Of a stretch of 64,000 nt of DNA, positions 1 to 64,000 are shown piece by piece. How positions within the stretch are numbered: position 1 is the first letter of the stretch; each line of letters starts with the position of its first letter. The stretch is taken from contig JAPDJW010000002.1 in the NCBI GenBank assembly GCA_029258885.1, forward strand, positions 64,001-128,000, in the 5' to 3' direction. This DNA comes from Thermoproteota archaeon (GTDB lineage Archaea; Thermoproteota; Thermoprotei; Thermofilales; B9-G17). A program made the translations under genes and the position numbers. The notes below the pieces were generated by a model. It had not been told where the DNA came from, did not search any database, and was given only the letters and a program-made list of their open reading frames with translations.

Positions 1-1
1 G

Positions 2-406
2 CCCTTTCCAAGCAGATACGATATGCTCAGAGACTTTCATTTAATAACTCCCAGAATATATTCCTCATTTGCCGCTTGGCTTAAAAGCAGATGGGAGATA
101 GCGTTGAGAAGCTTTAAGATTAAGTTCTTTGAAGGCTACTCCGCCTATCCCGAATCGACTTTTATAATTGAATGTTGGCGTGAAGATAAGGTAGCTAGCA
201 TATATTTGTGGCTTAAAGATGAAAGCTATATCCTAGACATGCTATGCTGGCTTCTATGGAAAGCCAAGAATATGGGATTTATGAAAGCATGTATCTTGAT
301 AAACGATCATGTCTATAATTACATTAAAAACAAATTACCTGTCAACATGCTTGGAAATGAAGTAATATTGATGATGAAAATCAAAGAAAAGGGGATATCA
401 CTATAG
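2..406 (+). CDS. Hypothetical protein, 3' part (frame open to the window edge; possibly GNAT-like C-terminus)
   Basis: The frame of ORF 23..406 has no stop back to base 2 (PFPSRYD-MLRDF...); no diagnostic motif visible. Confidence 0.5.
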   Translation, partial: PFPSRYDMLRDFHLITPRIYSSFAAWLKSRWEIALRSFKIKFFEGYSAYPESTFIIECWREDKVASIYLWLKDESYILDMLCWLLWKAKNMGFMKACILINDHVYNYIKNKLPVNMLGNEVILMMKIKEKGISL

Positions 407-1168
407 TTGATGAGATTTTGGATTTATGTGAAATCTCCTATGTAGTCTTCTTAGGAATCTTCTTGTTCTCTCATGTTTCGGGTTATAGAATATCTCGTGC
501 GCGTTTCCCTGCTCAATTATTACTCCATTGTCCATAAAGATTGCTTTATCAGCAACTTCCTCCGCAAAGTCGAGTTCATGGGTTACTATCATCATTGTTA
601 TGCCTCGCTTAGCTATTATCCTAAGAGTCTCTAGAACCTCGTCAACTAGCTCTGGGTCTAGGGCTGAGGTTGGCTCGTCTAGTAGGAGGAGCATTGGATC
701 CATGGCTAATGCTCTGGCTATAGCTGCCCTCTGCTGTTCTCCCCCGCTTATCAATAAGGGATATTTATTGGCTTTATCCTCCAGGCCTACGACTCTCAAC
801 ATCTCCATAGCTTTTTCAACCGCCTTCTCCCTCGGGTACTTTTTAACTATTGTTAGCGGCAACGTTATGTTCTCCAATACCGTTAGATGTGGAAATAGGT
901 TGTAGCTTTGAAATACGAAGCCTATTTTCTGCCTTATGCTCCTTATATCCGTGTTTGGATCATTTACCCTAATATTGTTGAAATATATCTCACCCCTATA
1001 GGGTTTAACAAGTAATGGTATGCTTCTAAGCAACGTGGATTTCCCCGAGCCGCTTGGTCCCATTATAACTACCTTCTCCCCCCTATTTATGCTAAGGTTT
1101 ATTCCCCTCAAGACAGGCGTGCTATCATATTTAACGTGTAAATCTACGATCCTCAGTATTTCGCTCAC
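401..1168 (-). CDS. Polar amino-acid ABC transporter ATP-binding protein (GlnQ-like)
   Basis: Walker A GPSGSGKS, VFQSYNLFPHL, signature ISGGEQQR, Walker B LLLLDEPTSALD, H-loop VTH. Confidence 0.95.
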   Translation of the reverse strand: MSEILRIVDLHVKYDSTPVLRGINLSINRGEKVVIMGPSGSGKSTLLRSIPLLVKPYRGEIYFNNIRVNDPNTDIRSIRQKIGFVFQSYNLFPHLTVLENITLPLTIVKKYPREKAVEKAMEMLRVVGLEDKANKYPLLISGGEQQRAAIARALAMDPMLLLLDEPTSALDPELVDEVLETLRIIAKRGITMMIVTHELDFAEEVADKAIFMDNGVIIEQGNAHEIFYNPKHERTRRFLRRLHRRFHINPKSHQL

Positions 1169-1848
1169 CTCAATCCACCCATATATCCCGGTATACTTAT
1201 CTTAGCCTCAAGGATTTTGGAGAGCTTAGAACAAGCTAAACAAACTATTAAGTAGATTAAAGCTACCGCCATATATACCTCGAACACCCTAAAAGTTGTT
1301 GCAACGAGATATCTTCCCCTCTTAGTCAGCTCCACCAGGCCTATTACGGAAGCTAGTGAACTATCCTTAATTAACGCTACCACCTCATTTACTAGTGCAG
1401 GCACAGCGTTCCTAAGTGCCTGCGGCAGGATAACGTACCTATATATTTGTATTCGACTCATGCCTAGAGATTCAGCTGACATATATTGGCTTTTAGGTAT
1501 AGCATTTATTGAAGCTCTAAGTATCTCAGCTTGGTATGCTGCAGAGTTTAACCCCAAGGCTAGTATACTTGCAGTTAGTGGATCAAACCTTATCCCTAGG
1601 TAGGGTAGGCCAAAATATATTATGAATATCTGAACGAGCAATGGAGTTCCCCTGAAGAACTCTATGTACGATAAGGCGAACATCGACCAGGGTCTATCTA
1701 AAAATACTCTAACCAACGTCAGTATACTGCCTAGAGCCATGCCCAGTATGAAAGCGAGGATACTTACCTCTAGAGTTAATTGGAGGCCAAAAAGTAGGAA
1801 TGGAATGATATTTAGAAAAAAGTTTAAGGTATCAACTAGATAAGTCAA
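1165..1848 (-). CDS. Polar amino-acid ABC transporter permease (GlnP/HisM-like)
   Basis: FRGTPLLVQIF motif, EAA-like loop AYQAEILRASINAIPKSQYMSAESLG, several TM helices; 4-nt overlap with the ATPase gene. Confidence 0.95.
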   Translation of the reverse strand: MTYLVDTLNFFLNIIPFLLFGLQLTLEVSILAFILGMALGSILTLVRVFLDRPWSMFALSYIEFFRGTPLLVQIFIIYFGLPYLGIRFDPLTASILALGLNSAAYQAEILRASINAIPKSQYMSAESLGMSRIQIYRYVILPQALRNAVPALVNEVVALIKDSSLASVIGLVELTKRGRYLVATTFRVFEVYMAVALIYLIVCLACSKLSKILEAKISIPGYMGGLR

Positions 1849-1871
1849 TGCAGTCCACCCTGTTTACAGCC

Positions 1872-2684
1872 CTAGCTCTTTACGCCAATGAACTCCTCAA
1901 CCTCGGCTTCAACTATCTGCTTCAGCTTACCAGTCTCGAGAAGCTCCTTAATAACCTGGTTTACTATAAACTTTAGATCCTCAGCCCCCTGAGGCACAGC
2001 TATTGCCGCATACTCAGTTGTTTCGGGTACCTCTATAGCTATCTTCAGGTCGTTATCCATGCTTACAATTACGTCGGCTACGAACTTACCTATCAGTATT
2101 GCCTTCAACTCGCCCTTCTTAAGCTCCAGAACCATCTCCGGAAATACTCTTTCGTATGAAACTATTGTACAGTTGCCCGCCAACACGCTGTTGGCCCACT
2201 CCTCCTGCGTTGTTCCTGTCTGAACGCCTATCTTCTCGCCGTATAAATCCTCGATAGATTTAACGTCGCTTGAGGACAATGTAACGAATACGAAGTAGTC
2301 TATGAAATACGGCATTGAAAAATCGACCTCGAGTTCACGCTCAGGAGTTATAGCCATGTCAGCTATAATGATATCTATTTGACCTCCTTTGAGGGCTGCT
2401 ATTAGCGAATCAAAGCCCATATCCTTGATTTCAAGCTCTACTCCCATCTTTTTAGCTATCTCTTTAGCAATCTCAATGTCTATGCCAGCGTATCTACCGC
2501 TACTATCAATATACTCGAAAGGCGGCCAGTCAGCCGAGGTGCCGACTATGATTTTACCCCTCTCCTTAATTTTCTCCACTAGAGACTTTTCGCTGGGGCT
2601 TAGGAGTAGATTGTTAACGACTAAAAAAGCTACAATAGCAACCACTATAATACCTAAAATAATCTTTATCTTCATCCGCATCAC
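1872..2684 (-). CDS. Polar amino-acid ABC transporter substrate-binding protein (family 3)
   Basis: N-terminal hydrophobic anchor; GTSADWPPFE, GIDIEIAKEIA, IGVQTGTTQE motifs. Confidence 0.93.
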   Translation of the reverse strand: MMRMKIKIILGIIVVAIVAFLVVNNLLLSPSEKSLVEKIKERGKIIVGTSADWPPFEYIDSSGRYAGIDIEIAKEIAKKMGVELEIKDMGFDSLIAALKGGQIDIIIADMAITPERELEVDFSMPYFIDYFVFVTLSSSDVKSIEDLYGEKIGVQTGTTQEEWANSVLAGNCTIVSYERVFPEMVLELKKGELKAILIGKFVADVIVSMDNDLKIAIEVPETTEYAAIAVPQGAEDLKFIVNQVIKELLETGKLKQIVEAEVEEFIGVKS

Positions 2685-2853
2685 CTCTAAATATTCTCAA
2701 CTTTAAATCAATATCTGCTTAATAAATTTTATCATAATGACTATTTAGTTAAAGCATCATTTAGGAAAGGAGATGGCTTGTTAGACGTTCTAAAGTATTG
2801 GAATATGCATAACAGAGAGTATACCCCAGTTCTTTACAATTGTAAAATATTAA

Positions 2854-3741
2854 CTACTGTCTCCATCCCTCCACCAAGTGTACTCCGTTACAGGTGACAT
2901 CCCTATCGTGAAGCTCCGGAAAACCCTCCCTACAAGTTGCGAAAGTTAATCCGTATTCGTGTGCAATCTCTCTTACCGTCTTAAGAATCCGCCTCCTAAT
3001 CTTCCTGGGGAGATATAATGCACCATGTATCCTTTCGCCCTCCTCAATGTACAGCGTTTTATACTTATCCCTTAACTCGGGAAACATCGCCAGTACTCTC
3101 CTTAAGCTATCGGGCTTAGCCTTATAAGTTGAAGTAACTACGTGTTTCACTCCAGCCCCCGCAGCCTCCTCTATAACTCTTCTAATTGAATCTATGTTGT
3201 CGTTTAGCCCGGGCAGTATTGGATCAAGCCTCAACACTGTTGGTACACCTGCACCGCCTACGGCTTTTAATGCCTTTATCCTCTCTATAGGTTTAGGTGC
3301 GTTTGGCTCGAGCCTCTCCGCCACCTTTAAGTCCATAGTTGTTATAGTCATTTGAACAAGGGATTTACTCTTTGAAATTATATCTAGGTCTCTGACTACA
3401 AGGCTTGACTTAGTTACTATCTCAAGTATGTAGTCTTTAACTAGTATTGCTAGTAGCCTCCTTGTGAGCATTAATCTATCTTCGGGCGGTGTATATGGAT
3501 CGCTACTAGATGACACGTTTATTATCGACCCTTTAGGTATCCTCCTTAAGTCCCTTTCAGCCCTAGCTATTAAATCCCTTTTTGGTCTAGGGTTAAATGC
3601 ATCCTTAATATAGGCGGTTATATAGCAGTATATACAGCGATGCCCGCATCCAGTATACGGGTTAACAGTATACTTAAATGGACACGTGCATAAGCTGCCA
3701 GTTCTCCATGGATCAAACGGTCTAATTACCTGTAAGCTCAT
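2854..3741 (-). CDS. Radical SAM protein, SplB/spore-photoproduct-lyase-like family
   Basis: NPYTGCGHRCIYCY (CX3CX2C), SDPYTPPE, TKS, RLEPNAP motifs typical of COG1533-like proteins. Confidence 0.85.
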   Translation of the reverse strand: MSLQVIRPFDPWRTGSLCTCPFKYTVNPYTGCGHRCIYCYITAYIKDAFNPRPKRDLIARAERDLRRIPKGSIINVSSSSDPYTPPEDRLMLTRRLLAILVKDYILEIVTKSSLVVRDLDIISKSKSLVQMTITTMDLKVAERLEPNAPKPIERIKALKAVGGAGVPTVLRLDPILPGLNDNIDSIRRVIEEAAGAGVKHVVTSTYKAKPDSLRRVLAMFPELRDKYKTLYIEEGERIHGALYLPRKIRRRILKTVREIAHEYGLTFATCREGFPELHDRDVTCNGVHLVEGWRQ

Positions 3742-3773
3742 ATGCTGTTATAAATAAAAATTGGATTATTATT

Positions 3774-4409
3774 CTAATCGCTGAAGTCTATATCTATATC
3801 CACGTCCCAGTCTATTTCTTCACGTTTCTGCATAGCTCCTAGCGCTCTTTTCAGTTCATCCGTTATGATTTTACAGTAGGCTCCTCTATATCTGTAGTAT
3901 TGTATATAGAGGTTTCTCAGCCAATTCGCCTGCTGACTGTAAAGGTATATGTTCTGGCAGACTGGCTTTGAAGCTTTATTTTGATAGAATAATCCCCTAT
4001 TAGCTAGGTCATATACAAATATTCTTGAAATCATGTACTTAGTTGGATGCTCCACCTCTATGTTTCTTACTAGTGCATCGTACATGGTGATCCATCTACC
4101 AGGGTATAGCCTCCCAATCTTATATGATAGATAACCGTATCTTCTCGGATCAAAGTTCTTCTGTTTAACGACGGCTAAGGTATTTCTCTTAAATATCCTG
4201 CCTCTCTTCGTAGGTACTACCCTTATAACTCCTCTATGCTCCATATAGGCGAAGGTTGAAACAGCCATGGCTTCAAGCATCTTATCATGTTTAATCTTAA
4301 TTCCACTGCAGGGTGACTTAAAACCGCCAATGGACGCTTTCTGAGCAAAAAACTCAGGGAACAAAAACACTAGGCCAGCCGGAGATAGAGTTAATCCCAT
4401 TATATTCAA
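3774..4409 (-). CDS. Hypothetical protein, tandem paralog 1
   Basis: 211-aa ORF sharing LSPAGLV, GF..PC, STxAY, YDLA..GLFY, QA.WLR with 4550..5140. Confidence 0.8.
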   Translation of the reverse strand: MNIMGLTLSPAGLVFLFPEFFAQKASIGGFKSPCSGIKIKHDKMLEAMAVSTFAYMEHRGVIRVVPTKRGRIFKRNTLAVVKQKNFDPRRYGYLSYKIGRLYPGRWITMYDALVRNIEVEHPTKYMISRIFVYDLANRGLFYQNKASKPVCQNIYLYSQQANWLRNLYIQYYRYRGAYCKIITDELKRALGAMQKREEIDWDVDIDIDFSD

Positions 4410-4549
4410 CTCAGGAGAAAGTTGATATTAGATCTATAAAAACTTATTGCATGAGAAAGATGTTGTAAGCATCAAAGATAATAAAAAATAATTTGTTTTC
4501 GATAGTAGGCTTAATATCTGTTACGTTTTAACTCTAAATAGATCCGCAT

Positions 4550-5140
4550 CTATCTTAGAAAAGCAGGTAATTTCTCCATATTTTTCACTACCTGCTTTAC
4601 CTCTTTTACTACTACTTTACATTCCTCATCCTTCTCTTCCATATATGATGTTAATAGCTTCCTTAACCATAGTGCTTGCTCTTTAAATGATTTTATTAAC
4701 TTGCATTTAGGCAAATCTGGGGAATCCCTGTAAAATAATCCTTTCCCAGCAAGGTCGTATTCGAATACGCTTGTTACGAAGTATCTTTTTGCATCGTGAA
4801 CCTTAACTTTTTCATAGAGTGAACTGTATACGGATATCTGCTTATTTATCGGTATTTTCCATATTTTTCTTGTTAAAAAACCGTATTCATTAGGATTAAA
4901 ACCTGATTTTTTAAGTATATACGCTTTTTTACCTCTAAATGTCCTTTTTGATACAACCAGTTCCGCTACTGAGTTATATTCCAGATATGCATAGGTAGAT
5001 AGTATCATAGATTCCAGAAGCTCGTTATAGTTTACTCTAACCGAAAAGCATGGATATATAAAGCCATTAAAGTTGAGTCTTTGTGAAAAATATATAGGAT
5101 ATATGTACACTAAACCCGCAGGAGATAATTTTAGTTTCAT
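4550..5140 (-). CDS. Hypothetical protein, tandem paralog 2
   Basis: 196-aa ORF colinear with 3774..4409 over its whole length. Confidence 0.8.
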   Translation of the reverse strand: MKLKLSPAGLVYIYPIYFSQRLNFNGFIYPCFSVRVNYNELLESMILSTYAYLEYNSVAELVVSKRTFRGKKAYILKKSGFNPNEYGFLTRKIWKIPINKQISVYSSLYEKVKVHDAKRYFVTSVFEYDLAGKGLFYRDSPDLPKCKLIKSFKEQALWLRKLLTSYMEEKDEECKVVVKEVKQVVKNMEKLPAFLR

Positions 5141-5410
5141 TCTACCAGCTCATTGTATTTTAACAACATACACATCTAATATATAAATTTATTCCTTAAA
5201 ATGATTACCTTAAGTAGTTTTCCAATTGAATATTTGCAAGGTGAAATAAAAATTCTTCTTTCAAATATCGCTTAGATAATTCCTAGTTATTAATTATAAC
5301 TAAGCGTTATTCATATAACTAATACATTACTGCGCTTTAATTTGTAAATATATTCCTGGCACAGAAGTAAGCTAGAATAGGTTTAATATTTCAGAGAGCA
5401 CTAAGTTACA

Positions 5411-6487
5411 TTGATGAAGAATAGATTAATTGATTTACCTAATGTTAGGCTTACGCCTCTTCAGGAGAGGCTTAGAGAGGATAAGACTAGGTGTCTTGTT
5501 TGTGAAAGACGTTGTGTGGTTGATAGTGGTTATTACGGCTTCTGTGGCACTAAGGTTAATATCGATGGTAAACTTTACACAATAGTTTATGGCGATCTTT
5601 CGGCGCTTGAGTCTAGGCCTATTGAAATTAAGCCTTTTTTCCACTTTTGGCCTGGCTCTACTGCCCTCACATTTAGCACTTGGTCGTGTAATTTTACTTG
5701 TCCTTGGTGTCAGAACTGGCATTTATCTAGAGTTAAACCCGATCCCTTTAATGCCAACTATGTTCCTCCCGAGAAGATTGTTGAGAAGGCTTTAGGTAGG
5801 GATGAGGGTACATGCGTCTCCTTCAATGAGCCCCTACTATTGTTTGAATACTCTCTCGATGTGTTTAGGCTTGCTAGGAGTAAGGGGCTCTATAACACTT
5901 ATGTTAGCAACGGCTATATGACACTTGAAGCGCTACGCATGCTAAAGGATGCTGGTCTGGATGGTCTTAAGATAGATGTTAAGGGTGGTCGGGAGGAGTA
6001 TATCAAGTATAACTCCGCTAACGTTGATGTTGTCTGGAGGAATGCTAGGGAGGCTCTCAGAATGGGTATTCACGTTGAAATAGTGTATTTAATGGTTACT
6101 AATGCCACCGATAGAGAGGAGGTTGTTGTTGAGACTATTGAACGCCATTTAAGTGAACTAGGACCCGAGACTCCGATACACTTCACCAGATATTATCCCG
6201 CATATAGGTTCCATGAGCCTCCGACTAGTGTTGATAAGCTTGAGTGGGCCTATGAGACGGCTAGAAAAATGGGGGTGTATTATCCATATATTGGTAATGT
6301 CCCGGGGCATAGGTACGAGAATACCTACTGCCCTGAATGCGGCGAGGTTTTGATAAAGAGGTATGGTATGTGGGTTACTAAATACAGAATTACTGAGGAT
6401 AAAAAGTGTCCTAGGTGCGGCTTCAGGATAAACATAAGGGGAAAGTATGTAAAAAAGTCTAAATTGAGAATATTTTTTGGATTTTAG
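5411..6487 (+). CDS. amrS: AmmeMemoRadiSam system radical SAM enzyme (PFL-activase-like)
   Basis: N-terminal CLVCERRC..GFCG, RPIEIKPFFHFWPG, CNFTCPWCQNW (CX3CX2C), NEP, C-terminal CPECG..CPRCG. Confidence 0.9.
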   Translation: MMKNRLIDLPNVRLTPLQERLREDKTRCLVCERRCVVDSGYYGFCGTKVNIDGKLYTIVYGDLSALESRPIEIKPFFHFWPGSTALTFSTWSCNFTCPWCQNWHLSRVKPDPFNANYVPPEKIVEKALGRDEGTCVSFNEPLLLFEYSLDVFRLARSKGLYNTYVSNGYMTLEALRMLKDAGLDGLKIDVKGGREEYIKYNSANVDVVWRNAREALRMGIHVEIVYLMVTNATDREEVVVETIERHLSELGPETPIHFTRYYPAYRFHEPPTSVDKLEWAYETARKMGVYYPYIGNVPGHRYENTYCPECGEVLIKRYGMWVTKYRITEDKKCPRCGFRINIRGKYVKKSKLRIFFGF

Positions 6488-8391
6488 GGTGGCGGTGGCG
6501 GCGGAGGAATATATACCCTCTCTTTCGGCTTCCTCGACTTAGCGATTACCACTATTAAAAGTATTATGACTATTACTGCTACTCCAGCTAGCACAACCAT
6601 CATGTTTAGCTCTTGCTCCCACACGGCTGTTAATGTTACTGGCTGATTTACGGTGAAGGTGTAGGTTGAGGATGTAGATACTATATTTCCGCTCTGATCC
6701 CTCCATCCCTTAAATACTTTATTAAACGGTATTCCCTCAACCTTAGTAGTAGATATAGATACTGTGGCGGTTGACCCCTTATCGTACCATCCCGTGCCCG
6801 TAGGCGTTCCATATTCCGATATGACCTGGACATAGTATCTCGTCTTCCACTCTGCAGTAAACTCGTAGGGCTGGTTTACGGTAAACGTATAGGTCGGCGT
6901 AGTCGATACAGTTACTCCTCCACTCTTCCATCCCAGGAATATCCTTTTAGTATAGTTTCCCTGGTCTACGGTAGTTGATGAAACGCTTATTGTCGCTGTA
7001 GATCCCTCATCATACCATCCCTCTCCAGAAGTTGTCCCGTAGGGTGATGTTACTCTGACGTAAAACTGTCTTGTATATTCCGCCGTTAATTCTAGGTCGT
7101 CTTCAAGCTCGATAGTTCTTGTAGCGTCAGTTTCCCCGTCACTCCACTCGTTAAACACATACCTTTCATCATCTAAGGATAATATTTCGGGAACTTTAAC
7201 TTGACAGGAACCCTCAATTAGGTTGAAGGCTACCTTCTTACCAGTTTTATTTATTCCGCCCGCCATACACCAAAAGTCCTTTGTAGGCAGATTTACTGTT
7301 AAATTATGTGAAATATCCATACAGAGTACGAAGATTTTACTTGTATCAATGCTTCCGACAACATACAGTTTTTTGAGACAATACGCTATCCCGTAACCCC
7401 TCTCAGAGCTACTTGTACCCCATGTAAAGTACCACTTTAAGTCTCCATCTAAAGTATACCTCAACAACAGGACGTCGAAGCTACCTGCCCCATAGGATGA
7501 TGTACAGCCAGCTACATATATGCTATCACCACACCTAACTATGTCCATGCCGTAGTCATCGCCTGATCCACCCCACTTCCTCATCCACTTGAGATTGCCG
7601 TCTAAATCGCAGGCTAATACTATTACATCATCGCCTTCATATCCTACAATGTATATGCTGGATCTGTCCACGTATATCCCTTCTCCAATCTCGTTTCCGG
7701 CTCCGCCGTAGGTTTTATTCCATATCATGTTACCATTCATATCATACTTTACCAGTAGTATATCATAGCCTCCATTCCCATAGCTATTCGTGCATCCAAC
7801 CACGTAGATATAGTTGCCGCTACAGGCTACATCGGAGAATAGATCTGCGTAATCTCCTTTCCATTTCACATCGACCAGCACGTTACCACTATGATCGCAT
7901 ATTATAAGCCAGCCATCGTAGGCCAAAAAGATGCCCGATGCCCCCACGGCTATAACCCTATCCCTAGTAACACAGATACCATAACCGTATCCATAGCTCT
8001 TAGATACGCTCCACAATATTTTCCCCTCGTAATCAATTTTCATTATTAAAAATTTCGGCATGTATCCTAGGATAATATCCTTAACCGACGTTCTGCCCAC
8101 CATGTATATGTAGTCTCCTGTAGCATATACGTCGTTAAAGACATCGGGCCCCTTCTGTTCATATATCATTGTGAGAAACATTTTTCCATTTAATTCCAGC
8201 CCTAAGAGGTAGGCAGTATCACTGCTTGTTCCTACAACAAATATTTTGTTACGTACAAATAATCCATATGCGGCATTTAATCCCGGAAATATCATGTAGT
8301 TTTTATGCCATTCCACCGTAGGTAGAGCATTGACATACACCATACTAATAGCTATTAAGAAAACTAATGATAGTATACCTGCTTTCATCAT
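6484..8391 (-). CDS. Secreted, C-terminally anchored surface protein: beta-propeller repeats plus two small beta-repeat domains
   Basis: Signal peptide; repeats YGGAGNE/WGGSGDD/WGTSSSE and SYG.G.YD..L..YD..G...W; two YV.V.S.YG...G.GWYD.GSTAT repeats; C-terminal TM helix then PPPPPPP. Confidence 0.8.
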   Translation of the reverse strand: MMKAGILSLVFLIAISMVYVNALPTVEWHKNYMIFPGLNAAYGLFVRNKIFVVGTSSDTAYLLGLELNGKMFLTMIYEQKGPDVFNDVYATGDYIYMVGRTSVKDIILGYMPKFLIMKIDYEGKILWSVSKSYGYGYGICVTRDRVIAVGASGIFLAYDGWLIICDHSGNVLVDVKWKGDYADLFSDVACSGNYIYVVGCTNSYGNGGYDILLVKYDMNGNMIWNKTYGGAGNEIGEGIYVDRSSIYIVGYEGDDVIVLACDLDGNLKWMRKWGGSGDDYGMDIVRCGDSIYVAGCTSSYGAGSFDVLLLRYTLDGDLKWYFTWGTSSSERGYGIAYCLKKLYVVGSIDTSKIFVLCMDISHNLTVNLPTKDFWCMAGGINKTGKKVAFNLIEGSCQVKVPEILSLDDERYVFNEWSDGETDATRTIELEDDLELTAEYTRQFYVRVTSPYGTTSGEGWYDEGSTATISVSSTTVDQGNYTKRIFLGWKSGGVTVSTTPTYTFTVNQPYEFTAEWKTRYYVQVISEYGTPTGTGWYDKGSTATVSISTTKVEGIPFNKVFKGWRDQSGNIVSTSSTYTFTVNQPVTLTAVWEQELNMMVVLAGVAVIVIILLIVVIAKSRKPKERVYIPPPPPPP

Positions 8392-8500
8392 TCCCTACCT
8401 AAAACATTTCTAATACTACGTGGAAATGGATGGCGTGTAGTATATTATAGATAAGATTAATATATTTTCTTAGGTGGATTAATAACAGTGATGTAAACCT

Positions 8501-9568
8501 CTAGAATTTTACATATATTACGGCCTTATCGGTCTCTATATCCTCTAAGTAACAGCCCCAACCTCCAACAGAGAAACGTCTTCCATCATCTGTCTCGATT
8601 ATCAAGCTATACTTTAAACCATTCTCAGAAATTAATACATCTTTTATTTCACCAGTAATATCCACATGCCTCTTATTAACCACATACCTGCCTACTATTC
8701 TGGCCTTTACATTTACCCCCATACTTAGGAGCTCCTTCACGTCTTCAACCAACCTCCAGAAATGTACATACCTTAAAGGCCTTGAGAATATGCTTTTTTT
8801 ATCAAATGCCTTAAGCTCTGATATATTCCATAGTGCTAGATGATAGAAGTCATTTAATAGCCTGAGGAGATTTTCATCTTCTATTATTAGGGCATAATCC
8901 ATGTTTACCTTAGATTCTGGACTCAGCTCTGGCGGTATAAAGTAGCTGAAACCCTTCTTCCTATCAATTAGTAACACTGTTACTGTAACTATTTTTCTAA
9001 CCTTAACTTTTGAGAAGGCTCTGCTTATGTTAACTAAATATTCAACTAGCTTCGGGTCGGTCTGATATATTACTAGCGATATGTTTACTCCTTTATTTGC
9101 AACTGCTACTATCTTATCCATAACCTTTGATAGAATATAATCGGTGGTTGCTATAGCTAAGCCGTAGGAAGCCTCATTAAATAGGCTACACATCCTTGAA
9201 ATAATGTTCCTTCTCCCCCTAACAGTCCACACAACCCCCGTCGCCTCAGGCTCTCCACTAACTCTTATCTCCTTAATCATTTCTAGAGTCTCCGCTAGCG
9301 TTGTTTCATACTGTTTAATTAGACTTTTTAAGCCTCTATTTGGATCTGTTATTCTATAGACTTTAGGCCTGCTTTCTTGGGATTCTATTAGACCCTTTTC
9401 CTCAAGACCCCTTAATATATCATAGATCTTAGATAATGGTATTCCCGCCTCCTTAGCTATTCTTGATGCCACAGCTGTGCCTAGCCTCGCTAACGCAATA
9501 TATGCTCTTGCTTCAACTTTCTTTAATCCTAGTTTAACCAAATTTTCCTCGATCTTCCTAGTGGTCAT
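8501..9568 (-). CDS. TrmB-family transcriptional regulator with C-terminal sugar-sensing domain
   Basis: N-terminal wHTH LVKLGLKKVEARAYIAL..IAKEAGIPLSKIYDILRGLEEKGLI; C-terminal SVGGWGCYLEDIE typical of full-length TrmB. Confidence 0.9.
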   Translation of the reverse strand: MTTRKIEENLVKLGLKKVEARAYIALARLGTAVASRIAKEAGIPLSKIYDILRGLEEKGLIESQESRPKVYRITDPNRGLKSLIKQYETTLAETLEMIKEIRVSGEPEATGVVWTVRGRRNIISRMCSLFNEASYGLAIATTDYILSKVMDKIVAVANKGVNISLVIYQTDPKLVEYLVNISRAFSKVKVRKIVTVTVLLIDRKKGFSYFIPPELSPESKVNMDYALIIEDENLLRLLNDFYHLALWNISELKAFDKKSIFSRPLRYVHFWRLVEDVKELLSMGVNVKARIVGRYVVNKRHVDITGEIKDVLISENGLKYSLIIETDDGRRFSVGGWGCYLEDIETDKAVIYVKF

Positions 9569-11487
9569 CTCATCGCCCGAAGCCTGTATATAGCATAGAG
9601 CAATACTATGACCAACGTTATTACAGTAATTATGATGTAGCTTAAATAATCTTCTTTATCCTCTTTATGTTCCTCTATAGGAATTATCTTTAAGGGAAAA
9701 CAGTATAGGTTTATCTTAAGTCCGCTTTTCAGCTTGATGCTAAAGGGGCTAAATATCGTGTAGTTCCCTATAATAGCCTTGTTATTCTCCAGCTGACAGG
9801 GAATGGATATATTTACTATACTCTCATTCGATGATATATGCACAGTATTATCTTTAGTTGAGAATGCTATTTTAGTTACGCTATTCTCGGCTTCAACTAC
9901 AATTGTATGATTTAGCGAGTCAAAGAGCTTTAATCCTATAACAATAATATTGTCCTCGGCTACCTTGAAAACCTTGTACTCTATTGACGGTATTATGAGA
10001 ACTGCATCTATAGCTAAGTCTCCTTCTTCTATGCTTATCTTTAGGGTTCCCGAGATATCGTTTGATACATGGAGTTGATGGAGTGGAATAAATCTTAGGC
10101 TACCGCTACTAACATCCCTAACAGTACTTCCTATAGACGGCGCTTCCAGTTTAACTCTTGCGTTGCCCTTAGCAAGGAGAACTATTTCCCATGTTCCTTC
10201 AGTATTCGGCTTAAGGTTAAATGATATATACTTACCTTTCTCGAGATACACGGCTTTTCCTCCACTATATATTTCAGAGAATAGCTTCTTTCCGTTAGTC
10301 TCTAAGTCTTCGGATTCGATAAATAGAGGCTTTACTGAGTATAGATCTCTGCCACGTATAATCGAGCAGCTGACGTTATTCCTATAAATATACAGTAGCG
10401 CATCAAGGGGTACTTCCGTTGCTTCAGCTCCACTATTCCAGTTAATCTCATGTGGTCCACATATTCCATCTCTCACTATCCCCGTTTCCTCGTTGTACAT
10501 TGGCGTATTTGCAGGGTTATTACCCATAAACCAGGAGGCGTAGAGGCCAGCTAGTATCGAGTAGGCCTCGCTCTCCTTGCCCTCGGTAGCATTAGCTAGG
10601 AGGGAGTAGGCTTTACATATAGTTGCTGGGATTATTGGTGGACAACAGAACTGCTTCGGCCTATGCCTCCAGAGGTATGTGCTGTATGTACAGTCATATG
10701 CTATAGCCAGGTGTAGTGGGAATCCCTGGGCAGCGGATTTCGCCGATTCAATGTATCTACTTTCATTTAATGTTACGCCAGCCATGACTAGGGCTTGTAT
10801 CGGTAGGCCTGGAGCATACGTTGCTTTAACTTCAAAGTAGCTCCATGGAGGATACCAGTCGACTGTTGAGTTAACGTATGCTTGTTTAACAACTATCTTA
10901 TCCGCTAGTTTCCGGATTGTTGTTTTAATGCTTTCATCGCCTGAGCCCATATAATAGTATGATAGCCCCATTACAATGTGCGATATTGTAAATAATGCAT
11001 CCGTTCTATCGACGTTATTTAAAGCCTTCATTAGACACTCTTTTATCTCATTGGCGAATGTCTTGTTTACTCTAGAGAACACCAGATAGCCTAGACCAAG
11101 CTCATGTACGGCTCTACCGTACCAGTCCCCCACGCCGGGATCTCTCGGCGTCCAGCGTTTATTGTCCTCTAGGTATAGGTAGAAGTCTCCTCTCTCGGTC
11201 TGCATCTTCATGGTGAATCGGATAGCTCTCTCAGCCATCTTCAATGCCTCGCTGTCATTGAATATTAGGTAGTAGTTTAGGTAGGTTATTCCAGCTCTGG
11301 CTGTATCGTCAAGGTTTACTCTGCCGAGAACTCTGCCGTTAGACCAGAACTCCCACCATCCACCGGATATTGGGTCGTATAGCTCATTTAAATGCGATAA
11401 GTTGATCTTTAGATTACATGGAATAGCGTACACATATTCTAATAGTACTATTAAAAATATTATTATTGTTAATTTTCTCGATGTCAT
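9565..11487 (-). CDS. Secreted, membrane-anchored (alpha/alpha)6-barrel glycosidase-like protein with CBM-like C-terminal domain
   Basis: Signal peptide; NLDDTARA; WFMGNNPANTPMYNEETG..DGI....NWNSGAEAT; IESEDL...YSGGKAV (CBM6/35-like start); C-terminal TM. Confidence 0.65.
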   Translation of the reverse strand: MTSRKLTIIIFLIVLLEYVYAIPCNLKINLSHLNELYDPISGGWWEFWSNGRVLGRVNLDDTARAGITYLNYYLIFNDSEALKMAERAIRFTMKMQTERGDFYLYLEDNKRWTPRDPGVGDWYGRAVHELGLGYLVFSRVNKTFANEIKECLMKALNNVDRTDALFTISHIVMGLSYYYMGSGDESIKTTIRKLADKIVVKQAYVNSTVDWYPPWSYFEVKATYAPGLPIQALVMAGVTLNESRYIESAKSAAQGFPLHLAIAYDCTYSTYLWRHRPKQFCCPPIIPATICKAYSLLANATEGKESEAYSILAGLYASWFMGNNPANTPMYNEETGIVRDGICGPHEINWNSGAEATEVPLDALLYIYRNNVSCSIIRGRDLYSVKPLFIESEDLETNGKKLFSEIYSGGKAVYLEKGKYISFNLKPNTEGTWEIVLLAKGNARVKLEAPSIGSTVRDVSSGSLRFIPLHQLHVSNDISGTLKISIEEGDLAIDAVLIIPSIEYKVFKVAEDNIIVIGLKLFDSLNHTIVVEAENSVTKIAFSTKDNTVHISSNESIVNISIPCQLENNKAIIGNYTIFSPFSIKLKSGLKINLYCFPLKIIPIEEHKEDKEDYLSYIIITVITLVIVLLYAIYRLRAMR

Positions 11488-11489
11488 GG

Positions 11490-13484
11490 CTAGTACGGGA
11501 ATAGGAACTTGTATATTTGTCCTAATCCAAGCACGAAGACTGAGAATATGTATCCTAGGAATAGTCCTGTAGCTAATGGTACTCCGTAGTTCTCATATAC
11601 TTTTGCTCCACCGAACTTTAGTGTTATGTATTTGAACAGCCATGCTATGAAAGCTGAGAAAGCTCCTCCCCATGCTCCGCCGATAGTTCCGAAGAGTAGT
11701 CCTATGCCGCTTATTGGGAACCAGTAGTACCTTATCTTCAGATAGAATATTGCTCCAGATAGCGCTAGTCCTCCGAGGACATGTAGCCACCACGGCTCGT
11801 CTGCTGGATAAGGCGATATCAGTGAAGGATTCGTCCATCTATCGGGCCACCACCATCCATCGACGCTTGACGGTATCTTGCTGTATCCTATGGTGTACCA
11901 GGACCATACAACTAGTGGTATTGCAATAGCTATACTTACGGCAGCTGAGAAGAATAAGTTCTTGAATATTGTAGCTGACTTCATGCCGTGCTCCTCGCCT
12001 AACTTATACGCTAGTAGCGAGTAGTATGTTGGACCATAGCTTATCGAGCTAGCTGATGCACATATTAGACTGTGGGCCATTAATTGTACTGAATAGTAGC
12101 TTGTGTTGAATTTATCCAGTGTATATCCTCGGTAGAGTACGTGGTATGTTAGTGCCTGCAGTGTTCCCCACCATCCTCCGCTGAACGCTACTCCTGCCTC
12201 TGCTAGCTGTCGTGCCATGACAAGATTATGGATTATTACCGCTATGAAGAGCCAGCATGCTTCAACAATGTGTGCGCCACTTATAACCATTAGAACCACT
12301 AGTACTAGGAAGGAAGCTGTAAGTAGTGTGTAGCTGAAACTATATCCTACCTCTCCTTCCCTTAGCTCCCTAATTGGCGTGCTTTTGATAGCCTTCTTTA
12401 TGGTATTTAGGTACCATTTCCAGTTTAATAGTACTGGCCATATGAAGACTCCTATGAATAGTCCTACGCCTGCAAATGCGTGGATTTTCAGTGGATCCGT
12501 TCTGCCTATTAGGTCGTATCTAGCTATGCTGTCCGCTAGCGCCGGCATGTTCGGGTAATATCCGAGAGTGTATGCTATCTGTGGGATTAGGATGAGGAAT
12601 ATTAGCCATGAAATCCACGCCGTAAACAGTACATCCAAGGGCACTAGGTAGTAGAAGGCTACGGTAACGGGTGAAGTTTCTATCGAAAACACGCCAGCAT
12701 AGTTCTGTTTGATAACAGGAGAGAATACTACTAGATCCAGCATTGTAGGCATACCGTATCTGAATGGAGGCCTATTCCATCCATAGATGTTTGGAAAGCC
12801 CGGCACTAGTAGATGTAGGATCCACGGCAGGTAGATGAGGAAGCCTACAGCTATTCCTGTGTGGAATAGCCAGGAAGCCGATTTCTTCTCTCCCGTTGTG
12901 TAGCTTACTACTGTATCTATTACCACCGCGTGGGGATATGCTAGCATCTCTATCTTATTCCATCTCTCCTTAACTATGCTTGCGAGCGCTATTGCCATGG
13001 TAACCGATGATAGGAGGAATATATACCAGAAGGCTATGGGTTTAATCCATTCACTCCATGGTACTGGAGCTCCGCCAGCTAGTGCTGGCTGTAGGACTGA
13101 CGGAGATGGAGCCCAGATGCTGGGCAGATACTCATTGTATATTGCTGGCTGGAGCAGCCTAGCGCCCATGAACTGGTTCATGAAAACCCATGGCATGAAG
13201 TAGCTTGAGAATGCGAATGGAATTATTATGAGTGTGGCTAAGAAGAACAGTGCCTCCCCGCTAACGTATTCTCTTAGCCATGGACCAAGCAGTACAAGTA
13301 GATAGAATATTCCCAATATCAGTAGTGTTCCTTCCACCGGTCCTAGGTGGAAGCCGAAGAGAAGGCCTATGTAGGCCACCTGATAGGACATTAGTATAGT
13401 TATCGCAATTATTATCAGTAGAGTATATATATACCATTTGGCTCTAGCCACGCTTCTCACCCCTAACCCTCCTCCTGTAGACAT
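11490..13484 (-). CDS. Polytopic membrane protein, DUF6785/DUF6784-like (OPT-related putative transporter); probable start GTG at 13451
   Basis: Many TM helices; W..PI..W, ERWNKIEMLAYP, RYYWFPISGIG motifs; GGTGA RBS before the GTG at 13451. Confidence 0.7.
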   Translation of the reverse strand: MSTGGGLGVRSVARAKWYIYTLLIIIAITILMSYQVAYIGLLFGFHLGPVEGTLLILGIFYLLVLLGPWLREYVSGEALFFLATLIIIPFAFSSYFMPWVFMNQFMGARLLQPAIYNEYLPSIWAPSPSVLQPALAGGAPVPWSEWIKPIAFWYIFLLSSVTMAIALASIVKERWNKIEMLAYPHAVVIDTVVSYTTGEKKSASWLFHTGIAVGFLIYLPWILHLLVPGFPNIYGWNRPPFRYGMPTMLDLVVFSPVIKQNYAGVFSIETSPVTVAFYYLVPLDVLFTAWISWLIFLILIPQIAYTLGYYPNMPALADSIARYDLIGRTDPLKIHAFAGVGLFIGVFIWPVLLNWKWYLNTIKKAIKSTPIRELREGEVGYSFSYTLLTASFLVLVVLMVISGAHIVEACWLFIAVIIHNLVMARQLAEAGVAFSGGWWGTLQALTYHVLYRGYTLDKFNTSYYSVQLMAHSLICASASSISYGPTYYSLLAYKLGEEHGMKSATIFKNLFFSAAVSIAIAIPLVVWSWYTIGYSKIPSSVDGWWWPDRWTNPSLISPYPADEPWWLHVLGGLALSGAIFYLKIRYYWFPISGIGLLFGTIGGAWGGAFSAFIAWLFKYITLKFGGAKVYENYGVPLATGLFLGYIFSVFVLGLGQIYKFLFPY

Positions 13485-15006
13485 GGCCCCTACCTGAAAT
13501 ATATCCTAGGATAAAGAGAATTATCGACACTATTACTAGGAGTATTCTAGTTCTATAGTTGACCATTTCGACTACCTCTATCTTTGACTTAAGCTCAGTT
13601 ATTCTTCTAGTAAGGTTCTCGATCTGTAGTTCCAGCTCGGTAATTGCCTTCTGAAGCTCGAATATCTCCTTCATCTGAGCCAGCTCACCCGGTAGTTCCT
13701 CTATTACCATGGCCTGCTCTATGCTTACAGTAGGCTCAGCTATGTAGTACTCCTTATATATTCTTTTAACGTGGTTCACCGGATCATCTGTTATGCTCTC
13801 ATCAAAGGGTATTAGTAACGATTTGAAGGGGAAGCTCATGGCTGTATAAACGTTATGTATGCCTTCATCGATAAACGACCAGGTAATCGCGTCTAAGCCT
13901 TCAAGAGTATACGTGAAGCCGAAACCTTTCTTCAAATCCTTATTGTATGCAACATACCATCCCTCCTTTATCTCAGAGACTGGCACTGATACGTCGGATG
14001 TTCTATCAAACTCTCCAGCTTCTCCGATAACAACCGTATAGTATTTTCCTCCCTTACCTACTCCGCTCCACTCCCTATTTGCTAGGTTTACATGAAGAAA
14101 AGTTCCTGGCTTAGCATTTTCTCCAGTTATATCAAGTATAGCATATATCCACGTATGATTTACGTATAGTATGTAAGTGAAAACAGCGTATATTTCCGTT
14201 AAATTATGATAACTAGATTCAAGCTTAAGTTTAATTATGCCCCTAACAGGCCCCTCTTTTATAAAAACTAGTTCTCCTGCTCCATCATATGCATTAGGAT
14301 TATTCTCTATCCAACCCGGATCGGCTGGACAGAAAAATCTGCTCCACTTCCACAGCAGGCTCATGAACTCCGAATCCTGCTTTATCACATCATAGCCAGT
14401 CTTAGTTAAGTTTATAGAGAATATAGAGCCGGACATCCACGCAGCCTTTACTGCTATAACGTATTCAACCAGTCCATTGGACATAGTGTAGGCTTCCTGC
14501 ATGAACTCTGGTGAACCTTCTTTTATGCTCTGTAAATATTCATATTCATCTATTCTCACAGCCAAGGGGTACGTAACCTCTGGCAACCCTGCGCCCTTTA
14601 ATGCTATGAAGATACTGTATTCATCAGTCTCACCACTAGCTATCCTACTTACAGTTAAAAACGCTAGCTCATCCTCCGGAGTAATACCTTCTTCATTATC
14701 TATATCATCTACTTGCGATGGAATTACCTTCTCGCCATGCAATACGGCTAGGGCTTTCCAGTCAACATCATCGGCAGAATCAAGCGTATTAGTACCAAAT
14801 ACATCAACATTCTCAGGTAGTGCTGCAGCTATATCTCTTATCCTAATGACTATAGGATAATTAACTGGAATATCAGTGCCTGGGGGAGCTCTAATCTTAA
14901 CTTTAATTAGATAATAAGTCGGTAAAGGTTGAGAAAGAACGTATGGGGAAGGTAGGAGGTAAAGGATAGCAACAAAAATGATAAAAAAATAAATAGGGTT
15001 TTTCAA
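13444..15006 (-). CDS. Secreted surface protein: DUF4861-like/supersandwich head, coiled-coil stalk, C-terminal TM
   Basis: Signal peptide; VIPSQVDDIDNEEGITPEDELAF; EGPVRGII; heptad stretch ITELELQIENLTRRITELKSKIE; TM plus basic tail. Confidence 0.7.
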   Translation of the reverse strand: MKNPIYFFIIFVAILYLLPSPYVLSQPLPTYYLIKVKIRAPPGTDIPVNYPIVIRIRDIAAALPENVDVFGTNTLDSADDVDWKALAVLHGEKVIPSQVDDIDNEEGITPEDELAFLTVSRIASGETDEYSIFIALKGAGLPEVTYPLAVRIDEYEYLQSIKEGSPEFMQEAYTMSNGLVEYVIAVKAAWMSGSIFSINLTKTGYDVIKQDSEFMSLLWKWSRFFCPADPGWIENNPNAYDGAGELVFIKEGPVRGIIKLKLESSYHNLTEIYAVFTYILYVNHTWIYAILDITGENAKPGTFLHVNLANREWSGVGKGGKYYTVVIGEAGEFDRTSDVSVPVSEIKEGWYVAYNKDLKKGFGFTYTLEGLDAITWSFIDEGIHNVYTAMSFPFKSLLIPFDESITDDPVNHVKRIYKEYYIAEPTVSIEQAMVIEELPGELAQMKEIFELQKAITELELQIENLTRRITELKSKIEVVEMVNYRTRILLVIVSIILFILGYISGRGHVYRRRVRGEKRG

Positions 15007-15022
15007 TTGTACCCACCTCTAC

Positions 15023-16570
15023 TTACTTCTTTTTCTTAGCTACTATAAATCCTATTATTAGACCTATTATTAATCCAACTATTAACATTACATACTGCAT
15101 CGACTGAGCCGTGCCTAGCTGTGATTTAAGTGAGTCTATTTCGGATTGAAGCGATGAAATCTGATCCTGTAAGCTTGATATCTGAGCATTTGCCTGATCA
15201 AGCTGTCCCTGAAGAGTCGAGATCTGTGCTTCTAAGGAGCTTATCTGCTCATTTAGACTACTTATAGTCTCCTCCTTCTCCTTAATCGCGCTTTCATACG
15301 CAGTTATTATATTGGCAGGTACTAGACCAGCTTTCTCCTCTCCAACAACCTTAATTGTTGGCTTGTTAATGCAAATTCTATAAATATTCGACATTAAAGC
15401 TAGGAAATCATCAGTTATAGTACTATCGAATAGTACTAACACTCTATAGAATGGTACTGGTATACCATCCTCAAAGTGTAGCACAAGCTCAGCTCCTGGA
15501 GATCCCCAGTCAAAGGTTAGTAGCTTTTCTGCTGGATAAAATATTACTCCAAATCCCTTACCCTCAGCCTTCTTATATACTGCAAACCAGTATTCGGTAA
15601 AGTTCTCAAGCCTTAGCCCTTTACCTTCCATTCTGGACAATTCTCCAGTTCCAGGTACGTAAACTGTGTCGTGTTCAATGCCCTGATCTCCCATATCGAC
15701 AAAGCTTGCTTTAACTGGTATTTTAGTGCCTGGTGTATAGCCTGGACCTGTTACTGTTAATTCTAATTCTATATATGACTGGCCCTTATATACTGCATAC
15801 TTCTTCACCGCATATGCTCCATCTACACTACCATGAGGCTCGGTTGACTTCAAAACAACCACAGCTCTAACAGGTCCCTCTGATATGTATAGCACGTTGA
15901 AATCTGGGTTTTTCTCAGCCCATCCGGGGTCTCCCTCAGCACAATACCTAGACCATCTCCATCCAACGTTATCCACACCCTCCCTGCCCTGCTTAACTAC
16001 ATCGTATCCAGAAGCCTTAATATATGCCGAAAATATAGTGCCAGCAATCCAGTCACTCTCATTAAGTATGATAGCTGAAATTAAATCATTTGAGAGAATT
16101 AATGCTGGACCTAATTCTTCAACGCCTTGATATGGACTTTCTATTGTTACAGTACATACTTTCTCAGCGGGTGGCGGAAGGGATTCACCTTCCCTTGCTA
16201 CAAGTATCTTATAGGTATCGCTACCTCCCGCAGGTATACCCGCGACCAGCTCAAAGACTATTTCATAGTCATTTACGCTCTCGCCTATTTTATCAAGCTG
16301 AGCTGGGACAACGTCATTCCCGTGAACTACATAAATGTTATCCCAACTATATGATCCTGTTAGCTGAGGAAGTATGTCTCCAACTTTTATAACCACTGGA
16401 GTGCCAGCAGGCATATCGGTAGTTGCAGTTACTTCAACAACTATATAGTATAGATCTGGAGATGCAGTTACGTTAAATGGTACTAATAATGTTGCTAGTA
16501 GAAGCAATCCGAGAATACATTTGAGGGGTTTATTCATATTTTTACCACCATCGATAGGTATAAATCTCAT
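15023..16570 (-). CDS. Paralog of 13444..15006 (secreted head, coiled-coil stalk, TM); start may be 16537
   Basis: VVPAQLD..EIVFE, W.WSRY, EGPVRAVV, KGFG shared with neighbour; heptads ISSLNEQISSLEAQISTLQGQL; GGTGG RBS before M12. Confidence 0.75.
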   Translation of the reverse strand: MRFIPIDGGKNMNKPLKCILGLLLLATLLVPFNVTASPDLYYIVVEVTATTDMPAGTPVVIKVGDILPQLTGSYSWDNIYVVHGNDVVPAQLDKIGESVNDYEIVFELVAGIPAGGSDTYKILVAREGESLPPPAEKVCTVTIESPYQGVEELGPALILSNDLISAIILNESDWIAGTIFSAYIKASGYDVVKQGREGVDNVGWRWSRYCAEGDPGWAEKNPDFNVLYISEGPVRAVVVLKSTEPHGSVDGAYAVKKYAVYKGQSYIELELTVTGPGYTPGTKIPVKASFVDMGDQGIEHDTVYVPGTGELSRMEGKGLRLENFTEYWFAVYKKAEGKGFGVIFYPAEKLLTFDWGSPGAELVLHFEDGIPVPFYRVLVLFDSTITDDFLALMSNIYRICINKPTIKVVGEEKAGLVPANIITAYESAIKEKEETISSLNEQISSLEAQISTLQGQLDQANAQISSLQDQISSLQSEIDSLKSQLGTAQSMQYVMLIVGLIIGLIIGFIVAKKKK

Positions 16571-16590
16571 TAATACTATTTTCTTTAGAG

Positions 16591-16620
16591 TATATAAATC
16601 TTCACAAAAAGCTTTTATAA
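16591..16620. promoter_or_regulatory. Back-to-back divergent archaeal promoters
   Basis: Minus-strand TATA TTTATATA at 16591-16598; plus-strand BRE CAAAAAGC + TATA TTTTATAA at 16613-16620; spacings fit the genes on both sides. Confidence 0.5.
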
Positions 16621-16647
16621 TCCAGCAGGTGTTTTATTATAGTAAAG

Positions 16648-16971
16648 GTGAATTATATGAAATCAACTTCTATTATTGTCCTAGTAATGTTGATTACAGT
16701 AATTTTCCTGACTCAGGCGGCGTTTCATGCTCTTCCTAATGGTGGATTAACAGCTAAACTTAATGAGCTTAAAAAAATTTACCAACAAAAGTTGGTTGAG
16801 TATGAACAGCTAAAGAAGCTACACGATGAATTATCTGAGAAGCTTAGCTCGTTAGAAGGAGAGCTATTCCTATTGAGAAATGGAATATTAGTTGCTGGAG
16901 GCATTCTCTTCATCGTCGGATTTATAGTAGGTATGTATCATGAGAAGAAGCGGCCTTCAGGCTCCCGTTAA
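16648..16971 (+). CDS. Small membrane protein: hydrophobic N-terminus, coiled coil, C-terminal TM; probable start ATG 16657
   Basis: Heptads LNELKKIYQQKLVEYEQLKKLHDELSEKLSSLE; TM ILVAGGILFIVGFIVG; the GTG at 16648 lies inside the AAAGGTGA RBS. Confidence 0.7.
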   Translation: MNYMKSTSIIVLVMLITVIFLTQAAFHALPNGGLTAKLNELKKIYQQKLVEYEQLKKLHDELSEKLSSLEGELFLLRNGILVAGGILFIVGFIVGMYHEKKRPSGSR

Positions 16972-18839
16972 TAGGGTAGGAGCCAGGCTGCTTTACCTAC
17001 TAGCTTTAGAACCATGACTAATGTACCTAGGATATTGTCTCCGAGGAGGAATCCCATTACGAGATAAGGTGCAGTTTTGCTCCATTTATCTCTTCCGAGT
17101 TTTCTAGCTATTAGCTTGCTTCCTATAAATGAACCTACGAATTGAGCTATGACGTATGTTGGTAGTTGAAGAATTCCAGATATTAATGCTATAGGTATGA
17201 AAGGCTTCTTTAGTATGAAATCGCATATAAGGTAAAGTACTCCGCCTGATATTATGCCTGATGTTATCCAATCTATTCTAAACATGTATCCTGTCCATAG
17301 CCACTTTTGGAATCGCCAGAAATCTAGCGCTTCAACAGGCCATCCTGTAATTGTGTATGGGTAGGCGTAGGATGGTATTGGAGCAACGTACCAGAATATG
17401 GATACGTATACAAAGCTCATTAGAAGACCCAGGAACGTTACTAGAATGTATGCTTTTATGTAATCGCTCATCCTACATTTAACTATCTCAGCCATTTTTA
17501 GATGCTGAGCTACACCTGAGCCTCCAGTATAGACTTGTATTGGAGCATACCAAGCATCTAGCCCCTTGTATCCGCTGAAGTATATTAGGAGTTCCTTCAA
17601 GTAAGGTATGTTTAGTGCAAGTGTTACTCCTGCAGCGTATGTTTGAAGTAGTGTCGCTATAAACGACCAGCCGATGACTAGTAGCAATAGAATCCATACG
17701 GGGAATGACGGTACTAGAATATATACTAGAGTAACCGTGCCTATAGCTGATATTAGGAACATGGCTAAGTATACCTCTCCCCTAGCTTCACCCCTCTCCT
17801 TTAACCTCGAGATTATCGAGAACGTTTTAATGACATCCCTATAGTGGACTACCATTGGAACTAGTGCCACCGATACTCCCAGACCTATTGCAAGGCTTAG
17901 CCAGAAGTATAGCTGTGATTTACTGTATATCCACATCCACCCGTATCCAGGCTTCCACGTAGCCTCAGCAGGCCACATGTTACGGGATGTTATTATATTA
18001 TTTCCAACGATGTAGGTAGCTATCATTCCTATGAGCTGTATGAAACATACGTCAAGCGGAAGTATGAAACCAATTACATATAGGTCAAAATCCGACGGTA
18101 CTACTAGCAGTCCGCCCGGTGCATTTAGATCCATTAGATAGGTTAAGTCTATCGGTTGCTTAGTTGGTATCTCCACCCCCAATATAAATGGTAGGAATAC
18201 TGCTAGAAAATTGTACAGTATTCCTGCAAGCATAGATAGGAAAAATATTCTAAGCTCCTCCACCCTCTCTTCAGCTATCGTCTCTATTATCTTTGCTTGA
18301 GCTGAAGCCCATGGAAACTCTAGCCTAGCTACCACGCCGTAGAGGTTATAGGAGAATATCCCCAGCGATATATTTGCTATTACCGAGAAAACCACCGATA
18401 GTATTAGGATTATTATTGGCAGGGTCCATGCAGGATCTAGGAATGTTCTATTATGAAGTATTCTTATTGCATCCGATCCGATTGGCGAGAAGAAAAAGGG
18501 GACTTGCCCAGATATGTCGAACATTATGGCTATCTCGCTGTTAGCATAGTATAGCTTTTTGATTAGGTCTAGGAAGTACCATGCTCCTCCCCAGAGTCCA
18601 ATCCATTCAAACGCCATTATTATGAATATCTCCTGCCTTGTTAGTTTCGCCCCCAATAACGCTGCTAACTCGTTCCAGAGCAGTATTATCATCCAGACGG
18701 ATAACGGCAATCCTGAGATTCCGGAGACAAGGTAGTAGTAGATTACGGCTGGCTGTATGACTATGATTGCAAAGATTAACGCTAGGAAAGATCTCCAGGT
18801 TAAGCCGGATTTATATTCAACATCAATTCTACTGCTCAA
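16968..18839 (-). CDS. OPT/YSL-like oligopeptide-transporter-related membrane protein
   Basis: N-terminal SGLTWRSFLALIFA, RLEFPWA, many TM helices; 11-nt overlap with the permease gene. Confidence 0.7.
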   Translation of the reverse strand: MSSRIDVEYKSGLTWRSFLALIFAIIVIQPAVIYYYLVSGISGLPLSVWMIILLWNELAALLGAKLTRQEIFIIMAFEWIGLWGGAWYFLDLIKKLYYANSEIAIMFDISGQVPFFFSPIGSDAIRILHNRTFLDPAWTLPIIILILSVVFSVIANISLGIFSYNLYGVVARLEFPWASAQAKIIETIAEERVEELRIFFLSMLAGILYNFLAVFLPFILGVEIPTKQPIDLTYLMDLNAPGGLLVVPSDFDLYVIGFILPLDVCFIQLIGMIATYIVGNNIITSRNMWPAEATWKPGYGWMWIYSKSQLYFWLSLAIGLGVSVALVPMVVHYRDVIKTFSIISRLKERGEARGEVYLAMFLISAIGTVTLVYILVPSFPVWILLLLVIGWSFIATLLQTYAAGVTLALNIPYLKELLIYFSGYKGLDAWYAPIQVYTGGSGVAQHLKMAEIVKCRMSDYIKAYILVTFLGLLMSFVYVSIFWYVAPIPSYAYPYTITGWPVEALDFWRFQKWLWTGYMFRIDWITSGIISGGVLYLICDFILKKPFIPIALISGILQLPTYVIAQFVGSFIGSKLIARKLGRDKWSKTAPYLVMGFLLGDNILGTLVMVLKLVGKAAWLLPY

Positions 18840-21800
18840 ACCTCTTCACACCTCTTCTCACATATTCATCTTTAAGATTTGGCTTAAGGGATCTCCAGAT
18901 TAGGAACTGCTTCCTAATTTCCCGGAAGAATGCAGAGTTAGAAGATATCCAGGGCAAATCCGGCCCACTTTCCCTAACGACAAGTGCCTCAAAGACGTAT
19001 ACCTTACCGATCCTTCTTGCAATTAGGTTGAAGTCCTGAATTATCCCCTGATCAAAGGGTGCCAGCCTCATCCTTACCGACATTATCTTTACATCCTCCT
19101 TAGCAGTTGATCTAACGCTGTAGTTAAAGCCTCCATCTATGTAGAATAGGCCTACCCTCTCTATTGAGTGAGCTTCCAAGTACTCCCTAATGAACTCGAA
19201 GACCCCACACGCCTCCCTCTCGGTGGATCTGAATGGCAGCGGCAGTGACCACATGTTCCCAGTTGGTTTCGTCGTTATCTTCCATTTCCTTTCAAGTGAT
19301 GGCGTAACCAATTTCGCAGCCTTTACAGCTGGATAAACGGTTGATAAGAGGGAGAAAGCCATTGCAACGCTGGTAATTATGAGTATAGCTAGTGACGCAT
19401 AATTTGGATAAAAGCCGGCCGGATAGAGTCCCAGTTGCCATAGTGTCCATGAACCTATTACACCTGCAATATATCCTAATATTCCTCCAATGGCTGCATG
19501 AATCAATGATTCAGCTAGGAATAAACCCAAGACATGTAGTGGCGCTAGACCTATGGCGCTATATATCTTTATCTCCCTAACCCTCTCATAGACAGAGCCG
19601 AGCATAGTAATGAGAATTGTAAATGACGCTATAGTTAGTGGAACTACTATTCCTTGGGCTCCACCTATACTGTAGTATATTCTAGGCGATATCCTGTATA
19701 TTCTACCCATTATTTCGTCAGGCTTATCCTTATATCCCACGTACGCGTCCACCATTAACCGTTTGGAGAAAGCTACAGCTATATCGAGGATATCTTCACG
19801 TGAAAGCTGTCCCTTTAATTCTAGGCTTATGGCGTTTGGCTCCTGATAGAACATAATTTGAGCAAGCTTATATGGTATTATTAACACTTCATCGCCCGTT
19901 AATCTTCTCCCCATAGCTCCCTCGGATAATTGCCGTGGATCAATAGGCGTTATTGGCATGCCGTCTAGGTCTGTTACTCCCTCAGTTCCCGTCCATAGAA
20001 TATCGCCACTATATATCGCCACAATCTTTAGATGTACACCCCATATTTCAATCGTGGATCCCAGATCCACTGCTTTGCCAGTATATTTCTGTATCAATTC
20101 GGCGGTCTTTTCGCTTATTGCACATACGAATACTTGATCCTCGGTAAACCATTCTCCTCTTTCAATAATTTTATCTATGCCTAAGGCTCTTCCACCCTCG
20201 GGCGATACCGCTAATAGGGCTTTTATTGGTACGCTAGGCGATACATTCCATAAATATAGTATTTGGACGCTCTTCGGGTATATCCACGTTCTAACGCCTA
20301 CTGCAAATGAATCCCTGTAGTTTATCGAGAACTCATATACGAACTCATACGGTATTGGCCTCAATATCATCCATGGTGCTCTTTCAACAAGTATTCCTGT
20401 ATAGGGCGTAATGCCGTCGGAGCTTTTAATTGATAATGTTACCGCCGAGGAGATGGAAGTGAATGCCGTGAGCGAGAACATAGTTATTACGACTGAAGTT
20501 ATGGTTAGGAATGTTCTAAGCCTCCTTTTACGCATATTCTGTACGCCTATCGAGAGAGCTGACATGAATGCCCCTAGCCTCTCGATTTCGGCGTAGTGCT
20601 TTCCTATGAGTATTTCCCTTATCCTCTTCATGTGCGAGTACGTCTCCCCTATAGATAATACGAGCAATATTAACAGGAATATGGTTAAGGCTGTAGCTAC
20701 CGCTAGTATGAAAACGTTAGTTGCAACGTGTACGCCGGGATGGAATATTGCCAATATGAAAGCTGTAATTATGTAGATTAGGATGAAGTATATCAGCCGT
20801 TTAACCCCGTATGACATGAAGATTAGCCTCTCCATACCCATCGAGAACGGTATGGCTAGGAACATGAAGAACAGTATTGATAGTATTATCTCGTTTATCT
20901 GATCCATGGCGGATGAATACGTAGCCCTAGAGAAAGCCCAGAGGGGTATCGATAAAGTATAAACCTTCAGCATATCCTCTTTCTTCAGCGCCTCATCTAC
21001 GAGCTCCCTATATTTAACCATAAGGCCGTAGTATTCGAAGAGTCTAGCTGTCACTGCTCCCTTCTCTACTAGAATCTTTGCCCTAGATATTGCTATGTGG
21101 TAGAGGTCTCGTGAGAAGTTTATGGGTGAAAGAATTATACATTCTCCCCTCTTCAGCGTGTAGCCGTATCCTTGAGGATGCTTATCGGATGAGTTTATCA
21201 GAATTATAAGCGGATATACTTCATCCGTCCTCACTATTACCTCTGAGGGCATATTTGGCTCTATGAAAGCCATGATATCCTGTATCGCTGTTGGTATGGA
21301 TTTCGCCGTAATCTGCGGCTGTGTAAACAGCACATCCCTATGGATCAGAGGCGTATGGGAGAAGAAGTTTAGGACTTCTATGCTCCTAATGTTTATCTGA
21401 AGAGATTGCGGGTTTATGGGTTGTAGTATAGCTATTGATGCCGCCTCAAATACTGGGACTATCTTATACGCATTCGCCACCGTGAGGCTTATCTCCCTCG
21501 ATAGGCCGTAGACTCCCGTATCTGTAGCGCATATTATGGCATTATATTCCTCGTTAAAGGTATACGCTTGAACGTCAACTGTAGAGAACGGCTTTAAGCC
21601 CTTTAGCGTGAATATTCCGTTTTCATCAGGTATTGCTACTATGGTGAATCCGTTTGCCGCCCACTTGGGGTTCGGTGGATTATTATAAGCCCTGATAAAG
21701 AACACTGTATTAGGAAGACTTACATTATCATACCATGCAGTTGTAATGTTGTATTTTGCAAGTTGTATTGTTAATGTTACGTAGCCCCAGTCACTATATA

Positions 21801-23244
21801 ACTCCGCTGGATTTAGTACATAGGGTATCTCCATGTTAACGTATTCGTATAGCGCTATCCAGAGGTACTTTGCTTGAGGCTCCACGTTTTCCCACTTAAT
21901 TCTCTCATATGTATCCAGTATTGTACATTGAACAATCCTTAGAGCATTAGTTGTTACGAAGCTTAATCCTCCTCCAAAGCAGGCTGAAGTAAACGGCTCC
22001 GACTCCAAATATAGAAGTGGGGGATCCATCGGCAATGTAAGCTTTATCCAGGGCGGATAGGAATTTAATACCATATCAACTACGTGAAAATCCTCATTGA
22101 AGATGGATTTAGCTTCGTCAAGCCATGAACCGAAGAAGGTATCCATAATCCACGTATACTTCTGGTTTATTAGGGAGTCAGGGCTTACATAGCCGTATCC
22201 AAGCCCAAACACGTAGAGTCCAAGCACATCGCTATCGCTAGCCAAGTCTATGCTTAGAAAGCCCTTTATGAATACACCTAGCTTCCTGAAGTATCTACTC
22301 ACGAACTCCCTAGATCCCCATAGACCTTGATAGTGACCAGACAGGGCAACAAGCCAGACTGTTCTCTTAGGTCTATACTTGTTGAGTACTCTTGCATACT
22401 CCAGTAGGAAAGCTATTCCCAGTGCGTCGGTTGCACCGGGAGCTTTACCTAGCACATGGGAGAATGAATCGTAGTGTGCGGCTAGTACAATTATTTCACC
22501 CCTTTTAACCGGATCACTTCCCTTTATTACAGCTATTATATTGGGTACGGCTATCTTCCTCCATACGACTCTAACATTAACTCTAATTCTAACTTCGTTA
22601 CCTGTGGAAAGAAGGTTTTTCAGCATTTCTCCACTACTTGAATTAATTAGGAGACGTGGGAAGGCTACGGGTATGCTCAGGCTCTTAAGGAAGCCCTCCA
22701 TGTAGCTCGTAGTTTTAGGCTCAATGAATATTACTCCCTTTGCACCAAGCATCAGATATACCTTCCATTCCCACCCGGTATTGAACTTCGTTAATACAAA
22801 CTTGCCTCTAACGCTGGTATTTCCCAGCTCATCCAGCCTTTTAATATAGACTATACCGTCGCCCTCGGCTGGGCTTGTGTACGACGATGGATTTACATGG
22901 TTTGGATACAGCGGGTAGGCTATTATATTATATATGTGTCCGCCGTGAAGTACTTCAATGTAGGAATACTCTACTATGGGAACCGTTATGTTATAGTAAT
23001 CAAGCCTTACGTCAGCACCGTACTTTCTAAAGATTTTCTTAATATACTCCGCTGCCTTAAAGAATCCGCTATAGCCTGTCATTCTGGTGTTAAGTGATGA
23101 AAGATACTTTACGTGTTCTTTAATTTTATTAAGATTTAGGAGACTCGCCACGTCTTCAAGAGAAGCCTCGGCGTATACATGGTTTAGGCTATAGAGACTT
23201 GCAGCCAATATTGTTAGGATAAATAATGCCAAAACTTTCCTCAA
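18829..23244 (-). CDS. Fusion: signal peptide, PA/M28 peptidase-like ectodomain, FtsX/MacB-type ABC permease domains
   Basis: VLAAHYDS..APGATD (M28 fold); NMRKRRLRTFLTITSV (MacB TM1); GSVYERVREIKIYSAIGL..LFLAES (FtsX signature). Confidence 0.85.
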   Translation of the reverse strand: MRKVLALFILTILAASLYSLNHVYAEASLEDVASLLNLNKIKEHVKYLSSLNTRMTGYSGFFKAAEYIKKIFRKYGADVRLDYYNITVPIVEYSYIEVLHGGHIYNIIAYPLYPNHVNPSSYTSPAEGDGIVYIKRLDELGNTSVRGKFVLTKFNTGWEWKVYLMLGAKGVIFIEPKTTSYMEGFLKSLSIPVAFPRLLINSSSGEMLKNLLSTGNEVRIRVNVRVVWRKIAVPNIIAVIKGSDPVKRGEIIVLAAHYDSFSHVLGKAPGATDALGIAFLLEYARVLNKYRPKRTVWLVALSGHYQGLWGSREFVSRYFRKLGVFIKGFLSIDLASDSDVLGLYVFGLGYGYVSPDSLINQKYTWIMDTFFGSWLDEAKSIFNEDFHVVDMVLNSYPPWIKLTLPMDPPLLYLESEPFTSACFGGGLSFVTTNALRIVQCTILDTYERIKWENVEPQAKYLWIALYEYVNMEIPYVLNPAELYSDWGYVTLTIQLAKYNITTAWYDNVSLPNTVFFIRAYNNPPNPKWAANGFTIVAIPDENGIFTLKGLKPFSTVDVQAYTFNEEYNAIICATDTGVYGLSREISLTVANAYKIVPVFEAASIAILQPINPQSLQINIRSIEVLNFFSHTPLIHRDVLFTQPQITAKSIPTAIQDIMAFIEPNMPSEVIVRTDEVYPLIILINSSDKHPQGYGYTLKRGECIILSPINFSRDLYHIAISRAKILVEKGAVTARLFEYYGLMVKYRELVDEALKKEDMLKVYTLSIPLWAFSRATYSSAMDQINEIILSILFFMFLAIPFSMGMERLIFMSYGVKRLIYFILIYIITAFILAIFHPGVHVATNVFILAVATALTIFLLILLVLSIGETYSHMKRIREILIGKHYAEIERLGAFMSALSIGVQNMRKRRLRTFLTITSVVITMFSLTAFTSISSAVTLSIKSSDGITPYTGILVERAPWMILRPIPYEFVYEFSINYRDSFAVGVRTWIYPKSVQILYLWNVSPSVPIKALLAVSPEGGRALGIDKIIERGEWFTEDQVFVCAISEKTAELIQKYTGKAVDLGSTIEIWGVHLKIVAIYSGDILWTGTEGVTDLDGMPITPIDPRQLSEGAMGRRLTGDEVLIIPYKLAQIMFYQEPNAISLELKGQLSREDILDIAVAFSKRLMVDAYVGYKDKPDEIMGRIYRISPRIYYSIGGAQGIVVPLTIASFTILITMLGSVYERVREIKIYSAIGLAPLHVLGLFLAESLIHAAIGGILGYIAGVIGSWTLWQLGLYPAGFYPNYASLAILIITSVAMAFSLLSTVYPAVKAAKLVTPSLERKWKITTKPTGNMWSLPLPFRSTEREACGVFEFIREYLEAHSIERVGLFYIDGGFNYSVRSTAKEDVKIMSVRMRLAPFDQGIIQDFNLIARRIGKVYVFEALVVRESGPDLPWISSNSAFFREIRKQFLIWRSLKPNLKDEYVRRGVKRFEQ

Positions 23245-25838
23245 GGTTTATCATCTCTTTTTAATATTTTAATCATTTCTATGAATAAAATAGTAATTGG
23301 TATAATTATTAGAGCCCCCAAGGTAATAAGGGGCATAAAACTAGGTCTCTCAGGTTGTTTTACTTCCTCCTTAACAGTATAGAGGATGATTGAGATTATG
23401 CCGTCTTCCGACTTAATGTATACGAGGTAGTAGCCTCTCGTCAAGGGCTTATATTTAACCTCATTGACCCCGGCTGTTATATTGATTTTAATTGAGCTAA
23501 TGAAGCCAGTTACTACCTCAACTATCTTTAACTCCGCCTTCCCAATATTGGTGTTTGATGACACCTTGATGGCTATGGTATTGTTTTTAGGCTGAAAGGC
23601 TATCTTGACATCGCTTCTCAGTCGAAACATCTTGCTCGGGATAACCAAGTATAGAATCCCTGTGGAGTTTGATACCTTAACTTCGAAGCCCTCGGCTAAG
23701 TCTACGTCCTTAACCTGGGACTTCCTAAAGACGTCGTAAACTGTATACTCCGTGTCTTTCAAATCGCTTAGATTCAGAAAGACGCTGTACTCCTTATTTG
23801 CTAGGTTGGTTAGTGCCTTAATTATGTATATTTCGCCGTCCCTTAACGTTCCTACCTGAAGCCCAGCGAACTCCATAATGCCATATGGTGGAAGCCTTAC
23901 GGTATTGTAGTGGTAGATGCGGTTCAATGTAGCGAGAACTATCGGCTCACCCGCTCCATAGATTTCCTGCCCTATAATTCCGTTCTTCCTAAATCCAAAC
24001 CTTAAATCTTCAATAGGTATCGTATAGTTCCTTACAATGACGCCTATATTCGGCTTCTTCTCAATAGTCTCGGGTGGCAGGAATTCAGGCAACGTATACT
24101 TTGCCACAGTATTTGAGTATTTAAAGAACTCATTAAGTAGGCTCTTTAAGTAGTCGGGCAGTTTATCTCCCACAAGCAAATAGTATTCTTTAAGCCACAG
24201 AACACTCTCATACAGCTCCTTAGCAGCTATGTAATCAACAATTCCACAGCATGGAAGTATTCCAAAGAATGTAATCCATCTATCTTCAAGCTGCCATATT
24301 GAAGCCCTCCACATGAGGTTTGCAATCATATAGTAGCTCAATTTAAGATACCTCTCTTTGCCCGTGTAGAGATATGCCTTAGCGGCAGCCACTGCAGACA
24401 TAGCTGTGATATGTGCTTCGTAGAATACCTCTAATGGAAAATCCATTAACCTATCTAAGGCTTTTAACGCCTCATTTAGGTAGGTGCTATTTCCACTTAA
24501 CTCATATGCTAGAAACATTACGTAGGAGTAAGCTCCAGCCACGTCCAGTTCCTGACCACCTGGTATCGGTTCCAGGGTATACCTGTTAAAGAACACCGGA
24601 AAAGTATAGTTTATTTTCCTTGCAAACTCTATTAAATTATCTATGCTATTGAAGAACGTTAAGTACGCATTCTGCGATCCCATAAATGCTAACTTTGCAA
24701 GCTTAGCCATGTGTCCAACTATGTACCATGAATCCTCCTTAACGCCGGGTGGATACGAGTTTGAAATCATACCCTTTGAATAGAATAGAGGTATGAGTCT
24801 GTCTAAATGGTCGTCAATCCATGATACATTACCTAAATAGGATTCATAGAGCCTTATAGCATAGCAGAGCTCTAAAACTGTTATTAGTTCTGAAGCCACA
24901 CGTGGATCTTCTACATAAGCTCTTGGAAAAATTTCCCCTCTCAAATTTACCCAACACTCGTTTTTACCTAAATCCAGCAACGCCTTCTTAGCGTAGTTAT
25001 CCCAGTTAATCTCCTCATACTTAGGCTTCTTAATTCTCTCATAGAGATTAGCGAGAGATCTTAGGTAAAAGCCTGAGACCTCAAGCTTATTATTGAAGGT
25101 TAGGTTTGGACGAATTAAAACATGATACTTATGTATAGGGATCTCACTCTCAGCTAGCTGTACGCTCTTTTCAGCAACGCACTTAAAGCCGAAGCAGCAG
25201 AAAGATTTCATGTCCCTTTTGCCCTTGTATGCTACGGTATTTTTCCATATGTGATAAGCTCCCTGCTTGAGTAGAATTTTGGAATAATATATATCCTCCA
25301 GATAAGCTACTCCCAGGGATAAGGGGGGTATATATATGCATATGTAGGGCGTCCCCATGCCAAGCTGCGGGAATATTACATTATATTCAAGCTCACCCTC
25401 ACATATTACATAGGCGTCTGGATAGATGTTCAGCTTTACACTCTTAGAAGACTTACTACTAACATAAATTGCTGAATCTATCAGGAGACTATCATTAACC
25501 AATGTAATATTAATTATCACATGATATATTACTTCGTCGACCTCGGATGATAAGTCTATTTTAATGCTGTTATTAAAACAATTATAACGGAAATTCCGTA
25601 TATGTTCCTCGCTCAAAACCGGCCTATTGTATCCTGTGGTTATACCATTTAAAACTACAACGTAATCCTCATTCCCATACCTAATAACTATACCTTTATT
25701 CTCCTTAAAATCAAATTCAATATGATAATTTCCAAGAGTTAGCTTGTTGGCAGAGATCATGAAATCCACCAAGCTAAATATTAGGAGGAGGATTATTGAA
25801 AAAGTAATTATCTCATTAAATATATCAAGCAATTCCAT
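23241..25838 (-). CDS. Secreted, membrane-anchored six-hairpin (alpha/alpha)6 glycosidase-like protein
   Basis: N- and C-terminal hydrophobic helices; helical repeats DSWY, ELDVAGAYSYVMFLAYELSGNSTYLNEA, YLYTGKERYL; QEIYGAG. Confidence 0.6.
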   Translation of the reverse strand: MELLDIFNEIITFSIILLLIFSLVDFMISANKLTLGNYHIEFDFKENKGIVIRYGNEDYVVVLNGITTGYNRPVLSEEHIRNFRYNCFNNSIKIDLSSEVDEVIYHVIINITLVNDSLLIDSAIYVSSKSSKSVKLNIYPDAYVICEGELEYNVIFPQLGMGTPYICIYIPPLSLGVAYLEDIYYSKILLKQGAYHIWKNTVAYKGKRDMKSFCCFGFKCVAEKSVQLAESEIPIHKYHVLIRPNLTFNNKLEVSGFYLRSLANLYERIKKPKYEEINWDNYAKKALLDLGKNECWVNLRGEIFPRAYVEDPRVASELITVLELCYAIRLYESYLGNVSWIDDHLDRLIPLFYSKGMISNSYPPGVKEDSWYIVGHMAKLAKLAFMGSQNAYLTFFNSIDNLIEFARKINYTFPVFFNRYTLEPIPGGQELDVAGAYSYVMFLAYELSGNSTYLNEALKALDRLMDFPLEVFYEAHITAMSAVAAAKAYLYTGKERYLKLSYYMIANLMWRASIWQLEDRWITFFGILPCCGIVDYIAAKELYESVLWLKEYYLLVGDKLPDYLKSLLNEFFKYSNTVAKYTLPEFLPPETIEKKPNIGVIVRNYTIPIEDLRFGFRKNGIIGQEIYGAGEPIVLATLNRIYHYNTVRLPPYGIMEFAGLQVGTLRDGEIYIIKALTNLANKEYSVFLNLSDLKDTEYTVYDVFRKSQVKDVDLAEGFEVKVSNSTGILYLVIPSKMFRLRSDVKIAFQPKNNTIAIKVSSNTNIGKAELKIVEVVTGFISSIKINITAGVNEVKYKPLTRGYYLVYIKSEDGIISIILYTVKEEVKQPERPSFMPLITLGALIIIPITILFIEMIKILKRDDKP

Positions 25839-25842
25839 ACAC

Positions 25843-26733
25843 CTAGAAGAAGTCTGAGATCTCTGCTGTAGCTACGCATACTACTGTATCAGCTGCACCA
25901 TAGTAGACGTATACTTTCTCATCCTTCACTATAGCTCCACAGGTGAATGTTACGTTAGGTACGGCACCTACTTTTTCAAATTCCTCCTCTGGTTCAAGTA
26001 TTGGATCCTTACACCTGTATATTACTCTCCTCGGGTTCCTTAAGTCTAGTATTGCGTAGCCGAGCCTGTAGACATAGTTTTCATCTACTCCATGATATAT
26101 GAAAAGCCAGCCATCCTTCGTTTTAATGGGGGGTGCTCCTGCCCCTACTTTGAGGCTATCCCAAGAATTCTTGCGTGGCATCATAATAATGTTATTGTTG
26201 ATCCATGTCCTCAAGTTCCTGGAGTATGCTATCCAGATATGTGGATGTATCCGGTGGTACATAACGTACATGCCATTATACTTCTCTGGAAGTATTACCG
26301 CATCCTTATTGACTACTTGTGGAAAAGCCATTATCCTCCTTCCCCATCTCCACCTCCTGTTTAGGAAGTCGTCTAGCCTTATCGATGTTATGCCTATCTG
26401 AGGTATTTTACCATCATATGCGGTATAAGTCATGAATATGGTTGATCCAATTCTTGTTAAACGTGGATCCTCGCACCCCCTAGCCTCAGTGCTTAGCTTT
26501 GGCGTAAATATGGGCCTAGGAAGCCTCTCCTTTATAGTGAAGCCATCCTCTGAACACGCATATCCTAATCGTGAAACATTATCCCTTCCCATAGCCCTAT
26601 AAACTATGTGCACTAGACCTCCATCATAGATTGCACCAGCGTTGAAAACCATCTTAGATTCCCAGGAATGATTAGGCACTGGCTTTAAAATTGGATTACC
26701 GGGATATCTCTTTAACTCCATAGAATGTAACAC
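25843..26733 (-). CDS. GH130-family glycosidase/beta-mannoside phosphorylase (cytoplasmic)
   Basis: NPIL.P, VFNAGA, GCEDPRL, NKDAVILPEK, KVGAGAPPIKT..GWL.IYHGV, VPNVTFTCG; no signal peptide. Confidence 0.9.
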   Translation of the reverse strand: MLHSMELKRYPGNPILKPVPNHSWESKMVFNAGAIYDGGLVHIVYRAMGRDNVSRLGYACSEDGFTIKERLPRPIFTPKLSTEARGCEDPRLTRIGSTIFMTYTAYDGKIPQIGITSIRLDDFLNRRWRWGRRIMAFPQVVNKDAVILPEKYNGMYVMYHRIHPHIWIAYSRNLRTWINNNIIMMPRKNSWDSLKVGAGAPPIKTKDGWLFIYHGVDENYVYRLGYAILDLRNPRRVIYRCKDPILEPEEEFEKVGAVPNVTFTCGAIVKDEKVYVYYGAADTVVCVATAEISDFF

Positions 26734-26756
26734 CAGTAAATATAAGCTGATATCAA

Positions 26757-26780
26757 CTTAAAAATCTTTTTGCAAAAGAT
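26757..26780 (-). promoter_or_regulatory. Candidate TATA box with overlapping inverted repeat upstream of the GH130 operon
   Basis: Minus-strand TTTTTAAG at 26757-26764, about 24-31 nt before the GTG at 26733; ATCTTTT-TGC-AAAAGAT at 26764-26780. Confidence 0.35.
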
Positions 26781-27137
26781 AACCACCGATAGATGGTAAA
26801 TAAATGTTAAGATTCTGAAACATATTCGAATCGACAGAATCTATAATCTATATGTTAGTTTAATATTTTTTGATGTTTTTATTGAGTTTTAGGTTGTTTT
26901 GGTATGGATAGTTGTGAAATGGATAAGGCTATTAAAGAGTATGAGTAAAGGTTTTGTAAAACCTTATTTCAGCCCTTAAGCTACATCCAGCTATTTCACC
27001 TTAATTTTTCTAATTTCAGCTTTAAACTCCTCCTTTAAGTGCGTTACTTTTTCCTTAGCTTAGTTAACCTTTTGCTTACCGTCTAAGGTTTTAATCCTAA
27101 CAACTCTTTATTCAATAAATATTAATTTAAGGGTTAA

Positions 27138-27153
27138 ACGGTGCTGACAACTT
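27138..27153 (+). repeat. Left terminal inverted repeat ACGGTGCTGACAACTT
   Basis: Exact reverse complement of 27895..27910. Confidence 0.95.
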
Positions 27154-27861
27154 TATGCAATATGCATCACCTCACATACGAGCCAGCATAATCTAGCAAA
27201 CTCATCCAGCGGCTTTAAGCCTAAAGGCGGAAAACCTAGGCTTAAATAAGTTCTAACGTAATTATAGAAGGCAAGCCAGGCGCTAATCCAGGAAATAGCA
27301 CTAGTAAAACGCTTAAGGCTTAAACGCGGGAAACAAACGTCAAAGCCCCATCCTTCAACATTCAATGAGGCGTTCAGCATAGCTCCTCATACCGCCTGAA
27401 AGCACTACGTGCCTAAGCCTAGCCCAACACGCTGCAGAGGGATACCAGGTAGCGCCATCCATAACGACTATCCTGACGCCGTGTCTAAGACTAAGCCTCC
27501 TTAGAAAGCTGTATGCAGTCCATACGTTGCGTACTGGAGTTATCTGGAAGGCTAGGAACGCCCTATTATAGGGGTCTACTGCAATCCAGAACCAGGCTTT
27601 CCGCCGTCCAAGCCCAATACACGTTTCATCAACTACGGCTATTCTCCTGCTAGCTTTCGGTGTAAGTAGCTTCAGGCTTAGGCTTCCGAATCTATGTATC
27701 CATTTTCTAACTGCTTCCCTGCTCCTATCTATTCCAGCTGTCTTTAGTGTTCGCTCTACTTGCCTTAGGCTTAGTCCTGAGAGATAAAGATATATTGCGT
27801 AGAGCATTATCCATAATGGGGTCCGTAGTCTCCTAAAGAGCTTATGTTGCTTGTTGCCCAT
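27153..27861 (-). pseudogene. IS6/IS240-type DDE transposase, frameshifted near 27360
   Basis: HTH LSGLSLRQV..SREAVRKWIHR, AVVDET, WIAVD, VVMDGA.WY, YAERLIE; C-terminus (GFDVCFP..WLAFYNYVR) continues in another frame. Confidence 0.85.
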
Positions 27862-27894
27862 ACATTATAGGCTACGGACCCTCCCAATAAACTT

Positions 27895-27910
27895 AAGTTG
27901 TCAGCACCGT
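27895..27910 (-). repeat. Right terminal inverted repeat (plus strand AAGTTGTCAGCACCGT)
   Basis: Exact reverse complement of 27138..27153. Confidence 0.95.
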
Positions 27911-27927
27911 AGAATTTCTTAGTCAGT

Positions 27928-37801: not shown

Positions 37802-38668
37802 TCACCTTGTTGATATAGCTACCCTAACTATGTTAACATAGACAATTATACCTTTAAAGTTATTGATTCCACTGAAACTTATGGTAATTTCATCATCACT
37901 TACTAATGTTCCATCGCTTTTCTCTCTCCATATACGTATTGTAATCGATGTGCTGTCATACTTTCGAGGATCCCACCGTATAATTTCATAGTTCCTAGCT
38001 TTAATGAAAAATACTCCGGATCCACCCAGCCTACCGGCAGGGAAGAAAATTTTAATGTAGGTTATTTCTACAATACCGTAGTTGCCGACTTCTTGAATGC
38101 TATCAACATATTCAACAAAAGCGAATACCCCTATACGTGTTACACGTACTCTTGCAAAGTCTATACATATCCATGCACCATTTTCCTGCATAGTGTAAAC
38201 CCAGCCTAAAGGTATAGATTCTTCTCCCGGCTTAACTAGAACTTTTTCCTCGGCTTGTACGGGTAAACCGCTAGTTATTCCTCTAAGTATGCTGTAGCTA
38301 CCAGTTGATACTAAGCTTCCTCCCTTATAGGCAACTATACAAACATTTTCATCAAGTACCTCTCCCTCGCTCCCGCTGTCGGGAAGTCTAATTTTTACTT
38401 TATCTCCTGTTTCAATGAAGTAAGGACCGCCTGCTCTTGAATTTATTCTTATATAGCCCGAGGAGTTAGGTTTCATTGCAACGTGCTCTATCAATTCAGC
38501 TAAAGCTATGTAATTCACTTTAGCTTCTTCAAATTCCATTGCTTGATTCTGCCATTCAACAACATTTGATGCAAACAGACCTATACTAATAACGAGGGAC
38601 AATACTACAGCTGTTAAAATTACCGTACTTAATGTTACACTTATACCTTTTTCATGCACATTTTTCAC
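37802..38668 (-). CDS. Minor pilin-like protein (class III signal peptide)
   Basis: EKG-ISVTLSTVILTAVVLSLV; 1-nt gap after the TadC gene. Confidence 0.8.
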   Translation of the reverse strand: MKNVHEKGISVTLSTVILTAVVLSLVISIGLFASNVVEWQNQAMEFEEAKVNYIALAELIEHVAMKPNSSGYIRINSRAGGPYFIETGDKVKIRLPDSGSEGEVLDENVCIVAYKGGSLVSTGSYSILRGITSGLPVQAEEKVLVKPGEESIPLGWVYTMQENGAWICIDFARVRVTRIGVFAFVEYVDSIQEVGNYGIVEITYIKIFFPAGRLGGSGVFFIKARNYEIIRWDPRKYDSTSITIRIWREKSDGTLVSDDEITISFSGINNFKGIIVYVNIVRVAISTR

Positions 38669-38669
38669 C

Positions 38670-40493
38670 CTAAAATATTAACTTAATAGCAATCATCGGT
38701 GTAGCCCACATAGCTATTAAATCAACTAATACCAATAAGAATGCATGTTTAAATCCTGCCGATACTTTTTCGGATGATATCTTACCAGCAGTTAAACCGG
38801 TGAGGTAGGAATTTAATATTATTGGAGGGAGGAACCTCGAAGTTAATAGCTCAACAGGAATCGATATTCTAGCTATAGACATTATACTATTTAAGAAGCT
38901 TATGAGCACCAGTATTATGCTAACCATAATTATACTTCCTAAGTATGGTATAAAAATCAACGGCCTCAGCATTCTGGTCTTCTCTTTCTCTACAAGCTCT
39001 ATCATTTCTGCAAAACTAGCTAGATTCTCCAAAGTTTCTGGAGTCCCACCTCCAACCTCAATGGACTCAACTAGTAAAAACATAGTTATTCTCGCAAGCC
39101 AGCTTCGGACTCTTTTTTCGAAGTCTTTATAGACCCTAGACATGGGCATGCCCCACCCTATCTGCTTAGCGATATCTCTTAGATATTTACTGAATCTACC
39201 ATAGTCTCTATCGGATAAATTAAATATACATTTTTCAGGTGCAAGCCCTGTTTTCCTAACTTCAACTAGATCCCTTAGAAATCTAGTGATGCCCGTATGT
39301 ATCCCCTTATATATTGTGGAAATGTATATCTCCACAAGAACAGATGGTATTAAACTAACTAGGAATGCGAAGCATAATCCAACTCCGCTTTCATAACCCC
39401 TTGGAAGCCCCATTTGACTACATATGTTCTCTATAAGAGTTACAAATGGTCTAAACATCCGCTTAAAGGTAAACGAGAGGGGAGGTGGAAGCATAAAAGG
39501 CAGAGTACAAGTAGTAAAGAGAAATATTGTTAAAGGTAAAGTTACTCCAAAATACACATAATAAGCCCTGTTATCAGCTGAAGGATACTTTGGCTGCATA
39601 AGATCGGCTAGATATATAAACATTCCAGAAAGAACAGGCATTATTAGGTATCCGAAAAGAAAGAAGGTAACATCGCCAAACATAGGTACAGATGCCATAG
39701 CTAAAGCTTTATTTATCAGGAATATAGAGTAGATTGTTAATGCTAATACAACAGTAATAGCCATGTATCCTTCAAGTAAAATTCCTATTCTCTCAGCTGT
39801 TGCCCTAACCTGTGATATTCTATCTTTAAATATCATTTCAGTCTGGCGCTGAAGGTAGTGGACAACGTCGCCTCCAGCTTTTAGGGTGGCGGCATAGCCT
39901 AATAAGAGCTGTTTATAAGGTTCACTAGGTACGTTTTTAGCTGAGGTCTCAATTGCAGTTAATGGATCCATACCCATGCCACGCACCATTATATAGAACT
40001 TTTTAGCCTCTTTTCTAAGCTCTGAAAATAACTTCTTCGAGGCCTGTGCTAGTCTCTCAAAGCTTACATAGGGAGATATTCCCCCTGTAGACATAACGCT
40101 AATATAGGCTGCTAAATATGGCACCTCTATATCTAATCTTGCTATTCTATTGACTTTAAGAACTGATGGTATTTTCATGCCTATAACCAGCACTAGTAAA
40201 GGAAAAAGTACTAGCGATAAGATAGGTAGGAAAGGCATAGATGCGATTACATGGTATATCGGCTCAGGTAAAAGTTCAAGTAAATTTAAGAGGAACAAGG
40301 ATACTCCTAAGAGAGCATCTACTATTATAGATACTATAAATGCTAAAGCAACTAGGGAAGCATAAGCTTCAGGATAAATCTTCATGTCAGCTGATTTAAT
40401 ATCGTTTTCCGTACCCTTAAATATTTTAAGTAAAGCTTTTCCAAACCATCCAAACATTGCGTAGGCATACCCGGTTAAACTCATATCTACCAC
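38670..40493 (-). CDS. Type IV pilus platform protein (TadC/T2SS F family, two T2SSF domains)
   Basis: EVPYLAAYISVMSTGGISP, G.DPLTAIE..P; second domain RFLRDLVEVRKTGLAPE..VGGGTPETLE. Confidence 0.92.
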   Translation of the reverse strand: MVDMSLTGYAYAMFGWFGKALLKIFKGTENDIKSADMKIYPEAYASLVALAFIVSIIVDALLGVSLFLLNLLELLPEPIYHVIASMPFLPILSLVLFPLLVLVIGMKIPSVLKVNRIARLDIEVPYLAAYISVMSTGGISPYVSFERLAQASKKLFSELRKEAKKFYIMVRGMGMDPLTAIETSAKNVPSEPYKQLLLGYAATLKAGGDVVHYLQRQTEMIFKDRISQVRATAERIGILLEGYMAITVVLALTIYSIFLINKALAMASVPMFGDVTFFLFGYLIMPVLSGMFIYLADLMQPKYPSADNRAYYVYFGVTLPLTIFLFTTCTLPFMLPPPLSFTFKRMFRPFVTLIENICSQMGLPRGYESGVGLCFAFLVSLIPSVLVEIYISTIYKGIHTGITRFLRDLVEVRKTGLAPEKCIFNLSDRDYGRFSKYLRDIAKQIGWGMPMSRVYKDFEKRVRSWLARITMFLLVESIEVGGGTPETLENLASFAEMIELVEKEKTRMLRPLIFIPYLGSIIMVSIILVLISFLNSIMSIARISIPVELLTSRFLPPIILNSYLTGLTAGKISSEKVSAGFKHAFLLVLVDLIAMWATPMIAIKLIF

Positions 40494-40665
40494 TGGACTA
40501 TAATATTTCTATAGGTTAATATTTATATCTCATGATTAAAAGGTTGTAATACATCTTATCCTTAAGCTATAGGTACAAGAGTATTTCACGTTGCTTTTTT
40601 AGGGAAACATATATCTTTATATTGATCCATAATATTCCCGGTATCGGCTATAATGGAGGAATTTC

Positions 40666-43600
40666 ATGATTGGGAAAAAGAAGAGTGAGAAAGAAGTTGA
40701 GGAGAAAGAACCTATTATATATATCGAGCCTAAGCCTGATTATGAGCTTGTGGAGGAATATTGGGTAATAGAGCCCTACGCTAAAGTTAAGATTATGTCT
40801 ATGCCAGAGCTTGGCGGTCAATTAGCCTATTTTGTAGATGAGGTAAAGTTAAACGATAAAGAGCAGAAAGCTAAGGAGAAACTGGTAGATATTCTGAGTA
40901 TTGAAATGAAGCCCCCTGAAACATTCGAGGTTGATGTAAGGAAGTATATTATTGAGGAGGCTAGACGCCTAGCCAGGAAGTATCGAAAAATAGTAAGGGG
41001 GTTAGGCGAAGAGTCCTGGAATAAGGTAATATATTATGTTGAGAGGGATCTTCTAGGCTATGGGCCAATAAATGTGTTAATGGAAGATTGGAACTTGGAG
41101 GACATAAGTTGTGATGGAGTAAATAGGGCGATACATGTATGGCATAGAAAGTATGAGAGCATACCCACAAATATAGTCTTTACGGATAGGAATTACCTGA
41201 GGGAGTTCATAATTAAATTAGCGCATCTAGGAGGGAAGCACGTATCGGCGGCGTTCCCAATAGTTGATACTATGTTGCCTGGAAGACATAGGCTGGCTGC
41301 AACATTTGGAGAGGAGGTCTCACCTAGAGGAAGTACCTTCACTATAAGAAAGTTCAGAGAGAAGCCGTTCTCGATAATAGAGTTGATAGATTCAGGAAAT
41401 ATAGATACTTGGACTGCGGCCTATCTATGGTTAATGCTTGAACATAGGATGACATTAATGATAATCGGAGGAACGGCTGCGGGTAAAACGACGTTCTTAA
41501 ACGCTGTGGCATTGTTTATTAAACCTGGAATGAAGATAGTAACAATTGAAGAGACTGCTGAACTAAATCTACCTCACGAGAACTGGGTACAGTTAATAAG
41601 CAGAGAAAGTTACGGCTTAGGTGAAAGCAAGCTAGGAGAAATATCTCTCTATGATTTAGTTAAGGTATCACTTAGATATAGGCCGGATTACATAATAGTT
41701 GGAGAAATTAGAGGGGCTGAGGCTTTCGTTCTGTTCCAAGCGATGGCGAGCGTCTCTAGCGACACTCCGATTCTCATCAGGAAGGGAGGGGAGGTTAAGC
41801 TAGTCAAGATAGGCGATTTCATAGATAGCTTCTATCCTGAGGGAGTTGAGAGGATACCTATACCCGTAAGCGGCGTTGAAGTTCTAACGATAGATGGAGG
41901 GAAAGCATGCTTTAAACCCATCAGATACGTGCTAAGGCATAGAGCGGATGAAATATATAGAATAAAATACGTTGGAGGAGAGGTTCGGGCAACGGAATCC
42001 CACTCCGTATTCGTGATGGATCCAGATACTCTTAAAATCAGAACAAAAGCCGTTAAGGATCTAAAGAAGGGAGACCTACTGATATCGTTTGTAAAGAAGA
42101 ATTGGGCAGAGAGCTATCCTACCGTAAATATGGTAGACCTACTGCCGCAATACGATAGGATACTGGTCGATAATATTCCAAAAGAAGTTAAAACTGTAAT
42201 CGGGATTAAGAGGAATCCTATACCGCTAACATATTTAAAGAACAAGATCAGCCTAAAGGCACTTAAAGATGCCTACCTGAAGTTGCCAAAAGGAAAAACC
42301 ATACCAATGTATTTAAGGTTTGATGAGGATCTAGCTTACCTCCTCGGAGTATACCTAGCCGATGGATGCGTGAAGCTAAATAATAGAGGCGGAAAGGTAG
42401 TATTCTCACTCGGAAAGGGAGAGAAAGAAGTATTCGATAGAATAGTCAGGATATTCGGGGAGAAGTTCAACGATACTCCATACATTGAGGATAGAGGATC
42501 ATACGTTATAGTGGAGTACAATAACAAGTTACTGGCGTATCTTTTCAAGAGCCTATGTGGTGGGAGAAATGCGGAGAAACACGTGCCGTCGAAGCTGTGG
42601 ACATCTCCTCAGAGTGTAATTAAAACCTTTTTCGATGGATTAAGGGCAGATGCAAGGAGAAGTACAAAACGCCCTTACCAGCTAACAATAGTGCAGAAGA
42701 ATAAGCATCTCATTCAGGAGTTAGCATGGCTAGCCAGACTAGCTGGCTTCAACGTAAGGGTAAGGAGGGAGGGCGAATACTACAGCATAACGATAGATTA
42801 TAAGAAATCTCGAAAACCATTCCTAGGCAACGGAGTTCCAATAGATGCATTAAGAAGATTATATGCTAATCTGAAGCCGAAAAACATGCCGTTAAAATAT
42901 ACATATATACTGCTCAACAATAAGAGGAGGCAGAAGTTCGTACGGAAAGATATAGCACTAAAAGTGTTAAAGTGGATTCTGAATAATAGGACAAGAGAGC
43001 CTACGGAGGAGGATAGAAGGATTATAGACAGAATACATAACTTAATCGATGAGGAGATTGTTCTTCTCTCAATAGTTGACATCGTAAGGGAGCAATATAG
43101 AGGGTACGTATACGATGTTTCAGTGCCCGAAAGCGAGGCTTTCCTAGGAGGAGAGAACCCAATACTTCTACACAATACCGGACATGGAGGTCTAACTACA
43201 TTTCACGCAGATAGCTTAGAGAATGCTATTAGGAGGCTTATGAGCCCGCCAATGAACATATCTGAGCCATATATTCCAATGCTAAACATGGTTGTATATG
43301 TTGCAAGAACAGTATTACCGAAGGGAGGCTTTGGAAGAAGGCTTATGGCTCTATGGGAGATTGAGGATTATGAAAAGTATAGGCAGCTCATTAAATGGGA
43401 TCCGAGAAGCGATAAGCATGTGATAGTTGGAGATAGTTATCTAATAAACTTATTGGCTGATAGAACTGGCAGGACAAGAGAGCAAATATTAGAGGAAATT
43501 GCTAGAAGGCAGACTGTGCTGCTTTGGCTATGGCAGAGGAGGATCATTGAGATGAAGGATGTAGCTACTTATATAGCTAGCTACTATAACTTCCCTGATC

Positions 43601-44088
43601 AAATGTATGAGCGTGCGCTTAAGGAGTTAAAGGAGATGGGTGTAGACGTTGATAAATATATCATAAGGAAGCTAGTGCCTATAACTAGATTTGAGCCAGT
43701 ATCCACTAAGATGACCATATATGATAAGGTCATGCAAATATATTCAAGGTATGGTGAGAAGGAGGAAAAGTCACCGTTGCAATTCATCTCGGTGAGGCAG
43801 GAACCGGTTAGACTTAGTGAACCATTAGAGGTTACTAAGATACCTAAACCCCAGGAAGAGTTAACAGAGAATGAAAGAAAAATATTACATCTCATATCCT
43901 ATTACGGAGGCGAGATAGATCATAGAACAGTAATGCAGGAGAGTGGATTGCCTAGGGATATGTTCTGGAGAACCATAACATCACTAACAGGAAAGGGATT
44001 AATAATATCATCTCTCGTGTACGTGAACGGAAGACCTATGATAGGATTTAAATTGACTAAGAAGGCAGGAGAATTTCTGAAGAGTTAA
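40666..44088 (+). CDS. Type IV pilus assembly ATPase (TadA/VirB11-like) with intein and C-terminal winged helix
   Basis: GYGPINVL, EDISCDG, TIRKF, Walker A GGTAAGKTT, TIEET.EL, Walker B RPDYIIVGEIRG, TGH..TTFHA after intein removal. Confidence 0.95.
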   Translation: MIGKKKSEKEVEEKEPIIYIEPKPDYELVEEYWVIEPYAKVKIMSMPELGGQLAYFVDEVKLNDKEQKAKEKLVDILSIEMKPPETFEVDVRKYIIEEARRLARKYRKIVRGLGEESWNKVIYYVERDLLGYGPINVLMEDWNLEDISCDGVNRAIHVWHRKYESIPTNIVFTDRNYLREFIIKLAHLGGKHVSAAFPIVDTMLPGRHRLAATFGEEVSPRGSTFTIRKFREKPFSIIELIDSGNIDTWTAAYLWLMLEHRMTLMIIGGTAAGKTTFLNAVALFIKPGMKIVTIEETAELNLPHENWVQLISRESYGLGESKLGEISLYDLVKVSLRYRPDYIIVGEIRGAEAFVLFQAMASVSSDTPILIRKGGEVKLVKIGDFIDSFYPEGVERIPIPVSGVEVLTIDGGKACFKPIRYVLRHRADEIYRIKYVGGEVRATESHSVFVMDPDTLKIRTKAVKDLKKGDLLISFVKKNWAESYPTVNMVDLLPQYDRILVDNIPKEVKTVIGIKRNPIPLTYLKNKISLKALKDAYLKLPKGKTIPMYLRFDEDLAYLLGVYLADGCVKLNNRGGKVVFSLGKGEKEVFDRIVRIFGEKFNDTPYIEDRGSYVIVEYNNKLLAYLFKSLCGGRNAEKHVPSKLWTSPQSVIKTFFDGLRADARRSTKRPYQLTIVQKNKHLIQELAWLARLAGFNVRVRREGEYYSITIDYKKSRKPFLGNGVPIDALRRLYANLKPKNMPLKYTYILLNNKRRQKFVRKDIALKVLKWILNNRTREPTEEDRRIIDRIHNLIDEEIVLLSIVDIVREQYRGYVYDVSVPESEAFLGGENPILLHNTGHGGLTTFHADSLENAIRRLMSPPMNISEPYIPMLNMVVYVARTVLPKGGFGRRLMALWEIEDYEKYRQLIKWDPRSDKHVIVGDSYLINLLADRTGRTREQILEEIARRQTVLLWLWQRRIIEMKDVATYIASYYNFPDQMYERALKELKEMGVDVDKYIIRKLVPITRFEPVSTKMTIYDKVMQIYSRYGEKEEKSPLQFISVRQEPVRLSEPLEVTKIPKPQEELTENERKILHLISYYGGEIDHRTVMQESGLPRDMFWRTITSLTGKGLIISSLVYVNGRPMIGFKLTKKAGEFLKS
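41749..43176 (+). mobile_element. Intein (476 aa, residues 362-837) with LAGLIDADG homing endonuclease
   Basis: Inserted in FQAMA|TGH; starts SVSSDTP, block B TESH, block F VYDVSV, ends LLHN followed by Thr; motifs LAYLLGVYLADG and FFDGLRADA. Confidence 0.92.
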
Positions 44089-44347
44089 TACCTAACAAAA
44101 TCATAATTCATAGAAAATAAAGCAAAATAACAGTTTTAATACCTGTAAAGAGAAAATTCATGTATTATATAGCCATTTAAAAATATTTTCTTTAAGTCTG
44201 AGGGTGCTTTACTTTAAATAATCATTAACTTGATAATATATGTAACTTTAAAATTTGTCGAATAAAAGAAAAAACTATTTTCTTATAAGTCAGTAGAAAT
44301 AGTATTGTTATATAGATCATAAAAGGATTATGTAAAGGTATATAAGC

Positions 44348-44851
44348 TTGTTAGAGAAATCAAAATTAATGAATTTTAAAGGTGCGCACATAACAGTATC
44401 GTCAATAATAATATTAGCAGTAGTCGTTGCAGCATCAATAGCTACAGCCGTTTGGTTAATAGGCCAGTCCTCAAAGTTAATGTTTGAATTAAACCCGGAA
44501 ATAATACTTTTAAGCGATGTGCTCTACTATTATAATAAAACACAAATATTTAAAATAACTATAAAAAATAATGGATTATCAACCTCCATAATTGAGTACA
44601 TGCTTCTGGATGGAAAGTATGAGGCGCTGATAGTGTCAGCTATAAACGAGAAAGGAGAAAGCAGACTTATACAGTCGGAAAATAAAATATATATTATGGC
44701 TGGAGAGGAGGTAGAGGTGTGGTTTAAATTAAGCGTAGATAATGGACAATTAAAAAGAATTCTTTCACCCATGACGTTTCATGAAATCATGATAAAAACG
44801 GCACGAGGACACGAATACTATAAGGCTGTAACAATAAAAGTCAAGACATAG
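44348..44851 (+). CDS. Small pilin-like protein with divergent N-terminus; probable start ATG 44369
   Basis: FKGA-HITVSSIIILAVVVAASIATAVW; IKNNG, LLDGK, AGEEV, KTARG pilin-fold motifs. Confidence 0.75.
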   Translation: MLEKSKLMNFKGAHITVSSIIILAVVVAASIATAVWLIGQSSKLMFELNPEIILLSDVLYYYNKTQIFKITIKNNGLSTSIIEYMLLDGKYEALIVSAINEKGESRLIQSENKIYIMAGEEVEVWFKLSVDNGQLKRILSPMTFHEIMIKTARGHEYYKAVTIKVKT

Positions 44852-44932
44852 GGGTTAAATATCAAATTATATGATACTTTATAGAAATAATGTAACATTA
44901 AAAATATAAGGTATTGATGATAGAATTAGGTC

Positions 44933-46177
44933 ATGAAGTATTTAAATAGCTTATGTGAGAAGATATTTGAAAATAAAAAATCTGTAAGTCCTGTAATTGC
45001 AACCGTTATAATAGTTGCTGTTGCAATTGCTATCGGAATAGCTGTTGCTTTCTGGATCTCTGGATTATTAGGAGCTATCGGATATGGAACTAGGCCTATA
45101 AAACTAGCTATATATGGGGAGCTTCAAGGTGGTGGAAGCTTACTTTATGTCAGAGTAAAAAATCTTGGTGGAGATCAAGTTTTTATAGATTATGTAATGT
45201 TAGATGGGAAATATCATGGAACTATAACGGGAGCGTATAATGAAGAGAATGGTGAAGATAGAACGATTACCGAGAATAACGAGAAAATAGCCTACCTAAA
45301 ACCTGGTGAAACAATAGTTCTACTTTTCACGCTAGAGTTAAATAAGAGTGAAATGGCTAGAATATTTCAGCCAGGTGTTTCCCATCAGATAACATTACAT
45401 ACCACTTTAGGACTAGAGTTTTATAAAGAGCTTAATACCGTTTATAGGCTTCATGGATCATGGACTCTACGAAGCGGGGCTGAAGGAAGTATTGACGGAT
45501 GGGTTTTACAAGGTGGTCATGCACAATGGGGTGCAGAGAGGGGATCTCCATCATACCATATATATGTTTGTAGGCTTGATTCCTGGACTCTGGAAGACAT
45601 GGAGATTGGGCAGACTATTATAATAGAGCTAAGAGCTAGATGGATCCAAGGAAATGATGATATAATGATTATATTCTGTTATGATGGATCAGGAAACGGG
45701 TATGCTGCATGGACGGGAATAGGTGGATACTGGACTAGCACATGCTATACTAGTCTAAGCTGGTTTACAGATTATGGGTCATCAAAAGGATTCTATTCAG
45801 GCACCCGTTGCTATTACAGCGGAGGATCTCCTACATGTTCCTGTTGCTGTTACCCTAATGGAACATGGTATATATTTAAAGTAAAAATTAAGAGAGAGGA
45901 AGAAAACAAGTTTATAGCGTGGTATAGCATAGGTGATTGTCCCTGCGGACAATCGTGGAAGCCAGCAGGAGGATATATTATAGGAGATGGCGGCTCTACG
46001 TTGTATGGATTCTACGTGGGAATAGGTTATTGGGAGGATCCACATACAGGAGAGCAGGCAATATATCAGTTCGACTATTTCAAGATTTTTCTAGAAGGAG
46101 CCCCCTCTGATCCATTATATGAAACAAACTTTGATAATCCCGATAAATTCCATATGGAATGGACGGAAGAGGGATAG
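44933..46177 (+). CDS. Type IV pilin-like adhesin (GYGTRP-type) with ConA/LamG-like C-terminal domain
   Basis: KKS-VSPVIATVIIVAVAIAIG..GYGTRPIKL; C-terminal WYIFKVKI..GFYVG..FDYFKI. Confidence 0.85.
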   Translation: MKYLNSLCEKIFENKKSVSPVIATVIIVAVAIAIGIAVAFWISGLLGAIGYGTRPIKLAIYGELQGGGSLLYVRVKNLGGDQVFIDYVMLDGKYHGTITGAYNEENGEDRTITENNEKIAYLKPGETIVLLFTLELNKSEMARIFQPGVSHQITLHTTLGLEFYKELNTVYRLHGSWTLRSGAEGSIDGWVLQGGHAQWGAERGSPSYHIYVCRLDSWTLEDMEIGQTIIIELRARWIQGNDDIMIIFCYDGSGNGYAAWTGIGGYWTSTCYTSLSWFTDYGSSKGFYSGTRCYYSGGSPTCSCCCYPNGTWYIFKVKIKREEENKFIAWYSIGDCPCGQSWKPAGGYIIGDGGSTLYGFYVGIGYWEDPHTGEQAIYQFDYFKIFLEGAPSDPLYETNFDNPDKFHMEWTEEG

Positions 46178-46308
46178 GATAAGCTAATTCGGAGTACGTT
46201 ACATTATTAATAATAATAGCAAATCTAAATATTCTAAAATAACCTATTTCTATTAATTAATTAAACTAAAAAATAGATATATATCAAGCTTAAACTATTA
46301 CTAATACC

Positions 46309-47730
46309 TTGATGACCGGATACGATGAAACTTCTCCTAAAGGGATGGGTATAAGTCCTGTAGTTGCAACCATTATAATGATTACAATTGTTATAGCTTT
46401 AGCAATTGCAGCTATGTACTGGTTAACAGGTTTAGTAGGCCTATTTACTGGATACGAAGATGTTAGAATTACGGCGATCTATGAAACCCAAGACCACATA
46501 GAGCTAGTAATCAAGAATTTTGGAACAAGTCCATCAATGATAGATGTTCTATACGCAGATCCGAAGAACATATGGGGGGTCTGGAACTGTAGCGGAAGAT
46601 GGTATCCCCTTAATACAGAGGCTGAAGAACCGTATCTTCTAAATCCCGGCGAAAAAGCTGTAATAATTGTAATGGATCTAAGAGTAAATGCTGGACAAAT
46701 GATCGAATTTAAGATACACACCTCTGGAGGTTACGTATCATCCAAGAGTATCGCTGTAAGCAAATCCTATAGGCCGTCATGGCTTGTTGGATGGAGATAT
46801 AGAAGGGTTATAACGGTAGAAGAGAGAAGCGGTACTTCTCTTTCAAACTTTCAAGTCGAGGTCATATTAAATAGAGATAATTTCGATTATTCTAAAGCTA
46901 AAGATGATGGAAGTGACATAAGATTTACACTAGAGGATGGAATAACCTTATTACCATATTGGATCGAGTACTGGAATAATCCGGAAGGATATTCCATTAT
47001 ATGGGTAAAGGTCCCGGAGATACCTGCTTCAAGTGAAACTAAAATATATATGTACTATGGCAATCAGCATGCGAGTTATGCTGGAGATGGCGATGCAGTC
47101 TTCGAGTTCTTTGATGATTTCAGGAATTTAGATAAATGGATTGTGCCTAGTGGGTATGAGGAATACTATAGCATAACCTACGTCGATGATAAATGGTGCT
47201 TAAACGTAACTTACAAATCCGGTAGCGGAGGCCCTAGAAGATTCCTCATGTCAAAATTCAGTGTATCAGGATTGAATGGACTTGAGGGAATTAGAGTACG
47301 ATATAATGTTAGAGGATATGGGGAAGATGTAGCTGAAGATATGGATGATTTGGTAGCCATAGGAAATGACGATTCTTACGTATCATTTAAGTACAACGTT
47401 TACTTCGGGCAGAGGTTAGGGGACTATGGCCAGCAACACAGCGTTTACGTGGATGGAGAATACTATGAAGGCAACGTTGAGATAATTTCTGAGTGGCGTA
47501 TAGCACAATTCTGGACATCAAATGGAAGGGTGTATGGAAAATATAGGGGAGAGCTCATTTACAAAACACTAGATGCGGCGTTACCTGATTCGGGATACCT
47601 TAAGATATATGCAGATCCTGACCCACCTCCGGGCGGACATAGAGGAATGTTAATAGACTACATATTCGTGACAAAGTATACGTATCCACAGCCATATACT
47701 ACTGTAGGCCCGGAGGAAAGCAGAGGATAG
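46309..47730 (+). CDS. Type IV pilin fused to a DUF2341 domain and a further beta-domain
   Basis: MG-ISPVVATII; GWRYRRVITV..FDYSKAKDDGSDIRFT..LPYWIE..IWVKVP..IYMYYGN (DUF2341). Confidence 0.85.
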   Translation: MMTGYDETSPKGMGISPVVATIIMITIVIALAIAAMYWLTGLVGLFTGYEDVRITAIYETQDHIELVIKNFGTSPSMIDVLYADPKNIWGVWNCSGRWYPLNTEAEEPYLLNPGEKAVIIVMDLRVNAGQMIEFKIHTSGGYVSSKSIAVSKSYRPSWLVGWRYRRVITVEERSGTSLSNFQVEVILNRDNFDYSKAKDDGSDIRFTLEDGITLLPYWIEYWNNPEGYSIIWVKVPEIPASSETKIYMYYGNQHASYAGDGDAVFEFFDDFRNLDKWIVPSGYEEYYSITYVDDKWCLNVTYKSGSGGPRRFLMSKFSVSGLNGLEGIRVRYNVRGYGEDVAEDMDDLVAIGNDDSYVSFKYNVYFGQRLGDYGQQHSVYVDGEYYEGNVEIISEWRIAQFWTSNGRVYGKYRGELIYKTLDAALPDSGYLKIYADPDPPPGGHRGMLIDYIFVTKYTYPQPYTTVGPEESRG

Positions 47731-47970
47731 TGAATGAGGAGGTTATATCTTGAGGCCTTAATATGGCCGATGACCATGGTTGTACAGATGTCGATGCCAA
47801 TCATGTTCTGGGAGCATCCTGTACTAGGATTCGACTGGATTCATTGATTCATAGAATATAGCATTTTATTTTTCAAATATTCCTCAAACTGAAAGTAAAC
47901 AAAGGACTGTTAAAAATGATAAGTCTATAATACAAGTTTTCCTTTTACCAGGCATGTATATCATTAGTTT

Positions 47971-49212
47971 TCAAAGAAATATGAATGCAAAGAGGATCCC
48001 CCATATAAATGCAATCACTGATATAATAAATGCTATTATTGAGTAGCAGCCCATAACATGGGGGTTTCTCATGACATCCCATAGGAACCACCATCCTGTG
48101 GGAAACATTATCGAAATTATTAACTGTAGTGGTGAGAGCGCTATCATGTAGCTAGCCGGAATAAGTACTATTCGCTTTAAAATACTAATTCTAGCTTTCC
48201 TGCTATTTAGAATAGCTTCTGATGTAATTAATGCTAGTGGAGGAATTAAGACAATATTATAATATACGTAGTGCTTTGGGAGGATCGACAGTGTAATCAG
48301 TGAGGCAGAGAGCCACAACAATGCCTTATAGTCAACGCCAACACTCCCCCGCAAAACTTTCTTGTATATAAACGCTATGAAGCATATGAGTGGAGTTACC
48401 AGTGGAAGCACATGGGAATTACAGCTAGAAAAACACCATATATATGAGGGGATCCAGAAAAAGGATAGGTTATTAAATAAGGGGAAGCTGATGATTGGAT
48501 AACTTAAATTTCCTACCTTGCGGTTTTTCGCAACAACTTCTGCAAATGTGGTCCCCCCTACCCAGAACTGAGGATTAAAAAGGAGTATTATTAATCCAAT
48601 AGCGATCGCTTTGAGGGAGTATCTAATGTTTATAACCTTAAATAAGTGGGAAAGCATAATGAATATGAAAAGTATTAAAATCGATGTATATTTACACAAG
48701 AAAGCTAAGCCGAACATTACTCCAGCAGGAACATACCTATGCTTATTGTCTGTATAGTATAGGAGGTATATTCCAATGGTCATATACATTAGCATAGGTA
48801 TATCTAGCCATGAAATAGTCCAGTGAATAGAAAAAGGATCAAATGTGAAGAGAGCCCACGATAGCAGACCCTTTCTTTCGCTATTTTTTGCTCCCATCAA
48901 ATAGATAAAATAAGCTATTATCGAGGAAATCATTGCATGTAACAATACAGAGGCATTAAAGCTATTAGTGAACCCGAATAGATATATCGAGAGACCAATT
49001 AACAGTTTAGCCAGCGGCGGATGCTCGCAGTTCAATAGAAGTACTGATACATCATGGTTTAAGATACCCCTAATATACCTGCTACCAACGGGTAAATATA
49101 CAAATGTATCATAGTTCGATAATGGTATTACCCTACTTAAAAAACACCATGTAAATAATCTAATTAGAAAAGGAATTGCAATTACTAAAAAAATCTTATA
49201 GTATGATTTCAT
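47971..49212 (-). CDS. GT-C membrane glycosyltransferase, PMT/ArnT-like (GT39/PMT_2)
   Basis: YD.FVY, NCEHPPLAKLLIG, LDIP, KYT, many TM helices; 4-nt overlap with the pilin stop. Confidence 0.8.
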   Translation of the reverse strand: MKSYYKIFLVIAIPFLIRLFTWCFLSRVIPLSNYDTFVYLPVGSRYIRGILNHDVSVLLLNCEHPPLAKLLIGLSIYLFGFTNSFNASVLLHAMISSIIAYFIYLMGAKNSERKGLLSWALFTFDPFSIHWTISWLDIPMLMYMTIGIYLLYYTDNKHRYVPAGVMFGLAFLCKYTSILILFIFIMLSHLFKVINIRYSLKAIAIGLIILLFNPQFWVGGTTFAEVVAKNRKVGNLSYPIISFPLFNNLSFFWIPSYIWCFSSCNSHVLPLVTPLICFIAFIYKKVLRGSVGVDYKALLWLSASLITLSILPKHYVYYNIVLIPPLALITSEAILNSRKARISILKRIVLIPASYMIALSPLQLIISIMFPTGWWFLWDVMRNPHVMGCYSIIAFIISVIAFIWGILFAFIFL

Positions 49213-49658
49213 GGTAGATTTGTCATCTTCGGATACTCCTGACCGCTCGCAGTTACAACCTTAAACTCAACGCTCATGCCATGCTTAAATCCAGCGTCCG
49301 GATTGAGGGTTATTGTGAACTCCTGCTCTTCGCCGGATTTTAATGGTAAGCCGTCAGTTGGTATAGTTGGACTAATGCTTGGAGTAGGGCTATATGCGGT
49401 ATATGGTTTACCATTGATGAATATATTGACTATAGTGGCGTCAGCGGAGCCCGTATTTCTAACTTTAAGCTTAACAGTCCAACTACCGTCACTCCACTCA
49501 GCGTAACAGTAGGTTACTTCTAATTTTTCAAATCTTGTAAATAGACCTATTATACCAGTCATCCAGAAGGCCACGGCGATTGCAATTGCTATAGCTACTG
49601 CCACAATAATAACAGTCGCTATAACTGGGCTGATTCCCTTTCGCTTCACACTTGCCAC
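49209..49658 (-). CDS. Probable major type IV pilin
   Basis: Canonical KRKG-ISPVIATVIIVAVAIAIAIAVAFW; VRNTGS, FINGK, TASG; shortest pilin (149 aa). Confidence 0.92.
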   Translation of the reverse strand: MASVKRKGISPVIATVIIVAVAIAIAIAVAFWMTGIIGLFTRFEKLEVTYCYAEWSDGSWTVKLKVRNTGSADATIVNIFINGKPYTAYSPTPSISPTIPTDGLPLKSGEEQEFTITLNPDAGFKHGMSVEFKVVTASGQEYPKMTNLP

Positions 49659-49951
49659 CTCAATCTATTGTATTCCTCCTACTATATAAAGGTATTTCTT
49701 ATTTAAAAAAGTACAGTTAATGTTCCAGAATTTTAGAAAAGTCTTACACATTCTTATGGTATGTTTTTTAGATTATGCTATAAAGTCGGAGGTATAGGTG
49801 TTTTATACACTGCAAGAAATAAATCTAGCCTAGTCTTAAAATGAAGTATTGCCTAAGCATGCCATATTATCATTCAACCAACTAAAATGTATGAAAATAA
49901 ACGTAAGCTTTAAAAGAGATTATTTTAAATTAACAGTCGTGGCTGTTAAAT

Positions 49952-51676
49952 ATGAGCAGATTTGGTTTAGGTATAAAGGTCTGGCATGATAGGAGAGCCG
50001 TTAGCCCTGTTGTCGCTACAGTGATTTTGGTTGCTATTGCTATAACGCTTGCAATAGCATTTGCATTTTGGGCTTCAGGACTATTAGGTGCCATCGGATA
50101 TGGTACTAGACCTGTTAAGTTGGCTATATATAGTGACCTTGAACTGTATGGCGGGTATTTCGTTATTCTCGTTAAAAATTTAGGGAGCGATATAGTCTTT
50201 ATCGATAAGATGTTTATAGATGGTAAGCCGGTAAGCTATATTTTTGATGCACAAACATATCCTCCGCCCGGCGATGTTAGATGGATGTATGAAGCTGGTA
50301 GTGGAATAATAGTGTACATTAATCCAGGAGAAACTGTACAGATTAAGGGTGTTATTAAAAATATAACCCTTGCACCGGGCGTAACTCATGAGGTAACACT
50401 ACACACTACATTAGGCTTTGAGTTTCACAGAGCTCTTCATGCAAGAGTAGTTTCGCCGATGGCATTTCCGAGTGGCGGTATAGTAGCATATAACACAGGA
50501 CTAAAAGATCCAAATGATCCAAGCAAGAGACTAATTTTTGTATACTTAAAGATTCGAAATCAGTGGCAGGATGACTTGGAGATATATAAAGTTGAATTCT
50601 ACAATCCTGACACAAGGGAGAAGGTTGGAGAGGAGGAATTAGCTAATCCTCTAGTTATAGCTCCTGGAGAAGAGTGGGAGCCTAAGAATCTTTCGGATCT
50701 TATAAGAGTGAGCATCAGTCCAGGAGAATATATAGTTAATGTTACGTGGAAGTGTGGAAAGAGGGGCGGTGGATTAGCAAGTTTTGTAAACGTAGGTAGC
50801 GAGGTTATAAAAGCATACGTAATATACATAACTATAGATGACGAAGATCCCAGCAATGTTATTAATGAGAAGTATCCTGCATGGCATAGAGATCCCCAGC
50901 CGTTCGTGGATATATTACAACAATATTTTGATGTAATAATTATTAGTAATATGAGTCAACTCAAAGATTTTATAGAAAATCCGCCAGACGGCCATTATAT
51001 AGTTATAAACGCACACAGTGAGCCTCTTCCAATACCTAAAGCATATTTGGATGCTAATGGAGGATTAAGCGGATTCAGAGATTCCGTTAAGGAGTGGCAC
51101 GAAAAAATAAAGGATCTTGTTTCAGGCGGCAGAGTATGGACACAGCCGACGGGTTATCCATTCTGGGGAACAGCGAATAAAAGGTATGCAAGGATATATG
51201 GTTGTAGCGGATGGACTAGCGGATGGGGACAGACGATAAATAGTTGGTCAGGGCTTGATTCATGCACGGGCGGTGCCACCGAGAAAACTAGTGGAGGATC
51301 AGTAACATATGATGGCGTAAGATGGGCTACTGGTTTACCCTATGGTAATACAGGAACATGGAACTGTAAACATACTTCAACAAATCTTGTAGATGATCTA
51401 AATAACGTCTTTACTGGAGCTAATTTACCAACGGGGACCGCTACAGACTGGGATGGCTGGGATACGTTTGATGTAAGTAGCGTGCCTGATGATCAGAAGA
51501 TGGTTTTCTACGAGTATGGTGGTAAGCCCATAATTTACGCGCTTAAAGTAGGTGGTGGATGGTACGTTTTTATAAGCGTAGATAGGCCTCCCGATACATC
51601 ATCGGATCTTTCAGCTAAAATGGCCTCATATATATCCGTATACGTATACTTAACGTACTTTGTTGTAAAGAAGTAG
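49952..51676 (+). CDS. Type IV pilin-like adhesin (GYGTRP-type) with large C-terminal domains
   Basis: RRA-VSPVVATVILVAIA..GYGTRPVKL; VKNLGSD, IDGK, LHTTLG. Confidence 0.85.
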   Translation: MSRFGLGIKVWHDRRAVSPVVATVILVAIAITLAIAFAFWASGLLGAIGYGTRPVKLAIYSDLELYGGYFVILVKNLGSDIVFIDKMFIDGKPVSYIFDAQTYPPPGDVRWMYEAGSGIIVYINPGETVQIKGVIKNITLAPGVTHEVTLHTTLGFEFHRALHARVVSPMAFPSGGIVAYNTGLKDPNDPSKRLIFVYLKIRNQWQDDLEIYKVEFYNPDTREKVGEEELANPLVIAPGEEWEPKNLSDLIRVSISPGEYIVNVTWKCGKRGGGLASFVNVGSEVIKAYVIYITIDDEDPSNVINEKYPAWHRDPQPFVDILQQYFDVIIISNMSQLKDFIENPPDGHYIVINAHSEPLPIPKAYLDANGGLSGFRDSVKEWHEKIKDLVSGGRVWTQPTGYPFWGTANKRYARIYGCSGWTSGWGQTINSWSGLDSCTGGATEKTSGGSVTYDGVRWATGLPYGNTGTWNCKHTSTNLVDDLNNVFTGANLPTGTATDWDGWDTFDVSSVPDDQKMVFYEYGGKPIIYALKVGGGWYVFISVDRPPDTSSDLSAKMASYISVYVYLTYFVVKK

Positions 51677-51772
51677 TCGGCTCTCCTACTAACTTCGCAC
51701 TATTTTTCATCAACTAATTTTAAGCGTAATATTTAAAAGATTAAATAGCTTAAATAGAATGGTGTTTAATAT

Positions 51773-52903
51773 TTGGTTTGTAGTGGGTGTGTTATTAAGT
51801 TAGATGATGATAATAATAAAACAGGTATTAGTCCCGTTGTAGCAACAATAATAATTATTGCTGTTGCAATAGCTATAGGAATAGCGTTTTCATTCTGGGT
51901 TTCCGGAATACTTAGTGCTATAGGCTATGGTACTAGGCCTATAATGTTATCGGTGTGGGAGTTTAGAATTTATGGATCGACGATACTTATTAGCGTTAAG
52001 AATTCTGGTGGAGATACCGTTTATATTAATCGAATAACGATAAATGGTAAGTGGGAGCCTAGGGTACTTTCTGCGTACTTATATGGAACTTCCGAGAGTA
52101 GAATTAGCTGGGATGGTGATGAATATTTAATAAGAGTGGATCCCGGAGAATTTGTTGAGATATGGTGTTTAGCTCCTGAGGACATGAAAATAGTTCCTGG
52201 ACATATACTTCAGGTTGAGATAGGGACAACCATAGGTTTTGCATCGCCTAAAGACATTAAAGTTGAGAGGGGTGCATTAGTGCCGCCTACACTAGACATC
52301 TACATACATCAACGTAATGTTACATATAGTGTAGACTTCATTAGAATGAAGTGGCTTATCCATCGAGGCGTTCCTGGAAACTTTAGCGATATTGATATTA
52401 TAGCTAATGGGTCGTTAGTATTCTTAGATACATATTACATCGAGGTCAACGATACGTTAAAACAGCAGCCGGTTATAGTGGTTAAAAATCCATTAGCTGG
52501 TAAAGATAACTACATAATCTGGATGAACCACAATGATGTAAGCTACGAGTGGGGATCAGGATATTATAATTTATCAAAGGTTGATGAAGCAGTCCCTTAC
52601 CTAGATTTTATAATATTTTTTGAGGATCTATGGAATCCTCCGAATAATGCAGGAGACGCTGACTATAACGAGCACGTAACACGAGTAACATGGCTTAGAG
52701 ACGGCTCTGCAAGAGTTGCAGTATACTTCGGAGCCCACGGCTACACATTTGATGTATATGTTGGAGGAAAATACGTATATACTATAAGTGGATCCTACCA
52801 TAACATTACGAGGTCTGATTATAAACTGGATATTTGTGATGAATGCCCTATGGATGACTTAAGAGAATATCTTTCGAATAAGGTTTTCATAGTTAAGCCA
52901 TAG
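51773..52903 (+). CDS. Type IV pilin-like adhesin (GYGTRP-type) with DUF4114-like acidic motif
   Basis: KTG-ISPVVATII..GYGTRP; C-terminal FFEDL..GDADYNE. Confidence 0.85.
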   Translation: MVCSGCVIKLDDDNNKTGISPVVATIIIIAVAIAIGIAFSFWVSGILSAIGYGTRPIMLSVWEFRIYGSTILISVKNSGGDTVYINRITINGKWEPRVLSAYLYGTSESRISWDGDEYLIRVDPGEFVEIWCLAPEDMKIVPGHILQVEIGTTIGFASPKDIKVERGALVPPTLDIYIHQRNVTYSVDFIRMKWLIHRGVPGNFSDIDIIANGSLVFLDTYYIEVNDTLKQQPVIVVKNPLAGKDNYIIWMNHNDVSYEWGSGYYNLSKVDEAVPYLDFIIFFEDLWNPPNNAGDADYNEHVTRVTWLRDGSARVAVYFGAHGYTFDVYVGGKYVYTISGSYHNITRSDYKLDICDECPMDDLREYLSNKVFIVKP

Positions 52904-53002
52904 CTACAATGATTTAAAGGTCATTATCTTTTCAGGAAGTTACCTTAAATGTATCCTATGGAATAGAGTAACAAGGATTTTAGATAATCCAGGTTCAGAT
53001 CC

Positions 53003-53401
53003 TTGAAGAATTTTGTAGATGCTTTGCTTAGGGAGGAGTATGGGAATGTTTTGTCTATAGTTCTTTTTGGTTCTATGGCTAAGGGTACATACAATAGGTT
53101 TAGCGACTTCGATCTGATAGTAGTTGTTAGGGAGGAGGAGTTGCCGTCTAAGGATAGGCCGCTCAAGTACTTGAAATACTCTGATGGGTGGGTCGAGGCT
53201 TTTGTCTATACGAGGGAGGAGGTTGAGTACATGTTTAAGGAGCTTAACCCATTTATACTGGAGGCATTAAAGGACGGCATTATGATATACGACGACGGTT
53301 TCTGGTCTAAACTGCGTAGTAAGTTTGAGGAGCTTATGGAGAAGGGGATTATAAGGCCTAAGAAGAACGGCTGGATCATTTCACGGCAGGCTGGGAGCTG
53401 A
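53003..53401 (+). CDS. Minimal nucleotidyltransferase (MNT) domain protein
   Basis: VLFGSMAKG..SDFDLIVV; EALKDGIMIYD. Confidence 0.88.
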   Translation: MKNFVDALLREEYGNVLSIVLFGSMAKGTYNRFSDFDLIVVVREEELPSKDRPLKYLKYSDGWVEAFVYTREEVEYMFKELNPFILEALKDGIMIYDDGFWSKLRSKFEELMEKGIIRPKKNGWIISRQAGS

Positions 53402-53467
53402 GATTCTCAGGGGGTCTGTATCTTAGGCTAATCCTTATTATGACGTATAACGTTACTAAGGGTAGGT

Positions 53468-53806
53468 ATGTTCGATTTGATGAGGAAGTATCTCCGTTTG
53501 GAGGCGGAGATGAGGGAGAGGAAGAGGAGGGAGCTGTTAGCTAGGACTATCTCCGCATTGAATAAGCTTAGTTTAAGGGTTAAGTTTAGGGAGGCATACA
53601 TCTTCGGCTCAATAACTAAGCCGTACATGTTCTTCGACTCCTCGGACGTAGATATAGCTTTCCTCGGGCTAGAGGAGGATAAGCTCTTCTTTACGGTTGC
53701 CTTTTTAAGCGAGGAAATAGGTAGGGACGTCGACGTTATCGAGCTCGAGAAAGCTTCATTTAAAGATAAAATTCTTAGGGAGGGGATTAGGTGGAGGCCG
53801 AGCTAG
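53468..53806 (+). CDS. MNT antitoxin of an MNT-HEPN pair
   Basis: YIFGS..SDVDIAF; RDVDVI; 16-nt overlap with the HEPN gene. Confidence 0.88.
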   Translation: MFDLMRKYLRLEAEMRERKRRELLARTISALNKLSLRVKFREAYIFGSITKPYMFFDSSDVDIAFLGLEEDKLFFTVAFLSEEIGRDVDVIELEKASFKDKILREGIRWRPS

Positions 53807-54268
53807 CGGTACTCCTATCCGAAATGGAGTTTCAGTGGAAACAGATACTGAAGATATACGATCGTATTTCAGAGAAATTGACCCGGTTAAAGAGGGATAA
53901 GAGCAACGAGGATCTAAGGGATTCACTAGCATATCAGCTACATAATCTCTATTGCGCATATGAGGATCTCTTCTCTATTGTTGCAAAGTTCTTCGAGAAT
54001 AGGATTAATGATCCAAGTAGGTACCGCATTAGGTTGCTTAGGAGGATGATGATGGATATTGAAGGCGTTAGGCCGAAGCTTATCTCCGAAGAAAGTTTCC
54101 AGTATCTAAAACGAGCTAAGGGGCTTCAGGCACGTCTTTAGGCACGCCTATGGTATTGAATTAGATGTCGATAGAGTAATATTGTTGGCTGAGAAATCTC
54201 TAAAGCTTAAGGATATCTTTCAGAGGGATCTAGAGAATTTTAGGAGAAATCTTATGGAGGGCTACTAG
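53791..54268 (+). pseudogene. HEPN (HepT-like) ribonuclease toxin, +1 frameshift at the A4 run 54108-54111
   Basis: LHNLYCAYEDLF..IA; removing one A restores YLNELRGFRHVFRHAYG..ENFRRNLMEGY* (158 aa, stop at 54266-54268). Confidence 0.85.
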
Positions 54269-54271
54269 AGT

Positions 54272-54910
54272 TTAATATAACTCTATAATATACTCCTTAG
54301 GCACCATATTATTAACTACTTTAACCCCTTCTCTTCTCAGTATCTCAGCCTTTATGTTAACATACTCCCTGCCGTCAAGATATCCGCCTAAACCGCCGTC
54401 CTTCCTAACAACCCTATGACACGGAAAGACGAGCGGGAACGGGTTCATCGCCAACGCTTTAGCTGCTACTCTAGGGGATTTAAGGTCCATATATAGTGCC
54501 AGTTCACTATACGTAGTAACCTTTCCACGAGGTATAAGTCTTAGTGTTCTCAACGTAGCAATATAGCGTAGCCTTAGCCTAGTAAATCTCACTCTAAACT
54601 TCATTCTAACATCCTCACCTAGAAAGAGCCTAACTATACCGTTAGCGTGCCTATAGCTGGCCGTCTTACAGCTGTGTATTCTATTCGCCCTATTCAACAG
54701 CTTCTTGCTAAGCTTTACTGGCGATGTCAGCTTCAAAAAGTTTAGAGCTTCCACCGGATCCTTCGACGGTATTCCATTAGCTAGCATGTATCCTAGGTCG
54801 TCATATAGCAGGTATATGTGATACCCATCCACCACGTGGTGTCTAAGCGTAAGCCTATACATAATTATCCTAGAGTAAGTCTTATTATTGTGAATATCAA
54901 ATGATAGCAT
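54272..54910 (-). CDS. ogt: Methylated-DNA-protein-cysteine methyltransferase; probable start 54862
   Basis: IPRGKVTTYSELA, RVAAKALAMNP, active-site PCHRVV, LGGY, LRREG. Confidence 0.88.
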   Translation of the reverse strand: MLSFDIHNNKTYSRIIMYRLTLRHHVVDGYHIYLLYDDLGYMLANGIPSKDPVEALNFLKLTSPVKLSKKLLNRANRIHSCKTASYRHANGIVRLFLGEDVRMKFRVRFTRLRLRYIATLRTLRLIPRGKVTTYSELALYMDLKSPRVAAKALAMNPFPLVFPCHRVVRKDGGLGGYLDGREYVNIKAEILRREGVKVVNNMVPKEYIIELY

Positions 54911-54947
54911 GCAATATAGGAGTAACGTTTAGAATACAGGGGTAACG

Positions 54948-55292
54948 ATGAAATATTTAAAGCTAAAGTCCTTTGACGATCTAATACGCGTAGTATTATC
55001 AACCCAGCAGCCCGTGTTACATCACATAGACATAGGAGATAGGCACATTTACCTAATTCCCTACGCCATCTTTGGAAACGCAAATCTAGTATATTATGTG
55101 GAGATGGAAACCCCCGTAAAGGGCAAATACGTAGTCTATGATAAATTCAATGGATCAATATCATTCTCCGACCACGTTACGCCAGATACTAGGCTAACCT
55201 ATCTGCCAATCGTGGATGTTGAGGAGCAGAACTTATTCTCAGAGAAAATATTTAAGAAGAAAAAGAAGGAGAAAAAGAGTAAAAACAAGTAA
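54948..55292 (+). CDS. Small conserved-looking archaeal hypothetical protein with basic tail
   Basis: GGGGT RBS; 114-aa ORF between divergent and convergent neighbours. Confidence 0.75.
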   Translation: MKYLKLKSFDDLIRVVLSTQQPVLHHIDIGDRHIYLIPYAIFGNANLVYYVEMETPVKGKYVVYDKFNGSISFSDHVTPDTRLTYLPIVDVEEQNLFSEKIFKKKKKEKKSKNK

Positions 55293-55298
55293 AAAAAT

Positions 55299-55838
55299 TT
55301 ACAGGTATTTTCTACAGTTGTCGCACCACCATCTCTTATATTGTGGAATCCATCTAGCAGGCTTACCGCATGTTGGGCAGAGAACCTGAGCTGGCTTAGC
55401 AGCCGTAGGAGTAGTTGTCGGAGTAGCTGCGGTTGAGGGAGGCGGATAAGTCGGAGGCAAATACTTCCTGCAGTTGTCGCACCACCATCTCTTATATTGT
55501 GGAATCCATCTAGCAGGCTTACCGCATGTTGGGCAGAGAACCTGAGCTGGCTTAGCAGCCGTAGGAGCTGCTGGCTTTACTTCGGGCATAGCAGGCTTAG
55601 TCACAGGTACGGCTGGTTTCTCAACTTTAACTGCCTCCTTTAAAAGGATTATATCGCCGACTTCACCTACGTTATCCCACGGCACCTCGACCTCTCCGCC
55701 AGCGACAGTTGCAATTATTAGAAATATCTTCCCCTCCTCAGGCGATAATCCAAGATCCCTTACAGTACCTACCTTAGTGGCATCTGGATTGTATACTTCC
55801 ATTCCAATAAGCTTGGATCTCGACAATACCTTAGGCAT
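55299..55838 (-). CDS. PRC-barrel protein with Pro/Ala/Thr linkers and two identical zinc ribbons
   Basis: LIGMEVYNPDATKVGTVRDL..VGDIILL (PRC); two copies of CPTCGKPARWIPQYKRWWCDNCRKYL. Confidence 0.85.
   Translation of the reverse strand: MPKVLSRSKLIGMEVYNPDATKVGTVRDLGLSPEEGKIFLIIATVAGGEVEVPWDNVGEVGDIILLKEAVKVEKPAVPVTKPAMPEVKPAAPTAAKPAQVLCPTCGKPARWIPQYKRWWCDNCRKYLPPTYPPPSTAATPTTTPTAAKPAQVLCPTCGKPARWIPQYKRWWCDNCRKYL
55315..55567. repeat. Perfect 97-bp direct repeat (55315-55411 and 55471-55567)
   Basis: Base-by-base identical copies, offset 156 bp (52 codons). Confidence 0.95.
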
Positions 55839-55987
55839 ACCTAGTACACCTTCATATGTTATATAATGCCTATACTAATATACTTAACTTCTTTTAGTAT
55901 GATCATCCCCTCGGTAAACTTCGTTAAGCTAAAATATATGTTGTTAATAATAGAAGTCTAACGATTCTTCTTAGGTAGTGGGGAGGA

Positions 55988-56929
55988 ATGCTCATAGTAC
56001 TTACTGTGCTTTTGGCGCTATATATATCGTGGAGCATAGGATCTAATGACGAGACGATGGGTACCTTAGCTGGTTGTGGTTATATATCAATAGGTAGAGC
56101 TGTTCTAATAGGAGCGATAGCTGATGCGCTAGGTGCAATATTACTTGGGTATAGGGTTGAGGAGACTATAGGTAGAGGGTTAATTTCAGTTGACCTCACG
56201 TATTACGACATCTTTGTAATTATGGTGTCTATGGCTACATGGCTCATAATATCATCTGCTATGGGTATACCCATATCGACTACTCACTCCATAGTCGGGG
56301 CGGTGACAGGGCTAGGCGCATACAAGTATGGCTTGCAGAGCCTAAATCTTAAATCCCTAGTTAGGATTGCCGCAGGATGGATCTTATCTCCTTTAATAGG
56401 GGTAATTATGGCCTATTTTATGGAAAAGTTTGTCAGCATGTATTTAAAGCGTAGAGTGAGAGGGTTAATTGATAGACTAAGAGTGGGAAGGTTTTCGGGT
56501 CTAATGTTGCTAGTATGGACAACTTATACTTCTTTCTTTAGAGGCGCTAACGACATAGCAAATGCAACGTCCTTCATAAGTTTAATGTTCGATCCAATAC
56601 TTGCAAGAACCATATGCGGTATAGGCATGGCAGTAGGCGTTCTTACGCTTGGACGCCGTGTCGTAAGGACTGTTGGAGAGGAGCTTGTAGAACTAGATCC
56701 TGTATCGGCTTTAGCAGTACAGATTTCGGTAGCATCAACCTTATCAATAGGTACTATGCTAGGTCTGCCTCTTTCAGGATCGCAAATTTTAGTTGCAGCT
56801 ATAATAGGTATAGGGCTTGCAAGAGGAAGCTGGATAAATATTCAGGAGCTTAAACACATGATATTAACTTGGATAACTACTTTCCCTGGTGCAGCTATAC
56901 TAGCGATAGCCTTCGCCTATGTAATATGA
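55988..56929 (+). CDS. PiT-family inorganic phosphate transporter
   Basis: GSND, PISTTHSIVG, GANDIAN, GRRVVRTVG, GLPLS signature motifs. Confidence 0.9.
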   Translation: MLIVLTVLLALYISWSIGSNDETMGTLAGCGYISIGRAVLIGAIADALGAILLGYRVEETIGRGLISVDLTYYDIFVIMVSMATWLIISSAMGIPISTTHSIVGAVTGLGAYKYGLQSLNLKSLVRIAAGWILSPLIGVIMAYFMEKFVSMYLKRRVRGLIDRLRVGRFSGLMLLVWTTYTSFFRGANDIANATSFISLMFDPILARTICGIGMAVGVLTLGRRVVRTVGEELVELDPVSALAVQISVASTLSIGTMLGLPLSGSQILVAAIIGIGLARGSWINIQELKHMILTWITTFPGAAILAIAFAYVI

Positions 56930-56999
56930 ATAGTTTCCCTTTTACTCTCTAAGATTCGTAAATAATCTTTGGGCGAGATTACTACCAGTTTTAAATATA

Positions 57000-57677
57000 T
57001 CACCTTAGTGCTCTTATCACTATCGCTTTAATTACGTCAGAAACATCCTCGCATGCATCAGTTAAGTTTTCAATGGATTCTATGAGCTTTTCATATAATA
57101 TTAGCTCGCAACCATGCCTGCTACTCATATCTCCAAGCTTATGTAGGCATCTAACATAGAGTTCATCTACTAGCTCCTCTACTTCCTCAAGGTCGTGTGC
57201 TATCTTAATTACGTCCTCAAAATCCTTCTTCATTATAGCTATCTCCGAGTAAAGGAGGCCTGAACATTTCAAGGTTAATTTAATCATTCTCGAAATTAAT
57301 TCCTTCATCTCATCATCAAGCCTAGATAGCTCGATTATTTTCAGTATTCTAGAGGCTTCCTTAGCCCAATCGGCTATCATATCCATCTTCTCGGTTAATC
57401 TTACGAAGTCCTCACGACTCAGGGGTGGAACAACCCCCTTAGCAATATTCGAGACTATTTCTCTCCTAATGGCGTCAGCCTCCTCCTCCCTCCTCATAAC
57501 TAAGCTAATCTTTTCATCCGAGCATAATTTCTCTCCTTTAATGGAACATTCAATAGCTTGGCTTAGATACTCAACAGCCTTACAGCACATTTCAGCGTGA
57601 CTCAAAACCTTCTCTAAAAGCTCTTCTTCAGGAGACTTCAAAATCCGCTTAAATATTCCGCTCAAAGTAGCACCCAA
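57000..57677 (-). CDS. DUF47/PhoU-like phosphate transport regulator
   Basis: EEEADAIRR..PLSRED..DMIAD; EELVD..LTDACED; adjacent to the PiT gene. Confidence 0.9.
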   Translation of the reverse strand: MGATLSGIFKRILKSPEEELLEKVLSHAEMCCKAVEYLSQAIECSIKGEKLCSDEKISLVMRREEEADAIRREIVSNIAKGVVPPLSREDFVRLTEKMDMIADWAKEASRILKIIELSRLDDEMKELISRMIKLTLKCSGLLYSEIAIMKKDFEDVIKIAHDLEEVEELVDELYVRCLHKLGDMSSRHGCELILYEKLIESIENLTDACEDVSDVIKAIVIRALR

Positions 57678-57725
57678 GTTAAAAACTTATAATACCCTAT
57701 ATTATAATGTTAAGGGGGGATTTTC

Positions 57726-58139
57726 ATGTCAGAAGACATAGTGGTAAAGGGTTATGTAGTTAAAAAAGATCTATTATACACGGATAAGCACTGCTGGGTG
57801 AAGATAGAGGATGGAAAGGCTAAGATAGGTATTACCGATTATGCTCAGAAAAAGCTCGGTGAAATAATGAATGTAGAGCTCCCATCTGTTGGAAGCGAGT
57901 TTAACTTGGGGGAAGCAGTTGCTACAGTGGAGGCTCTTAAAACGGTGGAGGATATCTACATGCCACTGTCTGGTAAAGTCATAGAGGTTAATGAAAGACT
58001 GAGTAGTGAACCAGAGCTACTAAATACGAGCCCGTATGAGGATGGATGGATTGCTACTATTGAGATAAAGGATGAATCTGAAGTTAAAAAGTTGCTTACT
58101 CCCGAAAAATACTCTGAGCTTATTGAGAAGGAGGAATAA
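57726..58139 (+). CDS. gcvH: Glycine cleavage system H (lipoyl carrier) protein
   Basis: YTDKHCW, IGITDYAQ..LG, VELP, TVEALK (lipoyl Lys), PLSGKVIEVN, NTSPYEDGW. Confidence 0.93.
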   Translation: MSEDIVVKGYVVKKDLLYTDKHCWVKIEDGKAKIGITDYAQKKLGEIMNVELPSVGSEFNLGEAVATVEALKTVEDIYMPLSGKVIEVNERLSSEPELLNTSPYEDGWIATIEIKDESEVKKLLTPEKYSELIEKEE

Positions 58140-59724
58140 CATTTTCTTCTATTTCTCTTCCGCAAAACGGGCATACAGTATATCCTTTAGGTAGGATAGC
58201 TCCGCAGTACTTACATTTTATTACGTTTGGTGGCAGTTCTTCCTCAGGTACCTTTCTTGCCTCAAGGGATTTTAGAAAGAATAGCACGAATGCTAGAACG
58301 GTAAATACTAGCACTATTACGCCCGCTATAATCAGGTAGACGTACACCGTATCCCCCCTATGAAGTAGTGTCGGCGAGAGCTTAAAGCCCCACGAAACAA
58401 AGGTATCTACTAAGTTTTCTCCAGCTGCCTTACTCAGCAACTCAACTACCTTGCTAGTTGTCTCTATTCTCGTGCCCGAGGAAGTTTCCTGTTTAGCGTA
58501 TATGGCGAATCGCCTTATGAAGTCCAGCTCCCCATACTTTGAAGCTAGCTTATAAATGATGTAGAAGGATACCAAGTATCCATATCCTTTATCGAGGAGT
58601 TGATCCCAGTTTTGAACTATACCGAAGTTGCTCGAGTCCAGCGACTCCACTTGGCTAATTCTTGCCTGCATGCTTGCAGTAATATTTCCTTTAACATTCT
58701 TATCGCCTATTTCGATGGCAACAATCATTCCAACGTACTCAGCAACACCCTCATGGAACCATCTAGTATTGCTTGTAGCGGACACACCTACTCTTCCCAA
58801 CATGACATGGACGAGCTCATGTATAGCAGTATGTTCAAGCATTCCGGATACATACCTTATAAGGGCGAGATTCAGGTGAACAACCGTAGGAATCCCCTCA
58901 CCTATATCCGCCGCCATAACGTATCCATAGGTCTCGGGGAATCTCTTAGGCAGAAAGAGTGTCACGTTAATCCATGGTAGAGTAACGTTAAATATCTCAA
59001 CAAGCCTAGGGTAGGCACGCCTATATATGTCAATTATTTTCCTAGAGAAGTTCACGTAGTATATCGGCGTTAAAACCTTAACTATTGTTTCCTCGTTAAT
59101 AGGCTCAACTACCTCCGTCTCCGGTGTTTGAGTGGAAGTCTCATATACTATAATGACTCTCCCACCGATCCTAGGGGAAGGAAACTTATAGTGTAGTCCG
59201 CTCGCATTTTTACCAAGCTTTACTAGATCCATATAGCCATAGCCATACACATATGCTATTTCATCAGTAATTTTGTTATAATCCATCTTAATGCTAATAT
59301 AATAGTCGCCCCTTCCTATGACCACGCTTGGACTCATAAACCATCCTTCTCTCTTAACTAGAAGAGAAGCATGTTCAAAGAAGAAGCTAATATTAAGTTT
59401 AAATACTCCATTAGCTCTATATTTAAACGAAATGTTATAGTAAAATGGGTTATAGCTTTGCTCTACGTTCCATTCAATAAGATCTCCCTCTATGACTTCT
59501 TTTTTATAATTTAATGGAACCTGTATAGTATTTTCACCTATACCTATTCCTTTAGCCATAAAAATTATTTGAACATTTGCACTTCCATTCTCATTTACCA
59601 GTATTTTCATATGACATATTTCCCTACTAATTGATGCTCTGGTACTATGAATACCACAAGAAGTTACTAGGATAAGTAATACTACAATTAGGATACTTTC
59701 AATTCTTTTCATAGATGCTTTCAC
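58120..59724 (-). CDS. Secreted, membrane-anchored gluzincin metallopeptidase with cytoplasmic zinc ribbon
   Basis: Signal peptide; HELVH..WFHEGVAEY; TM; CKYCG..CPFCG. Confidence 0.85.
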   Translation of the reverse strand: MKASMKRIESILIVVLLILVTSCGIHSTRASISREICHMKILVNENGSANVQIIFMAKGIGIGENTIQVPLNYKKEVIEGDLIEWNVEQSYNPFYYNISFKYRANGVFKLNISFFFEHASLLVKREGWFMSPSVVIGRGDYYISIKMDYNKITDEIAYVYGYGYMDLVKLGKNASGLHYKFPSPRIGGRVIIVYETSTQTPETEVVEPINEETIVKVLTPIYYVNFSRKIIDIYRRAYPRLVEIFNVTLPWINVTLFLPKRFPETYGYVMAADIGEGIPTVVHLNLALIRYVSGMLEHTAIHELVHVMLGRVGVSATSNTRWFHEGVAEYVGMIVAIEIGDKNVKGNITASMQARISQVESLDSSNFGIVQNWDQLLDKGYGYLVSFYIIYKLASKYGELDFIRRFAIYAKQETSSGTRIETTSKVVELLSKAAGENLVDTFVSWGFKLSPTLLHRGDTVYVYLIIAGVIVLVFTVLAFVLFFLKSLEARKVPEEELPPNVIKCKYCGAILPKGYTVCPFCGREIEENVIPPSQ

Positions 59725-59774
59725 CTCATATGCTTACATGAGTCAATATAATAGGGCGGAAGGTATTTAATAAC

Positions 59775-60170
59775 TTACCTTTTTAACCTTATAGTTCTAA
59801 TATACTCGGCTGGAATATCTATGTCATAAATTCTTTTCACATTTCTTTGAATCCATTTAGCTCCCTTCTTATTCTTCTTGTATTTTAAAATATATTCATA
59901 TACCTCCTCAGGTATCCCAGGTATCTTATCGCTGTAACATGTACATGACATTAAGAATTTAGTGAACTTTTTCTCACTAGAAGCAAGGACAACTACTTCA
60001 TCTACCACATATATATGTACTTTACTATTTCCCAAAACCCTTAAGGTTTGAGGCGGTAACTGAATTCTATACGCAATATATTTACCTTTCAGTAATGTTT
60101 TGAGCAGTTTTCTTACTCCTATATATTCGATCTTCATGTTCACACCAGAATCTAAAAGAGATATATTCAT
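59775..60170 (-). CDS. Hypothetical protein, possible AbrB/SpoVT-like N-terminus
   Basis: RKL..GKY..YRIQLPP..LRVLG pattern; probable start at the second Met. Confidence 0.55.
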   Translation of the reverse strand: MNISLLDSGVNMKIEYIGVRKLLKTLLKGKYIAYRIQLPPQTLRVLGNSKVHIYVVDEVVVLASSEKKFTKFLMSCTCYSDKIPGIPEEVYEYILKYKKNKKGAKWIQRNVKRIYDIDIPAEYIRTIRLKR

Positions 60171-60374
60171 AAATTACAGTTAATATAAAAATTTATCCCT
60201 ATTACATCATTGTATAATATTATTTGAAGGAGTGATGTTTTTATAATAATGTAAAAATAAGCATCGATTTCTATAATAATTATTGAAATAAAATAATAAA
60301 TACTAATTAATTCAAAGTAACTATTTTTCAAAAATAAAATAATTATTCGCTCTTGTTTTAAACTACATGACCTA

Positions 60375-60550
60375 TCACCTCTAGTAGTCAGTGGCATAGG
60401 TAGCGTTAGAGGTATGGCTTGTTTGGTGCTTTGCCGTTTTGTCTATTTTGCTGATTTGCAGTATGGGCATTTTATGCTGTTGAGCCAGCGGTGTTTTCGG
60501 AGCATCTCTATTATTTGTTCATCTGTGAGGGTTAGCTTAAGCTTAACCGA
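60375..60550 (-). pseudogene. Remnant of an IS1595/IS1-like transposase N-terminal zinc ribbon
   Basis: Minus strand reads TDEQIIEMLRKHRWLNSIKCPYCKSAK, then after frameshifts NGKAPNKPYL*RYLCH. Confidence 0.6.
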
Positions 60551-60646
60551 TTTATATGCTATAAATGCATTACAACATTAAATCATTTAACCTAAAAACA
60601 AGAGCGTAATTATTTTACAAAATTTTTAGCTTTTAATGATATATTA

Positions 60647-60940
60647 TTAATCTTTATCGGTATTAACCGAACTTTTACCTATTTTCTCAATTTTCTCGTT
60701 TAATGCTTTTATTGCTTGAAAAATGACCTGAAATTTAACATCAACCTCGCTTTCCAGCGCATCTATTCTTTTTTCGATAAGACTTATTCTCTCCTCAATA
60801 TCTTCTCTAATGACAACATTAAGTGTTTTAATTTCGCGTATCTGATAATCTATTCTACGTAGTTGGGCATCCATCTTCATTTTAATATTATATATCATTG
60901 CTCTAATGCTATTAAGCTCTCTAGCCATTTTCTCGCTCAA
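60647..60940 (-). CDS. Coiled-coil hypothetical protein
   Basis: Heptad pattern over most of 97 aa; GTAGG RBS. Confidence 0.65.
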   Translation of the reverse strand: MSEKMARELNSIRAMIYNIKMKMDAQLRRIDYQIREIKTLNVVIREDIEERISLIEKRIDALESEVDVKFQVIFQAIKALNEKIEKIGKSSVNTDKD

Positions 60941-61273
60941 CGCCTACACCTACATTTTTATAAAAGCTTTCGCTTTTAGTTATGGATGCACTGTTTAGAA
61001 GATCTTTATAGGTGTCCTGATGCAATAAAGTTTTTATACATATTTTCTCTTTAACTAACGTGTCTATACAGCCCTTTTTATTAATCATTTCCTAATCACT
61101 GTAATACTTTAAGGGTTTCCCTCTTTTATCCTTTATGTGTAAATATTATGTAAAAATATCGGGATATCCGAATATAAAAAACGTGAGGCTATTTTCTTTG
61201 AGAACATTAGTTGAAATGACCTAATAGAAGAGAATTTAAATATGTACACATTATCACGTATGAGGCGTCCCAT

Positions 61274-62416
61274 ATGATGTATAAGGAAATACCTTTCATG
61301 CATTGGGGAATTATCAACAAGTATAATTTCTCTGACGATAAGATTGATCAAATTCCTATTAAAGTGTTTGATCCTCTTCTAACTCACAGGTATAGCATCT
61401 ACGGAACCGCTGGACATTTCAGCTACATAAGCCCAGTAAGAGGCTATAGGCCTAAGGGAGTAAGCGTTGAGAAGAGGAAAAGGAGCGATGTTTTTCATAA
61501 AATAATTGAAGGTCAGGATTGGGCAATCTACATCACGTTAGATGACAACTTAAAGAGTAGTCCATTCGAGAAGACGCCATACATGTTTTGTTCCGAAAAA
61601 TATAGGGCGGCAACGATAATAAACAGGTTCCCTTCATATGTAAGGATAATCGATGATGAAGTACTCGAGAGGATTAAGCGTATAGATGACAAAATAGCCG
61701 GATCCATATCTAGGGGGATAAACCTCGTCACCTTCCCGATAAAGTACTGTGAAAGCGTATCAGAAATAGATAGTAACGATCTATTCTGGATAATAAGATC
61801 CATGAATGCCGCTATATCTTATTCGATAAAGGAGGCAAACAGGATAGGATACGGCAGAATAGTCGTCTATCCATTCTTCAACATAGGTCCACTAGCTGGA
61901 GGTAGTCAGCCTAGGCTCCATTCCCAGGTATACATGGATCTAAACAGTGACGGGCATGGACTCCTAATGGATATAGCTCTCACCGTATTTAGGAGCGGCG
62001 GAGAACAGTGCCCACTCTGTGAGAATCTCGAGGAGGATGTCATAATTTACCAAAATGATACCTGGACTCTATGGGCCGCTAGAGCCCCCAAAAGGAACTT
62101 TCAATTAAGGTTCGCACCAAAGAGACATGTGGAATACATAACCGATCTAAGCTTAAAGGAAATACGTGGATTGGCAGATATATTGATTAGATCAAATAAG
62201 GCGCTGGACGCTTTAGGAGTTAACGAAAACAGGAATATCATATTCTACACCAAGCCAATAGGCTACGGCTTCAACTTCCATCTCTTCGGCGAAATACTGC
62301 CGTGGGAGAATATAGGAGGAGTAGAGCTACTAGATACCTGTAGAGTCGTTAGAGTATCACCGCGCAGCGTAGCAAGTATGGTGAGAGAGCAAATAGGGAA
62401 AGAAACTAAACTATAA
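61274..62416 (+). CDS. GalT/HIT-superfamily nucleotidyltransferase-like protein
   Basis: FFNIGPLAGGSQPRLHSQ; CPLC; FAPKRH; FHLFGEILP; GGVEL. Confidence 0.7.
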   Translation: MMYKEIPFMHWGIINKYNFSDDKIDQIPIKVFDPLLTHRYSIYGTAGHFSYISPVRGYRPKGVSVEKRKRSDVFHKIIEGQDWAIYITLDDNLKSSPFEKTPYMFCSEKYRAATIINRFPSYVRIIDDEVLERIKRIDDKIAGSISRGINLVTFPIKYCESVSEIDSNDLFWIIRSMNAAISYSIKEANRIGYGRIVVYPFFNIGPLAGGSQPRLHSQVYMDLNSDGHGLLMDIALTVFRSGGEQCPLCENLEEDVIIYQNDTWTLWAARAPKRNFQLRFAPKRHVEYITDLSLKEIRGLADILIRSNKALDALGVNENRNIIFYTKPIGYGFNFHLFGEILPWENIGGVELLDTCRVVRVSPRSVASMVREQIGKETKL

Positions 62417-62933
62417 GTTTCACAATTTCCATGGGAAGCACATCTCTGTTGCTAAGGGTTAGCTCGAATATCCTAACTTCCGGAAGTCTCTTCAACCTCC
62501 TACAGAATTCGTATCTATCGGCCCTTATGTGTATAGTAGCCAAGACAGTTTTCTCGGAGGTGAACGCTTTCCATACAGCATCCTTAAATTTCGCCGAGAA
62601 AAGCTCCATCGGACCTATCTCGTCAATTACAACAACCTGACATTTCTCTAAGGCATTAATTATAGATGAAACGCCCACGGTCTCCAGATCGCTCAGGTTT
62701 ACCGTGTATTTTCCCACCCTAGGTCCGGAACCCCGACCAGCCCATGCAAGTATACCCCTTCTACCGGAGCCTACATCAATTATCTCGAAGCCTACTCTAA
62801 CGCCTCCCCTCCTAACCTCTCGCGTAATCATCCCACCTACACTTACTCCCCTTTCCTTCAGCATCTCGGAGACCTTTAACACAAGTGTGGTTTTACCTAT
62901 CCCGGGTCTGCCGGTAACAAGAATCTTAGCCAT
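62406..62933 (-). CDS. NTPase (THEP1/NTPase_1 family)
   Basis: TGRPGIGKTT, RVGF, RVGKY, VIDEIGPME. Confidence 0.93.
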   Translation of the reverse strand: MAKILVTGRPGIGKTTLVLKVSEMLKERGVSVGGMITREVRRGGVRVGFEIIDVGSGRRGILAWAGRGSGPRVGKYTVNLSDLETVGVSSIINALEKCQVVVIDEIGPMELFSAKFKDAVWKAFTSEKTVLATIHIRADRYEFCRRLKRLPEVRIFELTLSNRDVLPMEIVKLIV

Positions 62934-62941
62934 GGTAACAC

Positions 62942-63388
62942 CTATTGCTCGAATTGATCTAAAGGGACAGTGTACTTATATAGTGAACGTGAAACATAAA
63001 TAGGTGACCCGAACCTTAAGGCGAGAGCTATAGAGTCTGATGGTCTAGAATCAACATACCATCGTCTTTCTTTCATGGTCCTCTCGTCTTTAAGTACGAT
63101 AGTCGATGTATAAATGCCACCAATTATGCCATCAATCGTAATTCTCTCTATTTTAACGCCGATTGTATGAAGGATGGATACAATTAAGTCGTGCGTAAGC
63201 GGGCGTTCGAGTTCAACGTTTTCTAAAACAGCTTGAATGGACATGGCTTCGGGAATGCCTATAAATATAGGCAGAACTTTATCCTTCCACTCGTCAGAAC
63301 TCAGTAGCACCACATGGCTAATTCCAACCTGAGTTAAAACTCTATATACTCCAATTACTTTGGCTTCTACATAGTCCTCTGTAATTAT
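62942..63388 (-). CDS. Bifunctional nuclease family protein (DUF151); 5' end extended to a putative non-canonical start
   Basis: LPIFIG..EA..I, RPLTHDL, DSRPSDSIALA; in-frame YVEAKVIGVY lies upstream of the GTG at 63313. Confidence 0.85.
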   Translation of the reverse strand: MITEDYVEAKVIGVYRVLTQVGISHVVLLSSDEWKDKVLPIFIGIPEAMSIQAVLENVELERPLTHDLIVSILHTIGVKIERITIDGIIGGIYTSTIVLKDERTMKERRWYVDSRPSDSIALALRFGSPIYVSRSLYKYTVPLDQFEQ

Positions 63389-63473
63389 ATCAGCCTCCCT
63401 CCTAACATAACCTAACTAGTATTTAAATATCTCTATCAATTATTAAAAAACTATTATCTGAAGTAATGTTCTA

Positions 63474-63998
63474 CTAAATTTGGTTCACTTTTTCCATATT
63501 TTTATCTAACTTAATTTCCAAGAATTTGCAGATAGGGCAGTACTTATTGCAGATTAAGCATCCCGTACATTTGTCGGAGTTAAAGATTAAACCCCTATCA
63601 TCTATTCTTAGAGCACCAGATGGACACCAGTTAGTACAGAGTCCGCATGAAATACATAGCGTGGATCTCACTATCAACCTTAACACGTCAATGGCGAGCT
63701 CATCCGTTTCACTAGAACACACCGTATAACGCCGATCCCTTAGGTCTATCACTATACTGGCATCCCTCCTATCGATCCTCAAGAAATCTCCGTCGATGGT
63801 AGCCCTACCGAGCATTGGAAGAAATGCGTATGAAAGTCTATCAGAGTTGATCCGGAACCTGTATGTAGAGCATCCCTCCCCCTCCTCTACCTTGGACAGC
63901 GTAACTCTAACTCCTCTATCATAGCCCATTAGCCTATTATCGATCCTAAGCTCCCTTGAAATATCGCCGGGAATTCTCCTCCATCTCCATAAACCATA
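63474..63998 (-). CDS. 3' part of a PAPS-reductase-family protein with C-terminal 2x[4Fe-4S] ferredoxin domain (starts beyond the window)
   Basis: Frame open to the window edge (YGLWRWRRIPG); CISCGLCTNWCP and CTGCLICNKYCP. Confidence 0.75.
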   Translation of the reverse strand, partial: YGLWRWRRIPGDISRELRIDNRLMGYDRGVRVTLSKVEEGEGCSTYRFRINSDRLSYAFLPMLGRATIDGDFLRIDRRDASIVIDLRDRRYTVCSSETDELAIDVLRLIVRSTLCISCGLCTNWCPSGALRIDDRGLIFNSDKCTGCLICNKYCPICKFLEIKLDKNMEKVNQI

Positions 63999-64000
63999 GC

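Follow-up and report, generated by a model that had tools for sequence, protein, structure and literature searches.

A giant FtsX protein and two OPT-like permeases, present as eight triads in a hydrothermal-vent archaeon, as the candidate core of glycan-utilisation loci

In the genome of a Thermoproteota archaeon from a hydrothermal vent, the genes for a GH130 enzyme and a TrmB-family regulator lie beside those for a very large FtsX-type protein and two polytopic membrane proteins. What does such a membrane core carry, and what drives it? The window analysed is a 64,000-nucleotide stretch of contig JAPDJW010000002.1, and the locus occupies positions 8501-26733. A sequence-only reading had proposed ten genes here, serving glycan foraging with non-canonical transport parts. 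An ORF check found all ten to be real and correctly placed:

8501..9568, minus strand: TrmB-family regulator, 355 aa, HTH and sugar-binding effector domain (Pfam)
9565..11487, minus strand: p640, 640-aa surface-anchored protein with signal peptide, C-terminal TM and N-terminal helical domain (phmmer against 7TEM)
11490..13484, minus strand: 664-aa DUF6785+DUF6784 polytopic protein, putative second OPT-superfamily permease (Pfam, hhalign)
13444..15006, minus strand: stalked surface protein 2, 520 aa, paralog of stalked protein 1 (sequence comparison, TM map)
15023..16570, minus strand: stalked surface protein 1, 515 aa, with signal peptide, ~380-aa all-beta head, SlaB-like coiled coil and C-terminal TM
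16648..16971, plus strand: 107-aa divergent "headless stalk" protein (ORF, TM map)
16968..18839, minus strand: p623, 623-aa polytopic protein, putative OPT-superfamily permease (hhalign of family profile)
18829..23244, minus strand: giant FtsX, 1471 aa (Pfam M28, MacB_PCD and FtsX; TM map)
23241..25838, minus strand: p865, 865-aa surface-anchored protein, TM at both ends (AF2, Foldseek)
25843..26733, minus strand: GH130, 296 aa, cytoplasmic, phosphorylase-like (Pfam PF04041)

Gene content of the locus

Read from the TrmB side of the locus to the GH130 side, the junctions measure -4, +2, -41, +16, +77, -4, -11, -4 and +4 nt; the +77 nt junction is a divergent promoter and the -4 nt junction after it is convergent. 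The full arrangement, including the 107-aa divergent gene, is also present in three related MAG contigs (L001, L020 and L021), and the adjacency is therefore not due to chance. The product of this small gene, which is kept at the equivalent position in all three (59-65 bits), has an N-terminal hydrophobic segment, a coiled coil and a C-terminal TM. Pfam matches confirm the TrmB, GH130, DUF6785/DUF6784 and M28+MacB_PCD+FtsX fusion proteins, with MacB_PCD below its cut-off, while the 640-, 623-, 865- and 107-aa proteins have no Pfam match. The locus encodes no substrate-binding protein, MalFG-type permease or ATPase, which bears out the claim that a classical sugar ABC set is missing from it, and SusC (TonB-dependent) and SusD Pfam domains are absent from all ten proteins.

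The GH130 protein scores 229 bits against PF04041 (cut-off 26) and 326 bits against the NCBIfam beta-1,2-mannobiose phosphorylase model, under the equivalog cut-off of 450. With 9fj8 and 7fip as its nearest PDB matches (E about 1e-82, over the full length), it is by sequence closest to the beta-1,2-mannobiose and beta-1,2-oligomannan phosphorylases, whose cytoplasmic location it shares; it differs from them in falling below that cut-off, and the GH130 proteins at the orthologous loci L001 and L021 are far more divergent. It carries neither a TM nor a signal peptide; as a cytoplasmic protein closest to phosphorylases it therefore needs an imported substrate and depends on an importer. These similarities fit the earlier proposal of an intracellular enzyme acting on beta-mannosides, but point to beta-1,2-mannosides instead of mannan or N-glycan. 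It is the single GH130 of the whole genome (phmmer). At L021 a phosphomannomutase-type gene adjoins the p865-like and GH130 genes.

Both p865 and p640 had been called glycosidase-like. Neither matches a Pfam or NCBIfam family, and this part of the proposal stands at the level of fold for two surface-anchored proteins. The core of p865 (aa ~228-640) was modelled as an (alpha/alpha)6 barrel (AF2 pLDDT 93.7), for which Foldseek returned GH76, AGE-type isomerases, GH88 and 7TEM at TM 0.5-0.65 and 10-14% identity. There are 317 homologs of this core, some bearing T9SS sorting tails; the family has conserved acidic residues, and members adjoin GH130 in L001 and L021 as well. We regard p865 as a candidate enzyme that acts on glycans outside the cell and belongs to a family not yet classified; in fold it is similar to the six-hairpin (alpha/alpha)6 glycosidases (for example GH76, GH88 and GH127), none of whose Pfam or NCBIfam signatures matches p865 or p640. 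The N-terminal helical domain of p640 is homologous to YPO2471 (7tem_A; phmmer E 1.1e-8), and an (alpha/alpha)6-type fold may be assigned to it through this structure, which the p865 model also recovered. Atlas leads for p640 were a C5-epimerase C-terminal domain and GH76, and orthologs are present in L001 and L020. At 31% identity (E 4e-55), the stalked proteins are paralogs of each other and share an architecture of signal peptide, all-beta head, coiled coil and C-terminal TM. The modelled head of stalked protein 1 (pLDDT 85.6) resembles beta-sandwich parts of PL26 lyase and GH38 mannosidases (TM 0.45-0.54), and its Atlas leads were PcRGLX domains and DUF4861. All these (alpha/alpha)6 and beta-sandwich assignments are assignments of fold only, at TM 0.45-0.65 and about 10-14% identity.

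The membrane core and its putative motor

Giant FtsX consists of an N-terminal anchor, a ~750-aa ectodomain with an M28-like domain, three TMs, a MacB-type module (TM, periplasmic core domain, three TMs) and a ~165-aa cytoplasmic tail. Pfam gives Peptidase_M28 at 54 bits, with only profile positions 1-98 of 193 aligned, the FtsX domain PF02687 at 44 bits (aa 1201-1311) and MacB_PCD (PF12704) at 24.8 bits (E 3e-5, aa 911-1080), just below the 27-bit cut-off. The module TMs lie at 913-931, 1198-1216, 1238-1256 and 1285-1303, and this arrangement, a four-TM FtsX module whose TM1 and TM2 are separated by an extracytoplasmic domain, is a feature of type VII ABC systems. Eight paralogs are present in the genome; a word-based search found only 12 relatives. 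The domain does not qualify as an active M28 aminopeptidase, as the motif set is incomplete and the catalytic Glu-Glu is absent: His and Asp ligands are partly kept, and none of the 19 family members aligned retains the Glu-Glu pair, most having Gly-His in its place.

The 664-aa protein matches DUF6785 (98 bits) and DUF6784 (31 bits). Neither it nor p623 matches PF03169, although the Pfam OPT cut-off is passed by four of the eight p623 paralogs in the genome and by one DUF6785 paralog. At profile level, the p623 family aligns to a PF03169-annotated protein (hhalign E 2e-87), the DUF6785 protein aligns to the p623 family (probability 99.9%, E 9e-32) and to an OPT protein (E 3.5e-17), and a leave-one-out DUF6785-type profile matches all p623 paralogs; sequence searches with the OPT-like family profile found no solved structure. 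These alignments support membership of the OPT superfamily, though not of the PF03169 family; on this evidence p623 is a diverged relative of OPT proteins and distantly paralogous to the DUF6785 protein, so that its earlier label of OPT-like holds. The OPT superfamily is known for importers, and the MacB-type class transmits force and does not conduct substrate. In the proposal that the FtsX and OPT-like proteins together import oligosaccharides, the role of FtsX is revised accordingly.

The lack of an ATPase in the locus probably does not extend to the system, because candidate partner genes lie elsewhere in the genome. Bacterial relatives have a five-gene operon of small FtsX, ATPase, giant FtsX, DUF6785 and p623. 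The host has exactly one ortholog pair of the small FtsX and ATPase, set among housekeeping genes on another contig (C2:376287-377675); its ATPase (C2:376287-377009) is 65-66% identical to those inside the bacterial operons, and its small FtsX 30-45% identical to its counterparts there. This pair is likely to be the shared motor of the triads, judging by orthology. When the membrane module of giant FtsX was co-folded with the small FtsX, the pair passed at a score of 0.35 (best control 0.00). Of 80 solved complexes 58 reach the mark, as do 2 of 110 mismatched pairs, but scores of 0.60 or under account for only 7 of the 80 and for both of the mismatches. Contact agreement between runs is at least 66%, with partner pLDDT of at least 69. 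Since LolC/LolE-like complexes are already solved, the pass may reflect likeness only, and it weakly suggests that the two proteins pair.

Eight triads and their neighbours

Complete triads (giant FtsX, OPT-like and DUF6785-like genes) occur eight times in the 2.1 Mb genome and amount to 67 kb or 3.2% of it. At least six of the eight lie beside distinct single-copy sugar enzymes or catabolic genes, two of them with TrmB-family regulators, which supports for the host genome the proposed sugar link of the transport core. The six sugar sets are GH130; GH94; AnmK/GHL10; GH3; GH36-like with Leloir genes; and two GH57 with TrmB. Neighbours of the triads are as follows:

Present locus: GH130, p865, p640 and TrmB
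GH94 and Lrp/AsnC
AnmK and GHL10
GH3
GalK, PfkB, GalT, GalE and a melibiase-like GH
DUF6259
Surface GH57, PSMA-like GH57 and a TrmB-like regulator

For the families of the flanking enzymes phmmer found no further copy in the genome, and all these enzymes are encoded within 0-5 kb of a triad. A genome-wide Pfam search found one GH1 and two GH57 but no GH5 or GH13. At the triad loci, genes for anchored extracellular proteins (signal and C-terminal TM) are mixed with genes for phosphorylases and kinases of the cytoplasm, which depend on sugars brought in from outside, and stalk-like relatives adjoin triads 2 and 7. The present locus would be the beta-mannoside copy among the eight.

TrmB-family proteins are sugar-responsive regulators. 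The protein at this locus matches PF01978 (77 bits, HTH) and PF11495 (153 bits, C-terminal effector-binding domain), and is far below the cut-offs of all NCBIfam TrmB equivalogs. Each of two other full-length TrmB paralogs in the genome sits beside a canonical importer of SBP_bac_1, two BPD_transp_1 and an ATPase; at the present locus and at triad 7 the importer slot next to TrmB is filled by the triad.

The spread given in the sequence-only reading (Thermofilum-like archaea, Planctomycetota and Armatimonadota) proved accurate but too narrow: the module occurs in Thermoproteota, Bathyarchaeia, Desulfobacterota, Armatimonadota and PVC phyla. Its association with CAZymes, seen in the host, is not consistent in other lineages; there the neighbours are mixed, and CAZymes are no more frequent next to the core than are peptidases, PqqD or housekeeping genes. 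Housekeeping genes surround it in L002, and a PqqD-like gene is included in the Desulfobacterota operons and L006.

Peptidases next to the core in L036 (S58 and TldD/PmbA), L005 and L050 (both M1), together with C39-like and C25-like proteases adjoining triads 4 and 8, raise the alternative of a generic oligomer scavenging platform with peptides or muropeptides as ancestral cargo, in which glycopeptides or pieces of cell wall would be the substrates of the sugar enzymes, with the OPT-like proteins moving the peptide portion. Characterised OPT-family members do transport oligopeptides, the ectodomain is M28/PA-like, and sugars of the cell wall are indicated by neighbouring AnmK, NamZ and GHL10. 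We nevertheless consider it unlikely, given that the present locus and triads 2, 5 and 7 have sugar enzymes only (disaccharide phosphorylases, Leloir set, GH57), that the M28 catalytic Glu-Glu is missing and that TrmB regulators respond to sugars.

The anchored hydrolase-like proteins encoded beside most triads could instead be the targets of an FtsEX-like complex, with ATP switching surface hydrolases or stalked proteins, no transport role for FtsX, and import by the OPT-like proteins alone through the proton gradient. Such control of extracellular hydrolases by type VII ABC systems is established for FtsEX-EnvC, FtsEX-PcsB and FtsEX-CwlO. Yet giant FtsX is tied far more constantly to two OPT-like genes than to any hydrolase family, and many loci elsewhere consist of the triad without a recognisable surface enzyme, which makes this account decidedly improbable.

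We know of no type VII ABC system that imports; all characterised ones act outward. Export or assembly of envelope material (surface glycoconjugates, anchored proteins) in the manner of MacB and LolCDE, with the sugar genes as mere neighbours, would follow that precedent, and glycosyltransferases flank the core in L003 while many neighbouring genes encode C-terminally anchored surface proteins. We give this reading very little credence: the neighbouring genes serve catabolism (phosphorylases, kinases, Leloir enzymes) and not biosynthesis, the OPT superfamily is known for importers, and substrate specialisation would account for eight copies that differ in their catabolic sets.

Proposed function and relation to known systems

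What we observe directly, namely gene content, homologies, folds, an eightfold paralogy with distinct sugar sets and trans-encoded partner genes, is consistent with the locus being one of eight substrate-specialised glycan-utilisation loci, all built on one undescribed uptake core. We put the probability of this reading at roughly 0.55. From it we infer which way transport runs, what the substrate is, how motor and permeases divide the work, and that one motor serves all copies. The TrmB-type regulator would control the two transcription blocks; capture and trimming of extracellular beta-mannoside would fall to the surface-anchored (alpha/alpha)6 proteins of 865 and 640 aa and the two stalked beta-sandwich binders; and giant FtsX would form a LolCDE-like type VII ABC motor with the small FtsX and ATPase from contig C2, its M28-like ectodomain, devoid of the catalytic Glu-Glu, passing ATP-driven movement beyond the membrane. 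The OPT-fold permeases p623 and DUF6785 would provide the actual oligosaccharide path, and cytoplasmic GH130 would carry out phosphorolysis of the beta-mannoside. More tentatively, with the odds in our judgement slightly against it, the triads may represent a new class of carbohydrate importer, in which oligosaccharides are fed to an OPT-fold permease pair by an ATP-driven mechanotransmission motor of MacB type whose head is a pseudo-peptidase, with eight substrate-specific copies and one common ATPase/small-FtsX unit.

Full-text and keyword searches of the literature found no description of the module and no naming of DUF6785 or DUF6784; new in the present analysis are the sugar link of the core and the shared-motor candidate. 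The triads, in at least six of the eight cases, correspond to different recognisable sugar pathways (beta-mannoside, cellobiose-type, alpha-galactoside with Leloir enzymes, alpha-glucan and amino sugars), so that this genome is a natural experiment, turning the cargo of an orphan module into specific testable predictions. Their sugar link is a first clue to the cargo of a widespread orphan transport machine, and suggests that some archaea forage for glycans without sole reliance on binding-protein-dependent ABC importers. If the proposal is true, sugar import would be added to the known functions of both type VII ABC systems and the OPT superfamily, and the unclassified surface (alpha/alpha)6 enzymes would be candidates for new CAZyme families.

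With the OPT/Yellow-Stripe-like transporters (PF03169, TC 2.A.67) the permeases share profile-level homology and about 14-16 hydrophobic segments (as counted in p623), but they are very divergent, always paired and accompanied by a MacB-type protein. The cargo suggested by their context is sugars, which OPT proteins are not known to carry; the known ones move peptides or metal chelates. Common to the core and type VII ABC systems (MacB, LolCDE, FtsEX, HrtBA, BceAB) are the four-TM FtsX module with its core domain between TM1 and TM2, a separate ABC ATPase, here a candidate partner encoded elsewhere, and likely a two-FtsX heteromer as in LolC/LolE, the pairing being putative here. In contrast to these systems, giant FtsX adds the ~750-aa M28/PA-like ectodomain lacking Glu-Glu, three extra TMs and a cytoplasmic tail; it is constantly paired with two OPT-fold permeases in a catabolic, import-type gene context; and its partner genes are unlinked in the host archaeon and apparently common to eight paralogs. 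One ATPase serving several importers is also the principle of the Gram-positive multitask ATPases MsmK and MsiK, whereas the shared unit here would be a MacB-type ATPase with a small FtsX. The TrmB-regulated CUT1 importers of Thermococcales likewise have TrmB next to a sugar uptake system, and the host itself has two canonical CUT1-type sets beside its other TrmB paralogs; the present locus differs in lacking SBP_bac_1/8, BPD_transp_1 permeases and a MalK-type ATPase.

The logic is shared most broadly with the SusC/SusD PULs of Bacteroidota and with Gram-positive PULs: many paralogous loci per genome around a conserved uptake core, joined to substrate-specific surface enzymes or binders, intracellular enzymes and a regulator. 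The parts differ, as the locus has no SusC/SusD, outer membrane or homologous components, its core is FtsX with two OPT-like proteins, and the regulators of triad loci are of TrmB or Lrp type. If our reading is true, these loci would be an archaeal counterpart of PULs, and sugars the first cargo class assigned to the module.

Organization of the locus and its proteins

All ten open reading frames that the sequence-only reading had assigned to this locus are present at exactly the positions it proposed, in two minus-strand blocks with a divergent gene between them (two palindromes are listed along with the genes):

8501-9568 (-), TrmB regulator
9565-11487 (-), p640, surface-anchored protein
11490-13484 (-), DUF6785 protein
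13444-15006 (-), stalked protein
15023-16570 (-), stalked protein
16648-16971 (+), 107-aa protein
16968-18839 (-), p623
18829-23244 (-), giant FtsX protein, 1471 aa
23241-25838 (-), p865, surface-anchored protein
25843-26733 (-), GH130
16543-16560, imperfect palindrome (ACCACC...GGT), found by eye: TACCACCATCGATAGGTA
26793-26810, imperfect palindrome (ACCACC...GGT), found by eye: ACCACCGATAGATGGT

The genes are closely packed, with junctions of -4, +2, -41, +16, +77, -4, -11, -4 and +4 nt going from TrmB to GH130; the +77 nt junction is the divergent promoter gap and the next a 4-nt convergent overlap. The two palindrome-like elements are alike, each lying near the start or promoter of one of the two transcription blocks, and are possible regulator sites. 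The entire gene order, including the divergent 107-aa gene, was found again on three contigs (L001, L020 and L021) from uncultured relatives within Thermoprotei; chance adjacency is ruled out by this synteny and by the eight-fold recurrence described below.

The DNA derives from a hydrothermal-vent metagenome. On the TrmB strand, 109 nt downstream of that gene, lies one for a 635-aa protein (6484-8391, -). This protein carries a signal peptide and a C-terminal TM, an anchoring style it shares with the surface proteins of the locus, together with a beta-propeller (DUF5122) and an InlB-B-repeat-like domain; it is not kept in L020 or L021. Directly upstream of the GH130 block is a 168-aa fragment with weak matches to IS66/IS240-type DDE transposases (27355-27861, -), and a canonical ABC importer (BPD_transp_1 permease and ATPase; 518-1743, -) at the left window edge has no relation to the locus.

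Pfam bears out four of the proposed labels: TrmB (both TrmB domains), DUF6785 (DUF6785 and DUF6784), GH130, and M28-FtsX, with Peptidase_M28, MacB_PCD and FtsX in one protein, the MacB_PCD match (24.8 bits) falling slightly below the 27-bit cut-off. The 640-, 623-, 865- and 107-aa proteins matched no Pfam or NCBIfam model. Judged from hydrophobicity and domain positions, the giant FtsX protein begins with an N-terminal anchor and an ectodomain of ~750 aa. Three TMs and a cytoplasmic linker lead into a canonical MacB-type module, in which one TM precedes and three TMs follow the periplasmic core domain, and a cytoplasmic tail of ~165 aa completes the chain. The M28 match is limited to the first half of the profile, and the catalytic Glu-Glu is intact in none of 19 aligned family members, most of which carry Gly-His in its place. 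An active M28 peptidase is rejected on the loss of this motif, and the domain more probably serves as a head that binds a ligand or transmits force.

The description of the 623-aa protein as OPT-like holds, in that p623 is a divergent OPT-superfamily permease: its family profile gives a full-length alignment to a protein annotated with PF03169 (hhalign E 2e-87), and the Pfam OPT model scores above cut-off on four of the eight p623 paralogs in the window's genome. The same profile found no match among PDB sequences. Profile comparison identifies the DUF6785 protein as a distant p623 paralog (hhalign probability 99.9%, E 9e-32), in agreement with a leave-one-out profile, and the locus therefore encodes two predicted OPT-fold permeases.

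The p865 protein has a TM at both ends and a core of ~410 aa common to 317 proteins of a representative library, some with T9SS sorting tails. The model of this core (pLDDT 93.7) is an (alpha/alpha)6 barrel, for which Foldseek returned GH76 mannanases, AGE-type isomerases/epimerases, GH88 and PDB 7TEM (TM 0.5-0.65, identity 10-14%). The p640 protein, with a signal peptide and a C-terminal TM, has sequence homology to 7TEM (E 1e-8), which would probably place it in the same fold class. The stalked pair are paralogous to each other (31% identity, E 4e-55) and share one architecture: signal peptide, SlaB-like coiled coil, C-terminal TM. The modelled head is all-beta (pLDDT 85.6) and resembles beta-sandwich parts of PL26 rhamnogalacturonan lyase and GH38 mannosidases (TM 0.45-0.54), with atlas hits to PcRGLX domains and DUF4861 as further leads. 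Word-based homolog searches with p640 and the stalk head returned close relatives only. For the terms glycosidase-like and binder, the support thus comes from fold only (Foldseek TM 0.45-0.65). GH130 is without a signal peptide and is nearest to beta-1,2-mannobiose and beta-1,2-oligomannan phosphorylases (E about 1e-82), scoring under the NCBIfam equivalog cut-off. In the orthologous locus L021 a phosphoglucomutase/phosphomannomutase-type gene (995-2353, -) adjoins the p865-like and GH130 genes; this neighbour is consistent with use of mannose-1-phosphate from phosphorolysis.

Eight triads and a probable trans-encoded motor pair in one genome

The window's genome (2.10 Mb, 99.9% complete) contains eight complete triads of giant FtsX, p623-like and DUF6785-like genes, which together occupy 67 kb, or 3.2% of the genome.

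Neighbours of the eight triads, named by Pfam annotation
Triad 1 (window locus): GH130, p865, p640, TrmB, two stalked proteins
Triad 2: GH94, Lrp/AsnC regulator, stalk-like protein, anchored 648-aa protein
Triad 3: AnmK, URO-D-like protein, anchored GHL10
Triad 4: anchored PQQ-propeller/Ig protein, C39-like peptidase, GH3
Triad 5: galactokinase, PfkB kinase, GalT, GalE, melibiase-like 872-aa protein, second FtsX protein
Triad 6: DUF6259, second FtsX protein, ArsR-type regulator
Triad 7: anchored GH57, PSMA-like GH57, TrmB-like regulator, stalk-like protein
Triad 8: anchored C25-like protein

The sugar enzymes beside triads lie within 0-5 kb of one and are the sole genomic copies of their families (phmmer). 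Genome-wide Pfam searches found one GH1, two GH57 and no GH5 or GH13, so that what CAZymes this genome has cluster mainly at the triads. Two other full-length TrmB paralogs flank canonical importers (SBP_bac_1, two BPD_transp_1 and ATPase), and at loci 1 and 7 the triad sits in the slot held elsewhere by a sugar importer. Each locus combines anchored extracellular proteins with cytoplasmic phosphorylases or kinases, which could act on imported sugars only.

Further large FtsX proteins (950-1350 aa, without M28) form a second family, encoded at C2:99812-102685, C4:94913-97876, C1:266426-269827, C2:159914-163969 and C3:29551-32688 of this genome (G000; C1-C4 are its contigs). Two members abut triads 5 and 6, one lies ~3 kb from the sole GH1, and similar genes adjoin triads in L005, L008, L022 and L030.

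The triad belongs to a larger, five-gene unit in Desulfobacterota, Armatimonadota, PVC bacteria and some archaea, where genes for a small FtsX (~210 aa) and an ABC ATPase accompany giant FtsX, DUF6785 and p623. The window's genome has exactly one ortholog pair of the small FtsX and ATPase (C2:376287-377675), surrounded by housekeeping genes and sharing 30-45% (small FtsX) and 65-66% (ATPase) identity with the bacterial in-operon proteins. Most simply, a variable giant FtsX would assemble with the invariant small FtsX and two copies of the ATPase into a LolCDE-like heteromer, and all eight paralogs would draw on a single motor unit. When the small FtsX was co-folded with the membrane module of the giant FtsX, the score was 0.35 (best control 0.00), with at least 66% of contacts agreeing between runs and a partner pLDDT of at least 69. 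Among 80 solved complexes 58 reach the co-fold mark, as do 2 among 110 mismatched pairs; at or below 0.60 it is reached by seven of the 80 and both mismatches. This weakly favours the pairing, although the pass may reflect mere likeness, similar complexes being solved.

Distribution and neighbours in other genomes

A conserved-stretch search from a 5-row alignment gave 80 loci, with p623 relatives in Thermoproteales/Thermofilaceae-type and Bathyarchaeia MAGs and, among bacteria, in Armatimonadota, Abditibacteriaceae, many Desulfobacterota, Verrucomicrobiota, Kiritimatiellae and Planctomycetota. About 25 of 41 relatives have triads. Among 40 relatives of the same order the module is present in 0-10 copies per genome; one genus, with mostly closed genomes, lacks it in seven of eight, which may explain why it has been so little studied. 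At L051, L052, L055 and L082 (Candidatus Thermosaccharophagus and other Armatimonadota), a p623-like OPT gene has no giant FtsX gene within 10 kb. It belongs to a conserved gene block that also includes an ABC ATPase and several genes without a name, and the system may be built differently there.

Sugar-related neighbours elsewhere include GH2 (L042), two NamZ (L046), an AXE1-like esterase (L098), sulfatases with RbsD/FucU (L006), and UxuA or xylose-isomerase-like barrels. Peptide-related neighbours are S58 and TldD/PmbA peptidases (L036) and M1 peptidases (L005, L050); they bear on the rival reading that the module scavenges peptides or muropeptides generically. SBP_bac_5 (L099), PqqD-like genes (Desulfobacterota, L006), glycosyltransferases (L003) and plain housekeeping genes (L002) also occur. 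A PqqD-like gene, of the peptide-recognition type, is kept inside or just after the bacterial five-gene operon (L072:13586-13981, L006:18168-18539), a hint that the module is linked to peptides in that phylum (Desulfobacterota) and its relatives. When 136 neighbours at other archaeal loci were tallied by Pfam (pseudo-alignment), they spanned 193 families, too heterogeneous for an enrichment test, with AP_endonuc_2, UxuA, NamZ, sulfatase, GH5, DUF362 and methyltransferases as leads. Few neighbours in the relatives G001, G005 and G026 were homologous to accessory genes of the window's genome, and accessory sets vary between genomes. The association of the module with CAZymes and sugar genes is strong in the window's genome and close relatives but mixed elsewhere, so that a link to sugars does not hold for the module everywhere.

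Proposed function and relation to known systems

Substrate-specific oligosaccharide uptake is the most likely function of the locus, with a probability slightly above one half (about 0.55). Besides the peptide or muropeptide scavenger there are two further rivals: an FtsX assembly that regulates surface hydrolases as FtsEX does, with OPT transport independent of it, and an exporter. Type VII ABC systems transmit ATP-driven movement to extracytoplasmic domains and, to our knowledge, conduct no substrates, and OPT proteins are importers; for these reasons we favour a hybrid machine. Beyond gene content, homology, fold and context we infer its mechanism as follows. The FtsX heteromer with its M28-like head would handle extracellular oligosaccharide, possibly with help from the anchored (alpha/alpha)6 proteins and the putative stalked binders. 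Translocation would run through the two OPT-fold proteins, cytoplasmic GH130 would then phosphorolyse the beta-mannoside, and TrmB would regulate the gene set.

The sequence-only observation is confirmed, and its reading as a candidate undescribed, PUL-like archaeal glycan-foraging system with non-canonical transport parts survives in part, through the sugar link in the window's genome and the fold-level evidence. DUF6785 and DUF6784 are not mentioned in the full-text literature searched, keyword searches returned nothing relevant on the module, and the transport core has no described counterpart in that literature. Four elements are new here: eight copies with differing sugar sets across one genome, one trans-encoded gene pair for a probable motor, folds assigned to accessory proteins, and the TrmB/ABC-importer comparison. 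The locus set is of high interest because it gives a widespread orphan membrane system testable substrates. Compared with a PUL, the logic is alike but the parts are not: the locus, without PUL parts, joins a type VII ABC module to OPT-superfamily proteins, in a combination and context that we did not find described in the literature searched.

Follow-up and report, generated by a model that had tools for sequence, protein, structure and literature searches.

A giant FtsX protein with an M28-fold head and OPT-like partners as a candidate subunit of a proposed shared-motor ABC machine in archaea

Results

Gene and domain layout

The stretch of DNA analysed here (64,000 nucleotides, called the window throughout) carries on its minus strand an intact open reading frame of 1471 codons which, because its homologues form 711 clusters at 50% identity (E<=1e-30, up to 14 matches per genome), is a real gene. 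The predicted protein, hereafter the giant, consists of an M28+PA head, two beta-sandwiches, a helical stalk, a TM bundle, one MacB/FtsX unit and a cytosolic tail (Table 1). Pfam placed Peptidase_M28 (PF04389) at residues 235-338 with E 1.7e-14, a match covering only the first half of the model, MacB_PCD at 911-1080 with 24.8 bits, slightly below the 27-bit cut-off, and FtsX (PF02687) at 1201-1311 with E 3.1e-11, above the cut-off. A preliminary description of this DNA had proposed an FtsX/MacB permease with an M28-like ectodomain at this position, and the reading frame, the Pfam matches and the fold matches given below bear it out. We found no paper on DUF6785, the family to which one of the neighbouring proteins belongs, or on the architecture of the giant.

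Table 1 Features of the giant gene and its neighbours, with positions in the window
Feature	Positions	Strand	Evidence or state in the family
Whole gene, M28/PA-headed FtsX giant, 1471 aa	18829..23244	-	ORF; Pfam M28 + MacB_PCD + FtsX; 8 full-length paralogs in genome
N-terminal hydrophobic helix, residues 1-22, signal peptide or TM1	23179..23244	-	Sequence; AF2 helix 2-18
M28-fold head with inserted PA domain, residues 30-475 (PA about 110-230)	21820..23157	-	AF2 pLDDT 92.5
H257-Y258-D259, AAP His97/Asp99 positions	22468..22476	-	257 H 49% / Y 41%; 259 D 100%
D273, bridging Asp117 position, within APGAT-D273	22426..22428	-	E 57% / D 39%
H304-Y305, replacing catalytic Glu151 and ligand Glu152	22330..22335	-	304 H 84%, Glu 0/154; 305 W/Y/H
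D333, Asp179 ligand position, kept, in SIDLAS	22246..22248	-	D 79%
C440, replacing ligand His256	21925..21927	-	Motif x-T-P-x-D-T; His in 2/154
Two beta-sandwich domains, residues 489-705	21130..21780	-	AF2 secondary structure, pLDDT >90
Three-helix stalk (707-779) into 3- to 4-TM bundle (about 780-866)	20647..21126	-	AF2
MacB/FtsX unit: cytosolic elbow helix (881-910), TM5, periplasmic core domain (933-1190), TM6-8	19297..20604	-	Pfam, Foldseek, profile matches
Cytosolic C-terminal alpha/beta domain, residues 1317-1471	18832..19296	-	AF2; conserved
Partner 1, 623-aa OPT-like polytopic protein; start overlaps the end of the giant by 11 bp	16968..18839	-	In 16-member partner family
Partner 2, 664-aa DUF6785/DUF6784 protein	11490..13484	-	Pfam E 6e-28
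Upstream genes in the same orientation: uncharacterised 865-aa protein, overlapping the giant by 4 bp, and GH130 beta-1,4-mannooligosaccharide phosphorylase	23241..26733	-	
TrmB-type sugar regulator, locus end	8501..9568	-	Pfam E 1e-44

FtsX unit and cytosolic tail

Foldseek searches with the FtsX unit returned MacB (5GKO/5LJ7), 5XU1, LolCDE, HrtBA, YtrEF and YbbAP, and the family profile matched MacB at E 3e-19. By fold, the periplasmic core domain, situated between TM1 and TM2 of the unit, is matched by 3FTJ and 5LJ8, both periplasmic domains of MacB, and by the complete MacB structure 5GKO. The coupling-helix motif reads ER-x-REI-x-x-x-S-x-x-GL-x-P, with E1220, R1221, E1224, G1232 and P1235 present in 84-99% of the family, and the elbow helix is strongly conserved. 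In both sequence and fold, the giant thus shares the four-TM FtsX unit, the periplasmic core, the elbow helix and the ER-x-REI motif with the type VII ABC systems (MacB, LolCDE, FtsEX, HrtBA, YtrEF, YbbAP, BceAB). It differs from them in having no ATPase in cis, in a head of about 750 residues built of M28, PA and beta-sandwich domains, in a unique cytosolic tail and in its obligate OPT-fold partners. Only one FtsX unit was detectable in the giant; the N-terminal TM bundle is not detectably a second one, since hhalign of the bundle against the FtsX unit gave a probability of 1%, and counts as an unrelated extra bundle.

The tail carries the near-invariant residues W1321, W1332, P1396, G1427, W1432, R1444 and W1450 and had no Pfam match. 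A search of the same genome with a tail HMM recovered the eight M28-headed giants and one weak match, full-length tails being confined to the M28 giants.

The acidobacterial duplicated orphan permeases (ADOP, TIGR03434) are FtsX-domain proteins that form large paralogous families and have no ABC ATPase genes next to them. We considered membership of the giant in this group and rejected it, because it scored 23.3 bits where the cut-off is 622; unlike the giant with its single FtsX domain, ADOP proteins have two, and they have neither an M28 head nor OPT partners.

Fold and relatives of the M28/PA head

The AF2 model of the head superimposed on BSAP (6HC7) with VIA Z 29.4 and on AAP (2ANP) with VIA Z 28.5 (rmsd 2.4 A over 264 residues), and Foldseek matched it to 2EK8 at E 3e-23. 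With the family profile, active aminopeptidases scored E 6e-35 (2EK8) and 9e-28, followed by the transferrin receptor (E 2e-14) and nicalin (E 2e-12). The nearest kin of the head are aminopeptidases with a PA domain, which are active enzymes; GCPII, TfR and nicalin come next, and nicastrin was absent among the matches listed in the sequence and fold searches. On these values we rejected a kinship with nicastrin- or nicalin-type receptors closer than that with active M28 enzymes. The string DS.S....APGA, in which the preliminary description had seen a resemblance to nicastrin, is not specific: it is the general M28 H-x-D...APGA-D motif and is present also in 2EK8 and AAP. The label "nicastrin-like" is an analogy only.

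The likeness to AAP (1AMP) and to the PA-domain aminopeptidases of Aneurinibacillus (AM-1, 2EK8), B. subtilis (BSAP/YwaD, 6HC6) and P. aeruginosa (PaAP) covers the fold (Z 28-29), including the PA insertion in the PA-domain enzymes, and the H-x-D, APGA-D and D179-type motifs. The giant differs from all of them by the changes Glu151 to His, Glu152 to Tyr and His256 to Cys, and the co-catalytic di-zinc set occurs in no member of its family. In transferrin receptor 1, nicalin and nicastrin the M28(+PA) fold serves a membrane protein as a module for binding without catalysis, a use that the head of the giant would share. They are farther from the giant than the active aminopeptidases and have other partners, and the giant differs from these inactive receptors in that its former active-site pocket stays conserved rather than degenerating.

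Metal and catalytic positions of the head pocket

Pocket residues were mapped by HMMER alignment to 1AMP/2ANP, with codons checked, and family statistics were taken from 154 members. The motif states given in the preliminary description were as claimed, with H257-Y-D259 and APGAT-D273 kept and H304-Y305 altered, and the H-T-x-x-D-T motif reads C440-T-I-L-D-T in the giant; D333 is kept as well. Of the five AAP zinc ligands, H257, D273 and D333 thus remain, while Glu152 and His256 are replaced by Y305 and C440. A Glu at position 304, that of the general base Glu151, occurs in 0/154 members, and a complete canonical di-zinc site likewise in 0/154. The ligands of the second metal are missing in >97% of the family and D333 in 21%, whereas D/E273 is kept in 96%. 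Position 440 is variable (G/N/K/R and others), with Q in the nearest ortholog (P0003, 52% identical). The three retained ligands correspond to the Zn2-type triad of AAP (His97/Asp117/Asp179), a His remains at the general-base position, and the full set H257, D273, D333 and H304 is found in 45/154 members. The title of PDB entry 2ANP, the E151H variant of AAP, calls that variant "functional".

Judged by this alignment, the head is not a canonical M28 peptidase. We read its pocket as a remodelled rather than a decayed binding pocket, in which a site for a single metal may persist, and its conservation fits a binding or sensing role, as the preliminary description had suggested for the ectodomain. 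Of the pseudo-peptidase (nicastrin-like) ectodomain proposed there, the loss of the canonical di-zinc site stands and a specific likeness to nicastrin is not supported.

OPT-like partners and sugar context

The genome encodes eight M28 giants and exactly 16 partner proteins, all adjacent to them, and all seven DUF6785 matches in the genome (7/7) adjoin a giant. Five of the 16 partners scored above the cut-off of the Pfam OPT model (PF03169), the best with E 4.3e-16 over model positions 104-621 of 623. The two partners in the window matched DUF6785/6784 or nothing in Pfam and fall into the same cluster and HMM as the 16-member family. We also examined 45 foreign loci from Bathyarchaeia, Thermoprotei, Thermofilaceae, Brockarchaeota, "Thaumarchaeota" and Verrucomicrobiota: at least one partner lay within 3 kb in 43/45, and two partners were present in 17 of the 20 loci with long flanks. 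The giant is genomically locked to OPT-like proteins. These partners match the OPT/Yellow-Stripe-like model over nearly its full length; they differ from known members in being very divergent, in always forming a pair with an FtsX giant and in a genomic setting linked to glycans, not to peptides or metals.

Across the eight triads of giant and two partners, the neighbouring genes include GH130 with TrmB, GalK/GalT/GalE/PfkB, DUF6259/GHL6, AnmK with GHL10, GH3, and GH57 with a maltose-forming amylase. Genes for glycoside hydrolases, phosphorylases or sugar kinases are present in at least 6/8 loci, the sets differing from locus to locus. The locus in the window further carries genes for two stalked, SlaB-like surface proteins, and its 865-aa protein is anchored; stalked proteins and candidate hydrolases vary among the eight loci and the triad is constant. 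A C39-like peptidase adjoins one paralog.

A candidate ATPase motor in trans

As the preliminary description had stated, the locus has no ABC ATPase; the nearest ABC_tran domain lies 17.7 kb away and is part of an amino-acid ABC system. The genome holds six further FtsX giants, head-less or other-headed, and none of its 14 FtsX giants, the eight M28 giants included, has an ABC ATPase within about 5 kb. Five short FtsX genes in this genome do have one, 62-88 bp away. Among homologous loci, an ATPase in cis is missing in 40/45 foreign and all eight own loci; adjacent mini-FtsX and ATPase genes do occur in several distant lineages.

The candidate motor in the genome of the window comprises an ectodomain-free 220-aa mini-FtsX and ATPase A (G000 C2:376287-377675), together with ATPase B, an orphan paralog of A that lies among housekeeping genes with no permease (C2:342683-343423); both ATPases are of the MacB/LolD type. 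A mini-FtsX and two ATPases orthologous to A and B (57-75% identity) adjoin the triad in L036, L039, L050, G084 and G212, and a verrucomicrobial locus (L048) has one overlapping seven-gene operon in the order DUF6785, giant, OPT-like, FtsX, ABC, PqqD-like, ABC. We surveyed 201 genomes of the phylum, with E<=1e-100 as the threshold for A/B orthologs. Giants were present in 32, A/B orthologs in 32/32 of these, and the sampled genomes that lacked A/B orthologs at this E value yielded no giant. The mini-FtsX was found in 29/32 giant-bearing genomes, plus G084 and G212 after a closer look. Within the order, 22 genomes have both giant and mini-FtsX, 14 neither, four the giant only and one the mini-FtsX only. 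What ties motor and giant together is their co-occurrence in related, non-independent genomes and the proximity of their genes in a few lineages. In seven genomes the motor is present and an M28 giant is not, so that the motor may act with other partners, such as the six other FtsX giants, or work alone.

These patterns make a compact mini-FtsX/two-ATPase unit, shared and encoded elsewhere in the genome, the most likely ATPase motor. The preliminary description had offered two ways of driving the permease, a borrowed ATPase or mechanical work with the OPT-like proteins; evidence was found for both (the co-occurring A/B ATPases and the 16 partners of eight giants), and they do not compete.

Discussion

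We propose, with a probability of about 0.55, that the giant is the substrate-specific, ectodomain-bearing subunit of a type VII ABC machine with a shared motor, and that its M28/PA pocket captures a ligand for import by the OPT-like proteins. The giant would be part of a multi-component envelope machine of the MacB/FtsX "mechanotransmission" class, whose ATP motor (mini-FtsX, ATPase A and ATPase B) would be shared and unlinked. Since this motor has two different ATPases and one small FtsX gene, we propose that the mini-FtsX pairs with the FtsX unit of the giant; the two would make up the usual two-FtsX/two-NBD engine, a pairing that is pure inference. Unlike in the known type VII systems, the putative second FtsX unit would then be a separate, ectodomain-free mini protein common to many giants. 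ATP-driven movements would pass on to the outer domains of the giant, and the pocket (D259, D/E273, H304, D333) would bind a ligand, at this locus probably a beta-manno-oligosaccharide, and hand it to the OPT-like permeases or gate them for import. That one unlinked engine services many interchangeable modules, each an FtsX giant with a repurposed peptidase-fold receptor and an OPT-fold pair, is a more tentative idea that we hold as possible rather than probable. Group II ECF transporters, in which EcfAA'T is shared by many S components, offer an analogy only for an unlinked module of two ATPases and a small membrane protein that possibly serves many substrate modules; they have no homology to the giant system, are built of EcfT and S components rather than FtsX and OPT folds, and the sharing of a motor is inferred here.

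Known OPT proteins are proton-driven importers of peptides or metal chelates that need no ATPase, which counts against such a machine. The giant might instead be a passive receptor or scaffold with an FtsX unit uncoupled from any ATPase, which presents substrate to, or gates, a pair of OPT-like importers driven by protons; the mini-FtsX/ATPase unit would then be an unrelated transporter with no more in common than its distribution among lineages. This would agree with the secondary-carrier nature of the OPT family, the rarity of an ATPase in cis and the seven genomes with a motor and no M28 giant, and the conserved tail could stand in for NBD contacts. We nevertheless consider it unlikely: the ER-x-REI motif and elbow helix are strongly conserved, giants were confined to sampled genomes with A/B ATPases, the triad and motor are fused into one operon in L048 and adjacent in at least four other lineages, and a motor of two distinct ATPases with one FtsX gene needs a second FtsX unit. 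We give still less weight to a head that remains an enzyme, for example a hydrolase with a single metal or another altered site (a peptidase, a deacylase or the like) that attacks the imported polymer. The retained metal triad with H304 at the general-base position, the invariant D259, the 45 members with the full set and the "functional" AAP variant would allow this; it is made improbable by the Tyr at 257 in half of the family, the absence of D333 in about a fifth, the near-general loss of the ligands of the second metal, a C440 not kept even in the closest ortholog, and neighbouring genes of sugar rather than peptide catabolism.

The type VII fold matches, the fact that characterised systems of this type work outside the membrane and are not known to import, and the stalked and anchored proteins at the locus might point to an extracytoplasmic activator or export machine (compare FtsEX-EnvC/PcsB and LolCDE). 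In such a machine, ATP would drive the activation or release of glycoside hydrolases anchored at the surface, or of S-layer-type stalked proteins, encoded nearby. The invariant partners are OPT-fold permeases rather than hydrolases, and the triad stays constant while the stalked proteins and candidate hydrolases change across the eight loci, which leaves this explanation highly improbable. Uptake of oligopeptides or glycopeptides, with the sugar genes nearby by coincidence, might be suggested by the OPT homology, the aminopeptidase ancestry of the head and the C39-like peptidase beside one paralog; given the carbohydrate genes at most of the loci and the TrmB regulator at this one, we find it barely credible.

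To our knowledge, every type VII ABC system studied so far (MacB, Lol, FtsEX, Bce) pushes or pulls outside the membrane, and we know of none with a partner of secondary-transporter fold or with a motor common to many permeases. The giant, its OPT-like pair and the distant motor, as read from their sequences, point to an undescribed kind of uptake machine, which would extend the range of designs known for ABC machinery; the head would be a clear instance of an aminopeptidase fold converted into a conserved pocket of non-peptidase type. The giant family occurs in polysaccharide-degrading, mostly uncultured archaea, in loci that resemble polysaccharide utilisation loci and could be their archaeal equivalents. 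If the proposed machine is real, archaea such as Bathyarchaeia and Thermoprotei, together with some bacteria, would own an ATP-driven oligosaccharide import unlike binding-protein-dependent ABC importers and SusCD systems, and understanding the giant family would help to explain glycan uptake in the archaea that carry it.

Architecture of the giant protein and its locus

The giant protein is encoded by an uninterrupted ORF of 1471 codons, on which Pfam matched Peptidase_M28 (first half of the model, residues 235-338), MacB_PCD (911-1080, just under the cut-off) and FtsX (1201-1311). It was folded as two AlphaFold2 models from a 53-sequence family alignment, covering residues 1-780 (pLDDT 92.5, pTM 0.90) and 775-1471 (pLDDT 86.9). 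The models predicted an N-terminal hydrophobic helix, an M28 domain with a PA insertion (residues ~30-475, the head), two beta-sandwich domains (489-705) and a three-helix stalk (707-779) continuing into a 3-TM bundle, followed by a cytosolic elbow helix, TM5, a MacB-type periplasmic core domain, TM6-8 and a cytosolic alpha/beta tail of 155 residues. Fold searches matched the C-terminal half to MacB, Spr0694-0695, LolCDE, HrtBA, YtrEF, YbbAP and BceAB. The N-terminal 3-TM bundle (776-885) was considered as a degenerate second FtsX unit and rejected at the sensitivity of hhalign, which gave a probability of 1% against the FtsX unit; for this reason the giant was counted with one FtsX unit, not two.

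The TrmB regulator of the locus shows the source organism to be archaeal, and the nearest public relatives are MAGs of Thermoprotei/Thermoproteales. Several neighbouring genes are poorly characterized. The 865-aa protein encoded directly downstream of GH130 had no Pfam or NCBIfam match, and the overlap of its gene with the giant gene indicates translational coupling; it may be a glycan-active enzyme. The SlaB-like proteins, placed between the two OPT-like genes of the locus, are paralogs of 515 and 520 aa with weak DUF4861-like heads, a SlaB-resembling coiled coil and a C-terminal anchor, and a divergently oriented gene for a 107-aa protein adjoins them. For the 640-aa protein the only similarities, both faint, were to DUF6288 and the catalytic domain of GH127. 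A fragment with weak IS66/IS240 transposase matches adjoins the locus at its GH130 end, just upstream.

Features of the giant locus (window positions), and of the motor and other long FtsX proteins (contigs C1 to C14 of the source genome, or loci L0xx)
Feature	Position	Strand	Remarks
TrmB sugar regulator			in the co-oriented run of the giant, beyond the 640-aa protein
640-aa protein	9565-11487	-	between DUF6785 gene and TrmB
DUF6785/DUF6784 protein	11490-13484	-	664 aa; co-oriented run
Two SlaB-like stalked surface proteins	13444-16570	-	co-oriented run
107-aa protein	16648-16971	+
OPT-like partner, polytopic	16968-18839	-	623 aa; 11-bp overlap with giant
Giant	18829-23244	-
865-aa protein	23241-25838	-	4-bp overlap with giant
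GH130 mannooligosaccharide phosphorylase	25843-26733		same orientation as giant
Transposase-like fragment	27355-27861	-	168 aa
mini-FtsX	C2:377013-377675		220 aa, four TM helices
mini-FtsX/ATPase A pair	C2:376287-377675 (L061:4288-5676)		ATPase A 240 aa, MacB-type, follows mini-FtsX
ATPase B	C2:342683-343423 (L062:4684-5424)		MacB/LolD-type, 73% identical to A
Cys-rich protein, isolate locus	L036:18466-18942
Cys-rich protein, isolate locus	L039:4303-4752	-
Cys-rich protein homolog	C3:132123-132527		unlinked, 47-53% identical
Six further long FtsX proteins (957-1351 aa)	C2:99812-102685; C4:94913-97876; C3:29551-32688; C14:9067-11991; C1:266426-269827; C2:159914-163969

The M28 site and relatives of the head

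The preliminary description had read the M28 motifs as partly lost. The site was mapped by HMMER alignment to Aeromonas aminopeptidase (AAP, 1AMP/2ANP) together with a family alignment of 154 full-length members, drawn from an exhaustive search and own-genome paralogs. The residues were as described in the giant, and the canonical M28 set was missing family-wide (0/154). AAP His97 corresponds to H257 of the giant (family H 49%, Y 41%), Asp99 to D259 (D 100%), Asp117 to D273 (E 57%, D 39%), Glu151 to H304 (H 84%, Glu 0%), Glu152 to Y305 (W, Y or H), Asp179 to D333 (D 79%) and His256 to C440 (variable, His in 2/154). C440 was rejected as a substitute metal ligand, the position being variable and occupied by Gln in the nearest, 52%-identical ortholog. 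The giant is without canonical M28 peptidase identity; judged from sequence, its pocket is under selection rather than decaying, and the site is probably a binding pocket.

The string that had been likened to nicastrin proved to be the generic M28 H-x-D...APGA-D motif, common to 2EK8 and AAP. The family profile matched active PA-aminopeptidases first (E 6e-35 and 9e-28), then transferrin receptor (2e-14), nicalin (2e-12) and GCPII (1e-8 to 1e-10). By fold, the head matched B. subtilis BSAP (VIA Z 29.4), AAP 2ANP (VIA Z 28.5, rmsd 2.4 A over 264 residues) and 2EK8 (Foldseek E 3e-23), with GCPII and transferrin receptor ranking after the M28 enzymes. Nicastrin was not among the matches listed in either the sequence or the fold searches of the head, and we take this to mean that other proteins among these matches are closer to the head. 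Comparing the head with inactive M28-fold receptors is a fair analogy, but the searches lend no support to a specific kinship with nicastrin.

Partner permeases and neighbouring sugar genes

The source genome (2.1 Mb, 99.9% complete) encodes eight full-length giant paralogs of 1471-1520 aa and exactly 16 members of one polytopic-protein family, two adjoining each giant, with DUF6785/DUF6784 as one member of each pair. Pfam OPT scored above cut-off for 5 of the 16 partners (model positions 104-621 of 623); the partner-family profile found no match at E<=10 among PDB sequences, which leaves Pfam PF03169 as the basis for placing the partners in OPT. Elsewhere, at least one partner lay within 3 kb in 43/45 foreign loci whose giant measured 1200 aa or more, and two partners were present in 17/20 foreign loci with long flanks, the 53 related loci being a biased sample because the scan, seeded from a 12-sequence alignment, used a single M28-motif pattern. 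The foreign loci belonged to Bathyarchaeia, Thermoprotei, Thermofilaceae, Brockarchaeota and to 'Thaumarchaeota', Asgard and Verrucomicrobiota MAGs.

Sugar genes surround the eight triads of the source genome, with another set at each locus: GH130 and TrmB; the Leloir set GalK/GalT/GalE with PfkB; DUF6259/GHL6; AnmK and GHL10; GH3; or GH57 and a maltose-forming amylase. Such gene content is what one would expect if the triads were uptake modules, each specific for its substrate, within glycan-utilisation loci.

A candidate ATPase motor encoded elsewhere

Each of the five short FtsX genes of the source genome (220-393 aa) lies 62-88 bp from an ABC ATPase gene, and no such gene occurs within ~5 kb of any of the 14 that encode long FtsX proteins (957-1520 aa), in agreement with the earlier remark that the locus of the giant lacks an ATPase. 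An ABC ATPase near the C4 paralog (C4:109347) was rejected as cognate since it is part of an ABC-2 type pair, as was a 580-aa ABC protein of different type in the foreign locus L029.

One short permease, mini-FtsX, has only ~20 extracellular residues between TM1 and TM2, so that its ectodomain is essentially absent, which is unusual for an FtsX permease. It is encoded with ATPase A; the gene for ATPase B lies among THUMP, aIF-1A and NMD3 genes, with no permease gene alongside. This split layout recurs in other families of the phylum. Orthologs of mini-FtsX, A and B adjoin the triad in two Thermoproteati isolates (L036, L039), an Asgard MAG (L050) and two complete genomes of another family (G084, G212), and in a Verrucomicrobiota MAG (L048) seven overlapping or abutting genes form one operon encoding DUF6785/6784, giant, OPT-like protein, FtsX, ABC, PqqD-like protein and ABC. 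A Cys-rich protein of ~150 aa (C-x-C ... C-P-N-P-D-C) is encoded between mini-FtsX and the ATPases in both isolates, with a homolog in the source genome; the PqqD-like protein fills its slot in the L048 operon.

We sampled 201 genomes of the phylum with completeness of at least 90%, taking A/B orthologs at E<=1e-100 and mini-FtsX at E<=1e-25. Giants occurred in 32, all of which had A/B orthologs, usually in two copies; no giant was found in a sampled genome lacking A/B orthologs at this threshold. Mini-FtsX was detected in 29/32; of the other three, G084 and G212 encode a more diverged copy next to their ATPases. The motor occurred without an M28 giant in seven of the 201 genomes. Within the order, 22 genomes had giant and mini-FtsX, 14 neither, four the giant only (incomplete MAGs) and one mini-FtsX only. 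This co-occurrence is strong circumstantial evidence, short of proof because related genomes are not independent.

Discussion

Type VII ABC engines require two FtsX units and two NBDs, and the motor offers two different NBDs but one tiny FtsX; we therefore propose that mini-FtsX pairs with a giant. Mini-FtsX would form a heterodimer with the one FtsX unit of any giant that the cell expresses. ATP would then drive a scissoring of the TM helices and so shift the periplasmic core domain, the stalk and the head, whose remodelled pocket may bind an oligosaccharide and deliver it to the OPT-like permeases, or open them. The preliminary description had offered a borrowed ATPase or joint work with the OPT-like proteins. 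Its observation was confirmed and its interpretation, nicastrin kinship apart, gained partial support, from triad linkage and from co-occurrence, occasionally in one operon, with the putative motor; the mechanism itself we infer.

Conservation of the coupling-helix motif and elbow helix across the giants (84-99%) is what continued docking of an NBD would predict; the rival view, in which the giant works with no ATPase as a passive receptor for OPT importers driven by protons, seems unlikely. Retention of the His/Asp/Asp triad with a His at the general-base position in 45/154 members, the giant included, bears on whether the head is still an active, remodelled hydrolase. In AAP this triad binds one of the two zincs, and the AAP structure that matched best (2ANP) is of an E151H variant, functional according to its PDB title. 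A one-metal site or new chemistry is a less probable alternative to a binding pocket; we consider an active hydrolase improbable, and it would be compatible with the proposed system. An FtsEX-like role, the giant activating or releasing surface enzymes, is very unlikely beside the recurrent pairing with OPT-like partners, and peptide uptake by the triad, set beside the sugar genes, is less likely still.

The six other long FtsX proteins are without M28 head, OPT-like partners or nearby ATPase, and one begins with a CarboxypepD_reg domain. Their weak matches to the giants, in the stalk and the N-terminal TM module, suggest that the heads of long FtsX proteins may be swappable. Large paralogous families of orphan FtsX permeases have a precedent in ADOP (NCBIfam), although the giant scores 23 bits against the ADOP cut-off of 622 bits and has one FtsX domain. 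A literature search found no paper on DUF6785 or on an M28-headed FtsX/OPT architecture, and we class the giant with the type VII ABC kind, as part of a large system that is so far undescribed. One motor would serve eight M28 giants, and perhaps also the six other long FtsX proteins, a layout resembling, by analogy only, the shared EcfAA'T module of group II ECF transporters.
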